Shown piece after piece: positions 1-64,000 of a DNA stretch of 64,000 nucleotides. The notes under the pieces were generated by a model. It was not told the DNA's origin and did no database searches. It was given only the letters and a program-made list of their open reading frames with translations. Both the position numbers and the translations under genes were made by a program. The stretch is from Candidatus Omnitrophota bacterium (lineage in GTDB: Bacteria; Omnitrophota; Gorgyraeia; Gygaellales; Profunditerraquicolaceae), in NCBI GenBank assembly GCA_018825985.1, contig JAHKAP010000071.1, positions 7,556 to 71,555 on the forward strand, read 5' to 3'. The first letter of the stretch is position 1. Every line of letters starts with the position of its first letter.

Positions 1-267
1 TTCTTATATCCTCTATTAAACCTAAAATTAATATTAAAGTAGCGGCGATAAATACCGGAAAAAAAATAGCCATATCTTTTAAAATAAACATTACCCCGCA
101 AAGTAACCCTAAATAAATACCCGCTCCTCCCAGTAAAGCAGTGGCGTTTTTATGCACTTTCCTTCCCCCCGGCAAGTCCAGGATATTAAAACGAAAAGCT
201 ATTTTTTTCAATATCTGCAGGCTTAAATAAGAAACGAAGAAAGCGATTATCGAAATTATCAGGGTAT
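1..267 (-). CDS. WecA/MraY-like polyprenyl-phosphate sugar-1-phosphate transferase (glycosyltransferase family 4), N-terminal part. The gene continues beyond the window start.
   Basis: Reverse-complement translation from the ATG at 265-267 gives MNTLIISIIAFFVSYLSLQILKKIAFRFNILDLPGGRKVHKNATALLGGAGIYLG.... The LDxPxxRKxHxxxxPxLGG motif is typical of WecA/MraY-family initiating transferases. The reading frame stays open to position 1. Confidence 0.6.
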
Positions 268-888
268 TCATCTTATCTCCCTCAATAAACGGACTGCCTT
301 AAAACCTTCGGCGTATTTGACCCGTCCCTGAAACCCGCGGAAATTCGCGCAAGACTGGGCGCTCTCTAAAATACTCAAATTTTCGACTTTGGTCCTGTAA
401 ACCTGGGAGGTATGCAAATTTAATAATTCCAGCTTCTTAGCTAAAACATCCTCAATATCTACAAAAATATCCGGTTCAAAATGTTGGGTGCTGGGCACTT
501 CATAAAAAAGCACTTCCTTGATATAGCGGGTAGCTGAAACCGCGGCCTGGGCAGCGGAGCGGTGATCCTGATGCACATCCGCCCAAAAGTTTAAAAACAC
601 CACATCCGGCTTAACTTTATAGATAAATTCGTCTATTTTATTGATCAGTTCCCGGTTACAGCTTAATTCCGTGTCCCGGTAACCTCCCCAGCATACTTCT
701 TTCGCCTTTAAGAATACAGCGGCCTGGGTTTGCTCTTTCGACCTGACCTGCGGGTCGCCGCCGAAACTGCCGTCAGTTAAAATCATCAAAAAAATATTGT
801 GCCCCGCTTCAGAGTATTTGATCAATGTCCCTCCGCAGCCAATTTCAATATCATCCGGGTGTGGCCCAATCGCTAAAATATTCATCAT
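268..888 (-). CDS. PIG-L/LmbE-family N-acetylglucosaminyl deacetylase
   Basis: The N-terminal AIGPHPDDIEIGCGGT motif (the conserved PDD and GxGGT motif of this family) and a conserved HxDH zinc-binding region (VHQDH). Confidence 0.8.
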   Translation of the reverse strand: MMNILAIGPHPDDIEIGCGGTLIKYSEAGHNIFLMILTDGSFGGDPQVRSKEQTQAAVFLKAKEVCWGGYRDTELSCNRELINKIDEFIYKVKPDVVFLNFWADVHQDHRSAAQAAVSATRYIKEVLFYEVPSTQHFEPDIFVDIEDVLAKKLELLNLHTSQVYRTKVENLSILESAQSCANFRGFQGRVKYAEGFKAVRLLREIR

Positions 889-1583
889 TACCCCCTTTTA
901 AATATCTCCCTGCTCTTTGGCCCTTCATTCAACAATAGGTCTAAAATTGACATACACGGCATAAAATCTCCCGCGTTTTTCATAAATTGCTGCCTATAAG
1001 CCGGATGCTTAAAATCCTGATATAACAGCTTTATCCCGGCCTGAGGAAATTTAGCCTCCTCCAGGTATTCCTTGCCTCCCGCGCCTGAAAGATAGGTATC
1101 TGCCTTGAGTTTACGGCAAATATCAATTATCCTGTCAGTCGCGGTATTACGGATATCAAGCTCAGACTCCCTATATATAGGTAAGGCTATTGCCAATTGC
1201 TTTAAGATATAGTCAATTATAAAAATATTCAGATCAACCAGGCCCTCACGCTTTTGAGTATATACCTGGTTCAAGAATTCCTTATGTTCATCAAAAAAAT
1301 CAGCCTTGCCGTAACAGCTTTTAAAAGTCTCCAAGTGTTTTCTTTGCCAGGGCAATTCATTATCTACCACTACACTATCAATAACCTGCCTGCCTTTATC
1401 TTTAGAAATCACCGGCACGCTTAACCATAAAGAACCGCTGGCAGCGCGGACCTTGTTACGATTCTGAAATTCCCGCGGTTTATACTGGACCTTATCCAGA
1501 AATACAAAGCAATCGCTTTTAGCTATTTTATCAAAATAACCCAACCAGGGTATATACTGCGGCTGGTGCATCGATATGATCAT
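888..1583 (-). CDS. WbqC-like family protein (polysaccharide-locus protein of unknown function)
   Basis: The N-terminus MIISMHQPQYIPWLGYFDKI matches the characteristic WbqC-like opening (MQPYFFPYIGYF..). It lies in a glycan locus. Confidence 0.55.
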   Translation of the reverse strand: MIISMHQPQYIPWLGYFDKIAKSDCFVFLDKVQYKPREFQNRNKVRAASGSLWLSVPVISKDKGRQVIDSVVVDNELPWQRKHLETFKSCYGKADFFDEHKEFLNQVYTQKREGLVDLNIFIIDYILKQLAIALPIYRESELDIRNTATDRIIDICRKLKADTYLSGAGGKEYLEEAKFPQAGIKLLYQDFKHPAYRQQFMKNAGDFMPCMSILDLLLNEGPKSREIFKRG

Positions 1584-1747
1584 TTACGCTCCGCGCTCAT
1601 GCTTGATTTTATCTTAAAGGCGCAGGTCTGTCCATCTAAAAATCTCCCGCTTATTCCGATATTATATTTATCCTGGCTCTCTCCCGATCCGGGCCTTGGC
1701 CTAAAGCCAGGCCGGGATATATAAATCAGCTTAATAATAAAAATAAT

Positions 1748-2920
1748 TTAACCCGCATATAATTCAGAATAAAGATTAAAGATCTTCTCGGTCATTTTTT
1801 GGGCGCTAAACCTGTCCTTTACCCAAACCCTGCCTGCCTCTCCCATTTCTTTTCTTTTTACCGGGTCCTTAAATAAAGAGCTTATCGCTATAGCCATAGA
1901 CCCGGGATCAGCCGCAGGCACCAGAAGACCGCTGATTCCGTCTTTTACTACCTCGGCGGTTCCCCCTACATCAGCAGCTACTACCGGGATCCCGGATGCC
2001 TGGGCCTCTATAAGCACTATACCCACTGCCTCATTTAAAGAAGGCAAAACTAAGACGTCCAGGACAGAAATAATTTCGGGGACATTATTTCTCCAGCCGG
2101 TAAAAATTATGCTATCTTTCAGGCCTGATTCCTCTACCCTTTTCTCTAATTTAGCCCGTAAAGAGCCTTCGCCGACTAAAAAAAACTTAGCCTGCGTAAA
2201 ATCCTTAATCACTAGCTTGGCCGCCTCTACAAAAAAACCGGGCCCTTTAACTGTCTCCAGCCTCCCGACCATCGCCGCTGTCAATTCGCCGGCAGTAACT
2301 CCTAAGCTATTTTTTATTTGAGGCCGATTAAAATTTTGCTGTAAGAATGGTTCAAGCTCAAGCCCCAAATATATCAGGTTTATTTTATCTTTAGCCGCCA
2401 CCTTAAATTTAATATAATCGCTTCTTTCCAGTTCAGTTAAAGCAATGATCCTGGTTGTAAAAAAAGTAAGGAACTTCTCGATAAATATTATCAGTTTACT
2501 GTATAAACGATTAAAGTACCCGTAAAAATTATGGCCATGAGGAGTATGCACGATCACTTTTACACCGGCAAAATATGCGGCCAGTCTCCCCAATGCCCCG
2601 GCTTTGGCAGTATGGGTATGGACAACATCGAAATTCTCCTCGCGGAATATTAAATAAAGCTTGATAAAAGTTATAAGATCATTAAATAAATTAACATCTC
2701 TTTGCAATTGGCGGATAACTACTACCTTAGCGTTAAAAGAATTAATGAATTCGTTGGTTTTTTGTGTCTGGTTTTTTGTAGGCCCGGTTATCAAAATTAC
2801 TTCCTGGCCCATTGCCAAAAGTTTTTCGCAGGTAAGCCTTACCATATCCGGAGAACCACCCCAATCCATCCTGGTTATAACCTGGGCTATCTTCATTCTC
2901 TTCATTTTATGTTTATACAA
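1748..2920 (-). CDS. Glycosyltransferase family 4 (GT-B fold, retaining)
   Basis: C-terminal E-x7-E type motif GIVLIEAQASGIPVVAADVGGTAEVVKDGISGLLV. 390 aa. Confidence 0.8.
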   Translation of the reverse strand: MYKHKMKRMKIAQVITRMDWGGSPDMVRLTCEKLLAMGQEVILITGPTKNQTQKTNEFINSFNAKVVVIRQLQRDVNLFNDLITFIKLYLIFREENFDVVHTHTAKAGALGRLAAYFAGVKVIVHTPHGHNFYGYFNRLYSKLIIFIEKFLTFFTTRIIALTELERSDYIKFKVAAKDKINLIYLGLELEPFLQQNFNRPQIKNSLGVTAGELTAAMVGRLETVKGPGFFVEAAKLVIKDFTQAKFFLVGEGSLRAKLEKRVEESGLKDSIIFTGWRNNVPEIISVLDVLVLPSLNEAVGIVLIEAQASGIPVVAADVGGTAEVVKDGISGLLVPAADPGSMAIAISSLFKDPVKRKEMGEAGRVWVKDRFSAQKMTEKIFNLYSELYAG

Positions 2921-2946
2921 ATTAACACTAATTTCGTGCCGAAAAA

Positions 2947-4107
2947 TTAATAGCGATACAATTCAGTGCATCTTCCACATACGGCAAAAACCTTATTTTC
3001 TTTTAATATCCGGCGAAACTTTACTGCCTGCTCATTATTCCAGAGTTTAGTAAACTTGACTTTTTTAATATTTCCGTAGGAATAACTAAAATTCAGGCAA
3101 GGGCGGACCTCGCCATCAGGAAAAACATAAGCCACTATCCAGGGGCTTAAGCACCGAAAAGGATAGCCCTTAGGTATATTAGCGGGATCCCGGTAATAAT
3201 CTATGGCTGCCTGGCCGGAAAAATTTGGATAAAAATCCACGCTAAATTTATACCTACCCTTAAGTATCCGGCTGATCATACTATTTAAAATTTCAGGCTC
3301 TATGCCGGGTTCAAAAACAAATCCCTCCCAATTTAATGAATTACAATCCAATATCCGATTATACTCTTTCTGCCTATCTAAGATCTGACGATCGGTAAAT
3401 ATCAGGTTATGAAAAGTCAGGGAATCGGCATCTACTTCTTCGGCTACCCTAATCATCTCTTCTAGATACCTGCAATTGTCCTTATTGATAGTGCACTGTA
3501 GGTTGACAAAAGGCTTCTTAGTCTTTTTTTGTTTTTTTAAATAATCTATATTCTTTAAGCCGCGCGTAATTGTATTATAAAGCCCAGGCAGGCCCCGGAT
3601 ATCATCATGCAGTTGGCTTAAGCCGTCCAGGGAAACATTTAATTCATCCAGGCCGCTTTCTACCAGCTCTAAAGCCCTGGCCTCTAAAAGCGATCCGTTA
3701 GTGATCATTAAGGTGTGCATTTTTTTCCTCTTAATATATCTAATAAGCCCGCTGCAATCAGGATAAAGTAAAGGTTCACCGCCAAAAAGGGTAATGTTTG
3801 GACGAAAAACAGCTACATCGTCTACCAGGGATTTTAATTCCTGTATTGATAGCTCAGATTGCACATACTCAGCACTTTGTTTTTTAGTCACTCCTCCCTC
3901 TCCCCACTGCCCGCACATCCGGCAATGCAGGTTACAGCGGTGGGTAAGAAATAGGGTGATCGCCTCAGGAAAAATACTCTCGCCGTTACCAAAGTAATAG
4001 GCGAGTTGAGCCCGAGTGCGTTTTAAGAAAACGCTATAGGCATAACCAGGTTGCTTGTTTGCCTTATAAAAAAATCTTTTGATATTCCGCAAAGGTATCA
4101 TAATCAA
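2947..4107 (-). CDS. Radical SAM enzyme with C-terminal SPASM-like cysteine-rich domain
   Basis: CNLHCRMC is a canonical CxxxCxxC radical-SAM cluster. Cys-rich C-terminal motifs (..RCLSPW.., ..VRPC.., ..CGRCTE..) are present. It is adjacent to a sugar aminotransferase. Confidence 0.75.
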   Translation of the reverse strand: MIMIPLRNIKRFFYKANKQPGYAYSVFLKRTRAQLAYYFGNGESIFPEAITLFLTHRCNLHCRMCGQWGEGGVTKKQSAEYVQSELSIQELKSLVDDVAVFRPNITLFGGEPLLYPDCSGLIRYIKRKKMHTLMITNGSLLEARALELVESGLDELNVSLDGLSQLHDDIRGLPGLYNTITRGLKNIDYLKKQKKTKKPFVNLQCTINKDNCRYLEEMIRVAEEVDADSLTFHNLIFTDRQILDRQKEYNRILDCNSLNWEGFVFEPGIEPEILNSMISRILKGRYKFSVDFYPNFSGQAAIDYYRDPANIPKGYPFRCLSPWIVAYVFPDGEVRPCLNFSYSYGNIKKVKFTKLWNNEQAVKFRRILKENKVFAVCGRCTELYRY

Positions 4108-4168
4108 ATAATCTTATTGGTTAATGTCTGTTAATTCGATTACTTTAGCAGCTATTGGTAACTATGTA

Positions 4169-5341
4169 CTAAATATTTTTCTTAATAATATCTATCATTT
4201 TTTCTATATCTTGCTCACTGACCAAATGATGGATAGGCAAAGCTAAAAGATGATCCGCAAGATAATTTGCATTGGGAAAATCTTCCGGCTTGTACCCTAG
4301 TTCAAACATATGGTGCAGCGGCCTTTTATAAACCCTGGATGCCTCTAAGCCGCTATGCATGAGTTTCTTCTCAATAATACCCAATTTTGTTGAATCTTTG
4401 AATAAAACCGGCACTTGATTAAAAACCGGATAATCATCTTCAGATATAATGGGAAGGATTAATCCTGTTTCGCTCTTTAAGGACTTGATCAGAAACTTTC
4501 CTTTTTCATACCTGGCTTTTAAAAAAATATCGATTTTTTCTAAACACCTGATGCCTAATCCGGCCTGAATCCGGCTGATCCGGCAAACTTTAAAATCTTT
4601 TGGCGCAACAGTATCCCTAAAACAAGAGATAGCTTGATAGGCTAAACCATAGACATAAGGACGGGTGGCAAAATAAAATGCGGCTATTTTAGCGAATATA
4701 CCCGCGCCGGTATTCTCCGGTAATTGCTTGCATAAAGACTCGATTTTCCCGGATAAATCCGGTGAATTAACCAGTATGCATCCTCCAGAGTAAAGAGGAA
4801 AATTTTTACCGCGGTTAAAGCTAAAGAAAGAGATGTCGGAAAAACTTCCCACTGGCCTTGCCCTGATCCGGCTTCCAAATGCCTGAGCGCAATCCTCGAT
4901 CAAGGTCACGCCTGTTGGCAGGGTCATTTTTATCTGGCTGATACTTCCTATACCTATGCCAAACATGTGCACAGCAACCGCTGCCAGGGTATCATCAGAT
5001 ACGGATTTACTTAAAACTTTGGTGTCCAGATTAAAATCTTCAAGTGATATATCGCAAAGAGCCGGCTTTAACCCGGCCTTCTTTATCGCAACCACCAGGC
5101 TTCCGGCAGTATAAGCCGGCAAAATAACTTCTTTTTTCAAAGAATCATGCTTAAGCGACTCTAATATCAGATAAAATGCTGAAACCCCGGAATTAACCGG
5201 ATAAATGTATTGGGCCTGTAAAAAAACTGTTAAGGATCCGGCGAATTTATCTATCACCTCAGGATCGCCCGCTAGATTTAACGCCGACGATATGTCTTGA
5301 AAATTATAAACCGCAGCTATATTAGGGGTTCTCTTAATCAT
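4169..5341 (-). CDS. DegT/DnrJ/EryC1/StrS-family PLP-dependent sugar aminotransferase
   Basis: Motifs PVNSGVSAFYL, EVILPAYTAGSLVVAIKKAGLKPALCDISLEDFNLD, LIEDCAQAFGS and GSFSDISFFSFNRGKN (PLP lysine) align with the DegT-family consensus. Confidence 0.7.
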   Translation of the reverse strand: MIKRTPNIAAVYNFQDISSALNLAGDPEVIDKFAGSLTVFLQAQYIYPVNSGVSAFYLILESLKHDSLKKEVILPAYTAGSLVVAIKKAGLKPALCDISLEDFNLDTKVLSKSVSDDTLAAVAVHMFGIGIGSISQIKMTLPTGVTLIEDCAQAFGSRIRARPVGSFSDISFFSFNRGKNFPLYSGGCILVNSPDLSGKIESLCKQLPENTGAGIFAKIAAFYFATRPYVYGLAYQAISCFRDTVAPKDFKVCRISRIQAGLGIRCLEKIDIFLKARYEKGKFLIKSLKSETGLILPIISEDDYPVFNQVPVLFKDSTKLGIIEKKLMHSGLEASRVYKRPLHHMFELGYKPEDFPNANYLADHLLALPIHHLVSEQDIEKMIDIIKKNI

Positions 5342-6002
5342 TTTTCTTTGCCTGGTAAACTATTAATGGCGCAAATGCCTTTATAGGAAAGCCTAAATAC
5401 AGCTTATTTTCAACTGTAAATCCGGCCTCTTTTAAAAGGCCTTCTATTTGAGCGCAGCTGTAAGTATTTAAAGGAAGATTTTTCACTGAGGCATCATAAT
5501 AAGGAGCTAGTTTATATTTTATTTTAAGCGCCGGGTTTGCGGAATTACGGATATCAAATATCAATCGGCCGGATTTTTTAGTTACTCGGTTGACTTGGGT
5601 TAAAACTTTTTTAATATTGCCCAAAGAAGGAAGATTAAAAAATACATTGATGCAAATTACAACGTCAAAATAATTATCCGCAAATTCAAGCTTTTCTGCG
5701 TCCTGGCAATCGGCTTCGGCATTATTAAGCCCCATTTCTTTGATCCGCGTTTTAGCTTGCTCCGCGCGGAGAAGGCTATTATCTGCCCCCCGGCATTCTA
5801 ATCCCGGGTGGGCCTTAGCCAGTTGTGTAAGAAAAAGGCCCTCGCCGCAGCCGATCTCAAGTGCTTGACCGGCAGTAATATCCCGGCATAGAAATAATGC
5901 CGCCGCCCTTACTTTATCCTGCCAATTTCCCGCAGAATACTTTCCCTTTTCCTGTGGCCGGGAAATCAGCCGATGAAAAAATTTATAGAGCCTGGAAACC
6001 AT
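5334..6002 (-). CDS. Class I SAM-dependent methyltransferase
   Basis: Motif I is LEIGCGEGLF. 222 aa. Confidence 0.7.
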   Translation of the reverse strand: MVSRLYKFFHRLISRPQEKGKYSAGNWQDKVRAAALFLCRDITAGQALEIGCGEGLFLTQLAKAHPGLECRGADNSLLRAEQAKTRIKEMGLNNAEADCQDAEKLEFADNYFDVVICINVFFNLPSLGNIKKVLTQVNRVTKKSGRLIFDIRNSANPALKIKYKLAPYYDASVKNLPLNTYSCAQIEGLLKEAGFTVENKLYLGFPIKAFAPLIVYQAKKND

Positions 6003-7149
6003 GATCCTTTACCTTTTTTATAATATCCTCTATCTGTTTTGCCCGTAGACTTAAGGAGAATTCATTCTCCGCCCTTAAACGCCCCTGCCTGCCCAACCTT
6101 TCAGCAAGATCCGGTTCTATTAAAAGTTTTCGTATAGCCTCTGCTAATTTATCCGGTTTATCCGGGTCAACCAATAGCCCGGTTATCCCATCAAGGACAG
6201 CATCCCTTACTCCTCCTGAGATACCTCCGATAACCGGCTTAGCGCAGGCCGAAGCCTCAATAAAGGAGATCCCGAAACCTTCCACATTATCATCGGCTTT
6301 AATCTCGGTATTAGGCATAACATATATATCACAGATATTATAATACACCGGCAGGTCTTCGTCCGGTACACGCCCCAGAAAACAAACATCTTTTTCTAAC
6401 CCGGATTCTTTGGCCTGTTTTTTTAAATTATCCTCCTCCTCTCCTGAACCCACAACCAGATATACCAATTCCGGAAAGTCCTTCTTTAATTTTTTTAGGG
6501 CCTCAATAACCAGGTGTACGCCCTTACGTTTTACCAGCCTGGCTACGGTTAAGAGTATCTGTTTATTTTCTAATTTTAAATAATTATTTATTTTACCGGT
6601 ATCATCATCCGGCTTGAATTTATTTATATCCACTCCGGGAGTAACTATATAAACCAGATCTTGTTTTAGCCCGAATTTTCCGGCCTCGGCCCGGGAAAAT
6701 TCACTGATAGTGATAACAAAATCGGCATTTTTCATTATCTTATTTAAAACCGGCCATAATATCCGGTTTTCTTTAAATTTACTATACTCCCCCCCATAAT
6801 AAAATACACCATAAGGAAGCTTAAATATCAACTTAAAGATCAGCCCGATACAGCCTAAACTGAGCGGAACGCTGCAAAAAACAAGATTTATTTTATTTTT
6901 GATTAAAAAATTAAACGTCAGACAGAATAAAACAATCGTCCTTAAAATCTTGAACCGCGTAAAACCGGGGTAACGAAAAATATTTAATCCGCTTGTTATA
7001 TCAAAACCCTTAGCTGATTTAACCGCCGGGGCAAGAATATAATTGTCATTCTTATAAAGATCCTTCCAGATACCGGACAAATATGTCCCGATCCCGGTTA
7101 CCTGGGGAGGAAAATCAAAAGTTATTAAAAGGCTTTTTTTATCCTTCAT
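5983..7149 (-). CDS. Glycosyltransferase family 4
   Basis: EGFGISFIEASACAKPVIGGISGGVRDAVLDGITGLLV. It is a paralogue of the CDS at 14916-16106. Confidence 0.8.
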   Translation of the reverse strand: MKDKKSLLITFDFPPQVTGIGTYLSGIWKDLYKNDNYILAPAVKSAKGFDITSGLNIFRYPGFTRFKILRTIVLFCLTFNFLIKNKINLVFCSVPLSLGCIGLIFKLIFKLPYGVFYYGGEYSKFKENRILWPVLNKIMKNADFVITISEFSRAEAGKFGLKQDLVYIVTPGVDINKFKPDDDTGKINNYLKLENKQILLTVARLVKRKGVHLVIEALKKLKKDFPELVYLVVGSGEEEDNLKKQAKESGLEKDVCFLGRVPDEDLPVYYNICDIYVMPNTEIKADDNVEGFGISFIEASACAKPVIGGISGGVRDAVLDGITGLLVDPDKPDKLAEAIRKLLIEPDLAERLGRQGRLRAENEFSLSLRAKQIEDIIKKVKDHGFQAL

Positions 7150-8383
7150 TGCTGGTCCTTAATAAGCTGCCTAAAAGTATAAACAACAGGATATAACCGA
7201 TACCCTTAAAAGACAATAAAAAAGCAAACGGCCCGCTCCAGGCGCTAGGGAAACTGGTAATCGCGTACTTCAATCCCAAAATAAGATATGCAATAATAAA
7301 TAAAATAATCGATGATTTTTTAACCGGACCTTTGATTATGTAGAACCAGCAGATTACCAGCGGCAAAAATAAGACTACCAGATGAGTTTCATGCACCCAG
7401 GGACATACCATATAACACAAAGTTATAAAAAAAGAAAATTCTAAAGCCATTTTATCCGGATTGGTTCCAACCCTTTTCCCATACCTAACCCTGAAAGCCA
7501 GAGTTAAAACAATCAAATTTATCAAAATAGTCAGTGCCTGGACAAACTTTATGCCGGCGATACTAAAAAATAAGTTGTATAATAAATAAAAGATGCTCAG
7601 GCTGGAAATATCCCTGTATTCACCGGCTGCTACCTGGCCGGAGAAAAACCTTAACTGGTAAGTCCAATAAGAAATCTCTTTATCTATCCCAAAGCTAAAA
7701 ATAGCTGCCAGTTTAATCAGGAAAATAACACAAATCGCGCTTATTAATGCCTTCCAATATCTCTTACACAGGCAAAATAAAAGGACCGGAATAAATAACT
7801 CTTTGATCTGCACGCCTAAACCTAAAAAAATACCGGCTAAAAATATCTTCTTATTTTTAAAGCATAAAAGCGCCAGGGTAAAGAATAATAGGATCAGTAA
7901 GTTCGGCTGCCCGATAAAAAGATCTTCCCTTAGTGGCCAGAACATAAAAACCAGGAATAATCCTGAAATGACCTTGTAAATATCCAGATTGCCGAAGATT
8001 TTAGTCAAGACTAACCATGTGGAAATAATTAATGCTGCCTGGCAGGTTATTACCCACAAAACAGATGCTAAGTTAAATCCCATAAAGGTAAAAGGCGAAA
8101 AGATCAGAAAAAAATTCATAGAATGCAAAACGCTGGCATAATTGCTATAACCGGTCTTCGTTATCATTGAATTTTCGTAACTTAAATATTCCTGAGGCGA
8201 GATCTTCCAGACGTCAACTCCCTGCTGCAACAGCTTTGAATTGACATAATAATGCCGGGTATCAATAAAATCGCTGGTAAATATGGCTTTGGTCAAATCA
8301 TGCAAATAGGTAAAAAGAACGAATAAAACAACCAGGTAAATAAAATATTTCAGATACGCCGCTTTAGAGGCATCGTTATCCAT
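7139..8383 (-). CDS. Polytopic integral membrane protein. Possibly a GT-C/DUF2029-like glycosyltransferase or a polymerase.
   Basis: About 11 predicted hydrophobic helices. It sits in the glycan locus. No soluble catalytic motif was recognised. Confidence 0.35.
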   Translation of the reverse strand: MDNDASKAAYLKYFIYLVVLFVLFTYLHDLTKAIFTSDFIDTRHYYVNSKLLQQGVDVWKISPQEYLSYENSMITKTGYSNYASVLHSMNFFLIFSPFTFMGFNLASVLWVITCQAALIISTWLVLTKIFGNLDIYKVISGLFLVFMFWPLREDLFIGQPNLLILLFFTLALLCFKNKKIFLAGIFLGLGVQIKELFIPVLLFCLCKRYWKALISAICVIFLIKLAAIFSFGIDKEISYWTYQLRFFSGQVAAGEYRDISSLSIFYLLYNLFFSIAGIKFVQALTILINLIVLTLAFRVRYGKRVGTNPDKMALEFSFFITLCYMVCPWVHETHLVVLFLPLVICWFYIIKGPVKKSSIILFIIAYLILGLKYAITSFPSAWSGPFAFLLSFKGIGYILLFILLGSLLRTSNEG

Positions 8384-8437
8384 TTTTTAAATCAACCTCC
8401 TTGTATAATTACCAATGTATAGTCATTAATTATACAT

Positions 8438-8471
8438 GATTACAGCGATTCTTAAAAAGATTACAGCGATT
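8438..8471. repeat. GATTACAGCGATT direct-repeat element (2 copies, 21-bp period)
   Basis: gattacagcgatt-cttaaaaa-gattacagcgatt. Intergenic. Confidence 0.8.
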
Positions 8472-8871
8472 AAAACATTAAACGCCGTACTTGACAACTC
8501 TTATTACCAAAGTTTATCAATAAACCAACCTTGTGACACGTAACTTTCAAATAAGATAAAACTTGTGCTTCAAATACTAAAGGCATATTTCCAGTAACTG
8601 CCTTAACTTCTATAATTACTTTATTCTCAACTATCAAATCAACCCTAAAAAAACCGGCTTGTTTAGATTGATAAATTACTTTAAACTCCTTTTCTGTATC
8701 ATATTTCAAACCTTCTTCTTTTAAGGCTATCCTTAAAGCGTTATGATAAATCTTTTCAATGAAACCAGGCCCTAATTCTGAATGAACCCTATAAGCGCAA
8801 GCGATTATACGCTCTGTAAGGGGATCCCTATCTTTAATCTCTGGAATCTGATTTTTAATCTCTGTAATCAT
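8470..8871 (-). CDS. GxxExxY family protein (PD-(D/E)xK-like)
   Basis: LTERIIACAYRVHSELGPGFIEKIYHNAL...RVDLIVENKVIIEVKAV...EAQVLSYLKVTCHKVGLLINFG matches the GxxExxY family signature almost residue for residue. Confidence 0.8.
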   Translation of the reverse strand: MITEIKNQIPEIKDRDPLTERIIACAYRVHSELGPGFIEKIYHNALRIALKEEGLKYDTEKEFKVIYQSKQAGFFRVDLIVENKVIIEVKAVTGNMPLVFEAQVLSYLKVTCHKVGLLINFGNKSCQVRRLMF

Positions 8872-8874
8872 AAT

Positions 8875-9948
8875 CTATCTTTGATCTATAGCTCTTATCC
8901 CGAGCTTGCCCATAACCGATTTTACTTTTTCAAAAACTTCTTCCACATTTACTAATTCCATGCATTTATGATCCCAGCAGCTGCCTTTTGAGCATGGGCT
9001 GCATAATAGATCCTTGCGGATAACTTTCTGATTGATGCCTTTAGGCCACCATAGTATAGGATCAGCCGGCCCCATAATTGAAATTGTCGGCACGCCCAAT
9101 GCGGCTGCCAAATGCATTGGCCCGGAATTATTACATATTAATAATGAACACCCCTTCAAAAAAATAGCAAACTCCTTGAGCCCGGACATTAGCGATTCGG
9201 CATTAGGATTATTTATGCCCTGGACAATATAATTAACAATTTTTTCATCGTTAGAAGCTCCCACAATTTTTAATTTTACCCTATATGACGCTAATATTTT
9301 TTTTGCCAATAAAACAAATTTATCTTTACTCCATCTCTGGGAATCATAAAACCCGCCCGGATGCATGGCTATAAATATCCCCTCAGGCGCATCATCAGAG
9401 TCTAAAATAAGTTTGGGAATAATTTCTTTTTTAGGGATACCCAATAAATCTAAAAGCCGCAATTGCAGCCTACCCATATCATCATAAGGATGATTTATTG
9501 GATTAACAACTCTATTAAGAAATAATTCTCGAAAACCCCAGGAAAATCCCAGGCGGATTGGCGCGCCACAGAGATACGCTAAAATCGCCGGCCTTATCTT
9601 ATAATCATAAAGCAGATCAAAAACAGCGTCATACTTCTCCCTCTTTAATCTCCTGGCAGTAGAAATTAAATTATCGTAAATAATTACTTTATTTACTGAT
9701 TTAACCAACCCGGCCAGCTCTTTCAGATAAGGCCTGACTAAAACATCTATAATTGCATCCGGATATTCCAGCCGGATATTTTCAATCACTGGTATTGACA
9801 CCACAAAATCACCCATCCGGTCTATTCTAATAATCAGAAACCTGGACAATCGCTTAGGTAATGAAACTCGGGAAGGAAATAGTATGCGGCTAAACAGTAT
9901 AAAAATCAACCTTAGCCAAAAATATAAATTTAGAAGTATTTTCTTCAT
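8875..9948 (-). CDS. Glycosyltransferase family 9 (heptosyltransferase-like)
   Basis: RFLIIRIDRMGDFVVSIPVIENIR at the N-terminus and CNNSGPMHLAAALGVPTISIMGP at the C-terminus are GT9 hallmarks. Confidence 0.75.
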   Translation of the reverse strand: MKKILLNLYFWLRLIFILFSRILFPSRVSLPKRLSRFLIIRIDRMGDFVVSIPVIENIRLEYPDAIIDVLVRPYLKELAGLVKSVNKVIIYDNLISTARRLKREKYDAVFDLLYDYKIRPAILAYLCGAPIRLGFSWGFRELFLNRVVNPINHPYDDMGRLQLRLLDLLGIPKKEIIPKLILDSDDAPEGIFIAMHPGGFYDSQRWSKDKFVLLAKKILASYRVKLKIVGASNDEKIVNYIVQGINNPNAESLMSGLKEFAIFLKGCSLLICNNSGPMHLAAALGVPTISIMGPADPILWWPKGINQKVIRKDLLCSPCSKGSCWDHKCMELVNVEEVFEKVKSVMGKLGIRAIDQR

Positions 9949-10703
9949 TGTTTTAATAATACCCCTATACCTGCTCCGGATTGCCCGCGATTTTCAATGA
10001 TCTCATTATGCTGATAATTATTTTTTATCTCGTTCCAGAATTTATTTACCTGTGCTCCCGGCTCCGGCGGATTCGGGGCAATATCATGAAACGCTATCAG
10101 CGCGCGGTTATTAAGCAGCGCGGAATACATTTCAAAATCTTCTTTTACCCCCTCATAAGTATGGTCACCGTCTATATAAAGGCAATCTACCTTTCTTCCG
10201 TTTAAGATATTCTCCAACTTATGCAATATACTTTCCTGGTGCGAATCGCCCCTGATCAGATATAACTTTTGCCGCTTAAAGGCAAATGACCTATAAAAAG
10301 GCGCCCTCCAGACTGGATATCCCCCGCCGAATTTGCCATAACTCAGGTCTATGCTCACGATAATAGCGTTATCTGCGGCAGCCCGGCTTAAAAGAAAAAG
10401 CGTCCCGCCGCAGGCAGTGCCGATCTCAACTACCACTTCCGGCCTGGCCCTGGCAACAGCTTTAATAAACTCCAGGAGTTCACTTTTGACCTGAAAAGGC
10501 CTGATTAAACCATGGCAACGGTTAAACACAAAATCAACCAGTTCTTCTAAACTATAATTACGGGTTATATCTTTAAGCGTAAATGAATAATAAAACGCTA
10601 ACACTATGTTAACCGGATAACCGATCACTTTTATTAACAGGCCAAAAATCCCTTTTTTCATAACGATCAAGGTTGCCTGCCGGAAAGAATATCCCATGGC
10701 CAT
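9945..10703 (-). CDS. Class I SAM-dependent methyltransferase (Methyltransf_24/CmcI-like, probable sugar O-methyltransferase)
   Basis: VVVEIGTACGGTLFLLS ... IVSIDLSY ... LYIDGDHTYEGV is the CmcI/TylF-like architecture. Confidence 0.55.
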   Translation of the reverse strand: MAMGYSFRQATLIVMKKGIFGLLIKVIGYPVNIVLAFYYSFTLKDITRNYSLEELVDFVFNRCHGLIRPFQVKSELLEFIKAVARARPEVVVEIGTACGGTLFLLSRAAADNAIIVSIDLSYGKFGGGYPVWRAPFYRSFAFKRQKLYLIRGDSHQESILHKLENILNGRKVDCLYIDGDHTYEGVKEDFEMYSALLNNRALIAFHDIAPNPPEPGAQVNKFWNEIKNNYQHNEIIENRGQSGAGIGVLLKQ

Positions 10704-10710
10704 TTACCTC

Positions 10711-11553
10711 TTAAGGTAAAAAATCATTGTTTCTGCCCAAATTGCCCCTCAGCCCGTCCCATATGCCTCTAAAAACTGCTCTTATTTGCCCTTTATACTT
10801 GCTTCTGCCGCAAAATCCGAATAATAATATTGCCTTCATGGCATAAGCAAAAACCATTGCCAGATTATAATAATCCCGGTATTCCAGGTATACATTTACC
10901 TGATTTCGATGGGCATAATAAATCCGGAACGCGTCTTCATAGATTATACCCTTAATACCGCCGACGCTGAATTTTATTTTATCAGTTGATCGCCTCTCTA
11001 TTACTATGCTTTTAGGTGCCCAAAAAATTACATAGCCGTGTTTATTCATCCGCATAGAATATTCGACATCCTCGGCATATAAAAAATATTCTTGTCTAGG
11101 CAGACCGATATCATTAATGAGCTCTCTTGATATCATTGTCCCGCGCCAGGCAAAACCTTTAGTCCTGATCGGCAGGCTGCCGGGTAATTGGCCGGCGCAG
11201 CTTCTTATCGCGCCCAGCCGGATATAATCCTGCCATTTTAAAAGCATTTCTAAAGCATCGGCTTTTACTGAAACATCATCATCCAACAACCAAATCAAAT
11301 CATTGTTTTCACAGGCGACCTTCACCCCCTCGCAATAACCTCCTGCGCTTCCCATATTAGATTCCAGTCGGGCGTAGCGCGCTAACCCCGACATCCCATT
11401 TACAATCTCTTTAGTATTATCATCAGAAGCATTATCAATAACAATTATTTCATTTGGCTTTAAGGTCTGGTTAGCAAGTTCAACTAAAAGGCTTCTTAAC
11501 ATATCCGCGTTGTTATAAGTTACAATTACCACGCCTACTTTTGCCAATCTCAC
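10711..11553 (-). CDS. Glycosyltransferase family 2
   Basis: VGVVIVTYNNADMLRSLL...IIVIDNASDDNT is the GT-A N-terminal signature. Confidence 0.75.
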   Translation of the reverse strand: MRLAKVGVVIVTYNNADMLRSLLVELANQTLKPNEIIVIDNASDDNTKEIVNGMSGLARYARLESNMGSAGGYCEGVKVACENNDLIWLLDDDVSVKADALEMLLKWQDYIRLGAIRSCAGQLPGSLPIRTKGFAWRGTMISRELINDIGLPRQEYFLYAEDVEYSMRMNKHGYVIFWAPKSIVIERRSTDKIKFSVGGIKGIIYEDAFRIYYAHRNQVNVYLEYRDYYNLAMVFAYAMKAILLFGFCGRSKYKGQIRAVFRGIWDGLRGNLGRNNDFLP

Positions 11554-11562
11554 TCCTTTTTC

Positions 11563-11623
11563 TTAGGGACAGCGACTATTTTTCTTCATTATATCGATAG
11601 AAAAATAGTCGCTGTCCCTAATT
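11563..11623. repeat. REP element pair (inverted, hairpin-forming): TTAGGGACAGCGACTATTTTT...AAAAATAGTCGCTGTCCCTAA
   Basis: Perfect 21-bp inverted repeat with a 19-bp spacer. Read directly from the sequence. Confidence 0.9.
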
Positions 11624-12738
11624 AAAATCTTTATATACAAGCCTGTGATTAACTCTAGTTGCCTCTGGACAGTATAAAACTGTTCAACCTTTTTTATTCC
11701 TTCGCTGATGATACTGTCTCTTAAGTCCGCATCGCTTAGAATTTTTTTAACCGCTTCTTTTATTGCCTCCGGGTTTTTGGATTGAACTAAAATCCCGGAT
11801 ACGCCGTCCTCGATTATCTCTCTTAACCCCCCGATATCTGAGGCTACGACAGGCACGCCAATGGCCATCCCTTCAATAGCTATACGGCCAAAACCTTCAG
11901 TCTTGAGGCCTTTTTTGCTTTTTATCTCTATTGATGGTATTACCAGGATATCTAATGCCGCGATAACATTAAATATATTTTCCTTAAAACCCGTAAAGTA
12001 AAAATATTCCCGCATATTTAGATCACTGACCCGCTTTTTTAAATAAGTGAGGTAATCCTCTTCTGCCTGATTGCCTATGAATATATCTCCAATTATAAAA
12101 AAAACAGCGCCAGGGATCTCTTTCTTTAATAAATAGGCTGATTCTATAAAATATTCATACCCTTTCCAGGGGTCTATTCTGCCCACACTGCCGATTAGCA
12201 ATACATCTTTATTAAGAGAATATTCCTGCCTTAATCCAGCAGGGACGATGGGTCCCGGCGCCTCCACGGCATTCGGTATGATAATAAATTTATCTTTATA
12301 TCCAACAAATCTCTTTGTAAATTCTTCAACCACCGCTTTTGAAACCGCAATAACTTTCCGGGAAAGCCCAACAAATAAACAATCCCTCCAGGTAAAAGGA
12401 AATATTACCCTGAGATGCCCGATAAAAGGAACGCCGCTTAAATAAGCAGCTATCCCAGAGCGCATATCCAGGGAATTTACATGCAATAAATCTATCCTGT
12501 ATTTTTTTATATAACGGATAATCCTTATTATGACCATGAGATCCTTAAGAAAACAATGACTGTTAAAAATACTCACATCTATATTAAGTTCCTGTATTCT
12601 TTTTATAAGCGGACCATCGGTATAACTTATTACGCAGGGTGAAAACTGGCTCCGGTCCAAATTCTTTAAAATAGATAGAAGGCTTACCTCTCCTCCGCCG
12701 ATCTGTCCGAATAATGAAATATATAATATATTCCTCAT
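11563..12738 (-). CDS. Glycosyltransferase family 4
   Basis: EGFGRIAIEGMAIGVPVVASDIGGLREIIEDGVSGILV. The last codons and the stop lie inside a REP element. Confidence 0.8.
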   Translation of the reverse strand: MRNILYISLFGQIGGGEVSLLSILKNLDRSQFSPCVISYTDGPLIKRIQELNIDVSIFNSHCFLKDLMVIIRIIRYIKKYRIDLLHVNSLDMRSGIAAYLSGVPFIGHLRVIFPFTWRDCLFVGLSRKVIAVSKAVVEEFTKRFVGYKDKFIIIPNAVEAPGPIVPAGLRQEYSLNKDVLLIGSVGRIDPWKGYEYFIESAYLLKKEIPGAVFFIIGDIFIGNQAEEDYLTYLKKRVSDLNMREYFYFTGFKENIFNVIAALDILVIPSIEIKSKKGLKTEGFGRIAIEGMAIGVPVVASDIGGLREIIEDGVSGILVQSKNPEAIKEAVKKILSDADLRDSIISEGIKKVEQFYTVQRQLELITGLYIKILIRDSDYFSIDIMKKNSRCP

Positions 12739-12740
12739 AA

Positions 12741-13427
12741 TTACTCTTTAGCAAAACGTAAAATGAATAATACCCACAACGCCGCTACCCCATCCCTCCA
12801 AGAGATCTTCTTGCCATCTTCCTTAGTCCGGGGAAAATAAGAAATAGGCACTTCTTTAATATTGACCCCCCGCTTTAGGAGTTTAGCAGTAACTTCAGGG
12901 CAAAACTCAAACCCCCGGCATTTAAGCTGTAAAGATTTTAACAAGCTTGCCTCAATAACCTTGTAACAGGTCGGCTCATCGGTAATCCTTGAACCATAAA
13001 GAAAATTAGTCCACCAGCTCACTAATCGTCCTCCCCAGTAAAAATGCTTATAGGAATAACTATTGGACCGTTTAAGTATCCGCGAACCATAAACAACTTT
13101 TGATTCCCCGGATAGTATCGGCTGTATAAGCGCAGGGTAATCCTGAGGGCTGTATTCTAAATCCGCGTCTTGGATCAATATAATATCACCCGTTGTATCC
13201 TGAATCCCCCTTCTTATAGCCGCGCCCTTGCCCATGTTTTTTGCCAGGTTAAGGCAGATTACCTCAAAGCCGGAATTCTTGACCTTATCCAGCGTAGCAT
13301 CCGTTGAACCGTCATTAACCACTATAACCTCAAAATCAAAACCCAACCTTAAGTCAAATATCTGTTTTAAAACCTCACCTATTGTCCTTTCTTCATTATA
13401 TGCCGGGATAATAATGCTAAGTTTCAC
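12741..13427 (-). CDS. GT2 polyprenyl-phosphate sugar synthase (DPM1/ArnC-like)
   Basis: MKLSIIIPAYNEERTIGEVL...VIVVNDGSTDAT...NMGKGAAIRRGI...LIQDADLEYSP is the DPM1/ArnC-like motif set. Confidence 0.75.
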   Translation of the reverse strand: MKLSIIIPAYNEERTIGEVLKQIFDLRLGFDFEVIVVNDGSTDATLDKVKNSGFEVICLNLAKNMGKGAAIRRGIQDTTGDIILIQDADLEYSPQDYPALIQPILSGESKVVYGSRILKRSNSYSYKHFYWGGRLVSWWTNFLYGSRITDEPTCYKVIEASLLKSLQLKCRGFEFCPEVTAKLLKRGVNIKEVPISYFPRTKEDGKKISWRDGVAALWVLFILRFAKE

Positions 13428-13429
13428 TT

Positions 13430-14926
13430 TTAACCTTTCACTCTATAAATATAAGTCTTGGGTTCGATATCAGACTCATAGACCATCTCAAATTTATCTT
13501 TATATGCACTGACTAAAGGAAGTAAATAATCCCTGGATGAATCCCGGTATATCCTGCCGGCGTCAATTATAACATAATCAACTTTATTCCCCTGAATATA
13601 TTGATACTGTATTTTTGTATCTTTAGTCCTGATAAATGTCCTCACCCTCCGCCTATCAGCATAAACAAAAAGCCAGGCCGGCCTGCGGGATAAAATAATA
13701 CTTTTTTCGGGAGTATTTTTTTTGACCCAATCCGCAGCCTGGAGAAAAGACATCTCAACCGGAGTGAAAAATGGCTTTCTTTTGACTATCAACCATCGGA
13801 TATCCCCTGCGATATTAAGCAAAAGCATAAAAAACAACACCACATAAACCATCTTTTTCTTAGGCATTACTCTCTTTATCCCCAGGATAAGATAATATGT
13901 TATAAAAAATAGGATTGGCATGACATACCTTCCGCCATGATGGGTCCAGGAAAGGCAAAATACAAAAAAATAGATCACGCTATATACGTCCATTAAACCG
14001 AGGCCTTCTTTTCGCACTTTAACTATAAACCCAACCGCTATTAACAAAGCCAGGAGGCATCCTATCGCGAATTTAATGATAAATATCTTATCGTACGGAT
14101 CAATAAACGACAAAAAAGGATACGAATATAGGTCAGGCAACTCTTTGCCTATGGTAGCAGCCAGATTATAAAACCAGCGGTGAACAAAACCAAATAAATT
14201 TCCTGTTCTTAAGGCGAATTCTGAAACATAAGGCAGACGTCTTAAGAATACATTGGAAACCACCCAAAACACCGCAAAAACCAGAACAATAATAAAACAA
14301 ATTACTGACTTCTTGAATTCTTTTCTTAATAAAAAGAATACCGGAATAGATATTATCAAGGCCAGGCCCACCAGCCTGATATAATATGAAATAAATACCG
14401 CCAGTGTTCCAGCCAGCAGATATACAAATTTTTTCGATGAATTTATATCGGCATAGCGGCTGATAAGATATATTGCAATGGTGCTGAATAATATATAGGG
14501 TATCTCAGTCCGAAACTCGGCGGAATAATATACGATCTGTGGACTCAGGGCGATCAGGGGTATTACGAAAACCGTAAATTCATCTTTAAATAAGGCTTTA
14601 GGTATATAAAAAATAAAAAAAACAAAAATAAGCGATAGAATAAATGTCAGGAGCCTTAAAACATAATAATTCTTGGGAAAAAAATGCACCAAAGGCGCTA
14701 ACAAGGCTGGAAAACCATGCGGATAATTATTGATCATTGATTTAGTATGCTGATCGCTGTAACTATCGGCTTTGCCGGGAAGCATGGAATCCGCCATCAT
14801 AACATATATAGCGTCATCCTCATTCATGCCCAAAATGTTATTTAAGCCTGCGGAATAGAATATTCCCGCCAATATCAAAATCAATAAGCTTAAAGAAATT
14901 TTATGCCTATCTATCCTATTCGGCAT
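13430..14926 (-). CDS. GT-C superfamily membrane glycosyltransferase (ArnT/PMT GT39/GT83-like)
   Basis: About 12 TM helices. The first extracytoplasmic loop carries MNEDDAIYV (a DE/DD motif typical of GT-C). It is adjacent to the DPM1-like GT2. Confidence 0.5.
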   Translation of the reverse strand: MPNRIDRHKISLSLLILILAGIFYSAGLNNILGMNEDDAIYVMMADSMLPGKADSYSDQHTKSMINNYPHGFPALLAPLVHFFPKNYYVLRLLTFILSLIFVFFIFYIPKALFKDEFTVFVIPLIALSPQIVYYSAEFRTEIPYILFSTIAIYLISRYADINSSKKFVYLLAGTLAVFISYYIRLVGLALIISIPVFFLLRKEFKKSVICFIIVLVFAVFWVVSNVFLRRLPYVSEFALRTGNLFGFVHRWFYNLAATIGKELPDLYSYPFLSFIDPYDKIFIIKFAIGCLLALLIAVGFIVKVRKEGLGLMDVYSVIYFFVFCLSWTHHGGRYVMPILFFITYYLILGIKRVMPKKKMVYVVLFFMLLLNIAGDIRWLIVKRKPFFTPVEMSFLQAADWVKKNTPEKSIILSRRPAWLFVYADRRRVRTFIRTKDTKIQYQYIQGNKVDYVIIDAGRIYRDSSRDYLLPLVSAYKDKFEMVYESDIEPKTYIYRVKG

Positions 14927-16106
14927 CCAGGATACCCTTAATACTCTCGCTTAATTTATCGGTGCTTAACGTTTCTTCCACCCTCTTGCGTGAATTTTCA
15001 CCCAGGCGTTTCCTGAATTCATCGTCAGAAAGAAGTTTTATTATCCCCGAAGATATTGCCTCAACATCCAATGGGTCTACCAGAATACCGGTAACCCCAT
15101 CCAAGACAGCGTCGGATATGCCGCCGCTCTTTCCGGCAATCACTGCTTTTGAGCAGGCAGCTGCCTCTAAAAATACGATCCCAAAACCCTCGACCTCCCC
15201 GCGTTCAGGGATCTCTCTACTAACTAAAACAAATATGTCGCAGGAATAATAATATCCTGGCAGTTCTTCATCTGCGATATTTCCCTCAAATACCACTTTA
15301 TCCTTAAGGCCTAAATCAGCAACTATTTGCCGCAGGCTTTGTTCGGCCGGGCCATCGCCGACTATATGATACATTGCCTCCGGGATCGCTTTAATTACAT
15401 TGGGCATTGCCCGGATCACTGATTCGTGATTCTTACTCTCTACCAGCCTGCCGACAGTTAAAATCACTTTTTTATTTTCTGATACACTATTTATCCGGCC
15501 GAAAAAAAACTCAAAACGACTCAGGTCAACTACCGGATTTAATACCATTGAATTTAACCCTTTTATTTCCCTTCCTAACAGATCCCGGGTATAACGGCTA
15601 ATGGCAAGGACTAAAGATGAATTTCGTAAAACAAGTTTCATTAGCCACATTGCCTTTTTATCTTTTAATGGCGCGTAAACATCCAGGCCATGAGCAAAAA
15701 CAAAATATGGTATGCTAAATATTTTACTTAATACCAGGGCTGCCGGGCCTATCAGAGACCAGGTATTGACAAAAACAGCCCTGACCGGATGAGATAAACA
15801 ATAAATAAAACCATAGATAAAGAAAATAAGCAGGCTGCGGAAATAATGGTCGAAGCACCTGCCCGCCCTTACCCCCTTCAGGCGTATGACCCGCAGGCCT
15901 GTTTTATCTTCATACTTTTCTGACACGCTTACTCCGGAAGTTATAACGGTTACCTCTTCCCCGGCGCCTTTAATTGCCCGGGCAATATCAAGGCTGTGCC
16001 TGGCCATACCTCCGCTCATCGGCGGAAAATCTATCGTAAGAAAAATAATTTGGCCTATTTTTTTCGGCATACCAGTAACTTCATTAAAGAGTTCTCTAGC
16101 GGACAA
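14916..16106 (-). CDS. Glycosyltransferase family 4
   Basis: EGFGIVFLEAAACSKAVIAGKSGGISDAVLDGVTGILV. Confidence 0.8.
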   Translation of the reverse strand: MSARELFNEVTGMPKKIGQIIFLTIDFPPMSGGMARHSLDIARAIKGAGEEVTVITSGVSVSEKYEDKTGLRVIRLKGVRAGRCFDHYFRSLLIFFIYGFIYCLSHPVRAVFVNTWSLIGPAALVLSKIFSIPYFVFAHGLDVYAPLKDKKAMWLMKLVLRNSSLVLAISRYTRDLLGREIKGLNSMVLNPVVDLSRFEFFFGRINSVSENKKVILTVGRLVESKNHESVIRAMPNVIKAIPEAMYHIVGDGPAEQSLRQIVADLGLKDKVVFEGNIADEELPGYYYSCDIFVLVSREIPERGEVEGFGIVFLEAAACSKAVIAGKSGGISDAVLDGVTGILVDPLDVEAISSGIIKLLSDDEFRKRLGENSRKRVEETLSTDKLSESIKGILDAE

Positions 16107-16807
16107 TAAAAGCTATCAACCCAATAGCTGATTATTACACCCAATTCAGTCGCCGCAGCTGAAACCTTTTGCAACATTTCATTTTTAAAATATGCGAATA
16201 ACGTTCTCCCCATACAATTATAAATTGGAACAATTTCGATTATATCAATCGACTCTTCCTTAAATATACGCCTGTATTCATCTAATCTGCGATAGCGCAC
16301 ATGAGCCGCAGAGCCTGCAACAGGATTTAATGAATCAGTGACCAGTATCCAGGCGCCGGACTTTGCGGATAAGCCGATATTTTTAAGCGCCGAATTAAAT
16401 CCCTGATCATCTACAATATGATAAAGCACATCAAAGATATTGATTATATCAAATTTATCCATCCCTGGATACGGCTCAAGGCTTATATCAACCTGATGAA
16501 ACTCCTGCCCGGGAAATCTTTGCCGCAAAAGCTTAACACTGATATCGGTAATGTCTATTCCGGATACTGACTTAGCTCCTTTTTTTAAGTAATATTCAAT
16601 AAAAAAACCCGTGCCGCAGCCAATGTCTAAGACCTTGGCCCCTTTTACCGCTACGTCATGCCTGGCCAGGCCAAAGCTTAACTTTTTAGCTTTTAGTCTG
16701 TACATATAATAATTATGCACCCGGCTAAAGCCGGTATGCCCTGACCCTAAAAGCGAAAAATCTTTCTTAAACCTCTCCTGCCAAAAATCCTTTGCTTGAT
16801 AAACCAT
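16055..16807 (-). CDS. Class I SAM-dependent methyltransferase
   Basis: Motif I is VLDIGCGTGFF. Confidence 0.7.
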   Translation of the reverse strand: MVYQAKDFWQERFKKDFSLLGSGHTGFSRVHNYYMYRLKAKKLSFGLARHDVAVKGAKVLDIGCGTGFFIEYYLKKGAKSVSGIDITDISVKLLRQRFPGQEFHQVDISLEPYPGMDKFDIINIFDVLYHIVDDQGFNSALKNIGLSAKSGAWILVTDSLNPVAGSAAHVRYRRLDEYRRIFKEESIDIIEIVPIYNCMGRTLFAYFKNEMLQKVSAAATELGVIISYWVDSFYCPLENSLMKLLVCRKK

Positions 16808-16864
16808 ATTTAGGCTTTCGCTGGACCTGAAAAATAAAATGTTTTGATTCCAATGATTACCATA

Positions 16865-16970
16865 AGATTACAAAGATTAAATCGCCGGAATCTTATTTTC
16901 CCGCTACTTAACATAGTCAGCGGGATCCCGCCTACTATTAGATTTGCTTGCGGGAAAAATCTCTGTAATC
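16865..16970. repeat. Degenerate GATTACA(A/G)AGATT copies in inverted orientation flanking a nested hairpin
   Basis: aagattacaaagatt at 16865-16879 and aatctctgtaatc at 16958-16970. Between them lies the hairpin ttttcccgc..cccgct-N12-agcggg..gcgggaaaa. Confidence 0.5.
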
Positions 16971-17008
16971 CTAATACTTATTTTGTACTTGTCTTTATAA
17001 GAACTTTC

Positions 17009-17914
17009 TTAGCTCTTAAATGCCAAAAGCGCCAGGTCTGAATTGAATTGATTAGTATAACCAGGCTTAATTGGCTTGATACTGAACAAATCCCTGGCTT
17101 GCGAAAGCCTATCCCGCAAATAAAGCCTGACATCTTCAGCGCTGCCCTGATCATCTATTCTTTTTGCCGCGAGTCCCGTTTTCCATCCTTTGATAATATT
17201 TCGTATCGGCCAAGGCAGGATATCTCCGACAGCAGATACAAAACCCCTGGCATAATACTTAAAGTCACCCGACCATTCGCCATTATGTATAACGTAATGG
17301 CTTTTAAAACCCGCCTTTTCCGACATAATATTCAATTCCCGAGCTGAAAAAGGAACCTCAACGTCGATCTCCCAGGTTTTAGTCAGCATACGGAAAAGCC
17401 TCACAATTTGATACCAGGGACAAGCTTTATTAGGCACGCTGATATGGGCAAAACCTCCGGTTTTAAGCAGGTCTTTATGGTATATAAGGCATTGTATCCT
17501 TAAATTGCCGCTAAAATGCTCCATAAGCCCGGATGAGACCACCAGATCAAAATTTTCCCTTAGTTTATCCTCAGGGACCTGAAGACAATCAGCGTTTATT
17601 AATTCCGGCTGGCAGCCATACATCTGATATATAGCTTTTGCCAACCCTAGAGCCTTTTGGTTAAAATCTATCAAAGTAACAGATGAACCCATAAGCGCGA
17701 AGGAAAGCGCTGTTGTCCCTGTGCCACAGCCTACTTCAGCAATCCTTAATTTATCCAATGAGATCCCTTTTTCTATAATAATCCTTATTGCCTCCATCCA
17801 ACTCCTCTGGGATGCCATATTTTTAATCCGTATATTCATCATGTCAAACGACATATTTAATTTAGGATCCCAAATTGATTTTTTAGTTTGACTATTCATG
17901 GGCCAAAAACTCAA
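17009..17914 (-). CDS. Class I SAM-dependent methyltransferase
   Basis: Motif I is IAEVGCGTGTTALSFA. Confidence 0.7.
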   Translation of the reverse strand: MSFWPMNSQTKKSIWDPKLNMSFDMMNIRIKNMASQRSWMEAIRIIIEKGISLDKLRIAEVGCGTGTTALSFALMGSSVTLIDFNQKALGLAKAIYQMYGCQPELINADCLQVPEDKLRENFDLVVSSGLMEHFSGNLRIQCLIYHKDLLKTGGFAHISVPNKACPWYQIVRLFRMLTKTWEIDVEVPFSARELNIMSEKAGFKSHYVIHNGEWSGDFKYYARGFVSAVGDILPWPIRNIIKGWKTGLAAKRIDDQGSAEDVRLYLRDRLSQARDLFSIKPIKPGYTNQFNSDLALLAFKS

Positions 17915-18729
17915 TCTCTCCTGGCGATTATGCCGCCATATTCCTTGATGCTGTTGATTGGTTCACCCTTTAAATTATCAATCCGGTAACCTGAGCTTTT
18001 TAGAATTGATATGATTGCCAAGTCTGTTGTGCCATAATCTTTCCAGGCATAGGGGTGCATCTCAATAAAGATTGCCCTGGGAAAACCCTGGCCCCTACGC
18101 AATATATTTTGCGCGCCCATCAGGACCTTTTCCTCATAACCCTCAACATCGATTTTAATTATATCTAGTTTCTCTCCGGAAAAAAAATCATCCAGGGTCG
18201 TGCACGCAACTTCGGTCGCCTTTTTTGTTTTAAGCTTTTCATTAGCAATAACCGCGGAGGTAGATGCAGACAGATTATTAAATTTTATCCTTCCGGGGCG
18301 ATCGCCCACGGCTAAACCCGCTATTTCCAAGGTAGAGCTGAATTTATATCTTTTAACAATCTTTTTTAAGAATTTCAGGTTAGCCGGATCAGGCTCAAAA
18401 GCCACAACCTTCCCATTAGCCCCCGCCCGTTTGGCTAAGGCAAAGGTATAGAATCCGAAAAAAGCGCCTACATCGGCTATGGTGTCCCCCGGCCGCACCT
18501 GCCGCATCATCCCATTCCAAAACTCAGTCTCATACTTTTCTGTAAAATGCCTTAAATAATGGGGTATATAAATAATATCGGTTTTGCTTATTTTACGCTG
18601 CAATAGATCGCCATAGATCAACTTAAGTGAGTATTCGTATGCCGGAGTAATCAGCCTCCAGAAAAAATTAAGTTTTCTTAATACCGGTAAATTCCTGATC
18701 ATCCTGGCAGATTTTTCGATAATATACAT
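17911..18729 (-). CDS. FkbM-family methyltransferase
   Basis: IADVGAFFGFYTFALAK...VVAFEPDPANLKFL...IDVEGYEEKVL is the FkbM domain pattern. Confidence 0.75.
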   Translation of the reverse strand: MYIIEKSARMIRNLPVLRKLNFFWRLITPAYEYSLKLIYGDLLQRKISKTDIIYIPHYLRHFTEKYETEFWNGMMRQVRPGDTIADVGAFFGFYTFALAKRAGANGKVVAFEPDPANLKFLKKIVKRYKFSSTLEIAGLAVGDRPGRIKFNNLSASTSAVIANEKLKTKKATEVACTTLDDFFSGEKLDIIKIDVEGYEEKVLMGAQNILRRGQGFPRAIFIEMHPYAWKDYGTTDLAIISILKSSGYRIDNLKGEPINSIKEYGGIIARRD

Positions 18730-19652
18730 TATTTATTGTTCAAGTAAGTCTTAACGCCCTTTATTTTACCGGTCAGCGCGTAGATGGATTCCAAAAACTT
18801 TTGGGGCCTTAGGTGCCTTATCCCGTAAAAGATAACCGGAAAAATACCCGGGCATGTTTTATCACCCAGGAATAATTCACAACAAACCATAGCTATCTTT
18901 CTTAGGCCCTTAAAGTGTTTTAGCTTGACATAAATACTGTTATGATGAAGCCCGATTATCATCTCTTTAGTCTTATCAACAACGGACTCTCTGTCCGTAG
19001 TAACCTGGTGATGGAATACTCTCACCTTTGGATCGGATATTATTTTATATCCTTTGCCTCTGATAGTTAAACAAACATCATCTTCAAACCTGCGCCAGTA
19101 AGGCAAAAGGTTTTCATCAAAAAATCCCAGCAATTCACGTTTAAAACTCATGTTCGCTCCCCTGAGAGAATAGACCTCTTCAAGCCTATAGGGAATCTTA
19201 TCGGTATTATTATTGCGCCTGCCCCACCAGCTCATCCGGGCAAAAGAATCCGTATATTTTATTACCGCAGCGCCGTCAATAAAGGGGATAATCGGGCCCC
19301 CTACGCCTCCGGTATTAGGATCCGATTCAAAATCAACTACTATTGAGCTTATCCAATCATCAGGCGCAAAGGCATCATCATCAATGAAACAAACAATTTC
19401 ACCCCGGGCTATTTCTAAACCATGGTTCTCGGCGTAGACTATATTTTGTTTATCAACAACAACTTGCTGGATAACCCCTGAGTTATCAACGCTCTCCCGG
19501 ATTTCCTCTATGGCCGCGCAGGTTTCCTGATCATCGGCAGAAATGGCTAGAATGATCTCTAACGGATGATAAACTTGCTTTAGCAATGACTCCAGGCATC
19601 TTCTAAGGTATTGGGAGCGCTTATATGTCGGGACGATCACTGAAACATTCAT
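18729..19652 (-). CDS. Glycosyltransferase family 2
   Basis: MNVSVIVPTYKRSQYLRRCLESLLKQ...CFIDDDAF. Confidence 0.7.
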   Translation of the reverse strand: MNVSVIVPTYKRSQYLRRCLESLLKQVYHPLEIILAISADDQETCAAIEEIRESVDNSGVIQQVVVDKQNIVYAENHGLEIARGEIVCFIDDDAFAPDDWISSIVVDFESDPNTGGVGGPIIPFIDGAAVIKYTDSFARMSWWGRRNNNTDKIPYRLEEVYSLRGANMSFKRELLGFFDENLLPYWRRFEDDVCLTIRGKGYKIISDPKVRVFHHQVTTDRESVVDKTKEMIIGLHHNSIYVKLKHFKGLRKIAMVCCELFLGDKTCPGIFPVIFYGIRHLRPQKFLESIYALTGKIKGVKTYLNNK

Positions 19653-19681
19653 TTACAGGCCTTTAAAATATAATCCTATCC

Positions 19682-20830
19682 TCAAACTCGCCTCTTACTA
19701 ATAACTTCATTATAAAGTTCTACAGTCCTGGCGGCAACCTTATCATAACTGAATTCATTAGTATATTCCTTAACACCAGCAATAAGTTTGGCTATACGGC
19801 CGGCATCAGTCATTAACCTGTTTATTTTATCCAAAAGATCCTTATAATCTTCGTGACGGAAAAGCTCGAGGCAGTTGATCCGGGAATTGATCTCCTGATG
19901 GCTGTCTATATCTGATGCAATAATGGGTTTATTATAACCTATATATAAGCTTAATGCCCCTGAACCGTTCACAGATTTAAACGGAGCCAGGCATATATCC
20001 GTTGCTGCCATAACCAGCGGGATATCCTCAAGGCCAAGGTATCCGGTTATCTTTACCCTGTCTCCCAGCTGGCTTGCGGATATCTTCTTAAACAGGTTAT
20101 CGTAATATCCAAGGTTATCATATTTATCCGTCATCCTGCCTCCGGCAATCAACAAAACCACATTATCCGGTAATTCCCGCAATGAATCTAAAGCAGTACC
20201 ATAGTCTTTCCTATTGTTGATAAAACCAAAAATAGTCAGGACGAATTTGCCGTTTATGCCAAATTTGCTTTTCGCTTCATCTGACGGTAAACACTTATCC
20301 CCGTCAGATACGTACGGGATCCCATGCGGCATAACCGCCACTTTATCCTTATGGCCGATCAATCCTATTATTAAATCCGCCTGCTGCCTGGTATGCGCCA
20401 AGACCCTGTCGGAGAGATTATACATCCTCTTATGATTATTCAAGGAAAGCCTATTCCAGAAGAATAATGTCCGGTTAAACAATTCCCGCTTGATCCTGCT
20501 GGTAATATGCAGAGGAAGCGGTTTTGCCTCAATCCCTATTTCGTGTATAGTCATAACCAGGGGTACTTTTAAATATTTAGCAAATGTAAAAAATCTGTTA
20601 TTGTAGAGCATGCTTCCGTTAAAATACAGGTAGTTAAACTGGACATGACAGATATCCGCGTTATTCGCTTCTTTGGCCTTACCGGCATAATAATCGCTGT
20701 CGGCTATATAGCTATCCAGGCCAACATATATTAAATCAACGTATTTTTTAAGCCCTGCGCTTAGATACCCTGAATAATCGGAAATGCCGTCTTTTGGTTT
20801 ATCAAAAGCTGAACATAAAGAAACTTTCAT
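19682..20830 (-). CDS. Glycosyltransferase, GT1/GT4-like (GT-B)
   Basis: Rossmann-like C-terminal half (VLTIFGFINNRKDYGTALDSLRELPDNVVLLIAGG). The assignment is weak. Confidence 0.45.
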   Translation of the reverse strand: MKVSLCSAFDKPKDGISDYSGYLSAGLKKYVDLIYVGLDSYIADSDYYAGKAKEANNADICHVQFNYLYFNGSMLYNNRFFTFAKYLKVPLVMTIHEIGIEAKPLPLHITSRIKRELFNRTLFFWNRLSLNNHKRMYNLSDRVLAHTRQQADLIIGLIGHKDKVAVMPHGIPYVSDGDKCLPSDEAKSKFGINGKFVLTIFGFINNRKDYGTALDSLRELPDNVVLLIAGGRMTDKYDNLGYYDNLFKKISASQLGDRVKITGYLGLEDIPLVMAATDICLAPFKSVNGSGALSLYIGYNKPIIASDIDSHQEINSRINCLELFRHEDYKDLLDKINRLMTDAGRIAKLIAGVKEYTNEFSYDKVAARTVELYNEVISKRRV

Positions 20831-20831
20831 C

Positions 20832-21713
20832 TTAAGCTGACTTTTTTAAAGGCGTGGCGTGCAATATTTTATCGGTTAAATACTTAACCCTGTACCCATG
20901 AGAACTAAGGAAATCTACCGCCTCATATCTTCCGATATTTAAAGGTTCCATCCGGCCAAGGTTTTCTTCAAAAAAAATGTGCCTGATCCTTTTTTCTCTT
21001 AGCAACTTTTCCGCGCCAAAGATTACCCAGGTATCCGCTCCTTCAACGTCAATCTTCAGAACATCTATATACCCGGACCTATCAATAACGTTATAGATAC
21101 TATCCAGGCGCTCTACCTGAACCTCAACCTGTCTTTTGTCATCAGTAATAACCAGCCCTCCCCATCCGGTCTGCCCCGGTAAACCTAAAAAAAATCCGCA
21201 AACCCCATTTTCTTTTCCTAATGCCATCTCTTTTACTTGAATCCTCTGGTTAAACCCGTTCTTATTGATGTTAAATTTAAAGTGTGGTATGCATATCGGA
21301 GACGGTTCGAATGCGATAACCCGATTACCGGGATTAACCCCGGCCCAAAGACAGGAATAGTAACCAAAATTTGCTCCGGCATCCACCAATACTCCGCCTT
21401 TTTTAGCCAGTTTAGCGATAATCAAAGAAAGGGATAATTCATAGAAACCGGTAAGCGCGATCCAGCGATGACTGACATCAGTAGATATAAGCCCCAAACT
21501 TACCTTAGGCGCCAAGGCCAAACTGGCATTCCGGTATAAATATTGGAATTTATCCGCCCTCGCCCCGTAGTATCTATAGTAGAGCCTTTCCCTCATAGTT
21601 AAATACGGGATCCTCATTGGCCAAGGCCTAATTTGCAGATTATTATCCATTTTTCTTCCAGACCAAAAAAATAAAAGTGTATTTTTTACCGCGCCATTCA
21701 ATAACCGGATCAT
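20832..21713 (-). CDS. FkbM-family methyltransferase
   Basis: VLVDAGANFGYYS...VIAFEPSPICIPHF...VLKIDVEGADTWV. Confidence 0.7.
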   Translation of the reverse strand: MIRLLNGAVKNTLLFFWSGRKMDNNLQIRPWPMRIPYLTMRERLYYRYYGARADKFQYLYRNASLALAPKVSLGLISTDVSHRWIALTGFYELSLSLIIAKLAKKGGVLVDAGANFGYYSCLWAGVNPGNRVIAFEPSPICIPHFKFNINKNGFNQRIQVKEMALGKENGVCGFFLGLPGQTGWGGLVITDDKRQVEVQVERLDSIYNVIDRSGYIDVLKIDVEGADTWVIFGAEKLLREKRIRHIFFEENLGRMEPLNIGRYEAVDFLSSHGYRVKYLTDKILHATPLKKSA

Positions 21714-22356
21714 TACAATCTAAATCTACCGGTTCAATAAGCGATAGATTAGAATTACCCGCCTGGCTAATTAATTTTTCGATATCTTCTTTAGAAAGAA
21801 TATTCCAGGTTAAACCATAAGGCATGATTCCGGAAGTATCTACATATTCAGGCCAATAATCGCAAGAGGTAATTAAATGCCCTCCCGGTTTAAGGAGCCT
21901 CGCCATCTCCTGGCAATACAATTGAAGATCAATGCCGTGTTCTATGACCGAGATACTGGTAATAAAATCAAAGTAAGCCGAAGGATAATCGGTCTTTTGC
22001 AAATCCTGCCGGCTTAAACGTATAGGACCCCGGCCTAGAACCGATTTAAATAAATCCAATAAATTCTTCTTAAGCCAAAAGGTGTAAATTAAATGCCTGT
22101 ATTCAATACGCCTGATATCGCAGCCGTATAATCTTTTATACCCCTTAAAATAAAGCAATTCCAATATCCGGCATCCGTATGTCCCTACATCTAAAATTAC
22201 TGCTTTCTTATCTCCCTGGGCGACTATGAAATTAAATGCTTTCCAGAGATCCCAGGCCTTAGGGCCGATTTCACCAACCGCAAGTTTCAATTTTTTAAAC
22301 TCATTGCCGGCATCCGCATACTCTTTAGTTCCCAGTAAAACTGAATTAATCTTCAT
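21643..22356 (-). CDS. Putative SAM-dependent methyltransferase
   Basis: AVILDVGTYGCRILELL is glycine-rich and motif-I-like. The assignment is weak. It overlaps the downstream gene by about 70 bp. Confidence 0.4.
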   Translation of the reverse strand: MKINSVLLGTKEYADAGNEFKKLKLAVGEIGPKAWDLWKAFNFIVAQGDKKAVILDVGTYGCRILELLYFKGYKRLYGCDIRRIEYRHLIYTFWLKKNLLDLFKSVLGRGPIRLSRQDLQKTDYPSAYFDFITSISVIEHGIDLQLYCQEMARLLKPGGHLITSCDYWPEYVDTSGIMPYGLTWNILSKEDIEKLISQAGNSNLSLIEPVDLDCNDPVIEWRGKKYTFIFLVWKKNG

Positions 22357-22375
22357 CTGCCCAATTATTGGTTAT

Positions 22376-23476
22376 TTATTCACTTGAATGAGTTTTTATG
22401 CCTTCAATAAATGATTTTATGATTTGCGCGGTATAGCGATTCCCTAATTGATTCATATGGCTATCTGCCCTGTTCCAAAGCAATTTGTTCTCTTTAAGAT
22501 ATATATTTCTGGCAATCGGGTCAAGTTTAGCCTCTAAATCTAAAAAGGGTATATTATTCTCTTCAGCTGCTCTCTGGAGAGTTTTTAAATTTACCCGCAT
22601 TGAAACTGTTGCGGAATTTATACTTTTATTAATCAGCCATTCGTATTGTTGAGGCTTTGTAGGAAAAGCTGCCATCGCCAGTACACAGTTATTGTTAGCT
22701 GCGACTTCCTGAATTCTTTTTAAAGCCCAGGTTAATTTTAAATATTCATTATGGGAAAATTTAACCTCCCGATACAAACCCTCTAAATCCGGCAGATAGA
22801 ATAATTCATCTCTTGGCCCGATATTGATTACCTTGATTAATGGATTGTAGATATTTTCAAATTGGTATCCCAAATAATAGAAGAGCTTAGTCATTGGGGT
22901 ACGCAGCAATTTATGAAAATCAAAAATCGCGTTCCTATAAGCACGGATGCCTTCCTCTAAATCCCCCAGGTTCTTAAAATCTCTGGTCTTACGCTCGGTA
23001 AGGTCAGCCCATAATAATATCGCTTTTTTATTTTTATTAATCTGGGTGTAATCGGCAATGAGCGGTATAGAATTAGCCAACGGATAATCGGCCGGCGCAT
23101 TCAACACCGATTTGCAAATCTTAAATCCATAGTCAAGTTTTAACATTTCAACCCAACCAGTCTCTCCTACGCTTGAGCCAAAAACAATAATATCATAAGG
23201 GCCATGCCTGGCCATTTCTTTAACTGAACTATACATCTGAAAATTATATCTTTTATCAAAAGGGGTATTGACTGCCAAACCGTTTAATTTCAGGTGGCGA
23301 AATATACTTTCAGCTATAAACAAGTCCCCCTCTCCCATACGGCAGGATTTAAAAATATGCAGTAAGCCGAGTGAACCCAGTTCTAATAAAAATATTAAGA
23401 ATACCGCTAGGGTAGCGGCTTTAGGAAGCCGCTTAAAACTGAAAGTAAATGAATTCCCTGCCATCTCTAGCTCCAT
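22376..23476 (-). CDS. Hypothetical membrane-anchored protein. Possibly an AlgJ/DltD-like partner of the adjacent MBOAT O-acyltransferase.
   Basis: N-terminal signal anchor (LAVFLIFLLELGSLGLL). It lies immediately downstream of the MBOAT gene. No catalytic motif was recognised. Confidence 0.3.
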   Translation of the reverse strand: MELEMAGNSFTFSFKRLPKAATLAVFLIFLLELGSLGLLHIFKSCRMGEGDLFIAESIFRHLKLNGLAVNTPFDKRYNFQMYSSVKEMARHGPYDIIVFGSSVGETGWVEMLKLDYGFKICKSVLNAPADYPLANSIPLIADYTQINKNKKAILLWADLTERKTRDFKNLGDLEEGIRAYRNAIFDFHKLLRTPMTKLFYYLGYQFENIYNPLIKVINIGPRDELFYLPDLEGLYREVKFSHNEYLKLTWALKRIQEVAANNNCVLAMAAFPTKPQQYEWLINKSINSATVSMRVNLKTLQRAAEENNIPFLDLEAKLDPIARNIYLKENKLLWNRADSHMNQLGNRYTAQIIKSFIEGIKTHSSE

Positions 23477-24857
23477 ATATCAAAAGTGAAAAATAAAGAA
23501 TTACGTAAATTACCGAACGCACCCAGACTGGAAATTCAAAAAGCGCTTTAAGGTTATTCCTTTTATAGCAGAAAAACTCGATAAATAACAATAACCAAAC
23601 AGATGATATTAAAGTCTTCAAACCGAATCCGGATGTAAAATTAAAATTTAAAAAAATCGCTTTAGTCATTTCATAAACCTGGGCCAGGGATTGGGCCCTA
23701 AACAAAAGCCAGCCAAAACATACTACATGGAAAAAAAACAATATTCTGATTATGAGCCAGCATTTTCGCGGTAGATCGCTATTAAAGCTAAAGCGCCATT
23801 TGAACAACTCATTGAACAATTTGTGTGCCATCAATAATAAACCATGATAAGCGCCCCAGGCCACGAATGTCCAGTTGGCCCCGTGCCACAAACCACCCAA
23901 GAACATAGTAAGCCCGAGGTTACGATAAGTATTAAATCTTCCTTTTCGATTCCCGCCTAGGGGAATATAAAGATAATCCCTGAGCCAGGTGGACAAACTG
24001 ATATGCCATCTCCTCCAAAAATCAGTCGGGTTCCGGGCAAAATACGGCAGATTAAAATTGACCATTATCTCAAAACCCATACACTTGCCTAAACCCCTGG
24101 CTATACTGGAATAACCGGCAAAATCCCCGTAGATCTGAAAAGCAAAGGCATAAACAGCGATCAAAACAGCAAACCCGTTATAAGGGGGGTGCGCAGAAAA
24201 AACCGGCTCAACTATTTTTGCCAGGTTATCAGCAATAAAGATCTTTAAGAAAAGCCCCCAAAAGATCAAATAGCAACCTTCGAAAAACTTTTCCCGGTTT
24301 AATATCCTGGGCTGAATAACCTGGGGAAGAAGGTGGGTTCCCCGCTCAATCGGCCCGGCAACCAGCTGGGGAAAATACGTAACATATAAAGCAAAATCCA
24401 ATAAGTTTTTTACCGGTTTTAACTGTTTACGGTATACATCAATAGTATAACTCATGCTTTGAAAGGTATAAAACGATATGCCCACGGGCAGGATAATATT
24501 AAGCAGCGACGGGTGAACATTAAAACCAAACAGATTGAGAAAATCCCTAAAACTGGCAGCAAAAAAATTAAAGTATTTAAAAAAACCTAATATGCCTAAG
24601 TTAGCAAAAATACTAAAAGCCAGAAAATATTTCCTCTTCTTAAAGTTTTCAGCAGCCTCAATTTTAAGAGCTACAAAATAATCAACGATTATGGTTATAA
24701 AAAGAAGTGATAAAAACCGCCAATCCCAGGAGCCGTAAAATATCACGCTGGCAATTAAGAGCATCCGGTTTTGGGCTTTCAGCTTAGACCTAAGCAGGAT
24801 ATAAAGACAGTAAACAATGATAAAAAATATTAAGAATACCTGAGAATTAAACAGCAT
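23433..24857 (-). CDS. MBOAT-family membrane O-acyltransferase (AlgI/DltB-like)
   Basis: WRRWHISLSTWLRDYLYIPLGG...FLGGLWHGANWTFVAWGAYHG contains the conserved MBOAT histidine. The start was moved to M27 (MLFNSQVFL). This is the typical MBOAT N-terminus and removes the overlap with the upstream GT4. Confidence 0.85.
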   Translation of the reverse strand: MLFNSQVFLIFFIIVYCLYILLRSKLKAQNRMLLIASVIFYGSWDWRFLSLLFITIIVDYFVALKIEAAENFKKRKYFLAFSIFANLGILGFFKYFNFFAASFRDFLNLFGFNVHPSLLNIILPVGISFYTFQSMSYTIDVYRKQLKPVKNLLDFALYVTYFPQLVAGPIERGTHLLPQVIQPRILNREKFFEGCYLIFWGLFLKIFIADNLAKIVEPVFSAHPPYNGFAVLIAVYAFAFQIYGDFAGYSSIARGLGKCMGFEIMVNFNLPYFARNPTDFWRRWHISLSTWLRDYLYIPLGGNRKGRFNTYRNLGLTMFLGGLWHGANWTFVAWGAYHGLLLMAHKLFNELFKWRFSFNSDLPRKCWLIIRILFFFHVVCFGWLLFRAQSLAQVYEMTKAIFLNFNFTSGFGLKTLISSVWLLLFIEFFCYKRNNLKALFEFPVWVRSVIYVILYFSLLIYGARDGREFIYFQF

Positions 24858-24858
24858 T

Positions 24859-26004
24859 TTAAGCCTTAACCTCCTTATATACCGCCAGCGTATTTTCCGC
24901 GGTCTTCTTCCAGGTAAAATCATTTGCTCGGGCAAAGCCCTTGCTCTTTAGATCCTGGCGCAATCCTTGATCAGAGATCAGTTTTGATAAAACCGAAGAT
25001 ATTTCACCTGGATCAGCAGGATTAAAAAAAAGCGCTGCGTCATGGGCTACTTCAGGCATGCCTCCGCAACTTGAAACAGCTACCGGAACACCACAAGCCA
25101 TTGCCTCTATTATGGGAATGCCAAAACCCTCGTAGAAAGAAGGTAAAACAAAAACTAAGGCCCTGTTGTAGATAAATGGGAGTTCTGAGTGCGGGATAAA
25201 ATCCGTAAAAATAACCCCGGAACCCAAACCTAACTCTTCGGATTCCTGGATTATCTTTCGATAGGCTATATCGATCTTACCCGCCAGGACCAAACACACA
25301 TCTTCCGCTTGAGCCTGAAGCCGGATATTAGCAAAAGCCCTTAATAACCCGGAAAGGTTTTTATTCTTCTCGGCTGCTCCTACATAAAGGATATATCTTT
25401 TCCCTGATAGCCCATATTTTTTTAATACTGCCTCAATCTTTAATTTATCCTCCATAAGTTTAAAATCATCACTAACACCGTAATAAACCACTTTGATTTT
25501 ATCTTCCGGTATTTTAACTTTCCCCATTAAATCTTTTTTGACATTCTCAGAGACCGCTATCACCTGGTCCGCTCTTTTAGCGATAATCTGATACCATTGA
25601 TTTATTTTTCTAACATCAAATGCCTCCCACATCTTCGCCGGATCACCTGCGCCGTTAAATGTCGCGATCATCAAGGCTCTCGAAGGTATCGGGGTATAGT
25701 GGGTAAAATTAAAGTTAAAGGGACTGTGAAAAACATCAACTCCTCCGATCAGATATTCTATCGGAGGAAAATTTAAACCTGGCCAAGAAGATCTTAATAC
25801 CCTGCCAGGGATCCTGCACCAGATTTGCTTTAAATTAGTCTCTCTTTCGGGAAAGGCAAAACTCCCTTTTTTAAAACCATTATAAAAAAGCACGTATTCA
25901 TTATCCTGGTCTATCTCTAATAAGTTTTTTACCAGGTAATACAAATACTGCCCCTGCCCGCGCATTTCACCTTGTAATACCCTGGCATCGATTCCAATAC
26001 GCAT
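24859..26004 (-). CDS. Glycosyltransferase family 4
   Basis: The N-terminus MRIGIDARVL..GQGQYLYYL and C-terminus FYEGFGIPIIEAMACGVPV are GT4 features. Confidence 0.75.
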   Translation of the reverse strand: MRIGIDARVLQGEMRGQGQYLYYLVKNLLEIDQDNEYVLFYNGFKKGSFAFPERETNLKQIWCRIPGRVLRSSWPGLNFPPIEYLIGGVDVFHSPFNFNFTHYTPIPSRALMIATFNGAGDPAKMWEAFDVRKINQWYQIIAKRADQVIAVSENVKKDLMGKVKIPEDKIKVVYYGVSDDFKLMEDKLKIEAVLKKYGLSGKRYILYVGAAEKNKNLSGLLRAFANIRLQAQAEDVCLVLAGKIDIAYRKIIQESEELGLGSGVIFTDFIPHSELPFIYNRALVFVLPSFYEGFGIPIIEAMACGVPVAVSSCGGMPEVAHDAALFFNPADPGEISSVLSKLISDQGLRQDLKSKGFARANDFTWKKTAENTLAVYKEVKA

Positions 26005-26008
26005 TTTT

Positions 26009-26998
26009 TTATCGCCTAAAGAATAACGTTCTGATAATTAAGACCCAAAGGTATGCCACATTTAAACCGCTGGGGTTATTTTTAAATTTCTCGGGCATAG
26101 CCATCCGGTTATCCCTTTCGCACCCCATCAGTCCTGACCATAAGCCGTCTAATACCGCGCCTGCCGCTTCGGGATTAGCCAGCCCGGAAAGCTCAGCTGA
26201 TTTTTTCAAGGCTGAATTTAAATAATAAAAACTAAACTGGATTTTTCTTAAAACCCCGCTGTGCTTACGGATAAAATAAAGCCGGTTTCGGATTAAATAA
26301 AAATACACGGTTGGAGAATAGGCGCCGCCAGAGGACTGTAAACCCTTATGAAATACCAAAACCTTGGGATAAAGCTTAGGCCTAAATCCATTTTTTTTAC
26401 ACCTGAAACTCCAGTCAATGTCCTCGTAATAAGCGAAATATCTCTCATCCAGTAAGCCTGATTTTTCAACGGCCTCAGGCTTAAAAAAAACCGCGCAACC
26501 GCTGGCGTAATCGATATCCAACAATCCCTTAGCCGATAAAACATCTTCGCTCTTATACTGGGCGAAATAACCGCCGTTGCCTAAGTCAATTTTTGCGCCT
26601 AAGAAATTAAGCCGCCGACGGTCCTGGTAAAAAGCGATTAACGGGCTGAGGATAATTTTACCGGTAAATGTATCCATTGCTACCTTGAGCTCATTGAGAA
26701 TAGAAGGCTCTACGATAGTATCATTATTTAAGATTAATAAATACTCTGCCCCGCGCTTTAAGGCATAGCTGATCCCGATATTATTGCCCCGGCAAAACCC
26801 CGTATTCTCCTTATTTTCAATTATTATTGTTTTGTTAAAACGCTCTCTTATGGCCTCAAGAGAACCATCAACGGATCCGTTGTCAACAACTATAACCTCA
26901 AAATTAGAGTAATCAATTCTCTCAACCGAAGCCAAACATTCCAAAAGATCATTTTTCCCGTTCCAATTCAGGATTACTATGATTACTTTTGATTCCAT
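26009..26998 (-). CDS. Glycosyltransferase family 2
   Basis: VIIVILNWNGKNDLLECLASV...VIVVDNGSVDGS. Confidence 0.75.
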   Translation of the reverse strand: MESKVIIVILNWNGKNDLLECLASVERIDYSNFEVIVVDNGSVDGSLEAIRERFNKTIIIENKENTGFCRGNNIGISYALKRGAEYLLILNNDTIVEPSILNELKVAMDTFTGKIILSPLIAFYQDRRRLNFLGAKIDLGNGGYFAQYKSEDVLSAKGLLDIDYASGCAVFFKPEAVEKSGLLDERYFAYYEDIDWSFRCKKNGFRPKLYPKVLVFHKGLQSSGGAYSPTVYFYLIRNRLYFIRKHSGVLRKIQFSFYYLNSALKKSAELSGLANPEAAGAVLDGLWSGLMGCERDNRMAMPEKFKNNPSGLNVAYLWVLIIRTLFFRR

Positions 26999-27660
26999 TA
27001 TTTAGAAAGTAATAATAAATCAATAACTTTGTGGAAATAATATCTTAGATCCTCCCTTAATCCCATAATTTTTACCTTCCAACGGCAAGAAATATCATCG
27101 GGTATTTCTATAATCCTGCGACCGCGAATTATCGAATATAAATCAAAATTAGCGATATCTTTCTCGATGAAATTATCAGGTTTTACGCACTTGATAAATG
27201 CGCCTTTATAGTTGGCTTTTTCTAAATTTTCGATTTTAAAATCGCCAAATATATACTCCATATCTTTTAGCTCATACCTCCAGTAGTCATAGGGAAACCC
27301 ATGGTACGCAAAACCGATAGAGCATGTAGTAATCAGGATTGTGCCGCCCGGTTTACATACTGTCTTCATATTATGAATCGCCTGCCTCCATTCCCGGACA
27401 TGCTCCAAAAGCTCGGTAGACACCACCAGCTCAAAACTGTTTTCGCCGAATCTAGATATCAGGCTTGTCACGTCGCATTTTATATCTACCCCTGGGCCTT
27501 CGCTTATGTCAACGCCGATATATTCTTTAGGGTTATACTTTTCAATCAATGGCCTAATGCTTCCGTTTACATTATACGAACCGACCTCCAGCACCCTCTT
27601 GCCATAGATTTCCTGGCTTCCGAGATTTATTGCCGCAAAAAGAATGCAATCACCGGTCAT
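26998..27660 (-). CDS. Class I SAM-dependent methyltransferase
   Basis: RVLEVGSYNVNGS...IGVDISEG...KPGGTILITT are motifs I, II and post-I. Confidence 0.5.
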   Translation of the reverse strand: MTGDCILFAAINLGSQEIYGKRVLEVGSYNVNGSIRPLIEKYNPKEYIGVDISEGPGVDIKCDVTSLISRFGENSFELVVSTELLEHVREWRQAIHNMKTVCKPGGTILITTCSIGFAYHGFPYDYWRYELKDMEYIFGDFKIENLEKANYKGAFIKCVKPDNFIEKDIANFDLYSIIRGRRIIEIPDDISCRWKVKIMGLREDLRYYFHKVIDLLLLSK

Positions 27661-27662
27661 AA

Positions 27663-29282
27663 TTAACTCCTCCTACCCCTGGGTAGTAAAAATTTAATCA
27701 TACTGTAAACTTTGGGAAACTTCAGCTCTATGAATTCACTATCATAAACATCAAGCAGTCGGGCAAAATATATTATCCCCAAATAAACTCCGTTAAAAAT
27801 CAAAGCTTGAATAAATAATAAAATCATGGCGCTAAAACGGCTCAAATCTAAATTAAATAACATCAATATTTTATCTGTGCCGTAGATAACCATCCCGGCA
27901 AAAATAGCCGACAATAAATACGGTGTAACCGCACCGAAAATCCTCCAAACCGGGACTTTAAGGCTCTTATGCAGCCTTACCATAAAATAAAATGCTCCGA
28001 TATTAACTGCCAAAGCTGTTCCCCAGGCTGCGCCGTAAAAACCAAATTTCTTTATTAAAACTATGCTTAAGGTTATATTTAAAAGGGTTATTAATACCGC
28101 GGGGGCGGCTAATAATTGAGGCTTATTGATAGCAATGCTCAACGATTCAGCTGACTGGACTATGGTCCGGAACATCCAGGCTATTGCCAATATTTGAATA
28201 ATTAAACTGGCTTTTTCATATCCTAATCCCATCCACATAAACATAATCCGCGAGCTAGCTACGAACAAAAAAATAAATACAGGAATAACGACCATAGCAA
28301 GATATTTGGTGCTTTTCAGGTAGGCCTTGATCAAAGTGGCTATTTCGCCTTTGGCCTCTAACTCGGAAAAAACCGGCATTAAGGCCGAACCCAACAGAGA
28401 AGATAGTATTATAGCGCAGTTTATTATGTAGCTTCCCAATTGATAAAAAGTAACTAAACCTAAGGATAAAAAATTAGCCAGGATAATTTTATCAGTCTGG
28501 TTTGAGACTACTCCTGAAACCTTAGCTATCTGTATCTTCCAGCCAAAATTGAATAATTTCCTGAACATCTCTTTGTTAAATCTAAAAATGTTAAATTTAA
28601 ATTCAGGAAATATTTTATAGCAGGCGGCGATGGTGACCAGGGCGCTGATAATAAAAATAATTATGTTATTAACCATCAGGCCTGGCAGGCCGTAGCCTTT
28701 TTCCAAAAAGAATATTGTGCCCAGTATGTTAGGTATCGAAACCAAAATAGCCAGTTTGTTAGCCAGGGCCATCCGCTGCAAACCAAAAACAACAGCGCCG
28801 ACGGAACCGATAGCGTTGGTAGCCAGAAAAAGAATTATTCCTGTTAAAAAAACAAATTTTGCTTCGCCTAAAAGCTCAAGCGGGACTTTAAACAGGCCGA
28901 GAAGCGGATTAATAAAAATAAGGGTAAGGGTAATAATAAATATTGCGAATAAGAGGTAAAAAATAATTCCGCAATTAACTACATCGTTGATTTTCGAGTA
29001 CTCTTTTTTAGTGTAGAATTCGGCAATATATTTTACAAAAGACAATCCTATCCCAAAATCAAGCAGGCCGAAATAACCGGTTATAATAGCGACGATTGCC
29101 CAAACGCCGAATCTCTCGACGCCGATGTGTTGAATTATATAGGGGGTTAAAAAAATAGTGACCAGAACACCCCAGAACTTACCATAAATATTATAAAGGG
29201 TATTCCTGACTAATTTCTTAGATAGACTGTTATTTTCAGGTAACATCAATGCTGTCATATTTAACATTCTCCTGTATAACAA
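27663..29282 (-). CDS. Wzx-like oligosaccharide flippase (polysaccharide biosynthesis protein, MOP superfamily)
   Basis: 539 aa with about 14 TM helices. The N-terminal region is typical of PST-family flippases. It is adjacent to the Wzy-like gene. Confidence 0.7.
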   Translation of the reverse strand: MLYRRMLNMTALMLPENNSLSKKLVRNTLYNIYGKFWGVLVTIFLTPYIIQHIGVERFGVWAIVAIITGYFGLLDFGIGLSFVKYIAEFYTKKEYSKINDVVNCGIIFYLLFAIFIITLTLIFINPLLGLFKVPLELLGEAKFVFLTGIILFLATNAIGSVGAVVFGLQRMALANKLAILVSIPNILGTIFFLEKGYGLPGLMVNNIIIFIISALVTIAACYKIFPEFKFNIFRFNKEMFRKLFNFGWKIQIAKVSGVVSNQTDKIILANFLSLGLVTFYQLGSYIINCAIILSSLLGSALMPVFSELEAKGEIATLIKAYLKSTKYLAMVVIPVFIFLFVASSRIMFMWMGLGYEKASLIIQILAIAWMFRTIVQSAESLSIAINKPQLLAAPAVLITLLNITLSIVLIKKFGFYGAAWGTALAVNIGAFYFMVRLHKSLKVPVWRIFGAVTPYLLSAIFAGMVIYGTDKILMLFNLDLSRFSAMILLFIQALIFNGVYLGIIYFARLLDVYDSEFIELKFPKVYSMIKFLLPRGRRS

Positions 29283-30615
29283 GTTCTGGCAGAACTACCA
29301 CTATCGCCATCAAAAACCAAAAAGGCTCCATAACCCGGATAAGGATAAAGGTAGCGGCGCTTAACGAATGCACCAGGATGCCGCAAAATCCGGCTAATAA
29401 TCCTATACTAACACCCTGGGCAAAGTTATTACCTGCAGTTTGCCAAAAGATCCGCAAAATCACTACAAATATAGTTATTAAAAACCATATAAATACGGCA
29501 AACCCGACTAATCCGGTTTCAATCAATACCCGGCTATACTGGTTATCAACAACTCCCATAGTTGGCACTCCATAACCAACCACGGGCTTTCTCTGCATTA
29601 AATTCCAAGCTATCCCCACCATATCCAGCCTGGCCGCAGCTGATTCGGATATGCCGATACGTCTTCCCAGAACCTCATAAGTCTTTTCCGCGGCAAAAGT
29701 ATCTCTCACCCGTTTATGCACCCTTTCCGGCATCATAGCCGGTAAAAATATACCTACCACTATTATAAGAAGTATGAGCCAAAGCCTGTAGCGTTTATTA
29801 AAAATTATCATAGCTACTACCATTGGAAAAAAAGAGAGCCAACCGCCACGGGACATGGTCATCATAAAAGGAATCAAGGTAATAGAAAAAAGTCCCATCA
29901 AGGCCAGCCTTTTTTTTGAGTTTTCAGCGTATAAAATACATCCCAGGATCACCCCCATCAATAGGATCAGGTAAGCCGCAAAAGTATTCGGTTCTCCTCC
30001 TTCTGACTCAAAAGGGGCGGTTACGCGCGCGCCCGTTGGTATTTGCCACAAGGAGATAACGCTGACCAAAAAACACGTTATCAGCATAAATAAAATATAC
30101 CGCCTTGCCTGTTTCATGGTTCTGATAGAATTCAGAACCATAAAAAACAAAAGATAATACTCGATATACTTAAGCATAAAGAAAAAGAAATCTTTGAATT
30201 TTATATAGCCTTCGATCATCCCTAATGCAGAAGAAACCAGGCAGATAACGACATATAAACCCATCGGCAGGTTTAAAGCCGTCTTTTGAATAAGCCCCAG
30301 CTCCTTATTCACCGCCATCTTGGCAAACCATCCTAACAGAATAAAAGAAAGAAAAATGTCATCGGCCCTTATCAAAACGTTCCGAGTACTTGTCCCGCCT
30401 GCCGAGATCTCCGGAGATAATAACATTGAAAAGATCAATATAATTAACCCCAGATCGGTATTGATAAATGAAATGATGCAGATTATACAGGCGATCATTA
30501 TGATCACAGAGTAATTTACCGGGATGCCTGCAAAAAAGGTGAGAATCAATATTGCGGATATGATTATGAGGAAAAAAACCGAGCTTATTATACCCTGGCC
30601 TTTTTGATTAAGCAT
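29236..30615 (-). CDS. O-antigen ligase/polymerase family protein (Wzy_C domain)
   Basis: Polytopic membrane protein. The MSRGGWLSFF motif in a large loop is typical of the Wzy_C / O-antigen ligase domain. Confidence 0.55.
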   Translation of the reverse strand: MLNQKGQGIISSVFFLIIISAILILTFFAGIPVNYSVIIMIACIICIISFINTDLGLIILIFSMLLSPEISAGGTSTRNVLIRADDIFLSFILLGWFAKMAVNKELGLIQKTALNLPMGLYVVICLVSSALGMIEGYIKFKDFFFFMLKYIEYYLLFFMVLNSIRTMKQARRYILFMLITCFLVSVISLWQIPTGARVTAPFESEGGEPNTFAAYLILLMGVILGCILYAENSKKRLALMGLFSITLIPFMMTMSRGGWLSFFPMVVAMIIFNKRYRLWLILLIIVVGIFLPAMMPERVHKRVRDTFAAEKTYEVLGRRIGISESAAARLDMVGIAWNLMQRKPVVGYGVPTMGVVDNQYSRVLIETGLVGFAVFIWFLITIFVVILRIFWQTAGNNFAQGVSIGLLAGFCGILVHSLSAATFILIRVMEPFWFLMAIVVVLPELVIQENVKYDSIDVT

Positions 30616-30703
30616 ATTTTAAATAAAATAGGGCTTCACAAAAATCGTTTCGCCCTTGATTACGGAGATTAATAATAGATTCCAGAGATTAATGCTTGAT
30701 GAC

Positions 30704-30736
30704 AAATCACTGTAATCTTTTTAAAATCGCTGTAAT
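30704..30736. repeat. GATTACAG(C/T)GATT direct-repeat element (2 copies, opposite orientation to the 8438 copy)
   Basis: aatcactgtaatc-tttttaaa-aatcgctgtaatc. It is followed by the hairpin cagccctcgag..gaagggctg (30740-30769). Confidence 0.8.
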
Positions 30737-30768
30737 CAACAGCCCTCGAGTGAATTTCGTGAAGGGCT

Positions 30769-30805
30769 GTAAATAAAACAAAAGGGGGTCGTTTCATACC
30801 CCCTT
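30769..30805 (-). terminator. Rho-independent terminator downstream of wzc
   Basis: The stem aaggggg/ccccctt (30782-30788/30799-30805) is followed on the minus strand by TTGTTTTATTT. It lies 27 nt after the wzc stop codon. Confidence 0.5.
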
Positions 30806-30831
30806 AGTTCAAATCAATAATATTCCTATTT

Positions 30832-32775
30832 TTAAACTGTCTCTTTTTTCTTTCCCGGGATTTTTGATTTTCCATCCTGGCTTTCATCTCTGCCATAATA
30901 CCTGTACCTGTAATGATAATACGGATACGCGGAAATAGATTCGGTTTGAGGCCGGGTATGATTTAAGATAACTCCGGCGATTTTCCCCCCTGCTGACTCC
31001 ATCTGGACCTTGGCCCTCATTAACGCCTCCCTGCTGGTCCTGCCTATTTCATATACCAGGACAACACAATCCATATTCGGGGCTAAGATGCTGGCGTCGG
31101 TAACCGGCAAAACCGGCGGTGAGTCAAAAATAATAACGTCAAATCGTGCACTAACCTTTTCGATCATGTCTTTCATTCTTTTAGATTCCAATATCTCTAC
31201 CGGGTTAGCCGGATGCTTACCCGAAGGCATTATCCAGATATTTTCAATACCCGGGGTCTTCCTCACTTCCTCAAATTTCATCTCTCCCAGCATAATATCG
31301 GTAATATTCATCAATATGGAATCTAAATCCACAGTGCCCATAAAAAATTCGTTTAACCCGGGTTCTTTTTTAATTCCGAATGTCCTGGACAATGCCGGCC
31401 TCCTTAAATCAGTAGAGACCAAAAGAGTTTTTAAACCTACCTGCCCCATTACTATACCTAAGTTACAGACTACGCAGCTTTTTCCCTCTTGCGGGCCGGA
31501 ACTGGTGACCATGATTGTTTTTCGGGAAGAACCAAGCTTTAGGTTAGTATTAATATTACGGTAAGACTCGGCTATCGGAGACTGAGGTTTATAATGAGAA
31601 ATCAGGCGGCAATATCTGGATTCTTCTTCGGTCTTATTTCTGGTCCAGAATCTATCTTTAAAATTAGCCAACAGGCTCTTTTTAATATTGGGATCGCGAT
31701 CTAAAGAAGGCACAACGCCTAAGACCGGCAACTTGATCACATTCTCTACGTCTTCTATGGTCCCGATCGAAGTATCCAGGGTTTCACTGATAAAAGCAAA
31801 AGCTATACCTAATATCACACCCAATATAGCGCCGATCAGGATCTTGACCCGGTTATCCTTTGGTATAGTCGCGACAGCGGTAACCGCCGGATCAACTATA
31901 GATACATCGCTTACTTTCTGGGCCTCAGTTATCCTTGCCTCCTCAAGCCTTTCTTTAAGCGTGCCATAGAGCTTCCTATTAACTTCTGCCTCCCGGCTGT
32001 ACCTAGCGTAATCAATATCCTGGCTGGAGAAACCTTGCATTTGCTTCTCTAGCTCTTTAATCTGCTCCTTAGTTTGTATCACTTTAGGGTGTTTAGCAGT
32101 ATAGCGCTGCTGCATCTCCGCCAATTGAAATTCCAAGTCCTGGAGCTTCTGCTGAGTTGGCTCAGATAACCTGACATTCCTGGCGCCCTTACCTAAGGTC
32201 TTAAGGCCATCCTCAGCATCTTTTATCCTCTTCTCTAAAGCTGCCAACTGTTCTGCAATAAATATTCTGGCCTGACTGGCTTGCTTGGATTTTTCTTTCA
32301 GATTCTCTTCAATATAAGATTCGGCGACTATATTAGCCAGGTTAACCGCTCCTTTAGCGGTTGAAGCGATAGCCGTAATCCTGATCATATTCGTGTCGCT
32401 GACCTTCTCAACTTCAATACTTTTTTGTAATTCAGTTATTGCTTCATTAATGTCCTCCATTGATGAATCAGGCCTGACTTTGCCCAGCCTAAGGACGACA
32501 TTTTTCATAACCGGAAAACCTTTAATCGTCCTGGCTTCCGACGCCATAATATTAGCGGGATTATACGCGATCCACTCAGTAAGTAAGCCGGCGATGGTCT
32601 TGCCCTGTTCTATTTTAATGGTTATACTGGAATGATATATCACGCTCTCTTTGGAAAACCCAATACTGAATATGCTGATAATAGTAACCAGTAAAAAAAT
32701 TGCCAGGATGGTATATTTTCTTTTGCGGAAGATGCGTAGATAATCTCTAAGATTTAACTCATATTGGGCCATCAA
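30832..32775 (-). CDS. Wzc/GumC-like polysaccharide co-polymerase with BY-kinase domain
   Basis: Wzz-like N-terminal TM and periplasmic domain, a coiled coil, Walker A SSGPQEGKS, Walker A-prime VLVSTDLRRP, and a C-terminal tyrosine cluster YPYYHYRYRYYG. Confidence 0.85.
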   Translation of the reverse strand: MMAQYELNLRDYLRIFRKRKYTILAIFLLVTIISIFSIGFSKESVIYHSSITIKIEQGKTIAGLLTEWIAYNPANIMASEARTIKGFPVMKNVVLRLGKVRPDSSMEDINEAITELQKSIEVEKVSDTNMIRITAIASTAKGAVNLANIVAESYIEENLKEKSKQASQARIFIAEQLAALEKRIKDAEDGLKTLGKGARNVRLSEPTQQKLQDLEFQLAEMQQRYTAKHPKVIQTKEQIKELEKQMQGFSSQDIDYARYSREAEVNRKLYGTLKERLEEARITEAQKVSDVSIVDPAVTAVATIPKDNRVKILIGAILGVILGIAFAFISETLDTSIGTIEDVENVIKLPVLGVVPSLDRDPNIKKSLLANFKDRFWTRNKTEEESRYCRLISHYKPQSPIAESYRNINTNLKLGSSRKTIMVTSSGPQEGKSCVVCNLGIVMGQVGLKTLLVSTDLRRPALSRTFGIKKEPGLNEFFMGTVDLDSILMNITDIMLGEMKFEEVRKTPGIENIWIMPSGKHPANPVEILESKRMKDMIEKVSARFDVIIFDSPPVLPVTDASILAPNMDCVVLVYEIGRTSREALMRAKVQMESAGGKIAGVILNHTRPQTESISAYPYYHYRYRYYGRDESQDGKSKIPGKKKETV

Positions 32776-32783
32776 TCACCTTT

Positions 32784-32845
32784 ATTAGGGACAGCGACTA
32801 TTTTTAAATTTAATATTATTTAAGAAAAATAGTCGCTGTCCCTAT
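32784..32845. repeat. REP element pair (inverted)
   Basis: ATTAGGGACAGCGACTATTTTT ... AAAAATAGTCGCTGTCCCTATT. It lies between wzc and the nucleotidyltransferase gene. Confidence 0.9.
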
Positions 32846-32867
32846 TATCACCTAACATACCATAAAA

Positions 32868-33944
32868 TCAACGAGTTAGCAATCTTTTTCTCAGTAGAAA
32901 TACCGCTTTTAGCGTTAATTTATAAACATCCTGGATCTTATTTTGGAGAAGTATATAGATAAGGCAGGGAAGGCCATAAAACTTTAATTTTTTTTGAATC
33001 AAGAATAGAATTGCCTTTCTTTGATAATCCGCATTGATCGTCTTCAGCCTAATTTGTTTAGGATCACGCGGTTTTAATGACCGGTAAGTATAATATAAAC
33101 AGTATGATAAAGTTCCTTCCAGGCCGAGTAATTTTGCCTCTTCTCTGGCGTCATTCCAGTCAATTCTATCTTGATAATTCCGGACGAATTCAAAGATATC
33201 TGTAAGGAGTATGAGCCTCTCAAAAGAGTGGCTGAAACTATGCAGGCACAGATGAAATAAATGATGCTGGCAGGATAGCGCCAGGGCGTTCGCTCCTGCT
33301 ATGTTAACGCTGGAAGCTTCGGACCAGATCTTTTCCGGGTTTACCCTACCGGCAATAAAACTCCTCATCCAGGTCGAAGTCAGAATATCCCAATGCAAAT
33401 CAATAGATATAGAAATACTTCTGAGGCGGTCGACTTTCGCGAACAAAACAGAATAAGATAATGGGTCATTAAAAGAAGTATTGATGCTATCAGCAGCGCT
33501 ATATCCTGAATCCAGCAGAACTTTGCCTATCCTGAAAAAGTCATCCTTTTTGATAAGAATATCCATATCCGACATCTGCCTTAAGGCGATATTTTTATAA
33601 ACAGCCTCGGCCAGAAAGATACCTTTCAAAAGGATAACCTTAATTTGACTTTGCTCAAAAATACTCAGCAGCCTTGCCAATTCCTCGTATATTAATGTAT
33701 TCCTGGCGCAGTTATTATAGTAAATTGATTCCAACTCCTTAAAAATCGCTGGCGGCAGATAGCCTTGAAAACCAAACCGGTTTAAATGATAATAAAGCAG
33801 ACAGGCAACGCCATGTTGTTTGGAGACCTTAAGCAGATAATCCCAATCAAGTCCTGACTTTAGTAATTCTTCGGCTTTAGTCAGCCTTGATTTATCGGGA
33901 TCGATAACAGAAAACAAAATAACTATCCGCTCTTCAATTCTCAT
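32868..33944 (-). CDS. Uncharacterised nucleotidyltransferase family protein (PF14907-like)
   Basis: ALRQMSDMDILIKKDDF carries a DxD nucleotidyltransferase motif. The overall length and pattern match the nucleotidyltransferases found beside HprK-like kinases in RiPP clusters. Confidence 0.55.
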   Translation of the reverse strand: MRIEERIVILFSVIDPDKSRLTKAEELLKSGLDWDYLLKVSKQHGVACLLYYHLNRFGFQGYLPPAIFKELESIYYNNCARNTLIYEELARLLSIFEQSQIKVILLKGIFLAEAVYKNIALRQMSDMDILIKKDDFFRIGKVLLDSGYSAADSINTSFNDPLSYSVLFAKVDRLRSISISIDLHWDILTSTWMRSFIAGRVNPEKIWSEASSVNIAGANALALSCQHHLFHLCLHSFSHSFERLILLTDIFEFVRNYQDRIDWNDAREEAKLLGLEGTLSYCLYYTYRSLKPRDPKQIRLKTINADYQRKAILFLIQKKLKFYGLPCLIYILLQNKIQDVYKLTLKAVFLLRKRLLTR

Positions 33945-33954
33945 ATTTTCTCAG

Positions 33955-34028
33955 GGACACCCTTGCAACTAAAGCTAAGGGTGTCCCCAATAGGGGACAC
34001 CCTGCCGATTAGCTGCGAGGGTGTCCCT
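33955..34028. repeat. Tandem GGGACACCC/GGGTGTCCC hairpins
   Basis: Hairpin 1 has stems at 33956-33964 and 33980-33988. Hairpin 2 has stems at 33994-34003 and 34020-34028. Together they fill the gap between the ABC exporter stop codon and the nucleotidyltransferase start codon. Confidence 0.8.
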
Positions 34029-34032
34029 GGGT

Positions 34033-35766
34033 TTACTGGGTGCCGAATAAATCGCGGAATCCGGGATCTTGTTTAATCAGGATTTGAGGTTTATCTATTA
34101 TAATAGCTCCGGGCCCGGATAAATAATAAACCGCATCCATACCCATAACAGTGGATAATCTATGGGAGACTACGATCAAAGTCATATCGGGCTGGGCCTG
34201 TTTAAGGTTGGATATTATCCTCTCCTCACTTAATGAATCCATTGCCGCAAAAGCTTCATCCAGGATCATGATCTTCGGTTTTTTTATCGCTGCCCGGGCC
34301 ATCGCGATCTTTTGCTTCTGGCCCTCGGAAATCCTGCAGGCATTCTCGCCGATAACTGTGTCAAAACCCGCGGTTAAATTGCTTGCTAAATCATCCACGC
34401 CACAGAGCCTGGCAGCCTCGGTCATTTCTTCTGTGCCCGCCTGATCCAAGCCATATTTGATATTATTGGCTATACTATCATTCCAAAGAAATGGTTCTTG
34501 CAAAGCAAAACCAACCTGGCTTTTTAACGTGCCAGGGTCTATTTCTCTGATATTATGGCCATCAATAAATATATCCCCTTCCCAGAGATCATACAACCCC
34601 AGGATCAAACTTAGAATTGTGGTTTTACCGCAGCCTGATCTACCGGCAATGGCTATCCGGCTGGCACCCGGCAGAGTAAAACTTAAATTTTTTAATATAC
34701 TCCTACCCGGACAATAGCCGAAACTGACATTTCTAAATATAATCTCTCCTTTTTTGAATATTGGCTTTGAGGTATTACTCCGGGCTGATGTATCCTGGTC
34801 GTCATTCAAAATTTTATCTATTCTTTCACAGGATATTAACCCGGTTAAAGCAGACTGGAAAAAACGGGCTAATTCATTTTCCAGGCCCACTAACTGGCCA
34901 AAATATACCATTATAGCGGTTAAACTGCCCAAAGACATCCTCCCCTTTATAACCTGATAACCGCCGTAAAACGTGATTATCCCGACCGCAGCCTTGCTTA
35001 ACATTTCGACCAAAAAACCAGATACAGTTTCCAATTTAAGGCTTTTAAGGCTGATCCCTGCGTAACTGATCAGCTTCTCCAGGTATGATCTTATGCTGGC
35101 TGTTTCTCTGCCGAATACCTTAATCAGTTGTATATGTGAGAAGGTTTCTTCTAAATACCGGTATATATTCTCAGAACTCCTGATTAGATCTTCAATGATT
35201 AAACGCATCTTCCTACCGAAATAACGGCTGGGTAAGAATAAAAAAGGAGAAATTAAAAACGAAATAAGAGTCATCTTCCAATTAAGATGAATAACAATTA
35301 CCAAGATGAGCAATAACCTGAATAAAACAAAAAAGATGGCCGGCACCCTGATAGTGATAAATTCCGCGATATTATCTATATCATAATTAAGTTTATAGAT
35401 ATGCTCAGCGCTTGTCTTATCTTTAAACCAGCCTAGGGAAAAACTCTGCAGGCGGATAAATACCGATTTATTCAGCTCATAATTGGCTTTAATTCTTATA
35501 TTGCGGTAGAAATAATCCTTGATTCTATTTGCTAAATCCGCGGCTAAATAGATCACACACCCTAACAGCGTAAGTATAGCGAAAGACTTAAAATCTTTTT
35601 TAACCAGGCCGACGTCAATAATAAACTTAGCCAGATAGGGGTTGATCAGGCTTAAAATTATACCGATATTGCTTAAAACAACCAGCCAAAACCAGAGCTT
35701 CTTATAGGGCGAGATATATTTAAAAAATTTTAATAATAATCTTAGGTTGGTGAATTTAAATTTCAT
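34033..35766 (-). CDS. ABC exporter, fused permease and ATPase, with no peptidase domain
   Basis: Six TM helices at the N-terminus. Walker A GRSGCGKTT, signature SEGQKQK, Walker B IMILDEA. Confidence 0.85.
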   Translation of the reverse strand: MKFKFTNLRLLLKFFKYISPYKKLWFWLVVLSNIGIILSLINPYLAKFIIDVGLVKKDFKSFAILTLLGCVIYLAADLANRIKDYFYRNIRIKANYELNKSVFIRLQSFSLGWFKDKTSAEHIYKLNYDIDNIAEFITIRVPAIFFVLFRLLLILVIVIHLNWKMTLISFLISPFLFLPSRYFGRKMRLIIEDLIRSSENIYRYLEETFSHIQLIKVFGRETASIRSYLEKLISYAGISLKSLKLETVSGFLVEMLSKAAVGIITFYGGYQVIKGRMSLGSLTAIMVYFGQLVGLENELARFFQSALTGLISCERIDKILNDDQDTSARSNTSKPIFKKGEIIFRNVSFGYCPGRSILKNLSFTLPGASRIAIAGRSGCGKTTILSLILGLYDLWEGDIFIDGHNIREIDPGTLKSQVGFALQEPFLWNDSIANNIKYGLDQAGTEEMTEAARLCGVDDLASNLTAGFDTVIGENACRISEGQKQKIAMARAAIKKPKIMILDEAFAAMDSLSEERIISNLKQAQPDMTLIVVSHRLSTVMGMDAVYYLSGPGAIIIDKPQILIKQDPGFRDLFGTQ

Positions 35767-36751
35767 GTTTTTTAAATAACCGTGTTAATCGACAGTAATA
35801 ATCCAGCGGTTTTTCCTTGCCGCCGGTTTCTAAATAGGCCTTTCCGGGGCACCAGCCGCATAAGGGCCTGAGGTTACAATCCCGGCATTTAGAATCAGTT
35901 TTAAACTCTTCCTTGGCCATATAAGATGATAACCTATTCAAACCTGACTTAATATCCGCCCTTAAAAGGTTTACTTTAGGCTTTCTTAATAAATCACACA
36001 AAAACATATTTCCGTAGGGATCAACGTAAATCCCGTCTGCGCTTGAGATCACGCAGGGATAGAAGCGGGATTCAATGTTTCGGGATGAAGAACCTTCGCA
36101 GCCATCATTACTTTGTTTTTTAAAATGGTATAACCCCAATACCTGTTCAGGGGTAATCCTTAGTTTGCAAGGCGCGATATCCCCATTTAAATTTGGATAT
36201 AAAATATGATTGGGGGTAAAATTTGAGCCTATCCCCTTGAGGTATTTTTTTATTTGCGGCAGGTGCTTAAAATTATCCTTAGTCACCTGGGTTTTGATTT
36301 TAAATTGCAGACATGAATCTAAAATTAACCCTATTCCGCGCATTGTTTTCGCAAACGAACCCTGTATTCGGGAGATTTTCTCGTATAGATCCTTGTCAAC
36401 CGCATTTAAGGTTATCTCAATTACAAATGGGGGATTTTTTTTTAGATATTTGATTATCCTACGATTCAAAGAATAACCATTGGTAAAAATAGTGGTGATA
36501 AAACCTTTTTTCCTGGCATAAGCGTAGATCTCCAGAAAATCATCCCTGACAATGGGGTCTCCGCCAGATAAACAGAGCCAGATAACCCCAGCGCAGGCAA
36601 GCCTGTCTAAAACAAATTTTACTTCTTTAGTAGTTAATTCCTTTTTAGAATAGGCTTTTTTGTTAAAACAATCGGTATAACAATGCCGGCAATGAAGGAC
36701 GCATCTAAAGGTTAATTCGAACCGGCAGGCGCTCGGCCGGTTAAGGCTCAT
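35756..36751 (-). CDS. Radical SAM / SPASM-domain peptide-modifying enzyme (paralogue 1)
   Basis: CVLHCRHC is the CxxxCxxC cluster. The C-terminal CRDCNLRPLCGWCPGKAYLETG is a SPASM motif. About 35% identical to 37735-38793. Confidence 0.8.
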   Translation of the reverse strand: MSLNRPSACRFELTFRCVLHCRHCYTDCFNKKAYSKKELTTKEVKFVLDRLACAGVIWLCLSGGDPIVRDDFLEIYAYARKKGFITTIFTNGYSLNRRIIKYLKKNPPFVIEITLNAVDKDLYEKISRIQGSFAKTMRGIGLILDSCLQFKIKTQVTKDNFKHLPQIKKYLKGIGSNFTPNHILYPNLNGDIAPCKLRITPEQVLGLYHFKKQSNDGCEGSSSRNIESRFYPCVISSADGIYVDPYGNMFLCDLLRKPKVNLLRADIKSGLNRLSSYMAKEEFKTDSKCRDCNLRPLCGWCPGKAYLETGGKEKPLDYYCRLTRLFKKHEI

Positions 36752-36798
36752 ATTTTTTAGATGGGTTTTTAAACTAAAATCTTTATACCGGGTTTCTT

Positions 36799-37731
36799 TC
36801 AGATCGACCTCACGAATGGAATAATGCTTTTACTCTTGATTAAACCTAAACTCAAACACGGCATATTCTTGACTAAATCCAAGCCTAAAAAAATAATATT
36901 TTCGGTTAATTTTCTATCCCAGAAATTCGGAAAAATATTCGGATAGAGGAGTTTGAATGCCTCAGCGGATGATATGGCTTTAACCGTATTATTCGTATAC
37001 TGGTAAATAAAAAAAAGCTTGTCTAACTCGGCCCGGCCAATATAAGAATTCTGAAAACCCCGGAATTCGCCGCACCAGGGAGAGCCGTAAATAAAAAACC
37101 TCCCCTTTACCTTGCGGACAATGACGTGGTCATCATTTAATACTTCGGCCCGGCTGTGCTCATGCCAAGTCCTGGCTAAAGTCGTCTTTCCCGCGCCTGA
37201 TCTGCCCATAAATACCAGGCCCTTGCCATTGCTATCCCTTATCCCTGCTCCGTGCAAGAAAATCCCTGATTTCCTTTGCGCGAAATAATTTATAAAAAGC
37301 ACCTGCAGAAAATCATAGGTCAGGTCAGCCACATTCCAAACCAGGCCTTTATCTTTTTTAGGGAGCACATAAACCCGGGCCCGGTCAAAAGCCTTATTAA
37401 AATAGGTTACCTGCTCTTTATCCTTTGCCACAGTCTTATAGATATAAAACCCATTTTTTTTAAGGACCTGCCAATTCTCAGTCCGATCCTGGGGATGGAT
37501 GACTTTAAATACATCAATCGCACCTGAAAGCTTTGGCAGGAAATTCTCAACCTCTACATCTATTTTTATATCGGATTTAACATTTTCCCTACTGACAAAA
37601 TTACTAAAGAATTGTTTAAACCAAGGGTTCTCTTCGCCCTTATGAAAAGCCTCATGGTAAAAAGCGCTTTTTATCTCAACTGTTACGCCGGCGATTTTAA
37701 GCCGGACCTTATTTGATTTTTTATCGAACAT
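36799..37731 (-). CDS. HprK-related P-loop kinase (HPr kinase C-terminal domain-like)
   Basis: LHGAGIRDSNGKGLVFMGRSGAGKTTLA...VLNDDHVIV aligns to the HPr kinase C-terminal domain ([25 protein letters not shown]...LVADD). Confidence 0.65.
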   Translation of the reverse strand: MFDKKSNKVRLKIAGVTVEIKSAFYHEAFHKGEENPWFKQFFSNFVSRENVKSDIKIDVEVENFLPKLSGAIDVFKVIHPQDRTENWQVLKKNGFYIYKTVAKDKEQVTYFNKAFDRARVYVLPKKDKGLVWNVADLTYDFLQVLFINYFAQRKSGIFLHGAGIRDSNGKGLVFMGRSGAGKTTLARTWHEHSRAEVLNDDHVIVRKVKGRFFIYGSPWCGEFRGFQNSYIGRAELDKLFFIYQYTNNTVKAISSAEAFKLLYPNIFPNFWDRKLTENIIFLGLDLVKNMPCLSLGLIKSKSIIPFVRSI

Positions 37732-37734
37732 CTT

Positions 37735-38793
37735 TTAATTTAAAACACCTGATTTTGCCAATTCGCAAAAGAACCTGACTGGTTTTTCCCGCTCTCCGGC
37801 CTCTAAATAAGCCCGGGCCGGGCACCAACGGCAAACCGGCCTTAACGCGCAATCCTGGCATTTGGAATCAGAATTAAACTCCTGGCTTAAGACCCTGGGA
37901 TTGATAGTTGAAAAACTTTTTTTTAAAGAAGCATCTCTTAAATTTACGCTGTATTCCTGGAAAAATACACAATACCTAAGCCTGCCGAATGGATCAATAA
38001 ATACTTTATTCTTACCGGCGTCGCATTGAAAGAGGTATTTCCTCTGCCTCGGTAATTCCGGGGCATCTTTAAACCTGCCATCTTGGCATTCGCTTGAGAT
38101 ATCCTGGTCCTGTTTAAAAACCGCAAAAATTTCTTTAGGGGAGAGCCGGTATTTACAAGGCGTTTTATCACCGTTAAGCCGGGGATATATCAATGGGTCA
38201 CATTTAAAATAATGCTTATTACCCGGTTTACCTAATACCTTTTCTGCCCATTGCTTAATCCCGGCTATCTCGTTTTTATTGCGCTTAAGCAAGTTAGATT
38301 TAATGATCACCGGAAGTTTTCTTTGGATCAAAAAGGCGATATTCATCATGGCCAAAGAAAAAGAACCATTTACCCGGGTTATCTTTTCATAGTTTTCTTT
38401 GTTAATACTGTTTACGGTTATTTCTATCGCGTACGGCGGGGATTTAGTTAGATAATCGATGGTCTTTTTATTAAAACCCAAGGCATTGGTAAATAAAGTG
38501 ACCAGAAATCCTTTTTCCCGGGCATAAACGTAAATATCTAAAAAATCCTCTCTTATTAAAGGCTCTCCTCCGGTTAAAGTCAACCAGATACAGCCTTCCC
38601 TGCGCAGGCTGCTGATCAGCCTCTTGATCTGCGTGGTATTGAGCTCATTTCCCTTATTTTCCGACCCCTTGCAAAAACAATGCGGGCATTTCAGATTACA
38701 CCGGTAGGTCAACTCAAGATGGGCGCTAAGAGGAAAGGATATTTTTTTAGTATTGAGTTTTTGATAAAAAAAATCGAGGTTGCGGCTCTTCAT
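37735..38793 (-). CDS. Radical SAM / SPASM-domain peptide-modifying enzyme (paralogue 2)
   Basis: CNLKCPHC is the cluster. The C-terminal CQDCALRPVCRWCPARAYLEAG is a SPASM motif. Confidence 0.8.
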   Translation of the reverse strand: MKSRNLDFFYQKLNTKKISFPLSAHLELTYRCNLKCPHCFCKGSENKGNELNTTQIKRLISSLRREGCIWLTLTGGEPLIREDFLDIYVYAREKGFLVTLFTNALGFNKKTIDYLTKSPPYAIEITVNSINKENYEKITRVNGSFSLAMMNIAFLIQRKLPVIIKSNLLKRNKNEIAGIKQWAEKVLGKPGNKHYFKCDPLIYPRLNGDKTPCKYRLSPKEIFAVFKQDQDISSECQDGRFKDAPELPRQRKYLFQCDAGKNKVFIDPFGRLRYCVFFQEYSVNLRDASLKKSFSTINPRVLSQEFNSDSKCQDCALRPVCRWCPARAYLEAGEREKPVRFFCELAKSGVLN

Positions 38794-38806
38794 TCTCAGA
38801 AATAGA

Positions 38807-38866
38807 ATTAGGGACAGCGACTATTTTTTTAACTGTAAAATTAAAAAATAGTCGCTGTCCCTAATT
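38807..38866. repeat. REP element pair (inverted)
   Basis: ATTAGGGACAGCGACTATTTTTTT ... AAAAAATAGTCGCTGTCCCTAATT. It lies between the radical-SAM gene and the precursor ORF. Confidence 0.9.
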
Positions 38867-38869
38867 AAT

Positions 38870-39073
38870 TTAACTATATTGCCCGCCGCTAGACCATTTT
38901 TGGCTGGATAAAACGACCTTGGTAGCAGGGGTCGTCCCCTCGCAAATATTTTGCTTTGGGGCACTATTACCGGCCATATATCCGGTGTTATAACAGGGGC
39001 AGACCAGGATAGCCTGTTCAGGGTTTAGTTTTATCCGGGTTATCGCAGGATTAAATTTCTTTTTTGCGCTCAT
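38870..39073 (-). CDS. Candidate RiPP precursor peptide (67 aa)
   Basis: The small ORF MSAKKKFNPAITRIKLNPEQAILVCPCYNTGYMAGNSAPKQNICEGTTPATKVVLSSQKWSSGGQYS is preceded by a perfect Shine-Dalgarno sequence (AAAGGAGG, 7 nt upstream of the ATG). It sits between the PqqD-like and radical-SAM genes and is flanked by REP hairpins. Confidence 0.45.
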   Translation of the reverse strand: MSAKKKFNPAITRIKLNPEQAILVCPCYNTGYMAGNSAPKQNICEGTTPATKVVLSSQKWSSGGQYS

Positions 39074-39087
39074 CTTCCCCTCCTTTA

Positions 39088-39111
39088 ATTAGGGACAGCG
39101 ACTATTTTTTT
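39088..39111. repeat. REP element (single copy)
   Basis: ATTAGGGACAGCGACTATTTTTTT. It lies between the precursor ORF and the PqqD-like gene. Confidence 0.85.
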
Positions 39112-39394
39112 AATAACTGATCGCTTTAGCCTCTTTTAAATCACTAAGGAATCCTGATAGAGTTTTATCAATCTGTTCGGCTGGGCCGTCAAATTCATCC
39201 AATATTTGTTTTTTCACCTGGGCAATGGTATTTTTGCCGTTTAGCATCTTCCAGATCAAAGAACCTGTTTCATTTAAAGAATAAATACAATTGATATCGT
39301 CAGAGTGTTTATATATAGGCACCAGGATGGTTTCACCTGCGATATCCCTGGCGACCATATTAGGATTCTTCTTAATTACCGTATTTGGCTTCAT
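39110..39394 (-). CDS. PqqD-family protein (RiPP recognition element)
   Basis: 94 aa. VARDIAGETILVP...YSLNETGSLIWKMLNG...IAQVKKQILDEF matches the PqqD/RRE fold pattern. Confidence 0.65.
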   Translation of the reverse strand: MKPNTVIKKNPNMVARDIAGETILVPIYKHSDDINCIYSLNETGSLIWKMLNGKNTIAQVKKQILDEFDGPAEQIDKTLSGFLSDLKEAKAISY

Positions 39395-39407
39395 TTTAAT
39401 TAGGGAC

Positions 39408-39442
39408 AGCGGCTATTTTCTTAATTAAATAGTCGCTGTCCC
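39408..39442. repeat. REP element pair (inverted, short spacer, one copy with G-to-A variant)
   Basis: ATTAGGGACAGCGGCTATTTTC..AAATAGTCGCTGTCCCC. It overlaps the stop codon of the S24 peptidase gene. Confidence 0.85.
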
Positions 39443-39813
39443 CTCTCTATTAACCAAGCGATTAATGGCGCGATTATAACTATAGCCCTGTAAAGAAACT
39501 GCTGATTTTCGGCGCCACAGTTGATTAATTTATCATTTTTTATTATACCACAAACCCGGCCTAAAAGCATTTCTTCAGTTATTTTTTCCGGCGCTGATAA
39601 TGAAAGGTCTCCCCGGGTATAAAGTAAGTAATTTTCCCCGGGTTTATCTTTTCTTATCAAGCGATGGCAAACAATCTGATTGCCGGAATTATATAAGAGC
39701 AAATCCCCTGTTTTTAAATCCTTAAGGGGAGTTTTTCTGACAATTACCTTCTGGCCTGACTTTAAGAAAGGCCACATACTTTGCCCGCTAACCTCAAAAA
39801 ACAATAAATCCAT
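39421..39813 (-). CDS. S24/S26-family (LexA / signal peptidase I-like) serine peptidase domain protein
   Basis: EVSGQSMWPFL is the Ser nucleophile box. IVCHRLIRK is the Lys general-base region. 130 aa, standalone. Confidence 0.55.
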   Translation of the reverse strand: MDLLFFEVSGQSMWPFLKSGQKVIVRKTPLKDLKTGDLLLYNSGNQIVCHRLIRKDKPGENYLLYTRGDLSLSAPEKITEEMLLGRVCGIIKNDKLINCGAENQQFLYRAIVIIAPLIAWLIERGQRLFN

Positions 39814-39837
39814 ATTAATAGGGACAGCGACTATTTT

Positions 39838-40515
39838 CTATTCTTCCTTCGGCCTGCCTACTGGCAATTGAAACAACCTTTTGTGAAGATTTTTCTCTAG
39901 CGTTTCTATAAACCCGCTTGTTCCCAAAGGACGACCGGTAAGTGTGTATTTTCTAATATTTTGTAAGATATTACCTTCTTCCGAATAATCAATATAATTT
40001 CGCCAATAGTTATAGGACATACCTGTTATTTCAAAAAAATTTTCAAACTCAAAAATCTTATCTTTTTGTTGGTTGGTATGAGCCAATGCACTCGACCATT
40101 CCCATTCCCATGGCTTTTTTACCAATCCCGCACGCACTGGGTTTCGTTCAACATAACGAACAGCTAGTATCAAATGAGCTTCATCTAAAGCGCATGAATA
40201 AAAACGGCCTTGCCATAGATGCCCGCGTTGCTGCAGTTTTTTGTTAAAATATTGCGCATATCGCATATGGGCAATATTAAATGTCTTGGCCAATGAATCA
40301 TTTTCTGCAGGAATACCCACAAAATGAACATGATTTTGCATTAAACAATAGGCTAAAATACAAAGGCCATATTGTTTGCTATATTCTTTTATCCATTCAA
40401 GGTATTGTTTCCTATCATGAACATCAGAGAAAACATCCTGTTGATAATTCCCTCTCTGGGTAATGTGATGTGGCAACCCTCTCGCTACAACTCTTGCAAT
40501 TCTAGTCATATTCAA
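39838..40515 (-). CDS. REP-associated tyrosine transposase (RAYT, IS200/IS605-like HuH Y1 transposase)
   Basis: The HuH motif is MQNHVHFV and the catalytic Tyr lies in LAVRYVERNPVRAGLV. It is flanked on both sides by REP copies in inverted orientation (39818-39839 and 40592-40612). Confidence 0.8.
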   Translation of the reverse strand: MNMTRIARVVARGLPHHITQRGNYQQDVFSDVHDRKQYLEWIKEYSKQYGLCILAYCLMQNHVHFVGIPAENDSLAKTFNIAHMRYAQYFNKKLQQRGHLWQGRFYSCALDEAHLILAVRYVERNPVRAGLVKKPWEWEWSSALAHTNQQKDKIFEFENFFEITGMSYNYWRNYIDYSEEGNILQNIRKYTLTGRPLGTSGFIETLEKNLHKRLFQLPVGRPKEE

Positions 40516-40591
40516 TCCCTCCTCTCTACTATTAATAGACGTAGAGAAAAAGAATTTCTAACTAAAATATTTCACATATTTCAAAGAACAA

Positions 40592-40612
40592 TAAAATAGT
40601 CGCTGTCCCTAT
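40592..40612. repeat. REP element (single copy) upstream of RAYT
   Basis: AAAATAGTCGCTGTCCCTATT. Confidence 0.85.
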
Positions 40613-40687
40613 TAAATATTCAAAAAACAATAAATTATTCATTTTCTATTTAAGAGATAGTCCATCTCATAGTTAATGATTGACGGA

Positions 40688-41611
40688 CTATTGGCCAGTT
40701 GAAACTTTCGTAGATACGCCCCAGGTCTGAGATTCTTTATAAGTATACGCGCCCTTGGATATAGGATCGAGAACTTGGCTAAGGAAATAGCTTAAATCAG
40801 AGACGAATTTTCTGGGTACAAAGACAATATCCTGGGACTGCAGAATAACGTTCTGGCGCAAATCACCCTTAAAGACCTTGGCGACATTTATCCTCTGTAT
40901 ATTGGGGGCATTAAATCCTCCCCGGATCAAAACTGTGCTGGAGGGCACGCCATCCCGGGTCAAGCCACCGGCCATAGAGATCGCTTCCATCAGGGTCCGG
41001 GCGCCGGTAACTGAATAAAGGCCGGGCGCGTTAACCTGGCCCAATATCATGACCCTGGCCCCTCCCATCTTCTTTAAAGAAATAGAAACCTCAGGATATT
41101 TAATGAAATCTTTTAGCTTTTCAGTAATAACCTCATCCAGTCCCGGGATGGTCAGGCCGGCAGCCTGGATATCTCCAACCAGAGGAAAAGAGATCTTTCC
41201 GTCAGGGCGGACAATCACATCCTGATCAAGGTCCTGATTCTGCCATACCGTAATACGCAGGTTATCGTCCTCTCCGATCAGATACTGGTTTACATTAGCC
41301 GGGGTTTGAGCCTTAATAGCTACAATCAGATCAGCTGTTTTTTCCAAGGATTGATTTTTATTATCGGAAACTGCAGGCTTAACAATAGCTTTATTCGGCT
41401 CAGGTTTTAGCGGATTAGCCAAATTCATAGCCTGATTGTATTCGTCTTCGGCATCCTTAAACTTTCCCTGTTGATAATAAAGGTTACCCCTTAAATAATG
41501 CTCCCTTATCATATCCTGGGTATCATTATACTCGGAATAAACCGGACCCCAGATTAAAACAATAAATAATACGGTTATATAAATATTATTTTTGATGAGG
41601 CGCAATGGCAT
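40688..41611 (-). CDS. Wza/GumB-like outer-membrane polysaccharide export protein (PES motif and SLBB domains)
   Basis: LRITVWQNQDLDQDVIVRPDGKISFPLVGDIQAAGLT (Poly_export) and MILGQVNAPGLYSV...LMEAISMAGGL (SLBB). The start was moved to M13 to remove the overlap. Confidence 0.75.
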   Translation of the reverse strand: MPLRLIKNNIYITVLFIVLIWGPVYSEYNDTQDMIREHYLRGNLYYQQGKFKDAEDEYNQAMNLANPLKPEPNKAIVKPAVSDNKNQSLEKTADLIVAIKAQTPANVNQYLIGEDDNLRITVWQNQDLDQDVIVRPDGKISFPLVGDIQAAGLTIPGLDEVITEKLKDFIKYPEVSISLKKMGGARVMILGQVNAPGLYSVTGARTLMEAISMAGGLTRDGVPSSTVLIRGGFNAPNIQRINVAKVFKGDLRQNVILQSQDIVFVPRKFVSDLSYFLSQVLDPISKGAYTYKESQTWGVSTKVSTGQ

Positions 41612-41612
41612 T

Positions 41613-43127
41613 TTAGTTTTGCTTATCCGATTCCAGGATGACTTCAATCTTGCGTTTCAGATCATCGGATTTCTGTTTTACTTTGGGATCAATCGCTGAA
41701 CCGGTTATGGACTGCCCGGAGGGAGAATTTCTTTCCTGAAGGGCGGCATTAAGTTTCAACACGGTAGACAGGTCATCCAGGGTTTTCCTTTGACGAGCCC
41801 TGTTTTCAGCCAGTTCTTTCTCTAGCTCAGCTGAACGCAATCTTAAGCTAGCCACCTCATCCCTTAAAGTATCCATTTCTTTTCTGCGGTCGGAGAGTTC
41901 TTTTTCTTTCGCAGCCACAAAATCAGAAAGCTGATTCACCTGCATTTTTAAACTGTTAAAAGACAGGTCGGTTTCCTGCAGCCTGGCCAGTTTAAGCTGA
42001 AGCGATTTATTTTCATCTTCAAATTTAGTCAACTGTTGGGTAAGGTAATTAAGGTTTTTCTGAAGGGAATCAGCCAGATCGTTCTTTTTAGCCAGTTCAT
42101 CTTTCATATCCCGCAGCCGGTATTGAGAAGAGACTTTTTCCGCCTCAACCTCTTTAAATTTATCCCGGTCGATCTGAGCCTCGCTTAAATTCTTCTCTAA
42201 AACAGTTATCCTGTTCTGCAGGGCGGTTATTTTAGCTATTGATTCTTTGGCCTCTTTTTTGGCCTGGTCCAGATCCAGTTCTTTCCTGGCTAAGATCTCG
42301 GATAGCCTGGTCAACTGCAAAGAGCCGTTAGCTTCGCCTGGTTCTTTGAGATTACTTGGCAGTCTGCCTGCTTTAGCCCGGGATACCTCGGATTCCAGGC
42401 TCCTGACCTGATTTTCTTTTTCAGCCAGGCTCGCCTTTAATTTATTTATATTATCAATAAAAGCCTGGGTTGCATTACCCCTGTCGCTAGTATCTTTCTT
42501 GGAAACGCCCAGCCTCACCTGTAATTCTTTATTGGCGTCCATCAAAATCACCTGGGCCTGCTTTAACTTGGCCAATTCATTTTTCTGCTTATCTATCTCA
42601 TCATCCTTTATAAGGGCAGCTTTCTCAAACTCTTCCATTTTTTTCTTTAAGGGAGAGATGAATTTCTTATCCACATTACCCAGATCATCCTTCACCCGCC
42701 TTGACTCTTCTAATATCTGGCTGAATTCCCTGGTTAGATTCTGCAGGCGGCTTGAGATACTTAAGTTTGTCTCTTGTAATGCGGATTTTTCAGTCCTTAA
42801 CCGGTCGATCTCACGGCTAAGCTGCTCGATCGTGCCCTGGGAATTACTTAAAGCAGACTTGATCCCCTGGATATCGCGCAGCTCATTCAGGCGTTTTTCT
42901 TTTTCTATCAATGATGATTTTACCTCTTCTTTTTCTTTGAGCGCTTTTTTCAATGAATCATTGAGCCTGGACCTTTCAGCCTTAAACTTAACTGAAACGG
43001 TAGAAAAAAATAAGACGAATGCTATAATGACAATTACCAGATAAACAAACTTTCCGTATTTTGACGCACGCATAGCAAGCCACAATCCAAACATTATTTT
43101 TATCCCTCTTTTAAGTATTCCAGGCAA
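41613..43127 (-). CDS. Membrane-anchored coiled-coil protein
   Basis: N-terminal TM helix (FVYLVIVIIAFVLFF) followed by about 450 aa of heptad-rich E/K/L/Q sequence. Confidence 0.5.
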   Translation of the reverse strand: MPGILKRGIKIMFGLWLAMRASKYGKFVYLVIVIIAFVLFFSTVSVKFKAERSRLNDSLKKALKEKEEVKSSLIEKEKRLNELRDIQGIKSALSNSQGTIEQLSREIDRLRTEKSALQETNLSISSRLQNLTREFSQILEESRRVKDDLGNVDKKFISPLKKKMEEFEKAALIKDDEIDKQKNELAKLKQAQVILMDANKELQVRLGVSKKDTSDRGNATQAFIDNINKLKASLAEKENQVRSLESEVSRAKAGRLPSNLKEPGEANGSLQLTRLSEILARKELDLDQAKKEAKESIAKITALQNRITVLEKNLSEAQIDRDKFKEVEAEKVSSQYRLRDMKDELAKKNDLADSLQKNLNYLTQQLTKFEDENKSLQLKLARLQETDLSFNSLKMQVNQLSDFVAAKEKELSDRRKEMDTLRDEVASLRLRSAELEKELAENRARQRKTLDDLSTVLKLNAALQERNSPSGQSITGSAIDPKVKQKSDDLKRKIEVILESDKQN

Positions 43128-44161
43128 TCTTCGATATAAAGCACTGGGTTCCCGGCCAGGTCAATCTTTTTTACTTCTTTTAAGGGTTTACCAAAAGCAT
43201 CCTGAATAATATTAACCACCGGCCTAAGAGGCAAGGCTTCATTCTCTTCTATCACTACCCCTATTTCTTTGGTATTTAAACTCACCTTTATGCCTACCGG
43301 AAAAATACCGACCCTTTCAATCAGAACCTTGATTATCCTGGAATTAAACTCACCCTTATTGTTTAAAATAACATTTATAGCCTGTAAAGGAGTATTTTTT
43401 TTCCGGTACGGACGGTCATGGATCATTGCCTCATAAACATCAGCTACTGCCAGTATTTGAGCATACTCGTTTATCTCGTTTCCTTTTAAGCCTGACGGGT
43501 AACCCGAACCGTCACAGCGCTCATGCTCCTGGCGCACCGTTTCAAGCACCTTTTGGCCTAAACCTTTACAATAATTACTTAAAATGTCCGAACCAACCGC
43601 AGGATGCTCCTTAATGATTTTAAACTCCTCAGCGCTTAACTTTTTAGGCATATTAATTATATCCATATACTTGGTTATTCCGATATCATGCAAGAGCGAT
43701 GCGTTGCCGAGTTCAATTAATTGCGGCTTATCATAACCTAACCCCATGCCTAAATCTAAGGAAATAATAGAGGAATTTAATACATGATAAAAGAGATAAT
43801 CTTCGGGAATGGGATAATCATAAAGACACTGCCGTAAAAGTTCTTTGCGAACCCGATTCCGGGCCAGGATAGCGTTTATCCTTTCTAACAGGCTCTCAAT
43901 TCCCGGATCAATACTAAAAGACTTACCCAGGTCCGCGCTATATATCTGTTTAATCTTAGCTAATACCTCTTCGTAAAGAATATGGCTGTCCTCAATCTTT
44001 TCTTCCGGAACATCCTTATTCAATACCGAAGCTATATTTACCTCCTGAATCGGTTCCTTTTTAGGAGGCGGAATTTCTTTAGGGCCTGGATCATTAACCA
44101 TCCGGGCTTCTTTAGCTTTTTCCTCTTTGTTCTTTTTCAGGATATCGGATAAATTGAACAT
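43100..44161 (-). CDS. HD-GYP domain c-di-GMP phosphodiesterase
   Basis: HDIGITKY (HD), KEHPAVGSDIL, HERCDGSGYPSGLKG (the HHExxDGxGYP motif). Confidence 0.8.
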   Translation of the reverse strand: MFNLSDILKKNKEEKAKEARMVNDPGPKEIPPPKKEPIQEVNIASVLNKDVPEEKIEDSHILYEEVLAKIKQIYSADLGKSFSIDPGIESLLERINAILARNRVRKELLRQCLYDYPIPEDYLFYHVLNSSIISLDLGMGLGYDKPQLIELGNASLLHDIGITKYMDIINMPKKLSAEEFKIIKEHPAVGSDILSNYCKGLGQKVLETVRQEHERCDGSGYPSGLKGNEINEYAQILAVADVYEAMIHDRPYRKKNTPLQAINVILNNKGEFNSRIIKVLIERVGIFPVGIKVSLNTKEIGVVIEENEALPLRPVVNIIQDAFGKPLKEVKKIDLAGNPVLYIEDCLEYLKEG

Positions 44162-44162
44162 T

Positions 44163-45038
44163 TTATATATCTAATTTCTTACCCTGCCCGTCGGAATAAG
44201 CAGATGGGGTTGAAGAAGTGGGAACATCGGATTCCGAGTATTTCAAGTCTTCGGTTATCTTTACAATGGTTTTTCTATCAATTATCTTTAAACCGCTGCC
44301 GAAACCGATTAATAAAGCCAAATCACAAACAGTATTGATCTTACGAGGGGTGCCGCTGGCAGCCAGATATATTTCTCTAAAACAATCGTCTTCAAATACC
44401 GGCCGGGTTGAACCAGCCACCTCTAAACGATGAAGGATATATTCCCTGGTCTCAAACTCATCCAGCTTGGTCAAATGGTATTTGACCGCCATCCTTTGGG
44501 TCAACTGGGGAAGGTTAGCGATTACGCTTTTTAATTCAGGCTGGCCGATCATGATGATAGTCAGAAGAAACGCGTTATCCAGCTGAAAATTCAGGAGCAG
44601 TCTTAATTCCTCAAAAATATCGGTCCCTTGTATGGCCTGGGCTTCATCAATGACTATAACGGTGTGCTTATCGACGTTAAAATTGGAGTAAAATATCTTA
44701 TGCAGTTGATGAAACAATTCAACCTTGGAATCGCTGACCTGGCCTCCGGTCAGTTGATGAGTAATCTCCTGTATAAATTCTAAGGCGGTTAAACGGGGAT
44801 TAAGAATAAAAACCGCGTGGTAGCGGTTTTCCTGCTGTAACTCATGCCAGAGGACCCGGCTTAAAAGGGTTTTTCCGCTGCCGAATTCTCCGGTCAAAAG
44901 AGCGGCGCCTTTATGTTCCCTGACCACATACAAAAGCCTGGCCAGCGCCTCCTTGTGTTTCTGGGAATAATAAATAAAACGCGGGTCCGGCGTATTCTCA
45001 AAAGGCTTTTCTTTTAATCCCCAAAAGTCCTCATACAT
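44163..45038 (-). CDS. ExeA/GspA-like AAA+ ATPase (module 1)
   Basis: MYEDFWGLKEKPFENTPDPRFIYYSQKHKEALARLLYVV...LLTGEFGSGKTLLSR. The N-terminal ExeA signature and the Walker A motif are both present. Confidence 0.85.
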   Translation of the reverse strand: MYEDFWGLKEKPFENTPDPRFIYYSQKHKEALARLLYVVREHKGAALLTGEFGSGKTLLSRVLWHELQQENRYHAVFILNPRLTALEFIQEITHQLTGGQVSDSKVELFHQLHKIFYSNFNVDKHTVIVIDEAQAIQGTDIFEELRLLLNFQLDNAFLLTIIMIGQPELKSVIANLPQLTQRMAVKYHLTKLDEFETREYILHRLEVAGSTRPVFEDDCFREIYLAASGTPRKINTVCDLALLIGFGSGLKIIDRKTIVKITEDLKYSESDVPTSSTPSAYSDGQGKKLDI

Positions 45039-45043
45039 ACTTT

Positions 45044-45646
45044 TTATTTAGCGGGAGCGGAAACAAGCGCTTTTTTGCTTACAGCGACGAATGAAAAATC
45101 CTTAGTGGTCTTTTCATCAATGTGATAGCTAAGCATGCCTTTCATATTCTGGGCATCAGCGCTGACCTCTCCCCGCCAGAAAACTACTGTAGCCGGGGAT
45201 TTTTCAGAAGTCTGCATGGTCTCCCACACTGCCGAGCCATCAGGCTGGGGGCTTAAGGTATAATTAGTGGGAGGAAAATGCAAGCCGATATAACCCGACA
45301 CAGAGATCTGATTATTCCTTAAGACCAGTATTTCGGTCTCTTTTTTCACTTTTTGCGCGGTTGTAACCGGAGTCAATTCCAGGATCCACTCGGTATTATT
45401 CAATTCCGCGCGCATCTTATCGATTAAGGCCTTCCGGGCATTGATCAACTCAACCTGAGCTTTATTATCCGCTTTTTTTACCGCATCAGGCGCTCTGACC
45501 GGCTCTGCTTTTTTTACTTCGGCCTGAATTGTTGGCGCTACTTTTACCGGTTCTTCTTTCTTCTTTCCCCACCAGCTAGCTTCGGCAATCGGTAAATTAA
45601 CCATTAATAACCCAACCACTAATGACCCTATTACGAACTTCATCAT
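45044..45646 (-). CDS. Hypothetical secreted protein
   Basis: Signal peptide MMKFVIGSLVVGLLMVNLPIAEA. No recognisable domain. Confidence 0.35.
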   Translation of the reverse strand: MMKFVIGSLVVGLLMVNLPIAEASWWGKKKEEPVKVAPTIQAEVKKAEPVRAPDAVKKADNKAQVELINARKALIDKMRAELNNTEWILELTPVTTAQKVKKETEILVLRNNQISVSGYIGLHFPPTNYTLSPQPDGSAVWETMQTSEKSPATVVFWRGEVSADAQNMKGMLSYHIDEKTTKDFSFVAVSKKALVSAPAK

Positions 45647-45663
45647 CTCCCTCCTCCTATTTT

Positions 45664-46623
45664 TTAATCAACCGGTTTCTTCCCTTCCCAGGTCTGCCAG
45701 GTAAGAATATACTTCTTTACCCAGTCGACATCTTTATCTTCAGCTTTAGCTAATTTTAGAAACTTACGGAAATTCTCAATAGCCTTAGGCCTGTTGCCTA
45801 AATACTCGGCATAAATATAACCCAGGTTATAATGAGAATACGGGTCATCCGGATTCAACTCAATAGCTTTTTCAAATTCAGCCGTGGCCCTAGAAAATTC
45901 TTTACTCTGAGTATAAAACACGCCCAGGTTGTAATGCATAAGCGCGGTCTCTTTTATTAAAACCTTGTTTTCGCGGGCTAATTCCGCGAATTTCGCGGGG
46001 ATCTGAGCGATCTTTTGTTCTAAAGACCGGTTTTTTGCCAGCGCGCCTTCATAAAGCTTCTTGGAATCGTTTAATTGCCGTCGATAGATCTCAACCTGGG
46101 CATAAGCGTCCAGCTTTTGTTCATCCAAAAGTTTTACTTTCTGCTCCAGTATTTTAAAACGCCGGATTAAATCGGTATTTTCTTTTTGGAGATCAGCTAT
46201 CTTCTTGCGCGTTTCAGGAACTATTCTATACTCAATTTTGATTTTTTCAAGAGAATTCTTTAGGTTTTCTTTCTCCTGAACCAATTGAGCCTGAGCACTT
46301 TCCAACTCTTCGAGCCTCTGTTGTAAAAGCGCGCTCTGTTCAAGCCTGGCCTGAAGTTCCTTCTGCAACCTATCCTTTTCTATTTGAACCTTACGGTCAT
46401 CAGCCTCCTTATTGTCAAATTTGTTCTTATATTCATAGAGGTTTTTGATCTGGATCAAAAGATTATCCCGGTCAGCGACTACCTCCTGGTTTTGATTTTT
46501 CAGGTCCTCATATTTTTTCTCCCAGCTCTCCTGGGCTAATGCTGTATTAATAATAGAAAAGGTAAAGGTAGAGGTATAGGTAAAGATAAATACAAAAAAT
46601 ATTCTGTTAAAGATCTTTTTCAT
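45664..46623 (-). CDS. Secreted coiled-coil protein with C-terminal TPR domain (short paralogue of the giant 48656-52348 protein)
   Basis: Signal peptide, about 200 aa of coiled coil, and a C-terminal LMHYNLGVFYTQSKEFSRATAEFEKAIELNPDDPYSHYNLGYIYAEY...YILTWQTWE that is homologous to the C-terminus of the 1230-aa protein. Confidence 0.5.
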   Translation of the reverse strand: MKKIFNRIFFVFIFTYTSTFTFSIINTALAQESWEKKYEDLKNQNQEVVADRDNLLIQIKNLYEYKNKFDNKEADDRKVQIEKDRLQKELQARLEQSALLQQRLEELESAQAQLVQEKENLKNSLEKIKIEYRIVPETRKKIADLQKENTDLIRRFKILEQKVKLLDEQKLDAYAQVEIYRRQLNDSKKLYEGALAKNRSLEQKIAQIPAKFAELARENKVLIKETALMHYNLGVFYTQSKEFSRATAEFEKAIELNPDDPYSHYNLGYIYAEYLGNRPKAIENFRKFLKLAKAEDKDVDWVKKYILTWQTWEGKKPVD

Positions 46624-48422
46624 TTTTCCCCCTCGGAAATTCTTGCCGGCTTTATGTCAATGGTTCTTTCTTCTATTTTACGCTCTGGATAATCCTGGAA
46701 AGCCTTGGGCGCGCCCGCTTCAGACTCTTCATTTATAGGCTTATAGTTTTGATATTCTTTATCTAAACGATACTGTAGATCGCGGTCATAGCCGGTTATA
46801 AACTCATCCCCTTTTATAATATGCGGGGTAATTAAAACCAGTAATTCGGTCCGGACGACTTTGGTGCTATCCTGGGAAAAAGCCTTACCTAAAAAAGGTA
46901 TCTTGCTTAAAAAAGGAGTTGCCTGCGAGTCTTTAACTTTCTCTTCCTTGCTTAACCCTCCGACTAGAATAGTCGTACCCTGTTTAACCATAACCGTGGT
47001 CTCAGCGGTAGAGGTATCGATTATAGGAATTTTATTCCCCTGGCTGGTCTCCAGGTAACTAAGAACGCTGCTGATCTCAGGCTTTATCTTTAATGTGACA
47101 AAACCTTCATCATTGATAGTGGGGGTCAGAAATAACTGCAGGCCTACATCGATATAAGTAACCGCCTCTGAGATGGTATCGGTGCTCTGGCTTTTGGTGG
47201 TAGTAGTCGTAATATATGCCTGCTTCTCGCCAACATGGATCTTGGCCTCCTGATTATTTATTACCGCTAATTTCGGATTAGAAAGTATCCGGGTCTCGCC
47301 TAATGTTTGCAGATATTTGATTATCGTATCAAAATCCTGGTCCTTAGTTACCATCCCAAGATGCATCTCCTGAGTCCCGATACTTTGTTTACCGCCGGCA
47401 AAATCAGCTGTGCTGGTCCCGGAAAAAGGATAGGAACCTACGGCATTTTGTTGATTCAGGGTCGCCAGCCTGGATTGCCAACCGGTAGTTGTGCTATTGA
47501 CTACATAACTAAAAGGATAAGCGCCAAGATAGGTTAAACCGCTATTAATTCCCAGGTCGAATAAACCCTCCCACTGTATACCGCTGCTTAATTGATTATT
47601 TAGCTTGACTTGAACTATCTTAGCGTCAATAAGGACTTGCTTGGTTTTTCCATCCAAACCATCTATCAATTTACTTATCTGCTCCATACGCTCAGGCAAG
47701 GTCTGAACAATAACTTGATTAGTCCGCTCGTCTGCCTTGATGTATCCGACTTTTTTTAAGTCCAGCTGAACCTGCAGCTGCGTCTCTACTTCTTTGGCCC
47801 GGGCGTACTTTAAATTAAATATCCGGATATCACTCATCTTCTCCATTGCCTTTACCGCCTCTTCCATATCGGATATCTTCTCCGGGGTATCTATGATCAA
47901 CACTGCTCCCGAATCAGCATCGATCATGACCTTGCCTACTTCGCTTTTAAAGGCATTGAGTAAAGTTGTGGCGTTTTCCGGTATAGTATAATTAATATGC
48001 AATACTTTGACCTGTCGCAGATCGGTAAAATTCTTTCCGTAACGGGCTTTAAATTCTTTTTCGGTCATTACGTTATAGATACTGCCTTGTTTATCATAGG
48101 CCAGGCTATTGCTGCGCAGCATTATATCAAATACATCTTTAACCGGGACATTGTCTACCATTAGAGTAATTCTGCCCCCCACATCCTTGGTTGGTATGAT
48201 ATTCAAGTTAGCCTTGCCGGCCAGAAATTTTAGGGCCTCATTCACCTCAATATCCCGCAGGTCCAAAGAGATGATTTTATCATTAAACTCCGGGGTCGGC
48301 GTAGACTGAGGGCCCATACCGATTAAAGCTGCCAGATGTTTATTATCATCCGCTGCCCGGGTAAAACCCAAAGTCAAATGGGCCGCAATAATTACAAATA
48401 TTATTACCCTTAATAACTTCAT
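46620..48422 (-). CDS. Secretin (GspD/PilQ family), module 1
   Basis: C-terminal secretin motif LVGGLSKEEKVKDSQATPFLSKIPFLGKAF...ELLVLITPHII. N0-like and N1-like domains are upstream. Signal peptide. Confidence 0.85.
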   Translation of the reverse strand: MKLLRVIIFVIIAAHLTLGFTRAADDNKHLAALIGMGPQSTPTPEFNDKIISLDLRDIEVNEALKFLAGKANLNIIPTKDVGGRITLMVDNVPVKDVFDIMLRSNSLAYDKQGSIYNVMTEKEFKARYGKNFTDLRQVKVLHINYTIPENATTLLNAFKSEVGKVMIDADSGAVLIIDTPEKISDMEEAVKAMEKMSDIRIFNLKYARAKEVETQLQVQLDLKKVGYIKADERTNQVIVQTLPERMEQISKLIDGLDGKTKQVLIDAKIVQVKLNNQLSSGIQWEGLFDLGINSGLTYLGAYPFSYVVNSTTTGWQSRLATLNQQNAVGSYPFSGTSTADFAGGKQSIGTQEMHLGMVTKDQDFDTIIKYLQTLGETRILSNPKLAVINNQEAKIHVGEKQAYITTTTTKSQSTDTISEAVTYIDVGLQLFLTPTINDEGFVTLKIKPEISSVLSYLETSQGNKIPIIDTSTAETTVMVKQGTTILVGGLSKEEKVKDSQATPFLSKIPFLGKAFSQDSTKVVRTELLVLITPHIIKGDEFITGYDRDLQYRLDKEYQNYKPINEESEAGAPKAFQDYPERKIEERTIDIKPARISEGEK

Positions 48423-48650
48423 CTATATGCCCACCAACTTTTTACGGATCAACACAAGAGGATAACCTTCGCTCGTAAGCGCGGATATCTTCTTAATGGA
48501 TTTATCCACCTGCTCCCGCTTATAAAAACGGATATTACTCTTTTTAAAAGCTATCCTTAACAAACCCACGCTGGTATATCGATTTATGGTCTGATAAGAA
48601 ATACGGTACTTTTTTTCTATATCTTTCGCGTCAATATATTTATTATTCAT
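48423..48650 (-). CDS. Small excisionase/MerR-type HTH DNA-binding protein (module 1)
   Basis: 75 aa. ISYQTINRYTSVGLLRIAFKKSNIRFYKREQV fits the HTH_17/excisionase pattern. It is a paralogue of 57047-57307. Confidence 0.5.
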   Translation of the reverse strand: MNNKYIDAKDIEKKYRISYQTINRYTSVGLLRIAFKKSNIRFYKREQVDKSIKKISALTSEGYPLVLIRKKLVGI

Positions 48651-48655
48651 CTTTT

Positions 48656-51600
48656 CTATTTCTGGTCAAAAGTCTCCCAGGTAACAATATACTTTCTTAC
48701 TTTTTCAGCATCCCCGTCTTTAGGCGAAATCACTAAATATTTCTTAAAATAATTAAGGGCCTTAGGCCTATCGTTTAAGTATTCGCCGTAAATCACACCC
48801 AGGTTATAGAGGCTTTCCGCGTCATTCTCCTTTACCTCCAGGACCTTCTCAAATTCAGCGATCGCCCTCTGATATTCCTGATTTTGGGTATATAAAACTC
48901 CCAGGTTATAATGCAAAGTCGCATTCTCCTGAGGCAATTTGCTATACCTCTTTTTAAGGTTCCGGTTCTGGTCGTTTAGCGATTTATACTTTTCTTCCAT
49001 TTGTATATAATCATGCTTCAGCTTAATAAACTCCTCCTGCATCGATTTAACTTGTCCTTCAAGCTCCTGTTTTCCTTTTACCTTCTGCTGATAATCCTGG
49101 TTCTGTTTGCTGTATTCCTGGCTTTTTAATATCAAGGCCTGCTGGGCGGCCTCGGATTCCCTGAATCTCTTTTCTGTCTGCTCTAAGGTATCCTGGAGCT
49201 TCTCTTTCACGGCCACCAAATCCAAATATTGCTGCCTTAAATTAGTAGTCTTCTGGGAACCATTAACATATTCATCCTTTAAAAACGCGTTCTGCTGGAC
49301 TAATTTTTTATTTTCATCCTCCAGCATGATCTTTTGGCTTTCCAAACCCTTGAGCTGCTCAGTGATCTGCTTTTGCTGAGACTGAAAAGATTCTTTATCC
49401 TGGGTCAATTGCTTAATCAAATCCTGAGAGAATTCAATGTCTTTCTGCAGTTTAGCGATCCTTTCATTTAAAACCTGGTTTTCGGAATCTCTCTGGGATT
49501 TCAGCTGAGCCAATTGGACGCTCGCCTGGCTGTATTGTTCTTTTAATTGTATACTCAGCGCTGAGGACTCCTCATATTGTTTATTGACTTTCAGGTACTG
49601 ATCCTTAGTCTGACTCATCCCGCCTTCAGTTTTAGCCAATTGCTGACGCAATTGCTCGGATTCCCTATCCTGCTCATAAAGTTTAGCTGAAAGTTCCTGC
49701 TTCTGCTGACTCAAGCTGGATACCTGATTTTGCAAGGAATTGATACTTTCATTAAGCTTAGAAAAGTCGCGTTCCAGATTCTGACTTTTAAGGGTCGCAG
49801 TTTGAGAATCTCTCTCCAGGCTGTTTTTCTGATTAGTTAACTCCTTAACCCTATTATTAAGCTGAGCCTGCTGACTAAGCAGGTTATCTTTATCAACAGT
49901 TAATTGCCGGGATAGATCCTGGAAGAATTTTACATCATTTAAAGCCCGGCCGGATTTCTCCATAATAACAGCCAACTCTTTATCCTTATCCAGTTTTAGC
50001 TGATTTAACTGAGTTTCTTTTTCAGTTCGGAACTTTATCAAGGCATCCTCATAAAGGTTAAGCCTGGCTTTTTGATCCGAGAGGTCCTTATTTAAAGACT
50101 TTACTTGGTCTTCAGACTTCTTTTTCGATTCCTGGCTAGAATTCAATAATTGGGTGATCTGCTCAAGCTGGGACTGGGAAGCCTTAAGGGCGTCATTGAG
50201 TTTAGAGCGCTCAGCGTCAAGAGACTGTTCCTTGGCTAAGAGCGATTGATTCTGTTTACTGAGCTGGTTGAATTCAGCGTCTTTCTGGGCCTTAAGCTCA
50301 GTGAGTTCTTTTTCTTTCTGGGATTTAAGCTGAGTGAATTGGTCATTTGCCAGGGCGAGCTCTTTCTCCTTCTGAGATTTTAAATCTAAGAGGTCCTTCT
50401 CTTTCTGGCTGGCCAAGGCGCTTAGCTCTTTATCTTTCTGGGATTTAAGCTGAGTGAGCTGGTTACTTAAATTATCCAGTTGTTTCTTAAGGTTAGCGGA
50501 TTCATTTATTGCGCTGGATTTAGTCTCATCAACCTTGGCTAACTGTTTACTGATCTGCTCAAGCTGGGACTGGGAAGCCTTAAGGGCGTCATTGAGTTTA
50601 GAGCGCTCCGCGTCAAGAGACTGTTCCTTGGCTAAGAGCGATTGGTTCTGTTTACTGAGCTGGTTGAATTCAGCGTCTTTCTGGGCCTTAAGCTCAGAGA
50701 GTTCTTTTTCTTTCTGGGCCTGAAACTTTTCCAGTTGCGAATCTTTTTGAGTCTTAAGATTAGCCAGTGTATTCTGGTAAATATTTAGGTTATCCTTAGC
50801 CTCCTGGTACTGTTTTTTCAAAACATTATAATCATTCTGGGCCAGGGTGAGCGCGTCCTGAGAAACTTGAGTATCTCTCTGCAGAGCAGCAACCTTATCT
50901 TTAAGGCTGATTAGTTCCGGCTCCTTTGAATTTTTATATAATGTAAATTGTTCATTCAATTTAGCTAATTCAGCGTCTTTTTGGGATTTTATCTGTTCGG
51001 CCTGGCCGCTTACCCTATCCAGATCTTTCTCTCTCTGAGCCTTAAGTTGAGTGAACTGGGAAGTCAAATCATCAATCTGCTTAAGCAGACGGCTATTATC
51101 TTCTTTTAAGCGGGCTGAATCTTGTTTCAGTTGAACAGCCTCTTGATCTTTCTTGGACTTGGCCTGATTTATTGCTTCTTCTTTTTGGCGGTCATAATCC
51201 GACAATAGAGCGTGTAATTGAACCAGCTGGCCGTCTAATACCGTTAATTCATCTTCTTTCTGAGCTTTGATCGCTTCGATATCTTTATCTTTTTGAGCTT
51301 TCGATTGAACAAACTGAACATTCAGCTCATTCAACTGTTGTTTTAAACGGGAATTTTCTCCTAAGGCCTGAGCCTGATACGCCTCTAACCCGGAAACCTT
51401 TTGTTTAACCTGCTCAAACTGCTGCTGGGTATTACGCAGCTGTTCTTCTAATGGCTGGTATTTTTTATTTAAATCTTGATTCTCCCGCTCTAAAGATATC
51501 TTTTGCTCATAAAGGGAGTTTGATTGTTCATTTAATTTATAATATTCTTTTTTAAGCTTTTCATATTCCTCGCTAATCTTAGGGTCGGATTGTTTACTTT

Positions 51601-52348
51601 TTTCTGCCAATTTGGCATTCTTCGATTCCAATTCTTTAGCAATCTTATTCTTTGTCTCCTCAACATTTGCCAAGTCACTAAGGGCCTGCTGAAGAGTATC
51701 GTTGAGCTCCTTGCCCTGTTTATCCAGATCGCTTACCTGGGCGAGCAGCCTCTGCTTCTCCTGGTCTGACTGAGCTAATTCCTTATTTAACTGCTTTAGT
51801 TTCTGGTCGCTTTGGGCATTCAGATCCTCATACCTTCCGGTTAGCTCATCCTGCTGCTTCCTGAGTTTATTCAATTCCTCGCGCATTTGATCAAGCTGCT
51901 TCTGACGCTCCTGAAGTTGTTTGGTAAAATCTTCGGCCTTGCCGGCAGATTCCTGATCAACCCTAACATTAGCTAACTGTTCAGAAAGAGTGGCATATTC
52001 ATTCTGGAGGTTCTGGCGCTCTCGCTCGATCGCTTGTTTATCTTTTTCCAAAGCTAGCCTCTGGGCATGCAATTCTTTCAATTGGGAGGATAATTGTTTC
52101 TGTTGAGCTTCAAGAACCTCCTTCTCCCCGATCAATTGCCGGTTTAGTTCTTTAGACGTCCGAAGGTCTTTTTCCAGCTGATTGGTTTTAGCGCCTTGAG
52201 CCTCCTGTTTAGAAACCTGGCCTGAAGTATCAGTCTGGGCAAAAGCCTGCCTGCCAGCAGGTAATCCAACCTGTTGGAATATTAAACCGATAAAAACGAA
52301 TAGCCGGATAAAATTCTGAATAAGTAAATCGCGCATTTTTTTCCTCAT
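48656..52348 (-). CDS. Giant secreted coiled-coil protein (1230 aa) with internal tandem repeats and C-terminal TPR domain
   Basis: N-terminal signal/anchor, then more than 1100 aa of Q/K/E/L-rich heptads with repeated QLKSQKEKEL and SLLAKEQSLDAERSKLNDALKASQSQLEQI blocks. The C-terminus is TPR-like (NLGVLYTQNQEYQRAIAEFEKVLE...YIVTWETF). Confidence 0.6.
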   Translation of the reverse strand: MRKKMRDLLIQNFIRLFVFIGLIFQQVGLPAGRQAFAQTDTSGQVSKQEAQGAKTNQLEKDLRTSKELNRQLIGEKEVLEAQQKQLSSQLKELHAQRLALEKDKQAIERERQNLQNEYATLSEQLANVRVDQESAGKAEDFTKQLQERQKQLDQMREELNKLRKQQDELTGRYEDLNAQSDQKLKQLNKELAQSDQEKQRLLAQVSDLDKQGKELNDTLQQALSDLANVEETKNKIAKELESKNAKLAEKSKQSDPKISEEYEKLKKEYYKLNEQSNSLYEQKISLERENQDLNKKYQPLEEQLRNTQQQFEQVKQKVSGLEAYQAQALGENSRLKQQLNELNVQFVQSKAQKDKDIEAIKAQKEDELTVLDGQLVQLHALLSDYDRQKEEAINQAKSKKDQEAVQLKQDSARLKEDNSRLLKQIDDLTSQFTQLKAQREKDLDRVSGQAEQIKSQKDAELAKLNEQFTLYKNSKEPELISLKDKVAALQRDTQVSQDALTLAQNDYNVLKKQYQEAKDNLNIYQNTLANLKTQKDSQLEKFQAQKEKELSELKAQKDAEFNQLSKQNQSLLAKEQSLDAERSKLNDALKASQSQLEQISKQLAKVDETKSSAINESANLKKQLDNLSNQLTQLKSQKDKELSALASQKEKDLLDLKSQKEKELALANDQFTQLKSQKEKELTELKAQKDAEFNQLSKQNQSLLAKEQSLDAERSKLNDALKASQSQLEQITQLLNSSQESKKKSEDQVKSLNKDLSDQKARLNLYEDALIKFRTEKETQLNQLKLDKDKELAVIMEKSGRALNDVKFFQDLSRQLTVDKDNLLSQQAQLNNRVKELTNQKNSLERDSQTATLKSQNLERDFSKLNESINSLQNQVSSLSQQKQELSAKLYEQDRESEQLRQQLAKTEGGMSQTKDQYLKVNKQYEESSALSIQLKEQYSQASVQLAQLKSQRDSENQVLNERIAKLQKDIEFSQDLIKQLTQDKESFQSQQKQITEQLKGLESQKIMLEDENKKLVQQNAFLKDEYVNGSQKTTNLRQQYLDLVAVKEKLQDTLEQTEKRFRESEAAQQALILKSQEYSKQNQDYQQKVKGKQELEGQVKSMQEEFIKLKHDYIQMEEKYKSLNDQNRNLKKRYSKLPQENATLHYNLGVLYTQNQEYQRAIAEFEKVLEVKENDAESLYNLGVIYGEYLNDRPKALNYFKKYLVISPKDGDAEKVRKYIVTWETFDQK
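50156..50719. repeat. Intragenic near-identical tandem repeat (about 168 bp, period 396 bp) within the giant coiled-coil gene
   Basis: gatctgctcaagctgggactgggaagccttaagggcgtcattgag...ttctttttctttctggg occurs at 50156-50323 and 50552-50719 with about 3 mismatches. Confidence 0.85.
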
Positions 52349-52386
52349 AAATACTCCGTTTTTTGAAATATTAAAAGTATACTTAT

Positions 52387-52469
52387 CACGGATTACCGCG
52401 GATTATTTCACGGATTTACACGGATATATCCGTGCCTATCCGCTATTTTGATCCGTGTTTATCCGTGCC
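52387..52469. promoter_or_regulatory. Mirrored array of CACGGAT / ATCCGTG motifs (4 + 4) in the putative promoter region of the giant coiled-coil operon
   Basis: tcacggatta ccgcggatta tttcacggat ttacacggat at|atccgtgc ctatccgcta ttttgatccgtg tttatccgtg. Confidence 0.35.
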
Positions 52470-52486
52470 ATAAAATCAATTTTAGA

Positions 52487-54304
52487 TTATCTTTTCTTCA
52501 TCCCCTTTACCGTTAGAGCATTTTTGCCAGCCGGAATAAAAACTTTTGAAGCTGGATCCGGTTTCTCCTGAATTTCGATCTCTTTAAAATCCAAGTCTTT
52601 ATATTCCTTTATGTTTTTGATAGATTCCTTATCTGTTCCCTTACCACTGACGCCGGTAACCAGATAATCGCCGCTGATTATTTTAGGGGTGAGTAAAATC
52701 AACAACTCAGTCGTGTCCTTATCATGCGACCTGACTTTGAACAAATTCCCCAGGAAAGGAATACTTCCTAAGAAAGGCGTTTGTTGCGAACTGCTCGTCT
52801 CCTGTTCCTTACGCAATCCGCCGATAACTATAGTCGAACCATCCTTTACCATAACTGTAGTCTCCGCCAAAGAAGTATCAAGAATCGGGATCTCGTTCTT
52901 AGTGGGCGTGATCAATGTATCAATAACAGAATTAACTTCGGCCTTTACTTTCAAAGTAATAAAACCCTCATCATTAATATTAGGAACAACGGAAAGCAAA
53001 ACCCCGGTATCAATAAAATTAACCTGTTCGGCAACGGTATTTGGGCCAGTGCTGCCGGTAGTCGTAGTAGTAGTGACATAGGCATCTTTAGTCCCGACGT
53101 GGATCTTAGCCTCCTGGTTATTAACCACTACTAATTTAGGGCTGGAAAGGATTTTAGTATCTCCCAAAGTAAGTATATATTTAAAGATCACATCAAAATC
53201 CTGTTTACCTACATTACCGATATGCAACTCCTGGGCGCCGATACTCTGTTTGCCTGCCGCATAATTCGAAGCTGTCCCGGTAAAAGGGTACGAACCGGCA
53301 CCAGTGGAATTAGCCCAGACTGTACTCCTGGAGCGCCAGGCATCAGTCGCGGCTTGCACCGCGCTAAACGGATACGCGCCCACATAAGACATACCGTATT
53401 TCCTGGCTACATCAAATATACCCTCCCACTGCGTGCCGACACTTCCTCCGCGGGATAATTTGATTTGGATCACCCGGGTATCGATCATGACTTCTTTAGT
53501 CTGCCGGTCAAGGCCCCTTACCAATTCCTCGACCTGTTTCATCCTCTCAGGCAAAGTTTGAATAATGATATTATTGCCCCGGTCGTCCGATTTGACCAGG
53601 CCTACCCTCTTCCCATCCAGCTGAAATTTAATGGTATCTTCTATGTCTTTAGCCCTGGCGTAATTTATTCTAATGATTTTAACTATATTATTTTCCTCAA
53701 ACCCCTGCATAGCCTGTTGAATTATCTCTATCCTATCCGGAGTATCTATAATCAAAACATTGCCTGATTCAGGGTCAACCAGTATCCTGCCCACTTCGCT
53801 TTTTAGGGTATCCAGAAAGCTAAAGGCCTGTTCAGGAATGGCATATTTCAATTTAAAAACCTTGACCTGGCGCACATCCGAAAAATTCTTTCCGTAAAGC
53901 GCTTTATACTCTTCCTGGGTCATAACATTATAGATATCGCCTTTTTTATCAAAAGCCAGGTTATTGCTGCGCAACATCACGTCGAAAACGTCTTTGACAA
54001 TAGCGTTTTCCACATTCAGGGTGATCCTTCCGCTAACCGACTTATTAGTGATCAGATTTACCCCGGTCTTTACTGATAAATATTTCAGGGCATCCACGAT
54101 ATCAATATTGCGCAGGTCCAGGGTAACCTTGCCTTCTATCCCTAAGCTTAAAGGGATAATCCTTGGTTCTGGAGCAGTAGCCGAAACAGCAGGAGCCGCA
54201 GGAATAGCCGCCTGGGCCAGGTTCTTAACAGCGTCTTCCTGCGCAGGTAGATTATTTACTAAAAAAATAAACACCCAAGCGTTCAGGATAAAAAACCTTT
54301 TCAC
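52487..54304 (-). CDS. Secretin (GspD/PilQ family), module 2
   Basis: IVIGGLRKEQETSSSQQTPFLGSIPFLGNLFKVRSHDKDTTELLILLTPKII. A paralogue of 46620-48422, collinear along the whole length. Confidence 0.85.
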   Translation of the reverse strand: MKRFFILNAWVFIFLVNNLPAQEDAVKNLAQAAIPAAPAVSATAPEPRIIPLSLGIEGKVTLDLRNIDIVDALKYLSVKTGVNLITNKSVSGRITLNVENAIVKDVFDVMLRSNNLAFDKKGDIYNVMTQEEYKALYGKNFSDVRQVKVFKLKYAIPEQAFSFLDTLKSEVGRILVDPESGNVLIIDTPDRIEIIQQAMQGFEENNIVKIIRINYARAKDIEDTIKFQLDGKRVGLVKSDDRGNNIIIQTLPERMKQVEELVRGLDRQTKEVMIDTRVIQIKLSRGGSVGTQWEGIFDVARKYGMSYVGAYPFSAVQAATDAWRSRSTVWANSTGAGSYPFTGTASNYAAGKQSIGAQELHIGNVGKQDFDVIFKYILTLGDTKILSSPKLVVVNNQEAKIHVGTKDAYVTTTTTTGSTGPNTVAEQVNFIDTGVLLSVVPNINDEGFITLKVKAEVNSVIDTLITPTKNEIPILDTSLAETTVMVKDGSTIVIGGLRKEQETSSSQQTPFLGSIPFLGNLFKVRSHDKDTTELLILLTPKIISGDYLVTGVSGKGTDKESIKNIKEYKDLDFKEIEIQEKPDPASKVFIPAGKNALTVKGMKKR

Positions 54305-55035
54305 TTTAATTCCATCTCCTCTTTATCGTAACTTAAAATTATCTTATCCTTAAAAACAGCCTGGACCTTGATCTCTCCGATGGACTGCCCTCTCTTAACA
54401 AAAAAAGTCCTTTTAGTGCCGGTATCTTCAATCATTACATCCGGGTCATCCGACCAAGATATGCCTACCAACTTCAGGTTTTTAGTCAATTCCACTATCT
54501 TTAACGGCTGTTTCTCTTCATCCTTTTGCATTGGTCCCATTTTAAAAATATCCCTCTGGCGTACTTTCTCAAGATAATATGATGAGGGTTTAATAGGAGA
54601 TAGTCCAGCCAGTCCTACCGGATTGGCAACCGCTGACTGAACCTTAAAATCCATTTGAGGGATTTTATTAACATTGATCATTGAAAATGAGAAATTTCCG
54701 GCAAAGTATACAGCCAGGATAAAAATCCCTAAATACATAAATCTATTAACTAACTTTATAACATCGGACTGGGATTGACCGACTTTAGACCATTTCTTAA
54801 ATTGGCCTTTAAAAAAAGAGAGCCTACCAATCCAGGCCTCTACGGAAAACAAACTAAGATTACGGTGCTGGAGAGCATAATCCTCAGCGGTCTTGGCAAT
54901 AATTTTCGGCTTAAGGCTAGACCCGTCTTCTATTATCGCCGCAGCGGGAGAAACCGCTTTTTTATTCTGCGATTCCTGCCCTTCTATAAGGCTTAATAAC
55001 TGTTTTTCTGGACTAAGGGATTTGTCTTGTGCCAT
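54301..55035 (-). CDS. Bitopic inner-membrane protein with GspC-HR/PilP-like C-terminal domain (putative secretin-interacting protein)
   Basis: One TM helix (YLGIFILAVYFAGNF). The C-terminal LKLVGISWSDDPDVMIEDTGTKRTFFVKRGQSIGEIKVQAVFKDKIILSY resembles the GspC HR/PilP domain pattern (L-x-G-I...A-I-I-E...G-x-x-I-G-x-x-x-V..I....V-L). Confidence 0.4.
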   Translation of the reverse strand: MAQDKSLSPEKQLLSLIEGQESQNKKAVSPAAAIIEDGSSLKPKIIAKTAEDYALQHRNLSLFSVEAWIGRLSFFKGQFKKWSKVGQSQSDVIKLVNRFMYLGIFILAVYFAGNFSFSMINVNKIPQMDFKVQSAVANPVGLAGLSPIKPSSYYLEKVRQRDIFKMGPMQKDEEKQPLKIVELTKNLKLVGISWSDDPDVMIEDTGTKRTFFVKRGQSIGEIKVQAVFKDKIILSYDKEEMELK

Positions 55036-55868
55036 CCTGATTTAACCTCATCATCTATAAGTTCTTTGGCCAACGCTGCGTCTACCACAAATTTATTTTG
55101 CAGCACCATATGCTTTAAGGCCTTGTGGCAAAACATGGTGATCTGGCGCGGATATCCTCGGCTGTATTGATAGATCTCCTTTATCGCCTCATCAAGAAAA
55201 ATATGCATATTTGACTTATATCCTGCCTGCCTGATCCGGAATTCTATCATCTCCCTTACTTCATCAATATCTAAAGGGTTTAAGGTATATTTAAAACTGA
55301 TCCGATCAAAAAAATTGGGCATACTGATTATTTTAGCGTGAAGTTCCAGCTGGCCCAAAAGGACAAGTTGCAGCAGTTTATATGAATTAGTCTCGTAATT
55401 AAGCAGGACTCTCAAAACCTCCATTGAGCTCTCGCTCAATTTCTGGGCCTCATCGACGATCAGGGTAACGATCTTATTTTCAGTTACGCCCTTCTGGAAA
55501 AGAAAACGCTCGAAAGACTCTCTTAGGTCCAATATATTTACCGGTTTACCCTCTAACACGGGATTATTTATTTCAAAATCCCTGGCCAGAGATGTAAGAA
55601 AAAGTTCCTCGCTTTCAAAAGTAGGATCAAGCACAATATTAAATATAAAATCATCCCGGTCCTTCAGCTCCTGGATCAATTTACGGGAGAGGGTAGTCTT
55701 GCCGGTCCCGATATCGCCCAAAATTACGCTCAAACCCCTTCTTAAGCGTAATTCTATTAAAATATTGGTCATTGCCCGCTCGTGCTCTTTTGACAGATAA
55801 AAGAACTCCGGGTCAGGACTAGTAGAAAACGGCTCTTTTTCAAAACCCAATATTTTAAAATAACTCAT
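54993..55868 (-). CDS. ExeA/GspA-like AAA+ ATPase (module 2)
   Basis: MSYFKILGFEKEPFSTSPDPEFFYLSKEHERAMTNILIE...ILGDIGTGKTTLSRKL. Confidence 0.85.
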   Translation of the reverse strand: MSYFKILGFEKEPFSTSPDPEFFYLSKEHERAMTNILIELRLRRGLSVILGDIGTGKTTLSRKLIQELKDRDDFIFNIVLDPTFESEELFLTSLARDFEINNPVLEGKPVNILDLRESFERFLFQKGVTENKIVTLIVDEAQKLSESSMEVLRVLLNYETNSYKLLQLVLLGQLELHAKIISMPNFFDRISFKYTLNPLDIDEVREMIEFRIRQAGYKSNMHIFLDEAIKEIYQYSRGYPRQITMFCHKALKHMVLQNKFVVDAALAKELIDDEVKSGWHKTNPLVQKNSY

Positions 55869-55902
55869 ATTTTTAACAAAGCGCTGAAAAAATAACTTTT
55901 GG

Positions 55903-55982
55903 CACGGATATACACGGATATAAATAACGGATCGACACGGATAATCCGCGGGAATCCGTTAATAGATCAGTGTACATCCGTG
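55903..55982. promoter_or_regulatory. Second mirrored CACGGATA / TATCCGTG-type array, upstream of the ExeA-like (module 2) gene
   Basis: ggcacggata tacacggata taaataacggatc gacacggata|atccgcgg gaatccgtt ...gtacatccgtgt. Confidence 0.35.
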
Positions 55983-56008
55983 TAAAAAATAATTTATTGA
56001 TCATCTCT

Positions 56009-57043
56009 TTAACTAATCTGCCAGACAGGACTTATCCTGGCCTCTTCTTGTAACTTCTGGATCCAAGCTCCCAGGCCTTCATATTTCTTGCGGTTTTCAA
56101 CTTTTTTATAATACCCATCCCGCACCTTTGTAAATTCATTCTCATCGGCAACCTTTTTATCCAAAATCCGGAAAACCCCGTACCCCTTGTATATCGGTGT
56201 AGGCGGATAAACAGAATAAATCTCCATTTTAATCATTTTATACAAATCTTCCGAAGGCACTTTCCACATATCTATAAGGAATTCAAAAGCCACAAATCCC
56301 AGCCGCTTGGAAAATTTAGGGTTGGATTTAGCCTCCTGATCCCAAAGAGCCGAATCTTTCATTTTACCATAAAAATCCTGGGCGCTCTTGAGGTCCTCAA
56401 ACTGCACCAATTCCAGGCCGATAGTGTTATACTCGTTTCTGAATTCCTGGCGCAATTCATCTTCACTGATCTCGGGTTTTATGCTATCCAGGACCTGCTT
56501 GCGCAACTTATCCAACTGAATAAGATGCCGCAATTGGTTTTCAAATACCTCCACCGGCTCTCTCAACTTATCACTGACCCACATCGTATAGGCGTTACGG
56601 TTCTGTTTCCAATTAAAATTAATCTTGGAATTATCCAATACCCTAGTGATCTGTTCCTCCAGTTCCTGGGGCTCAACATTAATACCCCTGCGGAATGCCT
56701 CAAAAGAAAGAAGCAATTGCTCCCATATCTGGTTCTCTAACTCTTCATCATTATTAACCGGAGTACCCCATTGATTTCCAAATACTAATATCGCGCCCTT
56801 TATAAAATTATAATTATTGGCCGGGATTTTTATCCCCCAGCCTATGAATTCGCCGGCAAAGGTATTCTCAACATTAAGCTGGGCTGCCGGTTTACTTTCA
56901 GCAGGCTTCTCTGGTTTTACTGCTACCGAAGAAGATATATTATCCTCACTCCTGCCAGTAACAGAGTTATTCTCTTGCGCAAATGCTGCGCTCTTGGTAA
57001 ATAAAATAACCAGAAATATTGCTAAAGCGGATTTGATCATCAT
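56009..57043 (-). CDS. Hypothetical secreted protein
   Basis: Signal peptide MMIKSALAIFLVILFTKSAAFA. No confident domain call. Confidence 0.35.
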   Translation of the reverse strand: MMIKSALAIFLVILFTKSAAFAQENNSVTGRSEDNISSSVAVKPEKPAESKPAAQLNVENTFAGEFIGWGIKIPANNYNFIKGAILVFGNQWGTPVNNDEELENQIWEQLLLSFEAFRRGINVEPQELEEQITRVLDNSKINFNWKQNRNAYTMWVSDKLREPVEVFENQLRHLIQLDKLRKQVLDSIKPEISEDELRQEFRNEYNTIGLELVQFEDLKSAQDFYGKMKDSALWDQEAKSNPKFSKRLGFVAFEFLIDMWKVPSEDLYKMIKMEIYSVYPPTPIYKGYGVFRILDKKVADENEFTKVRDGYYKKVENRKKYEGLGAWIQKLQEEARISPVWQIS

Positions 57044-57046
57044 AAA

Positions 57047-57307
57047 CTAAACTCCCAACAATTTCCTGCGGATCAGATATAAAGAATAACCTTCGCTGGC
57101 TAAACGGGTTATAACCGAAAGCCTTTTCCTAACCTGGCAGGAATCGTAAAAACGGATATTCCCTTTTTTAAGGGCAACTGAGAATAAACCTAGGTCGGTA
57201 TAGTGATTTACTGTCTGGTAAGATATGTGGTATTTATTGATTATTTCTTTGACTGAGATGTTCTTATGATTCTTTTGGTTTTTGGTTTTATACATTGGCA
57301 AAGGCAA
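57047..57307 (-). CDS. Small excisionase/MerR-type HTH DNA-binding protein (module 2)
   Basis: ISVKEIINKYHISYQTVNHYTDLGLFSVALKKGNIRFYDSCQV. A paralogue of 48423-48650. Confidence 0.5.
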   Translation of the reverse strand: MPLPMYKTKNQKNHKNISVKEIINKYHISYQTVNHYTDLGLFSVALKKGNIRFYDSCQVRKRLSVITRLASEGYSLYLIRRKLLGV

Positions 57308-57489
57308 ATTTAGCCCGCGCCTTTTTGGTGCTTAATCGCATTAAACATTCTCCTGATTTATAACAATTTAAGTATATAAAAGGTGCGCAGCTTATCATAA
57401 CTACCATAAGTCTAATATATATCAAATATTTTGGTTTTGTCAAGCCTAAAATACTTATTTTTCAATAAGATAGGTAAATTTGCCTAAAG

Positions 57490-58308
57490 CTAAAAATCAG
57501 GGATAAAATCAGATAAACTCGCGAAACTATCCAGGCTAAGGTCCTGAGGCCGGATGTTAGGATCAATATTATGCTCAGCGAAAAAAATATTCAAGTTATC
57601 TTGTGTCGCTAAATTTTCCAGGCTGTTTCTTAACGTCTTCCTTCTTTGATTAAACGCGGCCCGGATTATCGTGAAAAGCTTTTCTTCATTTTTTACATTT
57701 ACCGCAGGGGTTGCGCGAATATCCAGCCGTATTAGACAAGAATCAACTTTTGGCATAGGCCGAAAACATGACCTTTTAATCATAAAAACTATTTTTGGGC
57801 AGGTAAAATACTGGATAAAGCAGCTGAGCGATCCATAATCCTTAGAACCTTCTAATGAAACTATCCGCCGGGCAAACTCCTTTTGCACGGTAAGAAAAAC
57901 TACATCTACTTTACTGCGGTTCTCCAGCAGATACTCGATAATTGGAGTAGTGATGTAATAAGGTATATTGCCGAATGCCTTGATCTTAGACTTTGCTGAT
58001 CCAAAGTGCTTCTGGAAATCGAATTTAAGGATATCCTGATTGAACAGCCTTACGTTACTTAAGTTTTTCAGGTTTTCCTTAAGCTGGGGATATAGGTCCC
58101 GGTCGATCTCCAGGGCATATACCGAAGCGGTTTTTTCAGCGACCAGTCCGGTCATCTCACCCTTACCTGCGCCTATCTCCAAAACTATATCCGACGATGA
58201 AAACGCGCAGGACGCGATTATCTTCCTGCGGATATTCTGGTCAACTAGGAAATTCTGCCCAAATCTTTTTTTTGGACGAAAAAATAGGGGGCGTTTCCGT
58301 ATTTTCAT
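57490..58308 (-). CDS. rsmA: 16S rRNA (adenine1518-N6/adenine1519-N6)-dimethyltransferase
   Basis: FGQNFLVDQNIRRKI...VLEIGAGKGEMT...FGNIPYYITTPII. The start was set at MKIRKRP and gives an ATGA overlap with the pdxA stop codon. Confidence 0.85.
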   Translation of the reverse strand: MKIRKRPLFFRPKKRFGQNFLVDQNIRRKIIASCAFSSSDIVLEIGAGKGEMTGLVAEKTASVYALEIDRDLYPQLKENLKNLSNVRLFNQDILKFDFQKHFGSAKSKIKAFGNIPYYITTPIIEYLLENRSKVDVVFLTVQKEFARRIVSLEGSKDYGSLSCFIQYFTCPKIVFMIKRSCFRPMPKVDSCLIRLDIRATPAVNVKNEEKLFTIIRAAFNQRRKTLRNSLENLATQDNLNIFFAEHNIDPNIRPQDLSLDSFASLSDFIPDF

Positions 58309-59330
58309 ATATTGGTTGAGAGAGAAAAAATAGAAACGTCCTTCGTTTTTTTTTCTCTCTGATTCAAGCAGCATTTGAAAGCGAGCTTGATTGCCGCGAT
58401 TAATGAGGACGGGTCTGCTTCGCCCTTGCCGGCAATATCAAAAGCAGTGCCGTGTAAAGGTGAAGTTCGCACAAAAGGCAGGCCTAAAGTTATATTGACT
58501 CCGCTGGAATAACCGCTTAATTTCAAGGCAATCAACGCCTGGTCATGATACATAGCTATAACCGCGTCGTATTCGCCTTTAACCGCCCTTAACATTATAA
58601 CGTCAGCTGATTCCGGGCCGTCTAATCTAAATTTTAACCTAAATTCCCTTATGACCGGTTTTATAACCCTATTCTCCTCATCGCCGATCACCCCATTATC
58701 CGAAGCATGAGGATTCAAACCGCATACTGCCAAGCGCGGATGGGGAATATTGAATGAACTCTTAAGGGAGCGAAAAGTAATCCGGATCGCAGAGCGCAAT
58801 GCGTCCTGGTTCACAATGGAAGACACTTTTCTGATCGGGATATGCCGGGTAACCAGGCTTATCCTTATTTTATTATTTAAAAGCATCATTACAAAATCTT
58901 TGGTACCGGTCTTTTTAGTCAGGTACTCAGTGTGCCCGCCATACTTGAATCCAGCCAAATTTATCGATTCCTTGGATATCGGGCAGGTAACCAGGCAGTC
59001 AATTCTTTTATCCTTGATCAACCGCAAAGCCTCGTCAAGATACTCAATCGAGGCCCGGCCATATTCAGCATTTACCTTTCCAAACATAAAATTTTTATAA
59101 TTGACATTGTTCAAGTCAATAAACTCAAACTTATTATTGATGGGGGATGATGAATAATGAATGGTTTTAAATACTTTGCGGTCGCCAATGATTACTATAT
59201 CAGCCTTAACTTTTAAATGCTTCAGGGCCGCGGCGATTATCTCCGGGCCAATGCCGGAAGGATCTCCCATAGTTAAACCGATCTTTGGCCTAAAAGATCT
59301 TAATATACGCTTTTTTACGCAGATCATCAA
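58305..59330 (-). CDS. pdxA: 4-hydroxythreonine-4-phosphate dehydrogenase
   Basis: IGLTMGDPSGIGPEII, GGHTEYL, GLNPHASDNG, AMYHDQALIALKL, PFVRTSPLHGTAFDIAGKG. The start may be a few codons later. Confidence 0.85.
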   Translation of the reverse strand: MMICVKKRILRSFRPKIGLTMGDPSGIGPEIIAAALKHLKVKADIVIIGDRKVFKTIHYSSSPINNKFEFIDLNNVNYKNFMFGKVNAEYGRASIEYLDEALRLIKDKRIDCLVTCPISKESINLAGFKYGGHTEYLTKKTGTKDFVMMLLNNKIRISLVTRHIPIRKVSSIVNQDALRSAIRITFRSLKSSFNIPHPRLAVCGLNPHASDNGVIGDEENRVIKPVIREFRLKFRLDGPESADVIMLRAVKGEYDAVIAMYHDQALIALKLSGYSSGVNITLGLPFVRTSPLHGTAFDIAGKGEADPSSLIAAIKLAFKCCLNQREKKTKDVSIFSLSTNI

Positions 59331-60210
59331 TAAGCTTGACCATTCCTTCCTGCATTTTCCTCTCCCAGAGTATCCTATAGACCCTATCTTGAACCTCGAA
59401 TAAACTCTGCTGGCGGTATAATGTTATATTGCCTACTTTAAAAATGTAAAAACTATCATCTATTTTTACCGGAGCAGAAACCGCGCCGGCCTTAAGGTTA
59501 AATACCACTTCGTCAATCTCTTTTCTTAACTCGCTGTTTTTCCTGCCGGAATGCTTATTGACTTTAAAAGAATACTTATCCGCCGCTTCGCTCCAATCGC
59601 TTTCCGTTTTTAATTTGTCGATTGCCTCTATGGCTGAAGATTCATCAGAAAAAACTATATACTCAAACTCACGCTGTTCAGACAGTTTGAATTCTTCAAT
59701 ATTCTTATAATAAAAATCCGTTACCTCCTCGGGCTCAATAATAATCTTGCTTCTTACCTTAGATTCAATCAGGGCAAACATCAATAGCTGCTCTTTAACT
59801 TTAGTCTCGATATCCGCCTGGACCAAACCCTGCTGCCTTAACGCAATTTCATATTCAGCCTGGTTATTATACTGTTTTATAGTATCGTTTATCTTATCCT
59901 TGATCCTCTGCGGATCGATTTTGATTTCTTCTTTTTTGTCCTCCTGGACTAAAAGCCGGTCCTCGATCAACCTATCCAGCAGGTCTTTTTTTATTGAATC
60001 CATTTTCTCTTCGATCTTTATTTTGTCGTAATTTTCATTTAAACGCATCCGCGTAAAATTCAGAAAATCATCTAATTCTTTCTGAGTGATTGCTTCATTA
60101 TTGACTATAGCGATGATTTTATCAGCAGCGAATGCGGGAACAGTAGATAGTAGGCAGTATGTAGTAGGTAGTATTACAGAAATTATAAAAATTCTAATAG
60201 ATTTAGGCAT
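59290..60210 (-). CDS. SurA-like periplasmic chaperone / parvulin-type PPIase
   Basis: Signal peptide. The N-terminal IIAIVNNEAITQKELDD is SurA N-domain-like. The C-terminal AGAVSAPVKIDDSFYIFKV is parvulin-like. Its position upstream of pdxA-rsmA matches E. coli. Confidence 0.6.
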   Translation of the reverse strand: MPKSIRIFIISVILPTTYCLLSTVPAFAADKIIAIVNNEAITQKELDDFLNFTRMRLNENYDKIKIEEKMDSIKKDLLDRLIEDRLLVQEDKKEEIKIDPQRIKDKINDTIKQYNNQAEYEIALRQQGLVQADIETKVKEQLLMFALIESKVRSKIIIEPEEVTDFYYKNIEEFKLSEQREFEYIVFSDESSAIEAIDKLKTESDWSEAADKYSFKVNKHSGRKNSELRKEIDEVVFNLKAGAVSAPVKIDDSFYIFKVGNITLYRQQSLFEVQDRVYRILWERKMQEGMVKLIDDLRKKAYIKIF

Positions 60211-62107
60211 GAACTTCGTCTCCGATTTTTTTAAAATTAGCTATGGCTTCTTTTAAAAGCCGGCAATACAGATCAAAGCCGACCGAATTGATGAATCCAT
60301 GTTGCTGGACGCCTAAGAGGTTTCCCGCGCCTCTCATCTCCAGGTCCTCCATCGCGATCTTAAACCCTGCGCCTAAATGCGCGTAATCTTCCAAGGCCTT
60401 CAGCCTTCTCCTGGCGTCATTATCCAAGGTATCTTTGCGAGGGACCACAAAGTAGGCGTAAGCCGGGCGGTTAAACCTTCCTACCCTGCCCCGCAGCTGA
60501 TGCAAATCCGACAAACCGAAAGTATGGGCATTATTAACGATAATGGTATTAGCATTGGGTATATCTATGCCCGATTCAATGATCATTGTGCAAACCAAAA
60601 TATCGATATTCCCTTTTATGAAATCATACATAACCTGTTCAAGGACTTTAGAGGGCATCTGGCCGTGGCCTATAGCTATCCTGGCCCCTTTAGGCAAGCC
60701 TCTGGCAATCCTCTCTTTCACTCTTTCGATGTCCTGTACCCGGTTATGCAAAAAAAATACCTGCCCTTTCCGCCGGATCTCCCTGAGGATCGCCTGGTGG
60801 ATCAAATCGCCATCATATTCTACCATAATGGTTTTGATAGGCAACCTATTTTCCGGCGGAGTATTAATCACAGAGAGGTCCTTTGCCCCCATCAGGCTCA
60901 TATAAAGAGTCCGGGGTATGGGGGTAGCGGTAAGTGTGATTACATCAATAGCCAGTTTTAAAGCCTTTATTTTTTCTTTTGCCCTGACCCCAAAACGCTG
61001 TTCTTCATCAATTATCAACAGGCCCAGATCCTTGAATTTTACGTCATCGGACAAAAGGCGGTGGGTACCGATAACAATGTCCACGTTCCCCCGGCTAAGA
61101 TTCCTGATAATCTCTTTTTGCTCAGACAATGTTTTAAACCTCGAAAGCATCTGGACATTGACCGGAAAATCCAGAAGCCGCTGAGTAAAATTCTGAAAAT
61201 GCTGTTCCGCCAAAATAGTAGTAGGCACGAGATATGCTACCTGCTTATTATCCATCATCGCCTTGAAGGCAGAGCGCATCGCCACTTCAGTCTTGCCGTA
61301 TCCTACATCGCCGCAAAGAAGCCGGTCCATCGGTTTAGAAGATTCCATATCCAATTTAACCTCTTTTACAGCCTTGATCTGATCCGGGGTCTCCTGATAC
61401 GCAAAGGTCTTCTCAAATTCTATCTGCCACTGGCTATCCCCGGAATAATTAAACCCCGATGCGCTCAGGCGCATCGCCTGCAAAGTTAGAAGTTCCCAGG
61501 CCAATTTCTGAACCCCCTTTCTGGCCTTATCTTTGGTCTTTTGCCATTCTTTGCTGGACAAACGGTAAAGCTTAGGCCTGCGGGTTTGGAATGAGATATA
61601 TTTCTGCACCAGGTGCATATCGTTGACCGGAACATAAAGTTTTTCCATCCGGTCATACTCGATCACCAGATAATCCCTGAAGCCATCTTTATCTTTTACT
61701 TTCTGCAGCCCTAAGAACTTTCCTATACCATGCAAGTTATGGACAACATAGTCTCCGGCATTAACATCCACAAAACTGGATAAAGGAAATTCTTCGCTGA
61801 AACTGGCGGTTCTTAAGGTATGGGCCTTTTTTATCGGCAGGATGATCGCTATCTGATGTTCCCAGAGCAATGATCCCTCAGAAGGAACAAACGTCTTTAT
61901 CCAGGCTATTTTGTTTTCCAGTCCTAATTCTATCCTTATCGGTTGCTCGAAAGTAAAGGGAAAAACGTCAATTATATTACCCCTAAGCGCAAAATCACCC
62001 TCTTCCAGAAGATTATTCTGTCTCTTGTAATCAAAATTAATAAGGGTGGTTACGAGGCTTTCCAGGTCCACATAACCACCCTTATAAAGTTTCAGGGATC
62101 GAAACAT
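60203..62107 (-). CDS. mfd: Transcription-repair coupling factor (Mfd)-like SF2 helicase, compact form of 634 aa
   Basis: RGNIIDVFPFTFEQPIRIELG (the UvrB-homology D2 motif), helicase motifs (DEEQRFG, TATPIPRT, QLRGRVGR) and the TRG region DLEMRGAGNLLGVQQHGFINSVGFDLYCRLLKEA. Confidence 0.7.
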   Translation of the reverse strand: MFRSLKLYKGGYVDLESLVTTLINFDYKRQNNLLEEGDFALRGNIIDVFPFTFEQPIRIELGLENKIAWIKTFVPSEGSLLWEHQIAIILPIKKAHTLRTASFSEEFPLSSFVDVNAGDYVVHNLHGIGKFLGLQKVKDKDGFRDYLVIEYDRMEKLYVPVNDMHLVQKYISFQTRRPKLYRLSSKEWQKTKDKARKGVQKLAWELLTLQAMRLSASGFNYSGDSQWQIEFEKTFAYQETPDQIKAVKEVKLDMESSKPMDRLLCGDVGYGKTEVAMRSAFKAMMDNKQVAYLVPTTILAEQHFQNFTQRLLDFPVNVQMLSRFKTLSEQKEIIRNLSRGNVDIVIGTHRLLSDDVKFKDLGLLIIDEEQRFGVRAKEKIKALKLAIDVITLTATPIPRTLYMSLMGAKDLSVINTPPENRLPIKTIMVEYDGDLIHQAILREIRRKGQVFFLHNRVQDIERVKERIARGLPKGARIAIGHGQMPSKVLEQVMYDFIKGNIDILVCTMIIESGIDIPNANTIIVNNAHTFGLSDLHQLRGRVGRFNRPAYAYFVVPRKDTLDNDARRRLKALEDYAHLGAGFKIAMEDLEMRGAGNLLGVQQHGFINSVGFDLYCRLLKEAIANFKKIGDEVHA

Positions 62108-62112
62108 TAATT

Positions 62113-64000
62113 TTATAACTTAACTTTTTTCTTCTGCCAGGCAAGCACCAGAGGCGATGCGATAAAAACAGTAGAATATACGCCGGAGACAAAACCGACT
62201 ACCAGGGTGAACGCAAAATTGCTCAACACCTCTCCGCCGTAAAATAGGATCGCCAATACCACAAACAAAGTTATGCTTGAAGTAAGCACGGTCCTGGCCA
62301 GAGTCTGATTTACGCTTAGGTTAATCAATTCCGCAAGGCTCATTTTGCGGCTATTGCGCATATTCTCTCTTACCCGGTCATAAATAACTATAGTATCGTT
62401 GATAGAATAGCCGGCTATGGTCAGAAACGCGGTTACACTTAAAAGGTCGATCTGCCTTCCGGTCATAACTAAAAACCCTAAAGCCACTAATACATCATGT
62501 ATAAGGGCTATTACGCCGGCAAGCGCGAAATTAATATGTTTGAACCTGAAGCCGACATAGATCAATATACCCGCCAGGGACCAGACAATCGCGTAAAATG
62601 CCTTGCCCTTCAAATGCTTTCCGGCTATCGGGCCGACATGTTCGATCCTGAGCATCTGCACGTCTTCATCAGGAAAAACTTCCCTTAATTTTGACATTAA
62701 AACCTGATTCTTATCAGATTTAGAGCGGATAAGAATAGCCTTAGGATTGTCCCGGAATTGCTGGATCGAGGCATCGCCTAAATCCAAATCTTTAAGCAGC
62801 TGACGGATCTTATCTACCTGGGGCGGATTCTTAAATGAGTATTCCTGCAGTTGGCCGCCGGCAAAATCTATACCAAAAGCATTTGATCCTTTTTGGAAGA
62901 AAACAACTAAACCGGCAATGATCACTACCGCAGAAATAACATAGAATACTTTTCTCTTACCGATAAAATCAAGTTTGGTCTCACCGATAAACTTAAGCAT
63001 CGGGAAAGATTTAAGCCACCCGAATTTAAGTAAAAGTTCAAAAATTGTCCGGGTAACCACAATAGCGGTAAACATACTAGCCATCAAACCGATGGTCAGG
63101 GTTACAGCAAAACCCCTTATCGGCCCGGTGCCGAACTGAAACAAAAGAAAAGCTGCGATCAAAGTAGTAAGGTTAGAATCAAATATCGCGCTAAACGCCC
63201 GGTTATAGCCATTAGCTATCGCAGCCTTTAAATTCCTGCCCAAGGCAAGCTCTTCCCTGATGCGTTCATTAATCAATACATTGGCATCTACTGCCATACC
63301 TAACGCTAACGCCATACCGGCGATACCCGGCAGGGTCAGTGTAGCTGATACCCCGGGAAACATATAAGGCAGCATCCCCAAACAGCCTGTGATTATTAAA
63401 AGGTTGAGGATTAAAGCAATATTAGCCACCAACCCGGCAATCAAATAATAGATCGCCATAAATATAAAAACCATGGCCCCGCCGATAAGCGTGGCTTTTA
63501 CTCCTTTATTTATCGAATCTTGCCCCAGTAACGGGCCGACAGTCCTCTCTTCTTCGATAACCATAGGAGCGGGCAAAGCGCCGATCCTTAAAACTATAGC
63601 CAGGTCCTGAGCCTGTTCAATATCAAACCTTCCGGTTATAATCCCTTCGCCTGAAGGGATCGCGTCTTTTATCCGGGGAGCGGACTGAACCTTGCCATCC
63701 AGAACAATAGCTAAACGCCTGCCAATATTCGCGGCAGTGATCTCGCCGAATTTTTTTGCGCCCTCGGCATTGAATTTTATGGATACCGCGGGCTCATTAA
63801 ACGAACTCTGATCAAAACGCACTTGGGCATCGGCTACAGTATCACCGGTTAAAAGGGCCTGTTTTTCCAGAAGTAACGGCTCATTGTCTTCGGTGGCATA
63901 TTTTAATTCAAAATCCTCGGCGGCTTTACCTTCAATCGCCTCTTTTAATTTATCCGGATCAGCGGAAACTAATTTGAATTCCAGGAGCGCGGTTTTACCG
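62113..64000 (-). CDS. secDF: Protein translocase subunit SecDF (fused). The N-terminus lies beyond the window end.
   Basis: SecD C-terminal TM bundle (GPLLGQDSINKG...LALGMAVDANVLINERIREE) fused to SecF (IGETKLDFIGKRK...). The frame stays open from 63823 to 64000 and still encodes SecD P1-domain sequence. Confidence 0.85.
   Translation of the reverse strand, partial: GKTALLEFKLVSADPDKLKEAIEGKAAEDFELKYATEDNEPLLLEKQALLTGDTVADAQVRFDQSSFNEPAVSIKFNAEGAKKFGEITAANIGRRLAIVLDGKVQSAPRIKDAIPSGEGIITGRFDIEQAQDLAIVLRIGALPAPMVIEEERTVGPLLGQDSINKGVKATLIGGAMVFIFMAIYYLIAGLVANIALILNLLIITGCLGMLPYMFPGVSATLTLPGIAGMALALGMAVDANVLINERIREELALGRNLKAAIANGYNRAFSAIFDSNLTTLIAAFLLFQFGTGPIRGFAVTLTIGLMASMFTAIVVTRTIFELLLKFGWLKSFPMLKFIGETKLDFIGKRKVFYVISAVVIIAGLVVFFQKGSNAFGIDFAGGQLQEYSFKNPPQVDKIRQLLKDLDLGDASIQQFRDNPKAILIRSKSDKNQVLMSKLREVFPDEDVQMLRIEHVGPIAGKHLKGKAFYAIVWSLAGILIYVGFRFKHINFALAGVIALIHDVLVALGFLVMTGRQIDLLSVTAFLTIAGYSINDTIVIYDRVRENMRNSRKMSLAELINLSVNQTLARTVLTSSITLFVVLAILFYGGEVLSNFAFTLVVGFVSGVYSTVFIASPLVLAWQKKKVKL

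Follow-up and report, generated by a model that had tools for sequence, protein, structure and literature searches.

A duplicated secretin gene array upstream of a polysaccharide locus in Omnitrophota is probably the outer-membrane arm of a split T2SS/T4P-like machine

The Vibrio msh operon encodes a secretin, an ExeA-like soluble ATPase and a TPR protein as mshL-mshM-mshN, and Pseudomonas aeruginosa possesses an orphan T2SS secretin, XqhA. The outer-membrane subcomplex of the T2SS is formed by GspD and GspC, with GspA/GspB (ExeA/ExeB, OutB) as assembly factors (PMC4098917, PMC9239104, PMC6532946). Polysaccharide exporters of the OPX type that lack an outer-membrane helix require a separate outer-membrane channel (PMC9603273). 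In Omnitrophota, T2SS-like or T4aP clusters have been described beside F-type ATPase genes and giant genes (10.1101/2023.11.21.568195; PMC10066038).

The window analysed here, 64,000 nucleotides of a Candidatus Omnitrophota bacterium, contains an array of 14 genes, all on the minus strand and with the content and positions given by an initial annotation (ORF coordinates, Pfam, NCBIfam). That annotation distinguished two independent modules. The array is instead a single operon, conserved across the phylum Omnitrophota and carrying an internal duplication of the secretin and coiled-coil/TPR (CC-TPR) genes; the gene order of the array is conserved across the 74 Omnitrophota genome loci that make up our comparison set. 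The region is probably the outer-membrane arm of a split Omnitrophota T2SS/T4P-like machine, encoded apart from gspE-F-G-...-K-L-M. The best reading of the sequences is that this arm was duplicated and placed, along with an HD-GYP gene, upstream of a Wza/Wzc/Wzy locus. Domains were assigned with Pfam and NCBIfam, including the Secretin, Secretin_N, AAA_22 and PEP-CTERM-locus models that the initial annotation had proposed for this purpose. The inner-membrane platform, secretion ATPase and pilins noted earlier as missing are indeed absent from the window: Pfam, applied to every ORF of 120 aa or longer, and a PROSITE-style motif search, applied to every ORF of 40 aa or longer, revealed no GspE, GspF or pilin gene.

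The operon begins with HTH2 (57047..57307), an 86-aa minimal MerR-type DNA-binding protein presumed to be a local regulator. The best sigma-70-like site (57443-57414, 11/12 matches), which is weak promoter evidence, lies just upstream of it. Its 75-aa counterpart HTH1 (48423..48650) is 55% identical to it over 74 aa, and both exceed the MerR_1 cutoff of 21.6 bits (27.9 for HTH1, 27.7 for HTH2). The stop codon of HTH1 abuts the start of the secretin gene Sec1; 18 loci have such a gene ahead of the second secretin, and members of the HTH family were detected in 52 of the 74. HTH2 is followed by u344 (56009..57043; 344 aa), a secreted protein with a hydrophobic N-terminal signal, found in 39/74 loci. 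Its family profile weakly matches the SurA chaperone (2pv3, E 0.011), and a distant homologue of 492 aa in locus L078 ends in a cyclophilin PPIase domain (Pro_isomerase, 175 bits), so that u344 is probably a SurA-N-like periplasmic chaperone. Another secreted protein, u200 (45044..45646; 200 aa), consists of a linker, one helix and a soluble 8-stranded beta-barrel and is a putative accessory protein specific to Omnitrophota.

ATP2 (54993..55868) and ATP1 (44163..45038), each of 291 aa, are ExeA/GspA/MshM-like P-loop ATPases, predicted to be cytoplasmic in the case of ATP2. They share 33% identity over 253 aa (E 2e-33) and match AAA_22 with 65.7 and 81.7 bits, respectively. Their catalytic motifs are well kept among orthologues (ATP2: Walker A 41/41, DEAQ 38/41; ATP1: both motifs 15/15). 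As neither a TM segment nor a peptidoglycan-binding domain was found in either protein by Pfam and hydrophobicity analysis, they are not full-length ExeA. The ATP2-type gene lies just upstream of a GspC-like gene in most loci in which both were detected; in L036, L067, L069 and L070, one additional unannotated ORF separates the two. The GspC-like protein of the window, u244 (54301..55035; 244 aa), has one hydrophobic segment at about residues 92-110 and an HR-like domain at its C-terminus. The sole PDB match of its family profile is the HR domain of GspC (3oss_C, E 7.8e-4), in agreement with the HR-like nature first assigned to this 244-aa bitopic protein. It also matches NCBIfam GspC_delta (E 0.0025), and its L087 orthologue matches Pfam T2SSC (E 2.4e-4). 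These E-values, about 1e-3 to 1e-4, are weak, and we describe u244 as GspC-like. A gene of this family stands immediately before a secretin gene in 60 loci, and u244 is predicted to bridge the inner membrane to the secretin N0 domain.

The two secretins, Sec2 (52487..54304; 605 aa; first position) and Sec1 (46620..48422; 600 aa; second position), each contain Secretin, two Secretin_N and STN/N0 domains and are 54% identical over 495 aa. Pairwise alignments thus confirm that the secretins, ATPases and HTH proteins are true paralogous pairs, as had been proposed. The Pfam Secretin scores are nearly the same (Sec1 154 bits, Sec2 153.6 bits), and both proteins fall under the NCBIfam GspD and PilQ cutoffs; Sec2 reaches 237 bits with the PilQ subfamily model (cutoff 284) and 223 bits with GspD (cutoff 351). 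Structure prediction, recommended for the secretins by the initial annotation, was run on Sec1 with AF2 (mean pLDDT 72.7). The model comprises a signal peptide, an N0 domain (50-128), two ring domains (137-196 and 198-259), the secretin barrel (262-536) and a disordered C-terminal tail; it contains no AMIN domain. GspD, ExeD, PulD, PilQ and InvG match Sec1 about equally in Foldseek and phmmer searches. In a neighbour-joining tree, the secretins split into old clades according to their position, first or second, with Sec2 among the other first-position secretins. No GspC-like gene belongs to Sec1, and because it is tied instead to ATP1, HD-GYP, CC504 and Wza, Sec1 may hold another role.

These last genes lead from the array into the polysaccharide locus. 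The HD-GYP protein (43100..44161), a c-di-GMP phosphodiesterase by homology and devoid of a receiver domain, scores 97.5 bits with HD_5 and 53.6 bits with HD, and its orthologues retain the HD motif in 20/20 and DGxGYP in 19/20 cases. CC504 (41613..43127) is a predicted bitopic protein with an N-terminal TM segment (hydrophobic residues 21-39) and a coiled coil of ~460 aa, otherwise giving coiled-coil-type matches only; its place between the HD-GYP and Wza genes is kept in 19 loci. The Wza-type OPX protein (40688..41647) has an N-terminal TPR (residues 49-77), one Poly_export domain (83.9 bits) and one SLBB domain (SLBB_2, 49.8 bits), beyond which just ~40 residues remain, and it appears to be a truncated kind without the outer-membrane helix. 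Wza, Wzc, Wzy, Wzx and ~25 sugar-modifying genes follow downstream in the same transcriptional direction, and Pfam detected no beta-barrel porin family in this 40-kb EPS locus. The linkage of secretin genes to Wza and HD-GYP reported earlier is a conserved trait of one Omnitrophota clade: the ATP1/HD-GYP/CC504/Wza extension is kept in 17-21 of the 74 loci, solely downstream of the second secretin, and ATP1 is restricted to loci of the clade that has it.

It is conceivable, if rather unlikely, that the two secretins divide the labour, Sec2 with its GspC-like partner serving the T2SS/T4P-like machine and Sec1 performing a different task for the capsule locus together with HTH1, CCTPR319, u200, ATP1, HD-GYP, CC504 and the truncated Wza. 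Sec1 might, for instance, provide an outer-membrane conduit or anchor for polysaccharide or a coat fibre. The position of the extension, the age and retention of both secretin lineages, and a short Wza that seems to have no outer-membrane helix in a locus with no porin family are all consistent with such a role. However, second-position secretins occur without any Wza in the L036, L067, L069 and L070 lineages, and we know of no secretin that exports polysaccharide. A porin could moreover sit elsewhere, a ShlB/POTRA barrel being present in the ERZ1426844 locus, and co-regulation alone could explain the co-transcription.

Each secretin gene is followed by a gene for a secreted coiled-coil protein with C-terminal TPRs: CCTPR1230 (48656..52348; 1230 aa) after Sec2 and CCTPR319 (45664..46623; 319 aa) after Sec1. 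The initial annotation recognized such a protein in module 1, correctly, and regarded it as unique to that module; CCTPR1230 is a paralogue of it (37% over 213 aa, E 1e-32; the C-terminal TPR parts are the most alike) and therefore belongs to module 2. Pfam and NCBIfam place TPRs at residues 1143-1205 of CCTPR1230, which also gives SMC-like coiled-coil matches, and Pfam places them at residues 226-303 of CCTPR319. In CCTPR1230, a 177-nt unit occurs in two copies that are 96% identical and a 45-nt motif in 13 copies, and the length of the protein is hypervariable (orthologues of ~540 to 1628 aa); CC-TPR proteins overall span 289 to 1628 aa, some with recent internal repeats. In the 74 loci, a CC-TPR gene directly follows the secretin gene in all 97 cases with a detected downstream family member (97/97), and gene context argues that CCTPR1230 and CCTPR319 are obligate partners of Sec2 and Sec1, respectively. 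The TPR region weakly matches the NCBIfam PilW and Tgl models. The pilotin-like role suggested at first for these C-termini was not borne out: to our knowledge, all known pilotins are lipoproteins. CC-TPR proteins carry Sec-type signal peptides, with a lipobox-like motif in just 3/106 orthologues, and we reject them as pilotins for want of the lipoprotein signal.

The initial annotation also placed the secretins outside a canonical T2SS or T4P operon, a conclusion that the relatives do not support. In L030, the ATPase, GspC-like, secretin and CC-TPR genes run directly into GspE (with MshEN, T2SSE and PilZ domains), GspF, GspG, a pilin, GspK, PilM/N (GspL-like) and GspM. In L085 and L087, GspE-F-G-..-K-L-M are followed by the ATPase and GspC-like genes; L087 adds a MerR_1 gene between gspM and the ATPase gene and a secretin after the GspC-like gene, all on the same strand. 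The HTH-ATPase-GspC-like-secretin set is contiguous with complete gspE-M in L030, L085 and L087, and in L084 HTH-ATPase starts ~2.8 kb downstream of gspM. Such contiguity was found in few loci, of which L085, L087 and L095 have no taxonomic placement. The usual Omnitrophota gspE-PilZ operon had neither secretin nor GspC in the loci examined (L080 and L082, with flanks reaching beyond gspM, and ERZ1426844, which stops at the PilM/N gene). One contig of 142,859 bp carries both a secretin-less gspE-M operon and a dual-secretin/HD-GYP/Wza locus with the gene order of the window. From these relatives, we infer that the source organism has gspE-M. A complete T2SS or T4P set immediately outside the window, which according to the initial annotation would make this an ordinary locus, was not found in that literal position; the intent of the proposal holds, since the partner machine lies elsewhere in such genomes. 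For the same reason, we see here a known machine with its genes unusually arranged rather than a novel type of exporter. What stands of the earlier interpretation is the gene content, the paralogy, the GspC-HR-like nature of u244, the lack of E, F and pilin genes in the window and the linkage to Wza and HD-GYP.

It is accordingly quite improbable that the ATPase, bitopic protein and secretin form a self-sufficient exporter like pI/pXI-pIV of filamentous phages, an idea near the one first put forward, in which long CC-TPR proteins would leave the cell as surface fibres without GspE, GspF or pseudopilins. The window and most related loci do lack E, F and pilin genes within 10 kb, ATP1 weakly matches Zot (E 0.0047), and the constant position, Sec signals, length range and recent repeats of the CC-TPR proteins, the longest of which far exceed the width of the periplasm, would suit a fibre. 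Yet the same genes also sit together within complete T2SS operons, a gspE-M operon without secretin and GspC shares a contig with a dual-secretin locus, and the ATPases have no membrane segment to couple them to the envelope. Kinship with PEP-CTERM/exosortase EPS systems, raised at first for the ExeA-secretin association and here taken to mean that the ExeA-like ATPase and Wza belong to an XrtA-type locus, is effectively refuted for the window: the best NCBIfam models of both ATPases (TIGR03015; ATP1 232 and ATP2 185 bits) and of Wza (TIGR03027; 123 bits) are PEP-CTERM-locus models, but these scores are far under the curated cutoffs of 324.5 and 180, there is, as noted initially, no exosortase domain in window ORFs of at least 120 aa and no PEP-CTERM-like C-terminus in those of at least 50 aa, and the genes that accompany the ATPase across the phylum are those of GspC and the secretin rather than Wza.

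Under the preferred explanation, that of a split machine, homology and gene context suggest the following scheme. Regulation of the operon probably falls to a minimal MerR-type protein. On the inner-membrane side, a cytoplasmic ExeA/GspA/MshM-like ATPase would work with the bitopic GspC-like protein, whose HR domain would dock onto N0 of the GspD/PilQ-type secretin. The SurA-like chaperone, the periplasmic beta-barrel protein and the dedicated CC-TPR protein may aid assembly of the secretin or hold it in the envelope. The comparison of loci shows an ancient tandem duplication of the secretin and CC-TPR pair, with both copies retained; in the clade of the window, the HTH and ATPase genes are also duplicated, and the operon continues into HD-GYP, CC504, the truncated Wza, Wzc, Wzy, Wzx and the sugar-modifying genes. 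Such a layout makes it probable that secretion and the export of surface polysaccharide are expressed together and that c-di-GMP controls both. MshEN and PilZ domains are present in the partner GspE. Candidate substrates are secreted hydrolases of large size or factors connected with the giant surface proteins.

Compared with known systems, the locus resembles Wzx/Wzy-dependent export with a truncated OPX protein (PMC9603273) in its short Wza and in the Wzc, Wzy and Wzx genes downstream in the same direction. It differs in that the window yielded no Wzp-type porin and in that two secretins, HD-GYP and coiled-coil genes lie directly upstream; a functional link to the secretins is putative. Like XqhA, the secretin is encoded away from the remaining machine; in Omnitrophota, however, orphan secretin genes are the norm for the whole phylum and are accompanied by the GspC-like gene. 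As in T4aP, where PilQ is coupled to the TPR pilotins PilF/PilW/Tgl, a TPR protein is genetically coupled to the secretin, but the TPR partners of the window are not lipoproteins and the secretin has no AMIN domains. The MSHA system shares the joint encoding of a secretin, a soluble ExeA-like ATPase of ~280 aa and a TPR protein, as well as the MshEN c-di-GMP-binding domain present in the partner ATPase of relatives. Unlike in MSHA, the gene order is different, the secretins score 168 and 165 bits with the MshL model (cutoff 250), the TPR protein has a long coiled coil, and the partner operon includes genes of the GspG, J, K and M types, with no MSHA pilin seen. In contrast to the T2SS, the genes are separated from gspE-M in most Omnitrophota, and the secretin is duplicated, scores under the GspD equivalog cutoff and has N0 and two ring domains only, with no S-domain or lipoprotein pilotin; the ATPases are shorter in domain content than T2SS ExeA (no TM segment or peptidoglycan-binding domain), and a MerR-type gene, an invariant CC-TPR partner, u200 and a SurA-like protein are added. 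With the T2SS, the locus nevertheless shares a secretin with N0 and ring domains, an adjoining gene for a bitopic HR-domain protein and an ExeA/GspA-type P-loop ATPase encoded alongside, in some relatives contiguous with gspE-M.

The array is best read as the outer-membrane arm of a split T2SS/T4P-like machine, duplicated and unusually accessorised. Every gene of the 64-kb window lies on the minus strand. First in transcriptional order are housekeeping genes: secDF, a short mfd-like gene, surA, pdxA and rsmA. They are followed by the genes for the MerR-type protein HTH2 (57047-57307), the secreted protein u344, the ExeA-like ATPase ATP2, the bitopic 244-aa protein u244, the secretin Sec2 (52487-54304) and a 1230-aa coiled-coil/TPR (CC-TPR) protein, and then by those for HTH1, the second secretin Sec1 (46620-48422), a 319-aa CC-TPR protein, the secreted protein u200, the second ATPase ATP1, an HD-GYP protein and the 504-aa bitopic coiled-coil protein CC504. 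The array ends with a Wza bearing an N-terminal TPR (40688-41647). A Y1-transposase-like gene comes next on its 3' side, then a RiPP-like cassette, Wzc, Wzy and Wzx, along with about 25 genes for glycosyl-, methyl- and acyltransferases. ORF and domain searches bore out the coordinates and domain calls of the initial annotation, and also the paralogy that it proposed: identity is 54% over 495 aa for the secretins, 33% for the ATPases and 55% for the HTH proteins. A paralogy that it had missed links the two CC-TPR proteins, whose C-terminal TPR portions resemble each other most. Promoter and terminator scans gave counts no higher than those of shuffled controls and have little bearing on the reading. 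The Mfd-like gene (60203-62107) codes for a protein of only 634 aa, about half the length of canonical Mfd, with UvrB-interaction, CarD/TRCF-RID, DEAD and Helicase_C domains; this short form (634-637 aa) is also present in the related loci L001 and L077.

Nearly all named sequences among the closest Sec1 homologues belong to Candidatus Omnitrophota. Scanning a single genome per species yielded 74 loci, all of them in Omnitrophota MAGs or in PVC-labelled or otherwise mis-labelled MAGs, and mapping of the window proteins onto their ORFs with phmmer revealed phylum-wide synteny. Close relatives carry the entire array from HTH2 to Wza in the same order, followed by Wzc-Wzy or by a RiPP-like cassette. 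More distant Omnitrophota have a single-secretin core (HTH, ATPase, u244, secretin, CC-TPR and u200, then a SurA-like or cyclophilin protein), and a pair of secretins lacking the HD-GYP/Wza extension is found in still other lineages. Directly upstream of the secretin stands u244 (60 cases), a CC-TPR gene (28) or an HTH gene (19), and a CC-TPR gene follows each of the 97 secretin genes with a detected family member downstream. ATP2 is absent in several close relatives; an ExeA-like ATPase was detected wherever the locus was long enough to show upstream/downstream genes. In a neighbour-joining tree, the secretins of the first and of the second position form separate deep clades. Together with the conserved array, these clades indicate a conserved operon within which the secretin and CC-TPR genes were duplicated long ago. 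Consequently, what had been annotated as two modules is a single operon, the halves of which are not independent.

GspE and GspF were considered for the ORFs upstream of single-secretin loci and rejected, as these ORFs turned out to be PAS histidine kinases. Such kinases lie directly upstream of the HTH gene in L002 (1-1976), L043 (4101-7711), L078 (3-5387) and the locus on contig ERZ1426844, one of them being fused to GGDEF. L002 and the ERZ1426844 locus also have a single-domain response regulator upstream; in L004 the response regulator stands there alone. This arrangement suggests two-component control of the secretin locus. In the window, the same position is occupied by rsmA-pdxA-surA.

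The secretins had been described as not belonging to a canonical T2SS or T4P operon. This holds in cis, since domain and motif scans of the window ORFs revealed no GspE, GspF, pilin or exosortase. It does not hold among related loci, where gspE-M is contiguous with the secretin genes in some lineages. In L030, the genes for the ATPase, the GspC-like protein, the secretin and the CC-TPR protein are directly followed by a complete inner-membrane set: GspE (MshEN + T2SSE + PilZ), GspF, GspG, a second pilin, GspK, a GspL-like PilM/PilN fusion and GspM. The metagenomic loci L085 and L087 show GspE-F-G-…-K-L-M and then an AAA_22 ATPase and the GspC-like gene; in L087 a MerR gene precedes the ATPase and a secretin follows the GspC-like gene, all on one strand, and in L085 the contig edge comes right after the GspC-like gene. 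In L084, about 2.8 kb separate gspM from the start of an HTH-ATPase series downstream, and in L095 gspM is followed by a GspC-like gene and a secretin. These four metagenomic loci (L084, L085, L087 and L095) were retrieved with a GspE alignment whose patterns are generic, most of the matches being non-Omnitrophota GspE. Directly upstream of its complete T2SS operon, L087 also encodes a 1619-aa secreted subtilase (4988-9847) with FG-GAP repeats, a dockerin and Ig-like domains, a plausible substrate.

The GspE-PilZ protein is ubiquitous among Omnitrophota. Its usual locus runs from a giant ORF through an F-type ATPase operon and a gene for a small MshEN-only protein to GspE-PilZ and GspF; GspG, further pilins, GspJ, GspK, GspL and GspM come next, preceded in some loci by sensor kinases. 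Neither a secretin nor GspC was found in these usual loci, among which the flanks of L080 and L082 extend beyond gspM, the gspE locus of ERZ1426844 stops at the PilM/N gene and L081 stops earlier still. On the 142,859-bp contig ERZ1426844, this secretin-less operon occurs together with a dual-secretin/HD-GYP/Wza locus that has the gene order of the window, and the two complement each other. The source genome of the window probably has a gspE-M operon as well. In Omnitrophota, GspE fuses three parts: MshEN, T2SSE and, at the C-terminus, PilZ (L080 1-21471, L081, L082, L084, ERZ1426844). The giant ORF before it exceeds 3000 aa where cut by the locus end, and a Peptidase_MA_2 gene and sensor kinases are interspersed among the pseudopilin genes (L080-L082, L084 and the ERZ1426844 contig).

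Uncultured and ultra-small, the Omnitrophota are considered to be predators or parasites, and their secretion/pilus machinery is thought to underlie prey contact. The E–M cluster has been described as T2SS-like (10.1101/2023.11.21.568195) and as a T4aP with ‘most components’ present (PMC10066038); in the literature on Omnitrophota/Omnitrophica secretins, we found no description of the secretin locus. The pore and GspC are absent from the reported gspE–M cluster, next to the giant and F-type ATPase genes, in the loci examined, and the split-machine reading places this missing outer-membrane half in a separate, phylum-conserved locus. Such a layout would correct the ‘orphan secretin’ and ‘incomplete T4P/T2SS’ calls made in genome surveys.

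The profile of the u244 family (46 sequences) has a single PDB match, the HR domain of ETEC GspC complexed with GspD (3oss_C, E 7.8e-4). NCBIfam GspC_delta matches u244 with E 0.0025, and the L087 orthologue matches Pfam T2SSC with E 2.4e-4 and 21.4 bits, under the cutoff of 27. With one hydrophobic segment at about residues 92-110, u244 is called GspC-like on the basis of its sequence and would bind the N0 domain of the secretin. The u344 profile has a weak match to the N-domain of the SurA chaperone (E 0.011), and a distant u344 homologue bears a cyclophilin PPIase domain. The structural model of u200 (pLDDT 82) consists of a signal peptide, a linker, a helix and a soluble 8-stranded beta-barrel, for which a fold search returned only generic 8-stranded barrels and no informative structural neighbour. 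The ATPase, the SurA-like protein, u200 and the CC-TPR proteins may act in the assembly or anchoring of the secretins; ATPase-assisted secretin assembly has an established precedent in ExeA/ExeB-GspB (PMC4098917, PMC9239104). The fixed accessories of the locus, namely a minimal MerR-type protein, a predicted soluble ExeA-like ATPase, a CC-TPR partner per secretin and a small beta-barrel protein, define a testable set of candidate secretin assembly factors, among which there is no lipoprotein pilotin.

Wza matches Poly_export and SLBB above their cutoffs. Classical OPX/Wza proteins have a C-terminal amphipathic outer-membrane helix, whereas the window Wza looks truncated: only about 40 residues follow SLBB, which makes such a helix unlikely. 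OPX proteins of the truncated class cannot do without a separate channel in the outer membrane (PMC9603273), and the window ORFs matched no porin family. This, and the position of the block of ATP1, HD-GYP, CC504 and Wza, which in every case follows the second secretin, speak for a functional divergence of Sec1 toward the Wza-linked genes, a serious alternative even if we hold it to be improbable. The linkage of the secretin operon to capsule genes is conserved in one clade only and may reflect co-regulation. It is still more doubtful that the second secretin lineage (Sec1, its 319-aa CC-TPR partner, u200, ATP1, HD-GYP, CC504 and the TPR-bearing truncated Wza) has ceased to be a T2SS pore and serves instead as a c-di-GMP-controlled outer-membrane exit or anchor for capsule polysaccharide or a coiled-coil coat; the secretin would then replace the Wzp-type porin required by truncated OPX proteins. 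A fully autonomous secretin exporter of coiled-coil proteins is very unlikely because of the T2SS contiguity. Finally, the kinship with PEP-CTERM/exosortase systems that had been considered possible is effectively refuted for the window, as the scores for TIGR03015 (232 and 185 vs 324.5) and TIGR03027 (123 vs 180) lie under the cutoffs and the window ORFs include neither an exosortase match nor PEP-CTERM-like tails.

For the split machine, the presence of HD-GYP in the locus and of MshEN and PilZ on the partner GspE indicates control by c-di-GMP. The HD-GYP protein (HD_5, 97.5 bits) is predicted to have phosphodiesterase activity, the HD motif being kept in 20/20 orthologues and DGxGYP in 19/20. 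The ancient duplication of the secretins, linked to a capsule locus and to c-di-GMP turnover, may couple secretion with surface-coat production.

A Y1_Tnp/REP-associated tyrosine-transposase-like gene (39838-40515) directly follows Wza. Y1_Tnp-domain ORFs of 221-446 aa recur within the secretion locus of unrelated genomes (e.g. L078 13916-15223). In several loci they come after u200, and in L095 (9124-9789) one separates the GspC-like gene from the secretin; they could represent either a locus-targeting element or a domesticated component. The RiPP-like cassette (32868-39813), between Wza and Wzc, comprises an S24-like peptidase, PqqD, a 67-aa ORF (a possible precursor), a radical-SAM/SPASM enzyme, an HprK/ScmC-like kinase, a second radical-SAM enzyme, an ABC exporter and NTP_transf_5. 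A similar cassette comes after Wza on the ERZ1426844 contig and in both L022 and L064, as do parts of it in L004, which suggests that it is a conserved part of the super-locus. The polysaccharide locus (268-30615) is unusually large and methyltransferase-rich, with at least nine methyltransferase genes including two of FkbM type, about 11 glycosyltransferases, GT87-like and PMT_2-like membrane glycosyltransferases, MBOAT, radical-SAM/SPASM, WbqC and PIG-L. The ORF adjoining MBOAT (22376-23476) has no Pfam match and resembles, by eye only, an AlgJ/SGNH-type partner, and a PD-(D/E)XK nuclease-superfamily gene (PDDEXK_3, 121.8 bits; 8470-8871) is found amid the glycosyltransferase genes.

The CC-TPR proteins carry Sec-type signals, and the pilotin-like role proposed in the initial annotation was rejected for them: secretin pilotins (PilF/PilW/Tgl, GspS/AspS) are outer-membrane lipoproteins with a lipobox cysteine, and lipobox-like motifs are found in just 3/106 CC-TPR orthologues and are missing from both window copies. 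Secretins independent of a pilotin are known (PMC6532946). The gene of the 1230-aa protein (48656-52348) contains a duplicated 177-nt segment (50155-50331 and 50551-50727, 96% identity) and 13 copies of a 45-nt motif, seen only with a seed-based tool; Tandem Repeats Finder returned none in the region. These repeats and the spread of orthologue lengths, from about 540 to 1628 aa, indicate that the coiled coil is still expanding and contracting.

ATP1 and ATP2 have the P-loop domain of ExeA/GspA (AAA_22, 81.7 and 65.7 bits), with Walker A and DEAQ kept in 15/15 ATP1 orthologues and in 38-41 of 41 ATP2 orthologues. ExeA/GspA also has a TM segment and a periplasmic peptidoglycan-binding domain, but the 291-aa window ATPases are predicted to be soluble and devoid of both parts. 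No Pfam peptidoglycan-binding domain was matched in either; ATP2 has no hydrophobic segment, and ATP1 has one marginal stretch (residues 147-165, score 1.61) within the ATPase fold. The HTH proteins match MerR_1 with 27.9 and 27.7 bits (cutoff 21.6). MerR family regulators have a C-terminal dimerisation coiled coil and an effector domain, for which the window proteins, of merely 75 and 86 aa, leave no space; they may resemble minimal MerR proteins such as BldC and would regulate the operon. A PDB sequence search with ATP1 and HTH1 gave no matches.

Both secretins belong to the Secretin family (PF00263; 154.1 and 153.6 bits vs a cutoff of 27.5), each with two Secretin_N domains and STN/N0. They fall below the cutoffs of GspD (TIGR02517 equivalog; 226 and 223 bits vs 351), PilQ (TIGR02515 subfamily; 250 and 237 vs 284) and MshL (TIGR02519; 168 and 165 vs 250). 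GspD has an N0-N1-N2-N3 architecture, whereas the AF2 model of Sec1 shows N0, only two ring domains and the secretin barrel, with a disordered tail; PilQ-type secretins have AMIN domains and pilMNOP neighbours, unlike the Sec1 model and the window. By sequence and by fold, Sec1 is about equally near to GspD, ExeD, PulD and PilQ, although below each NCBIfam cutoff. A gspD gene would be expected alongside gspC and gspE-M. In the window a GspC-like gene adjoins a secretin and gspE-M is absent; in L030, L085 and L087 gspE-M is contiguous, and on ERZ1426844 the two loci share the contig.
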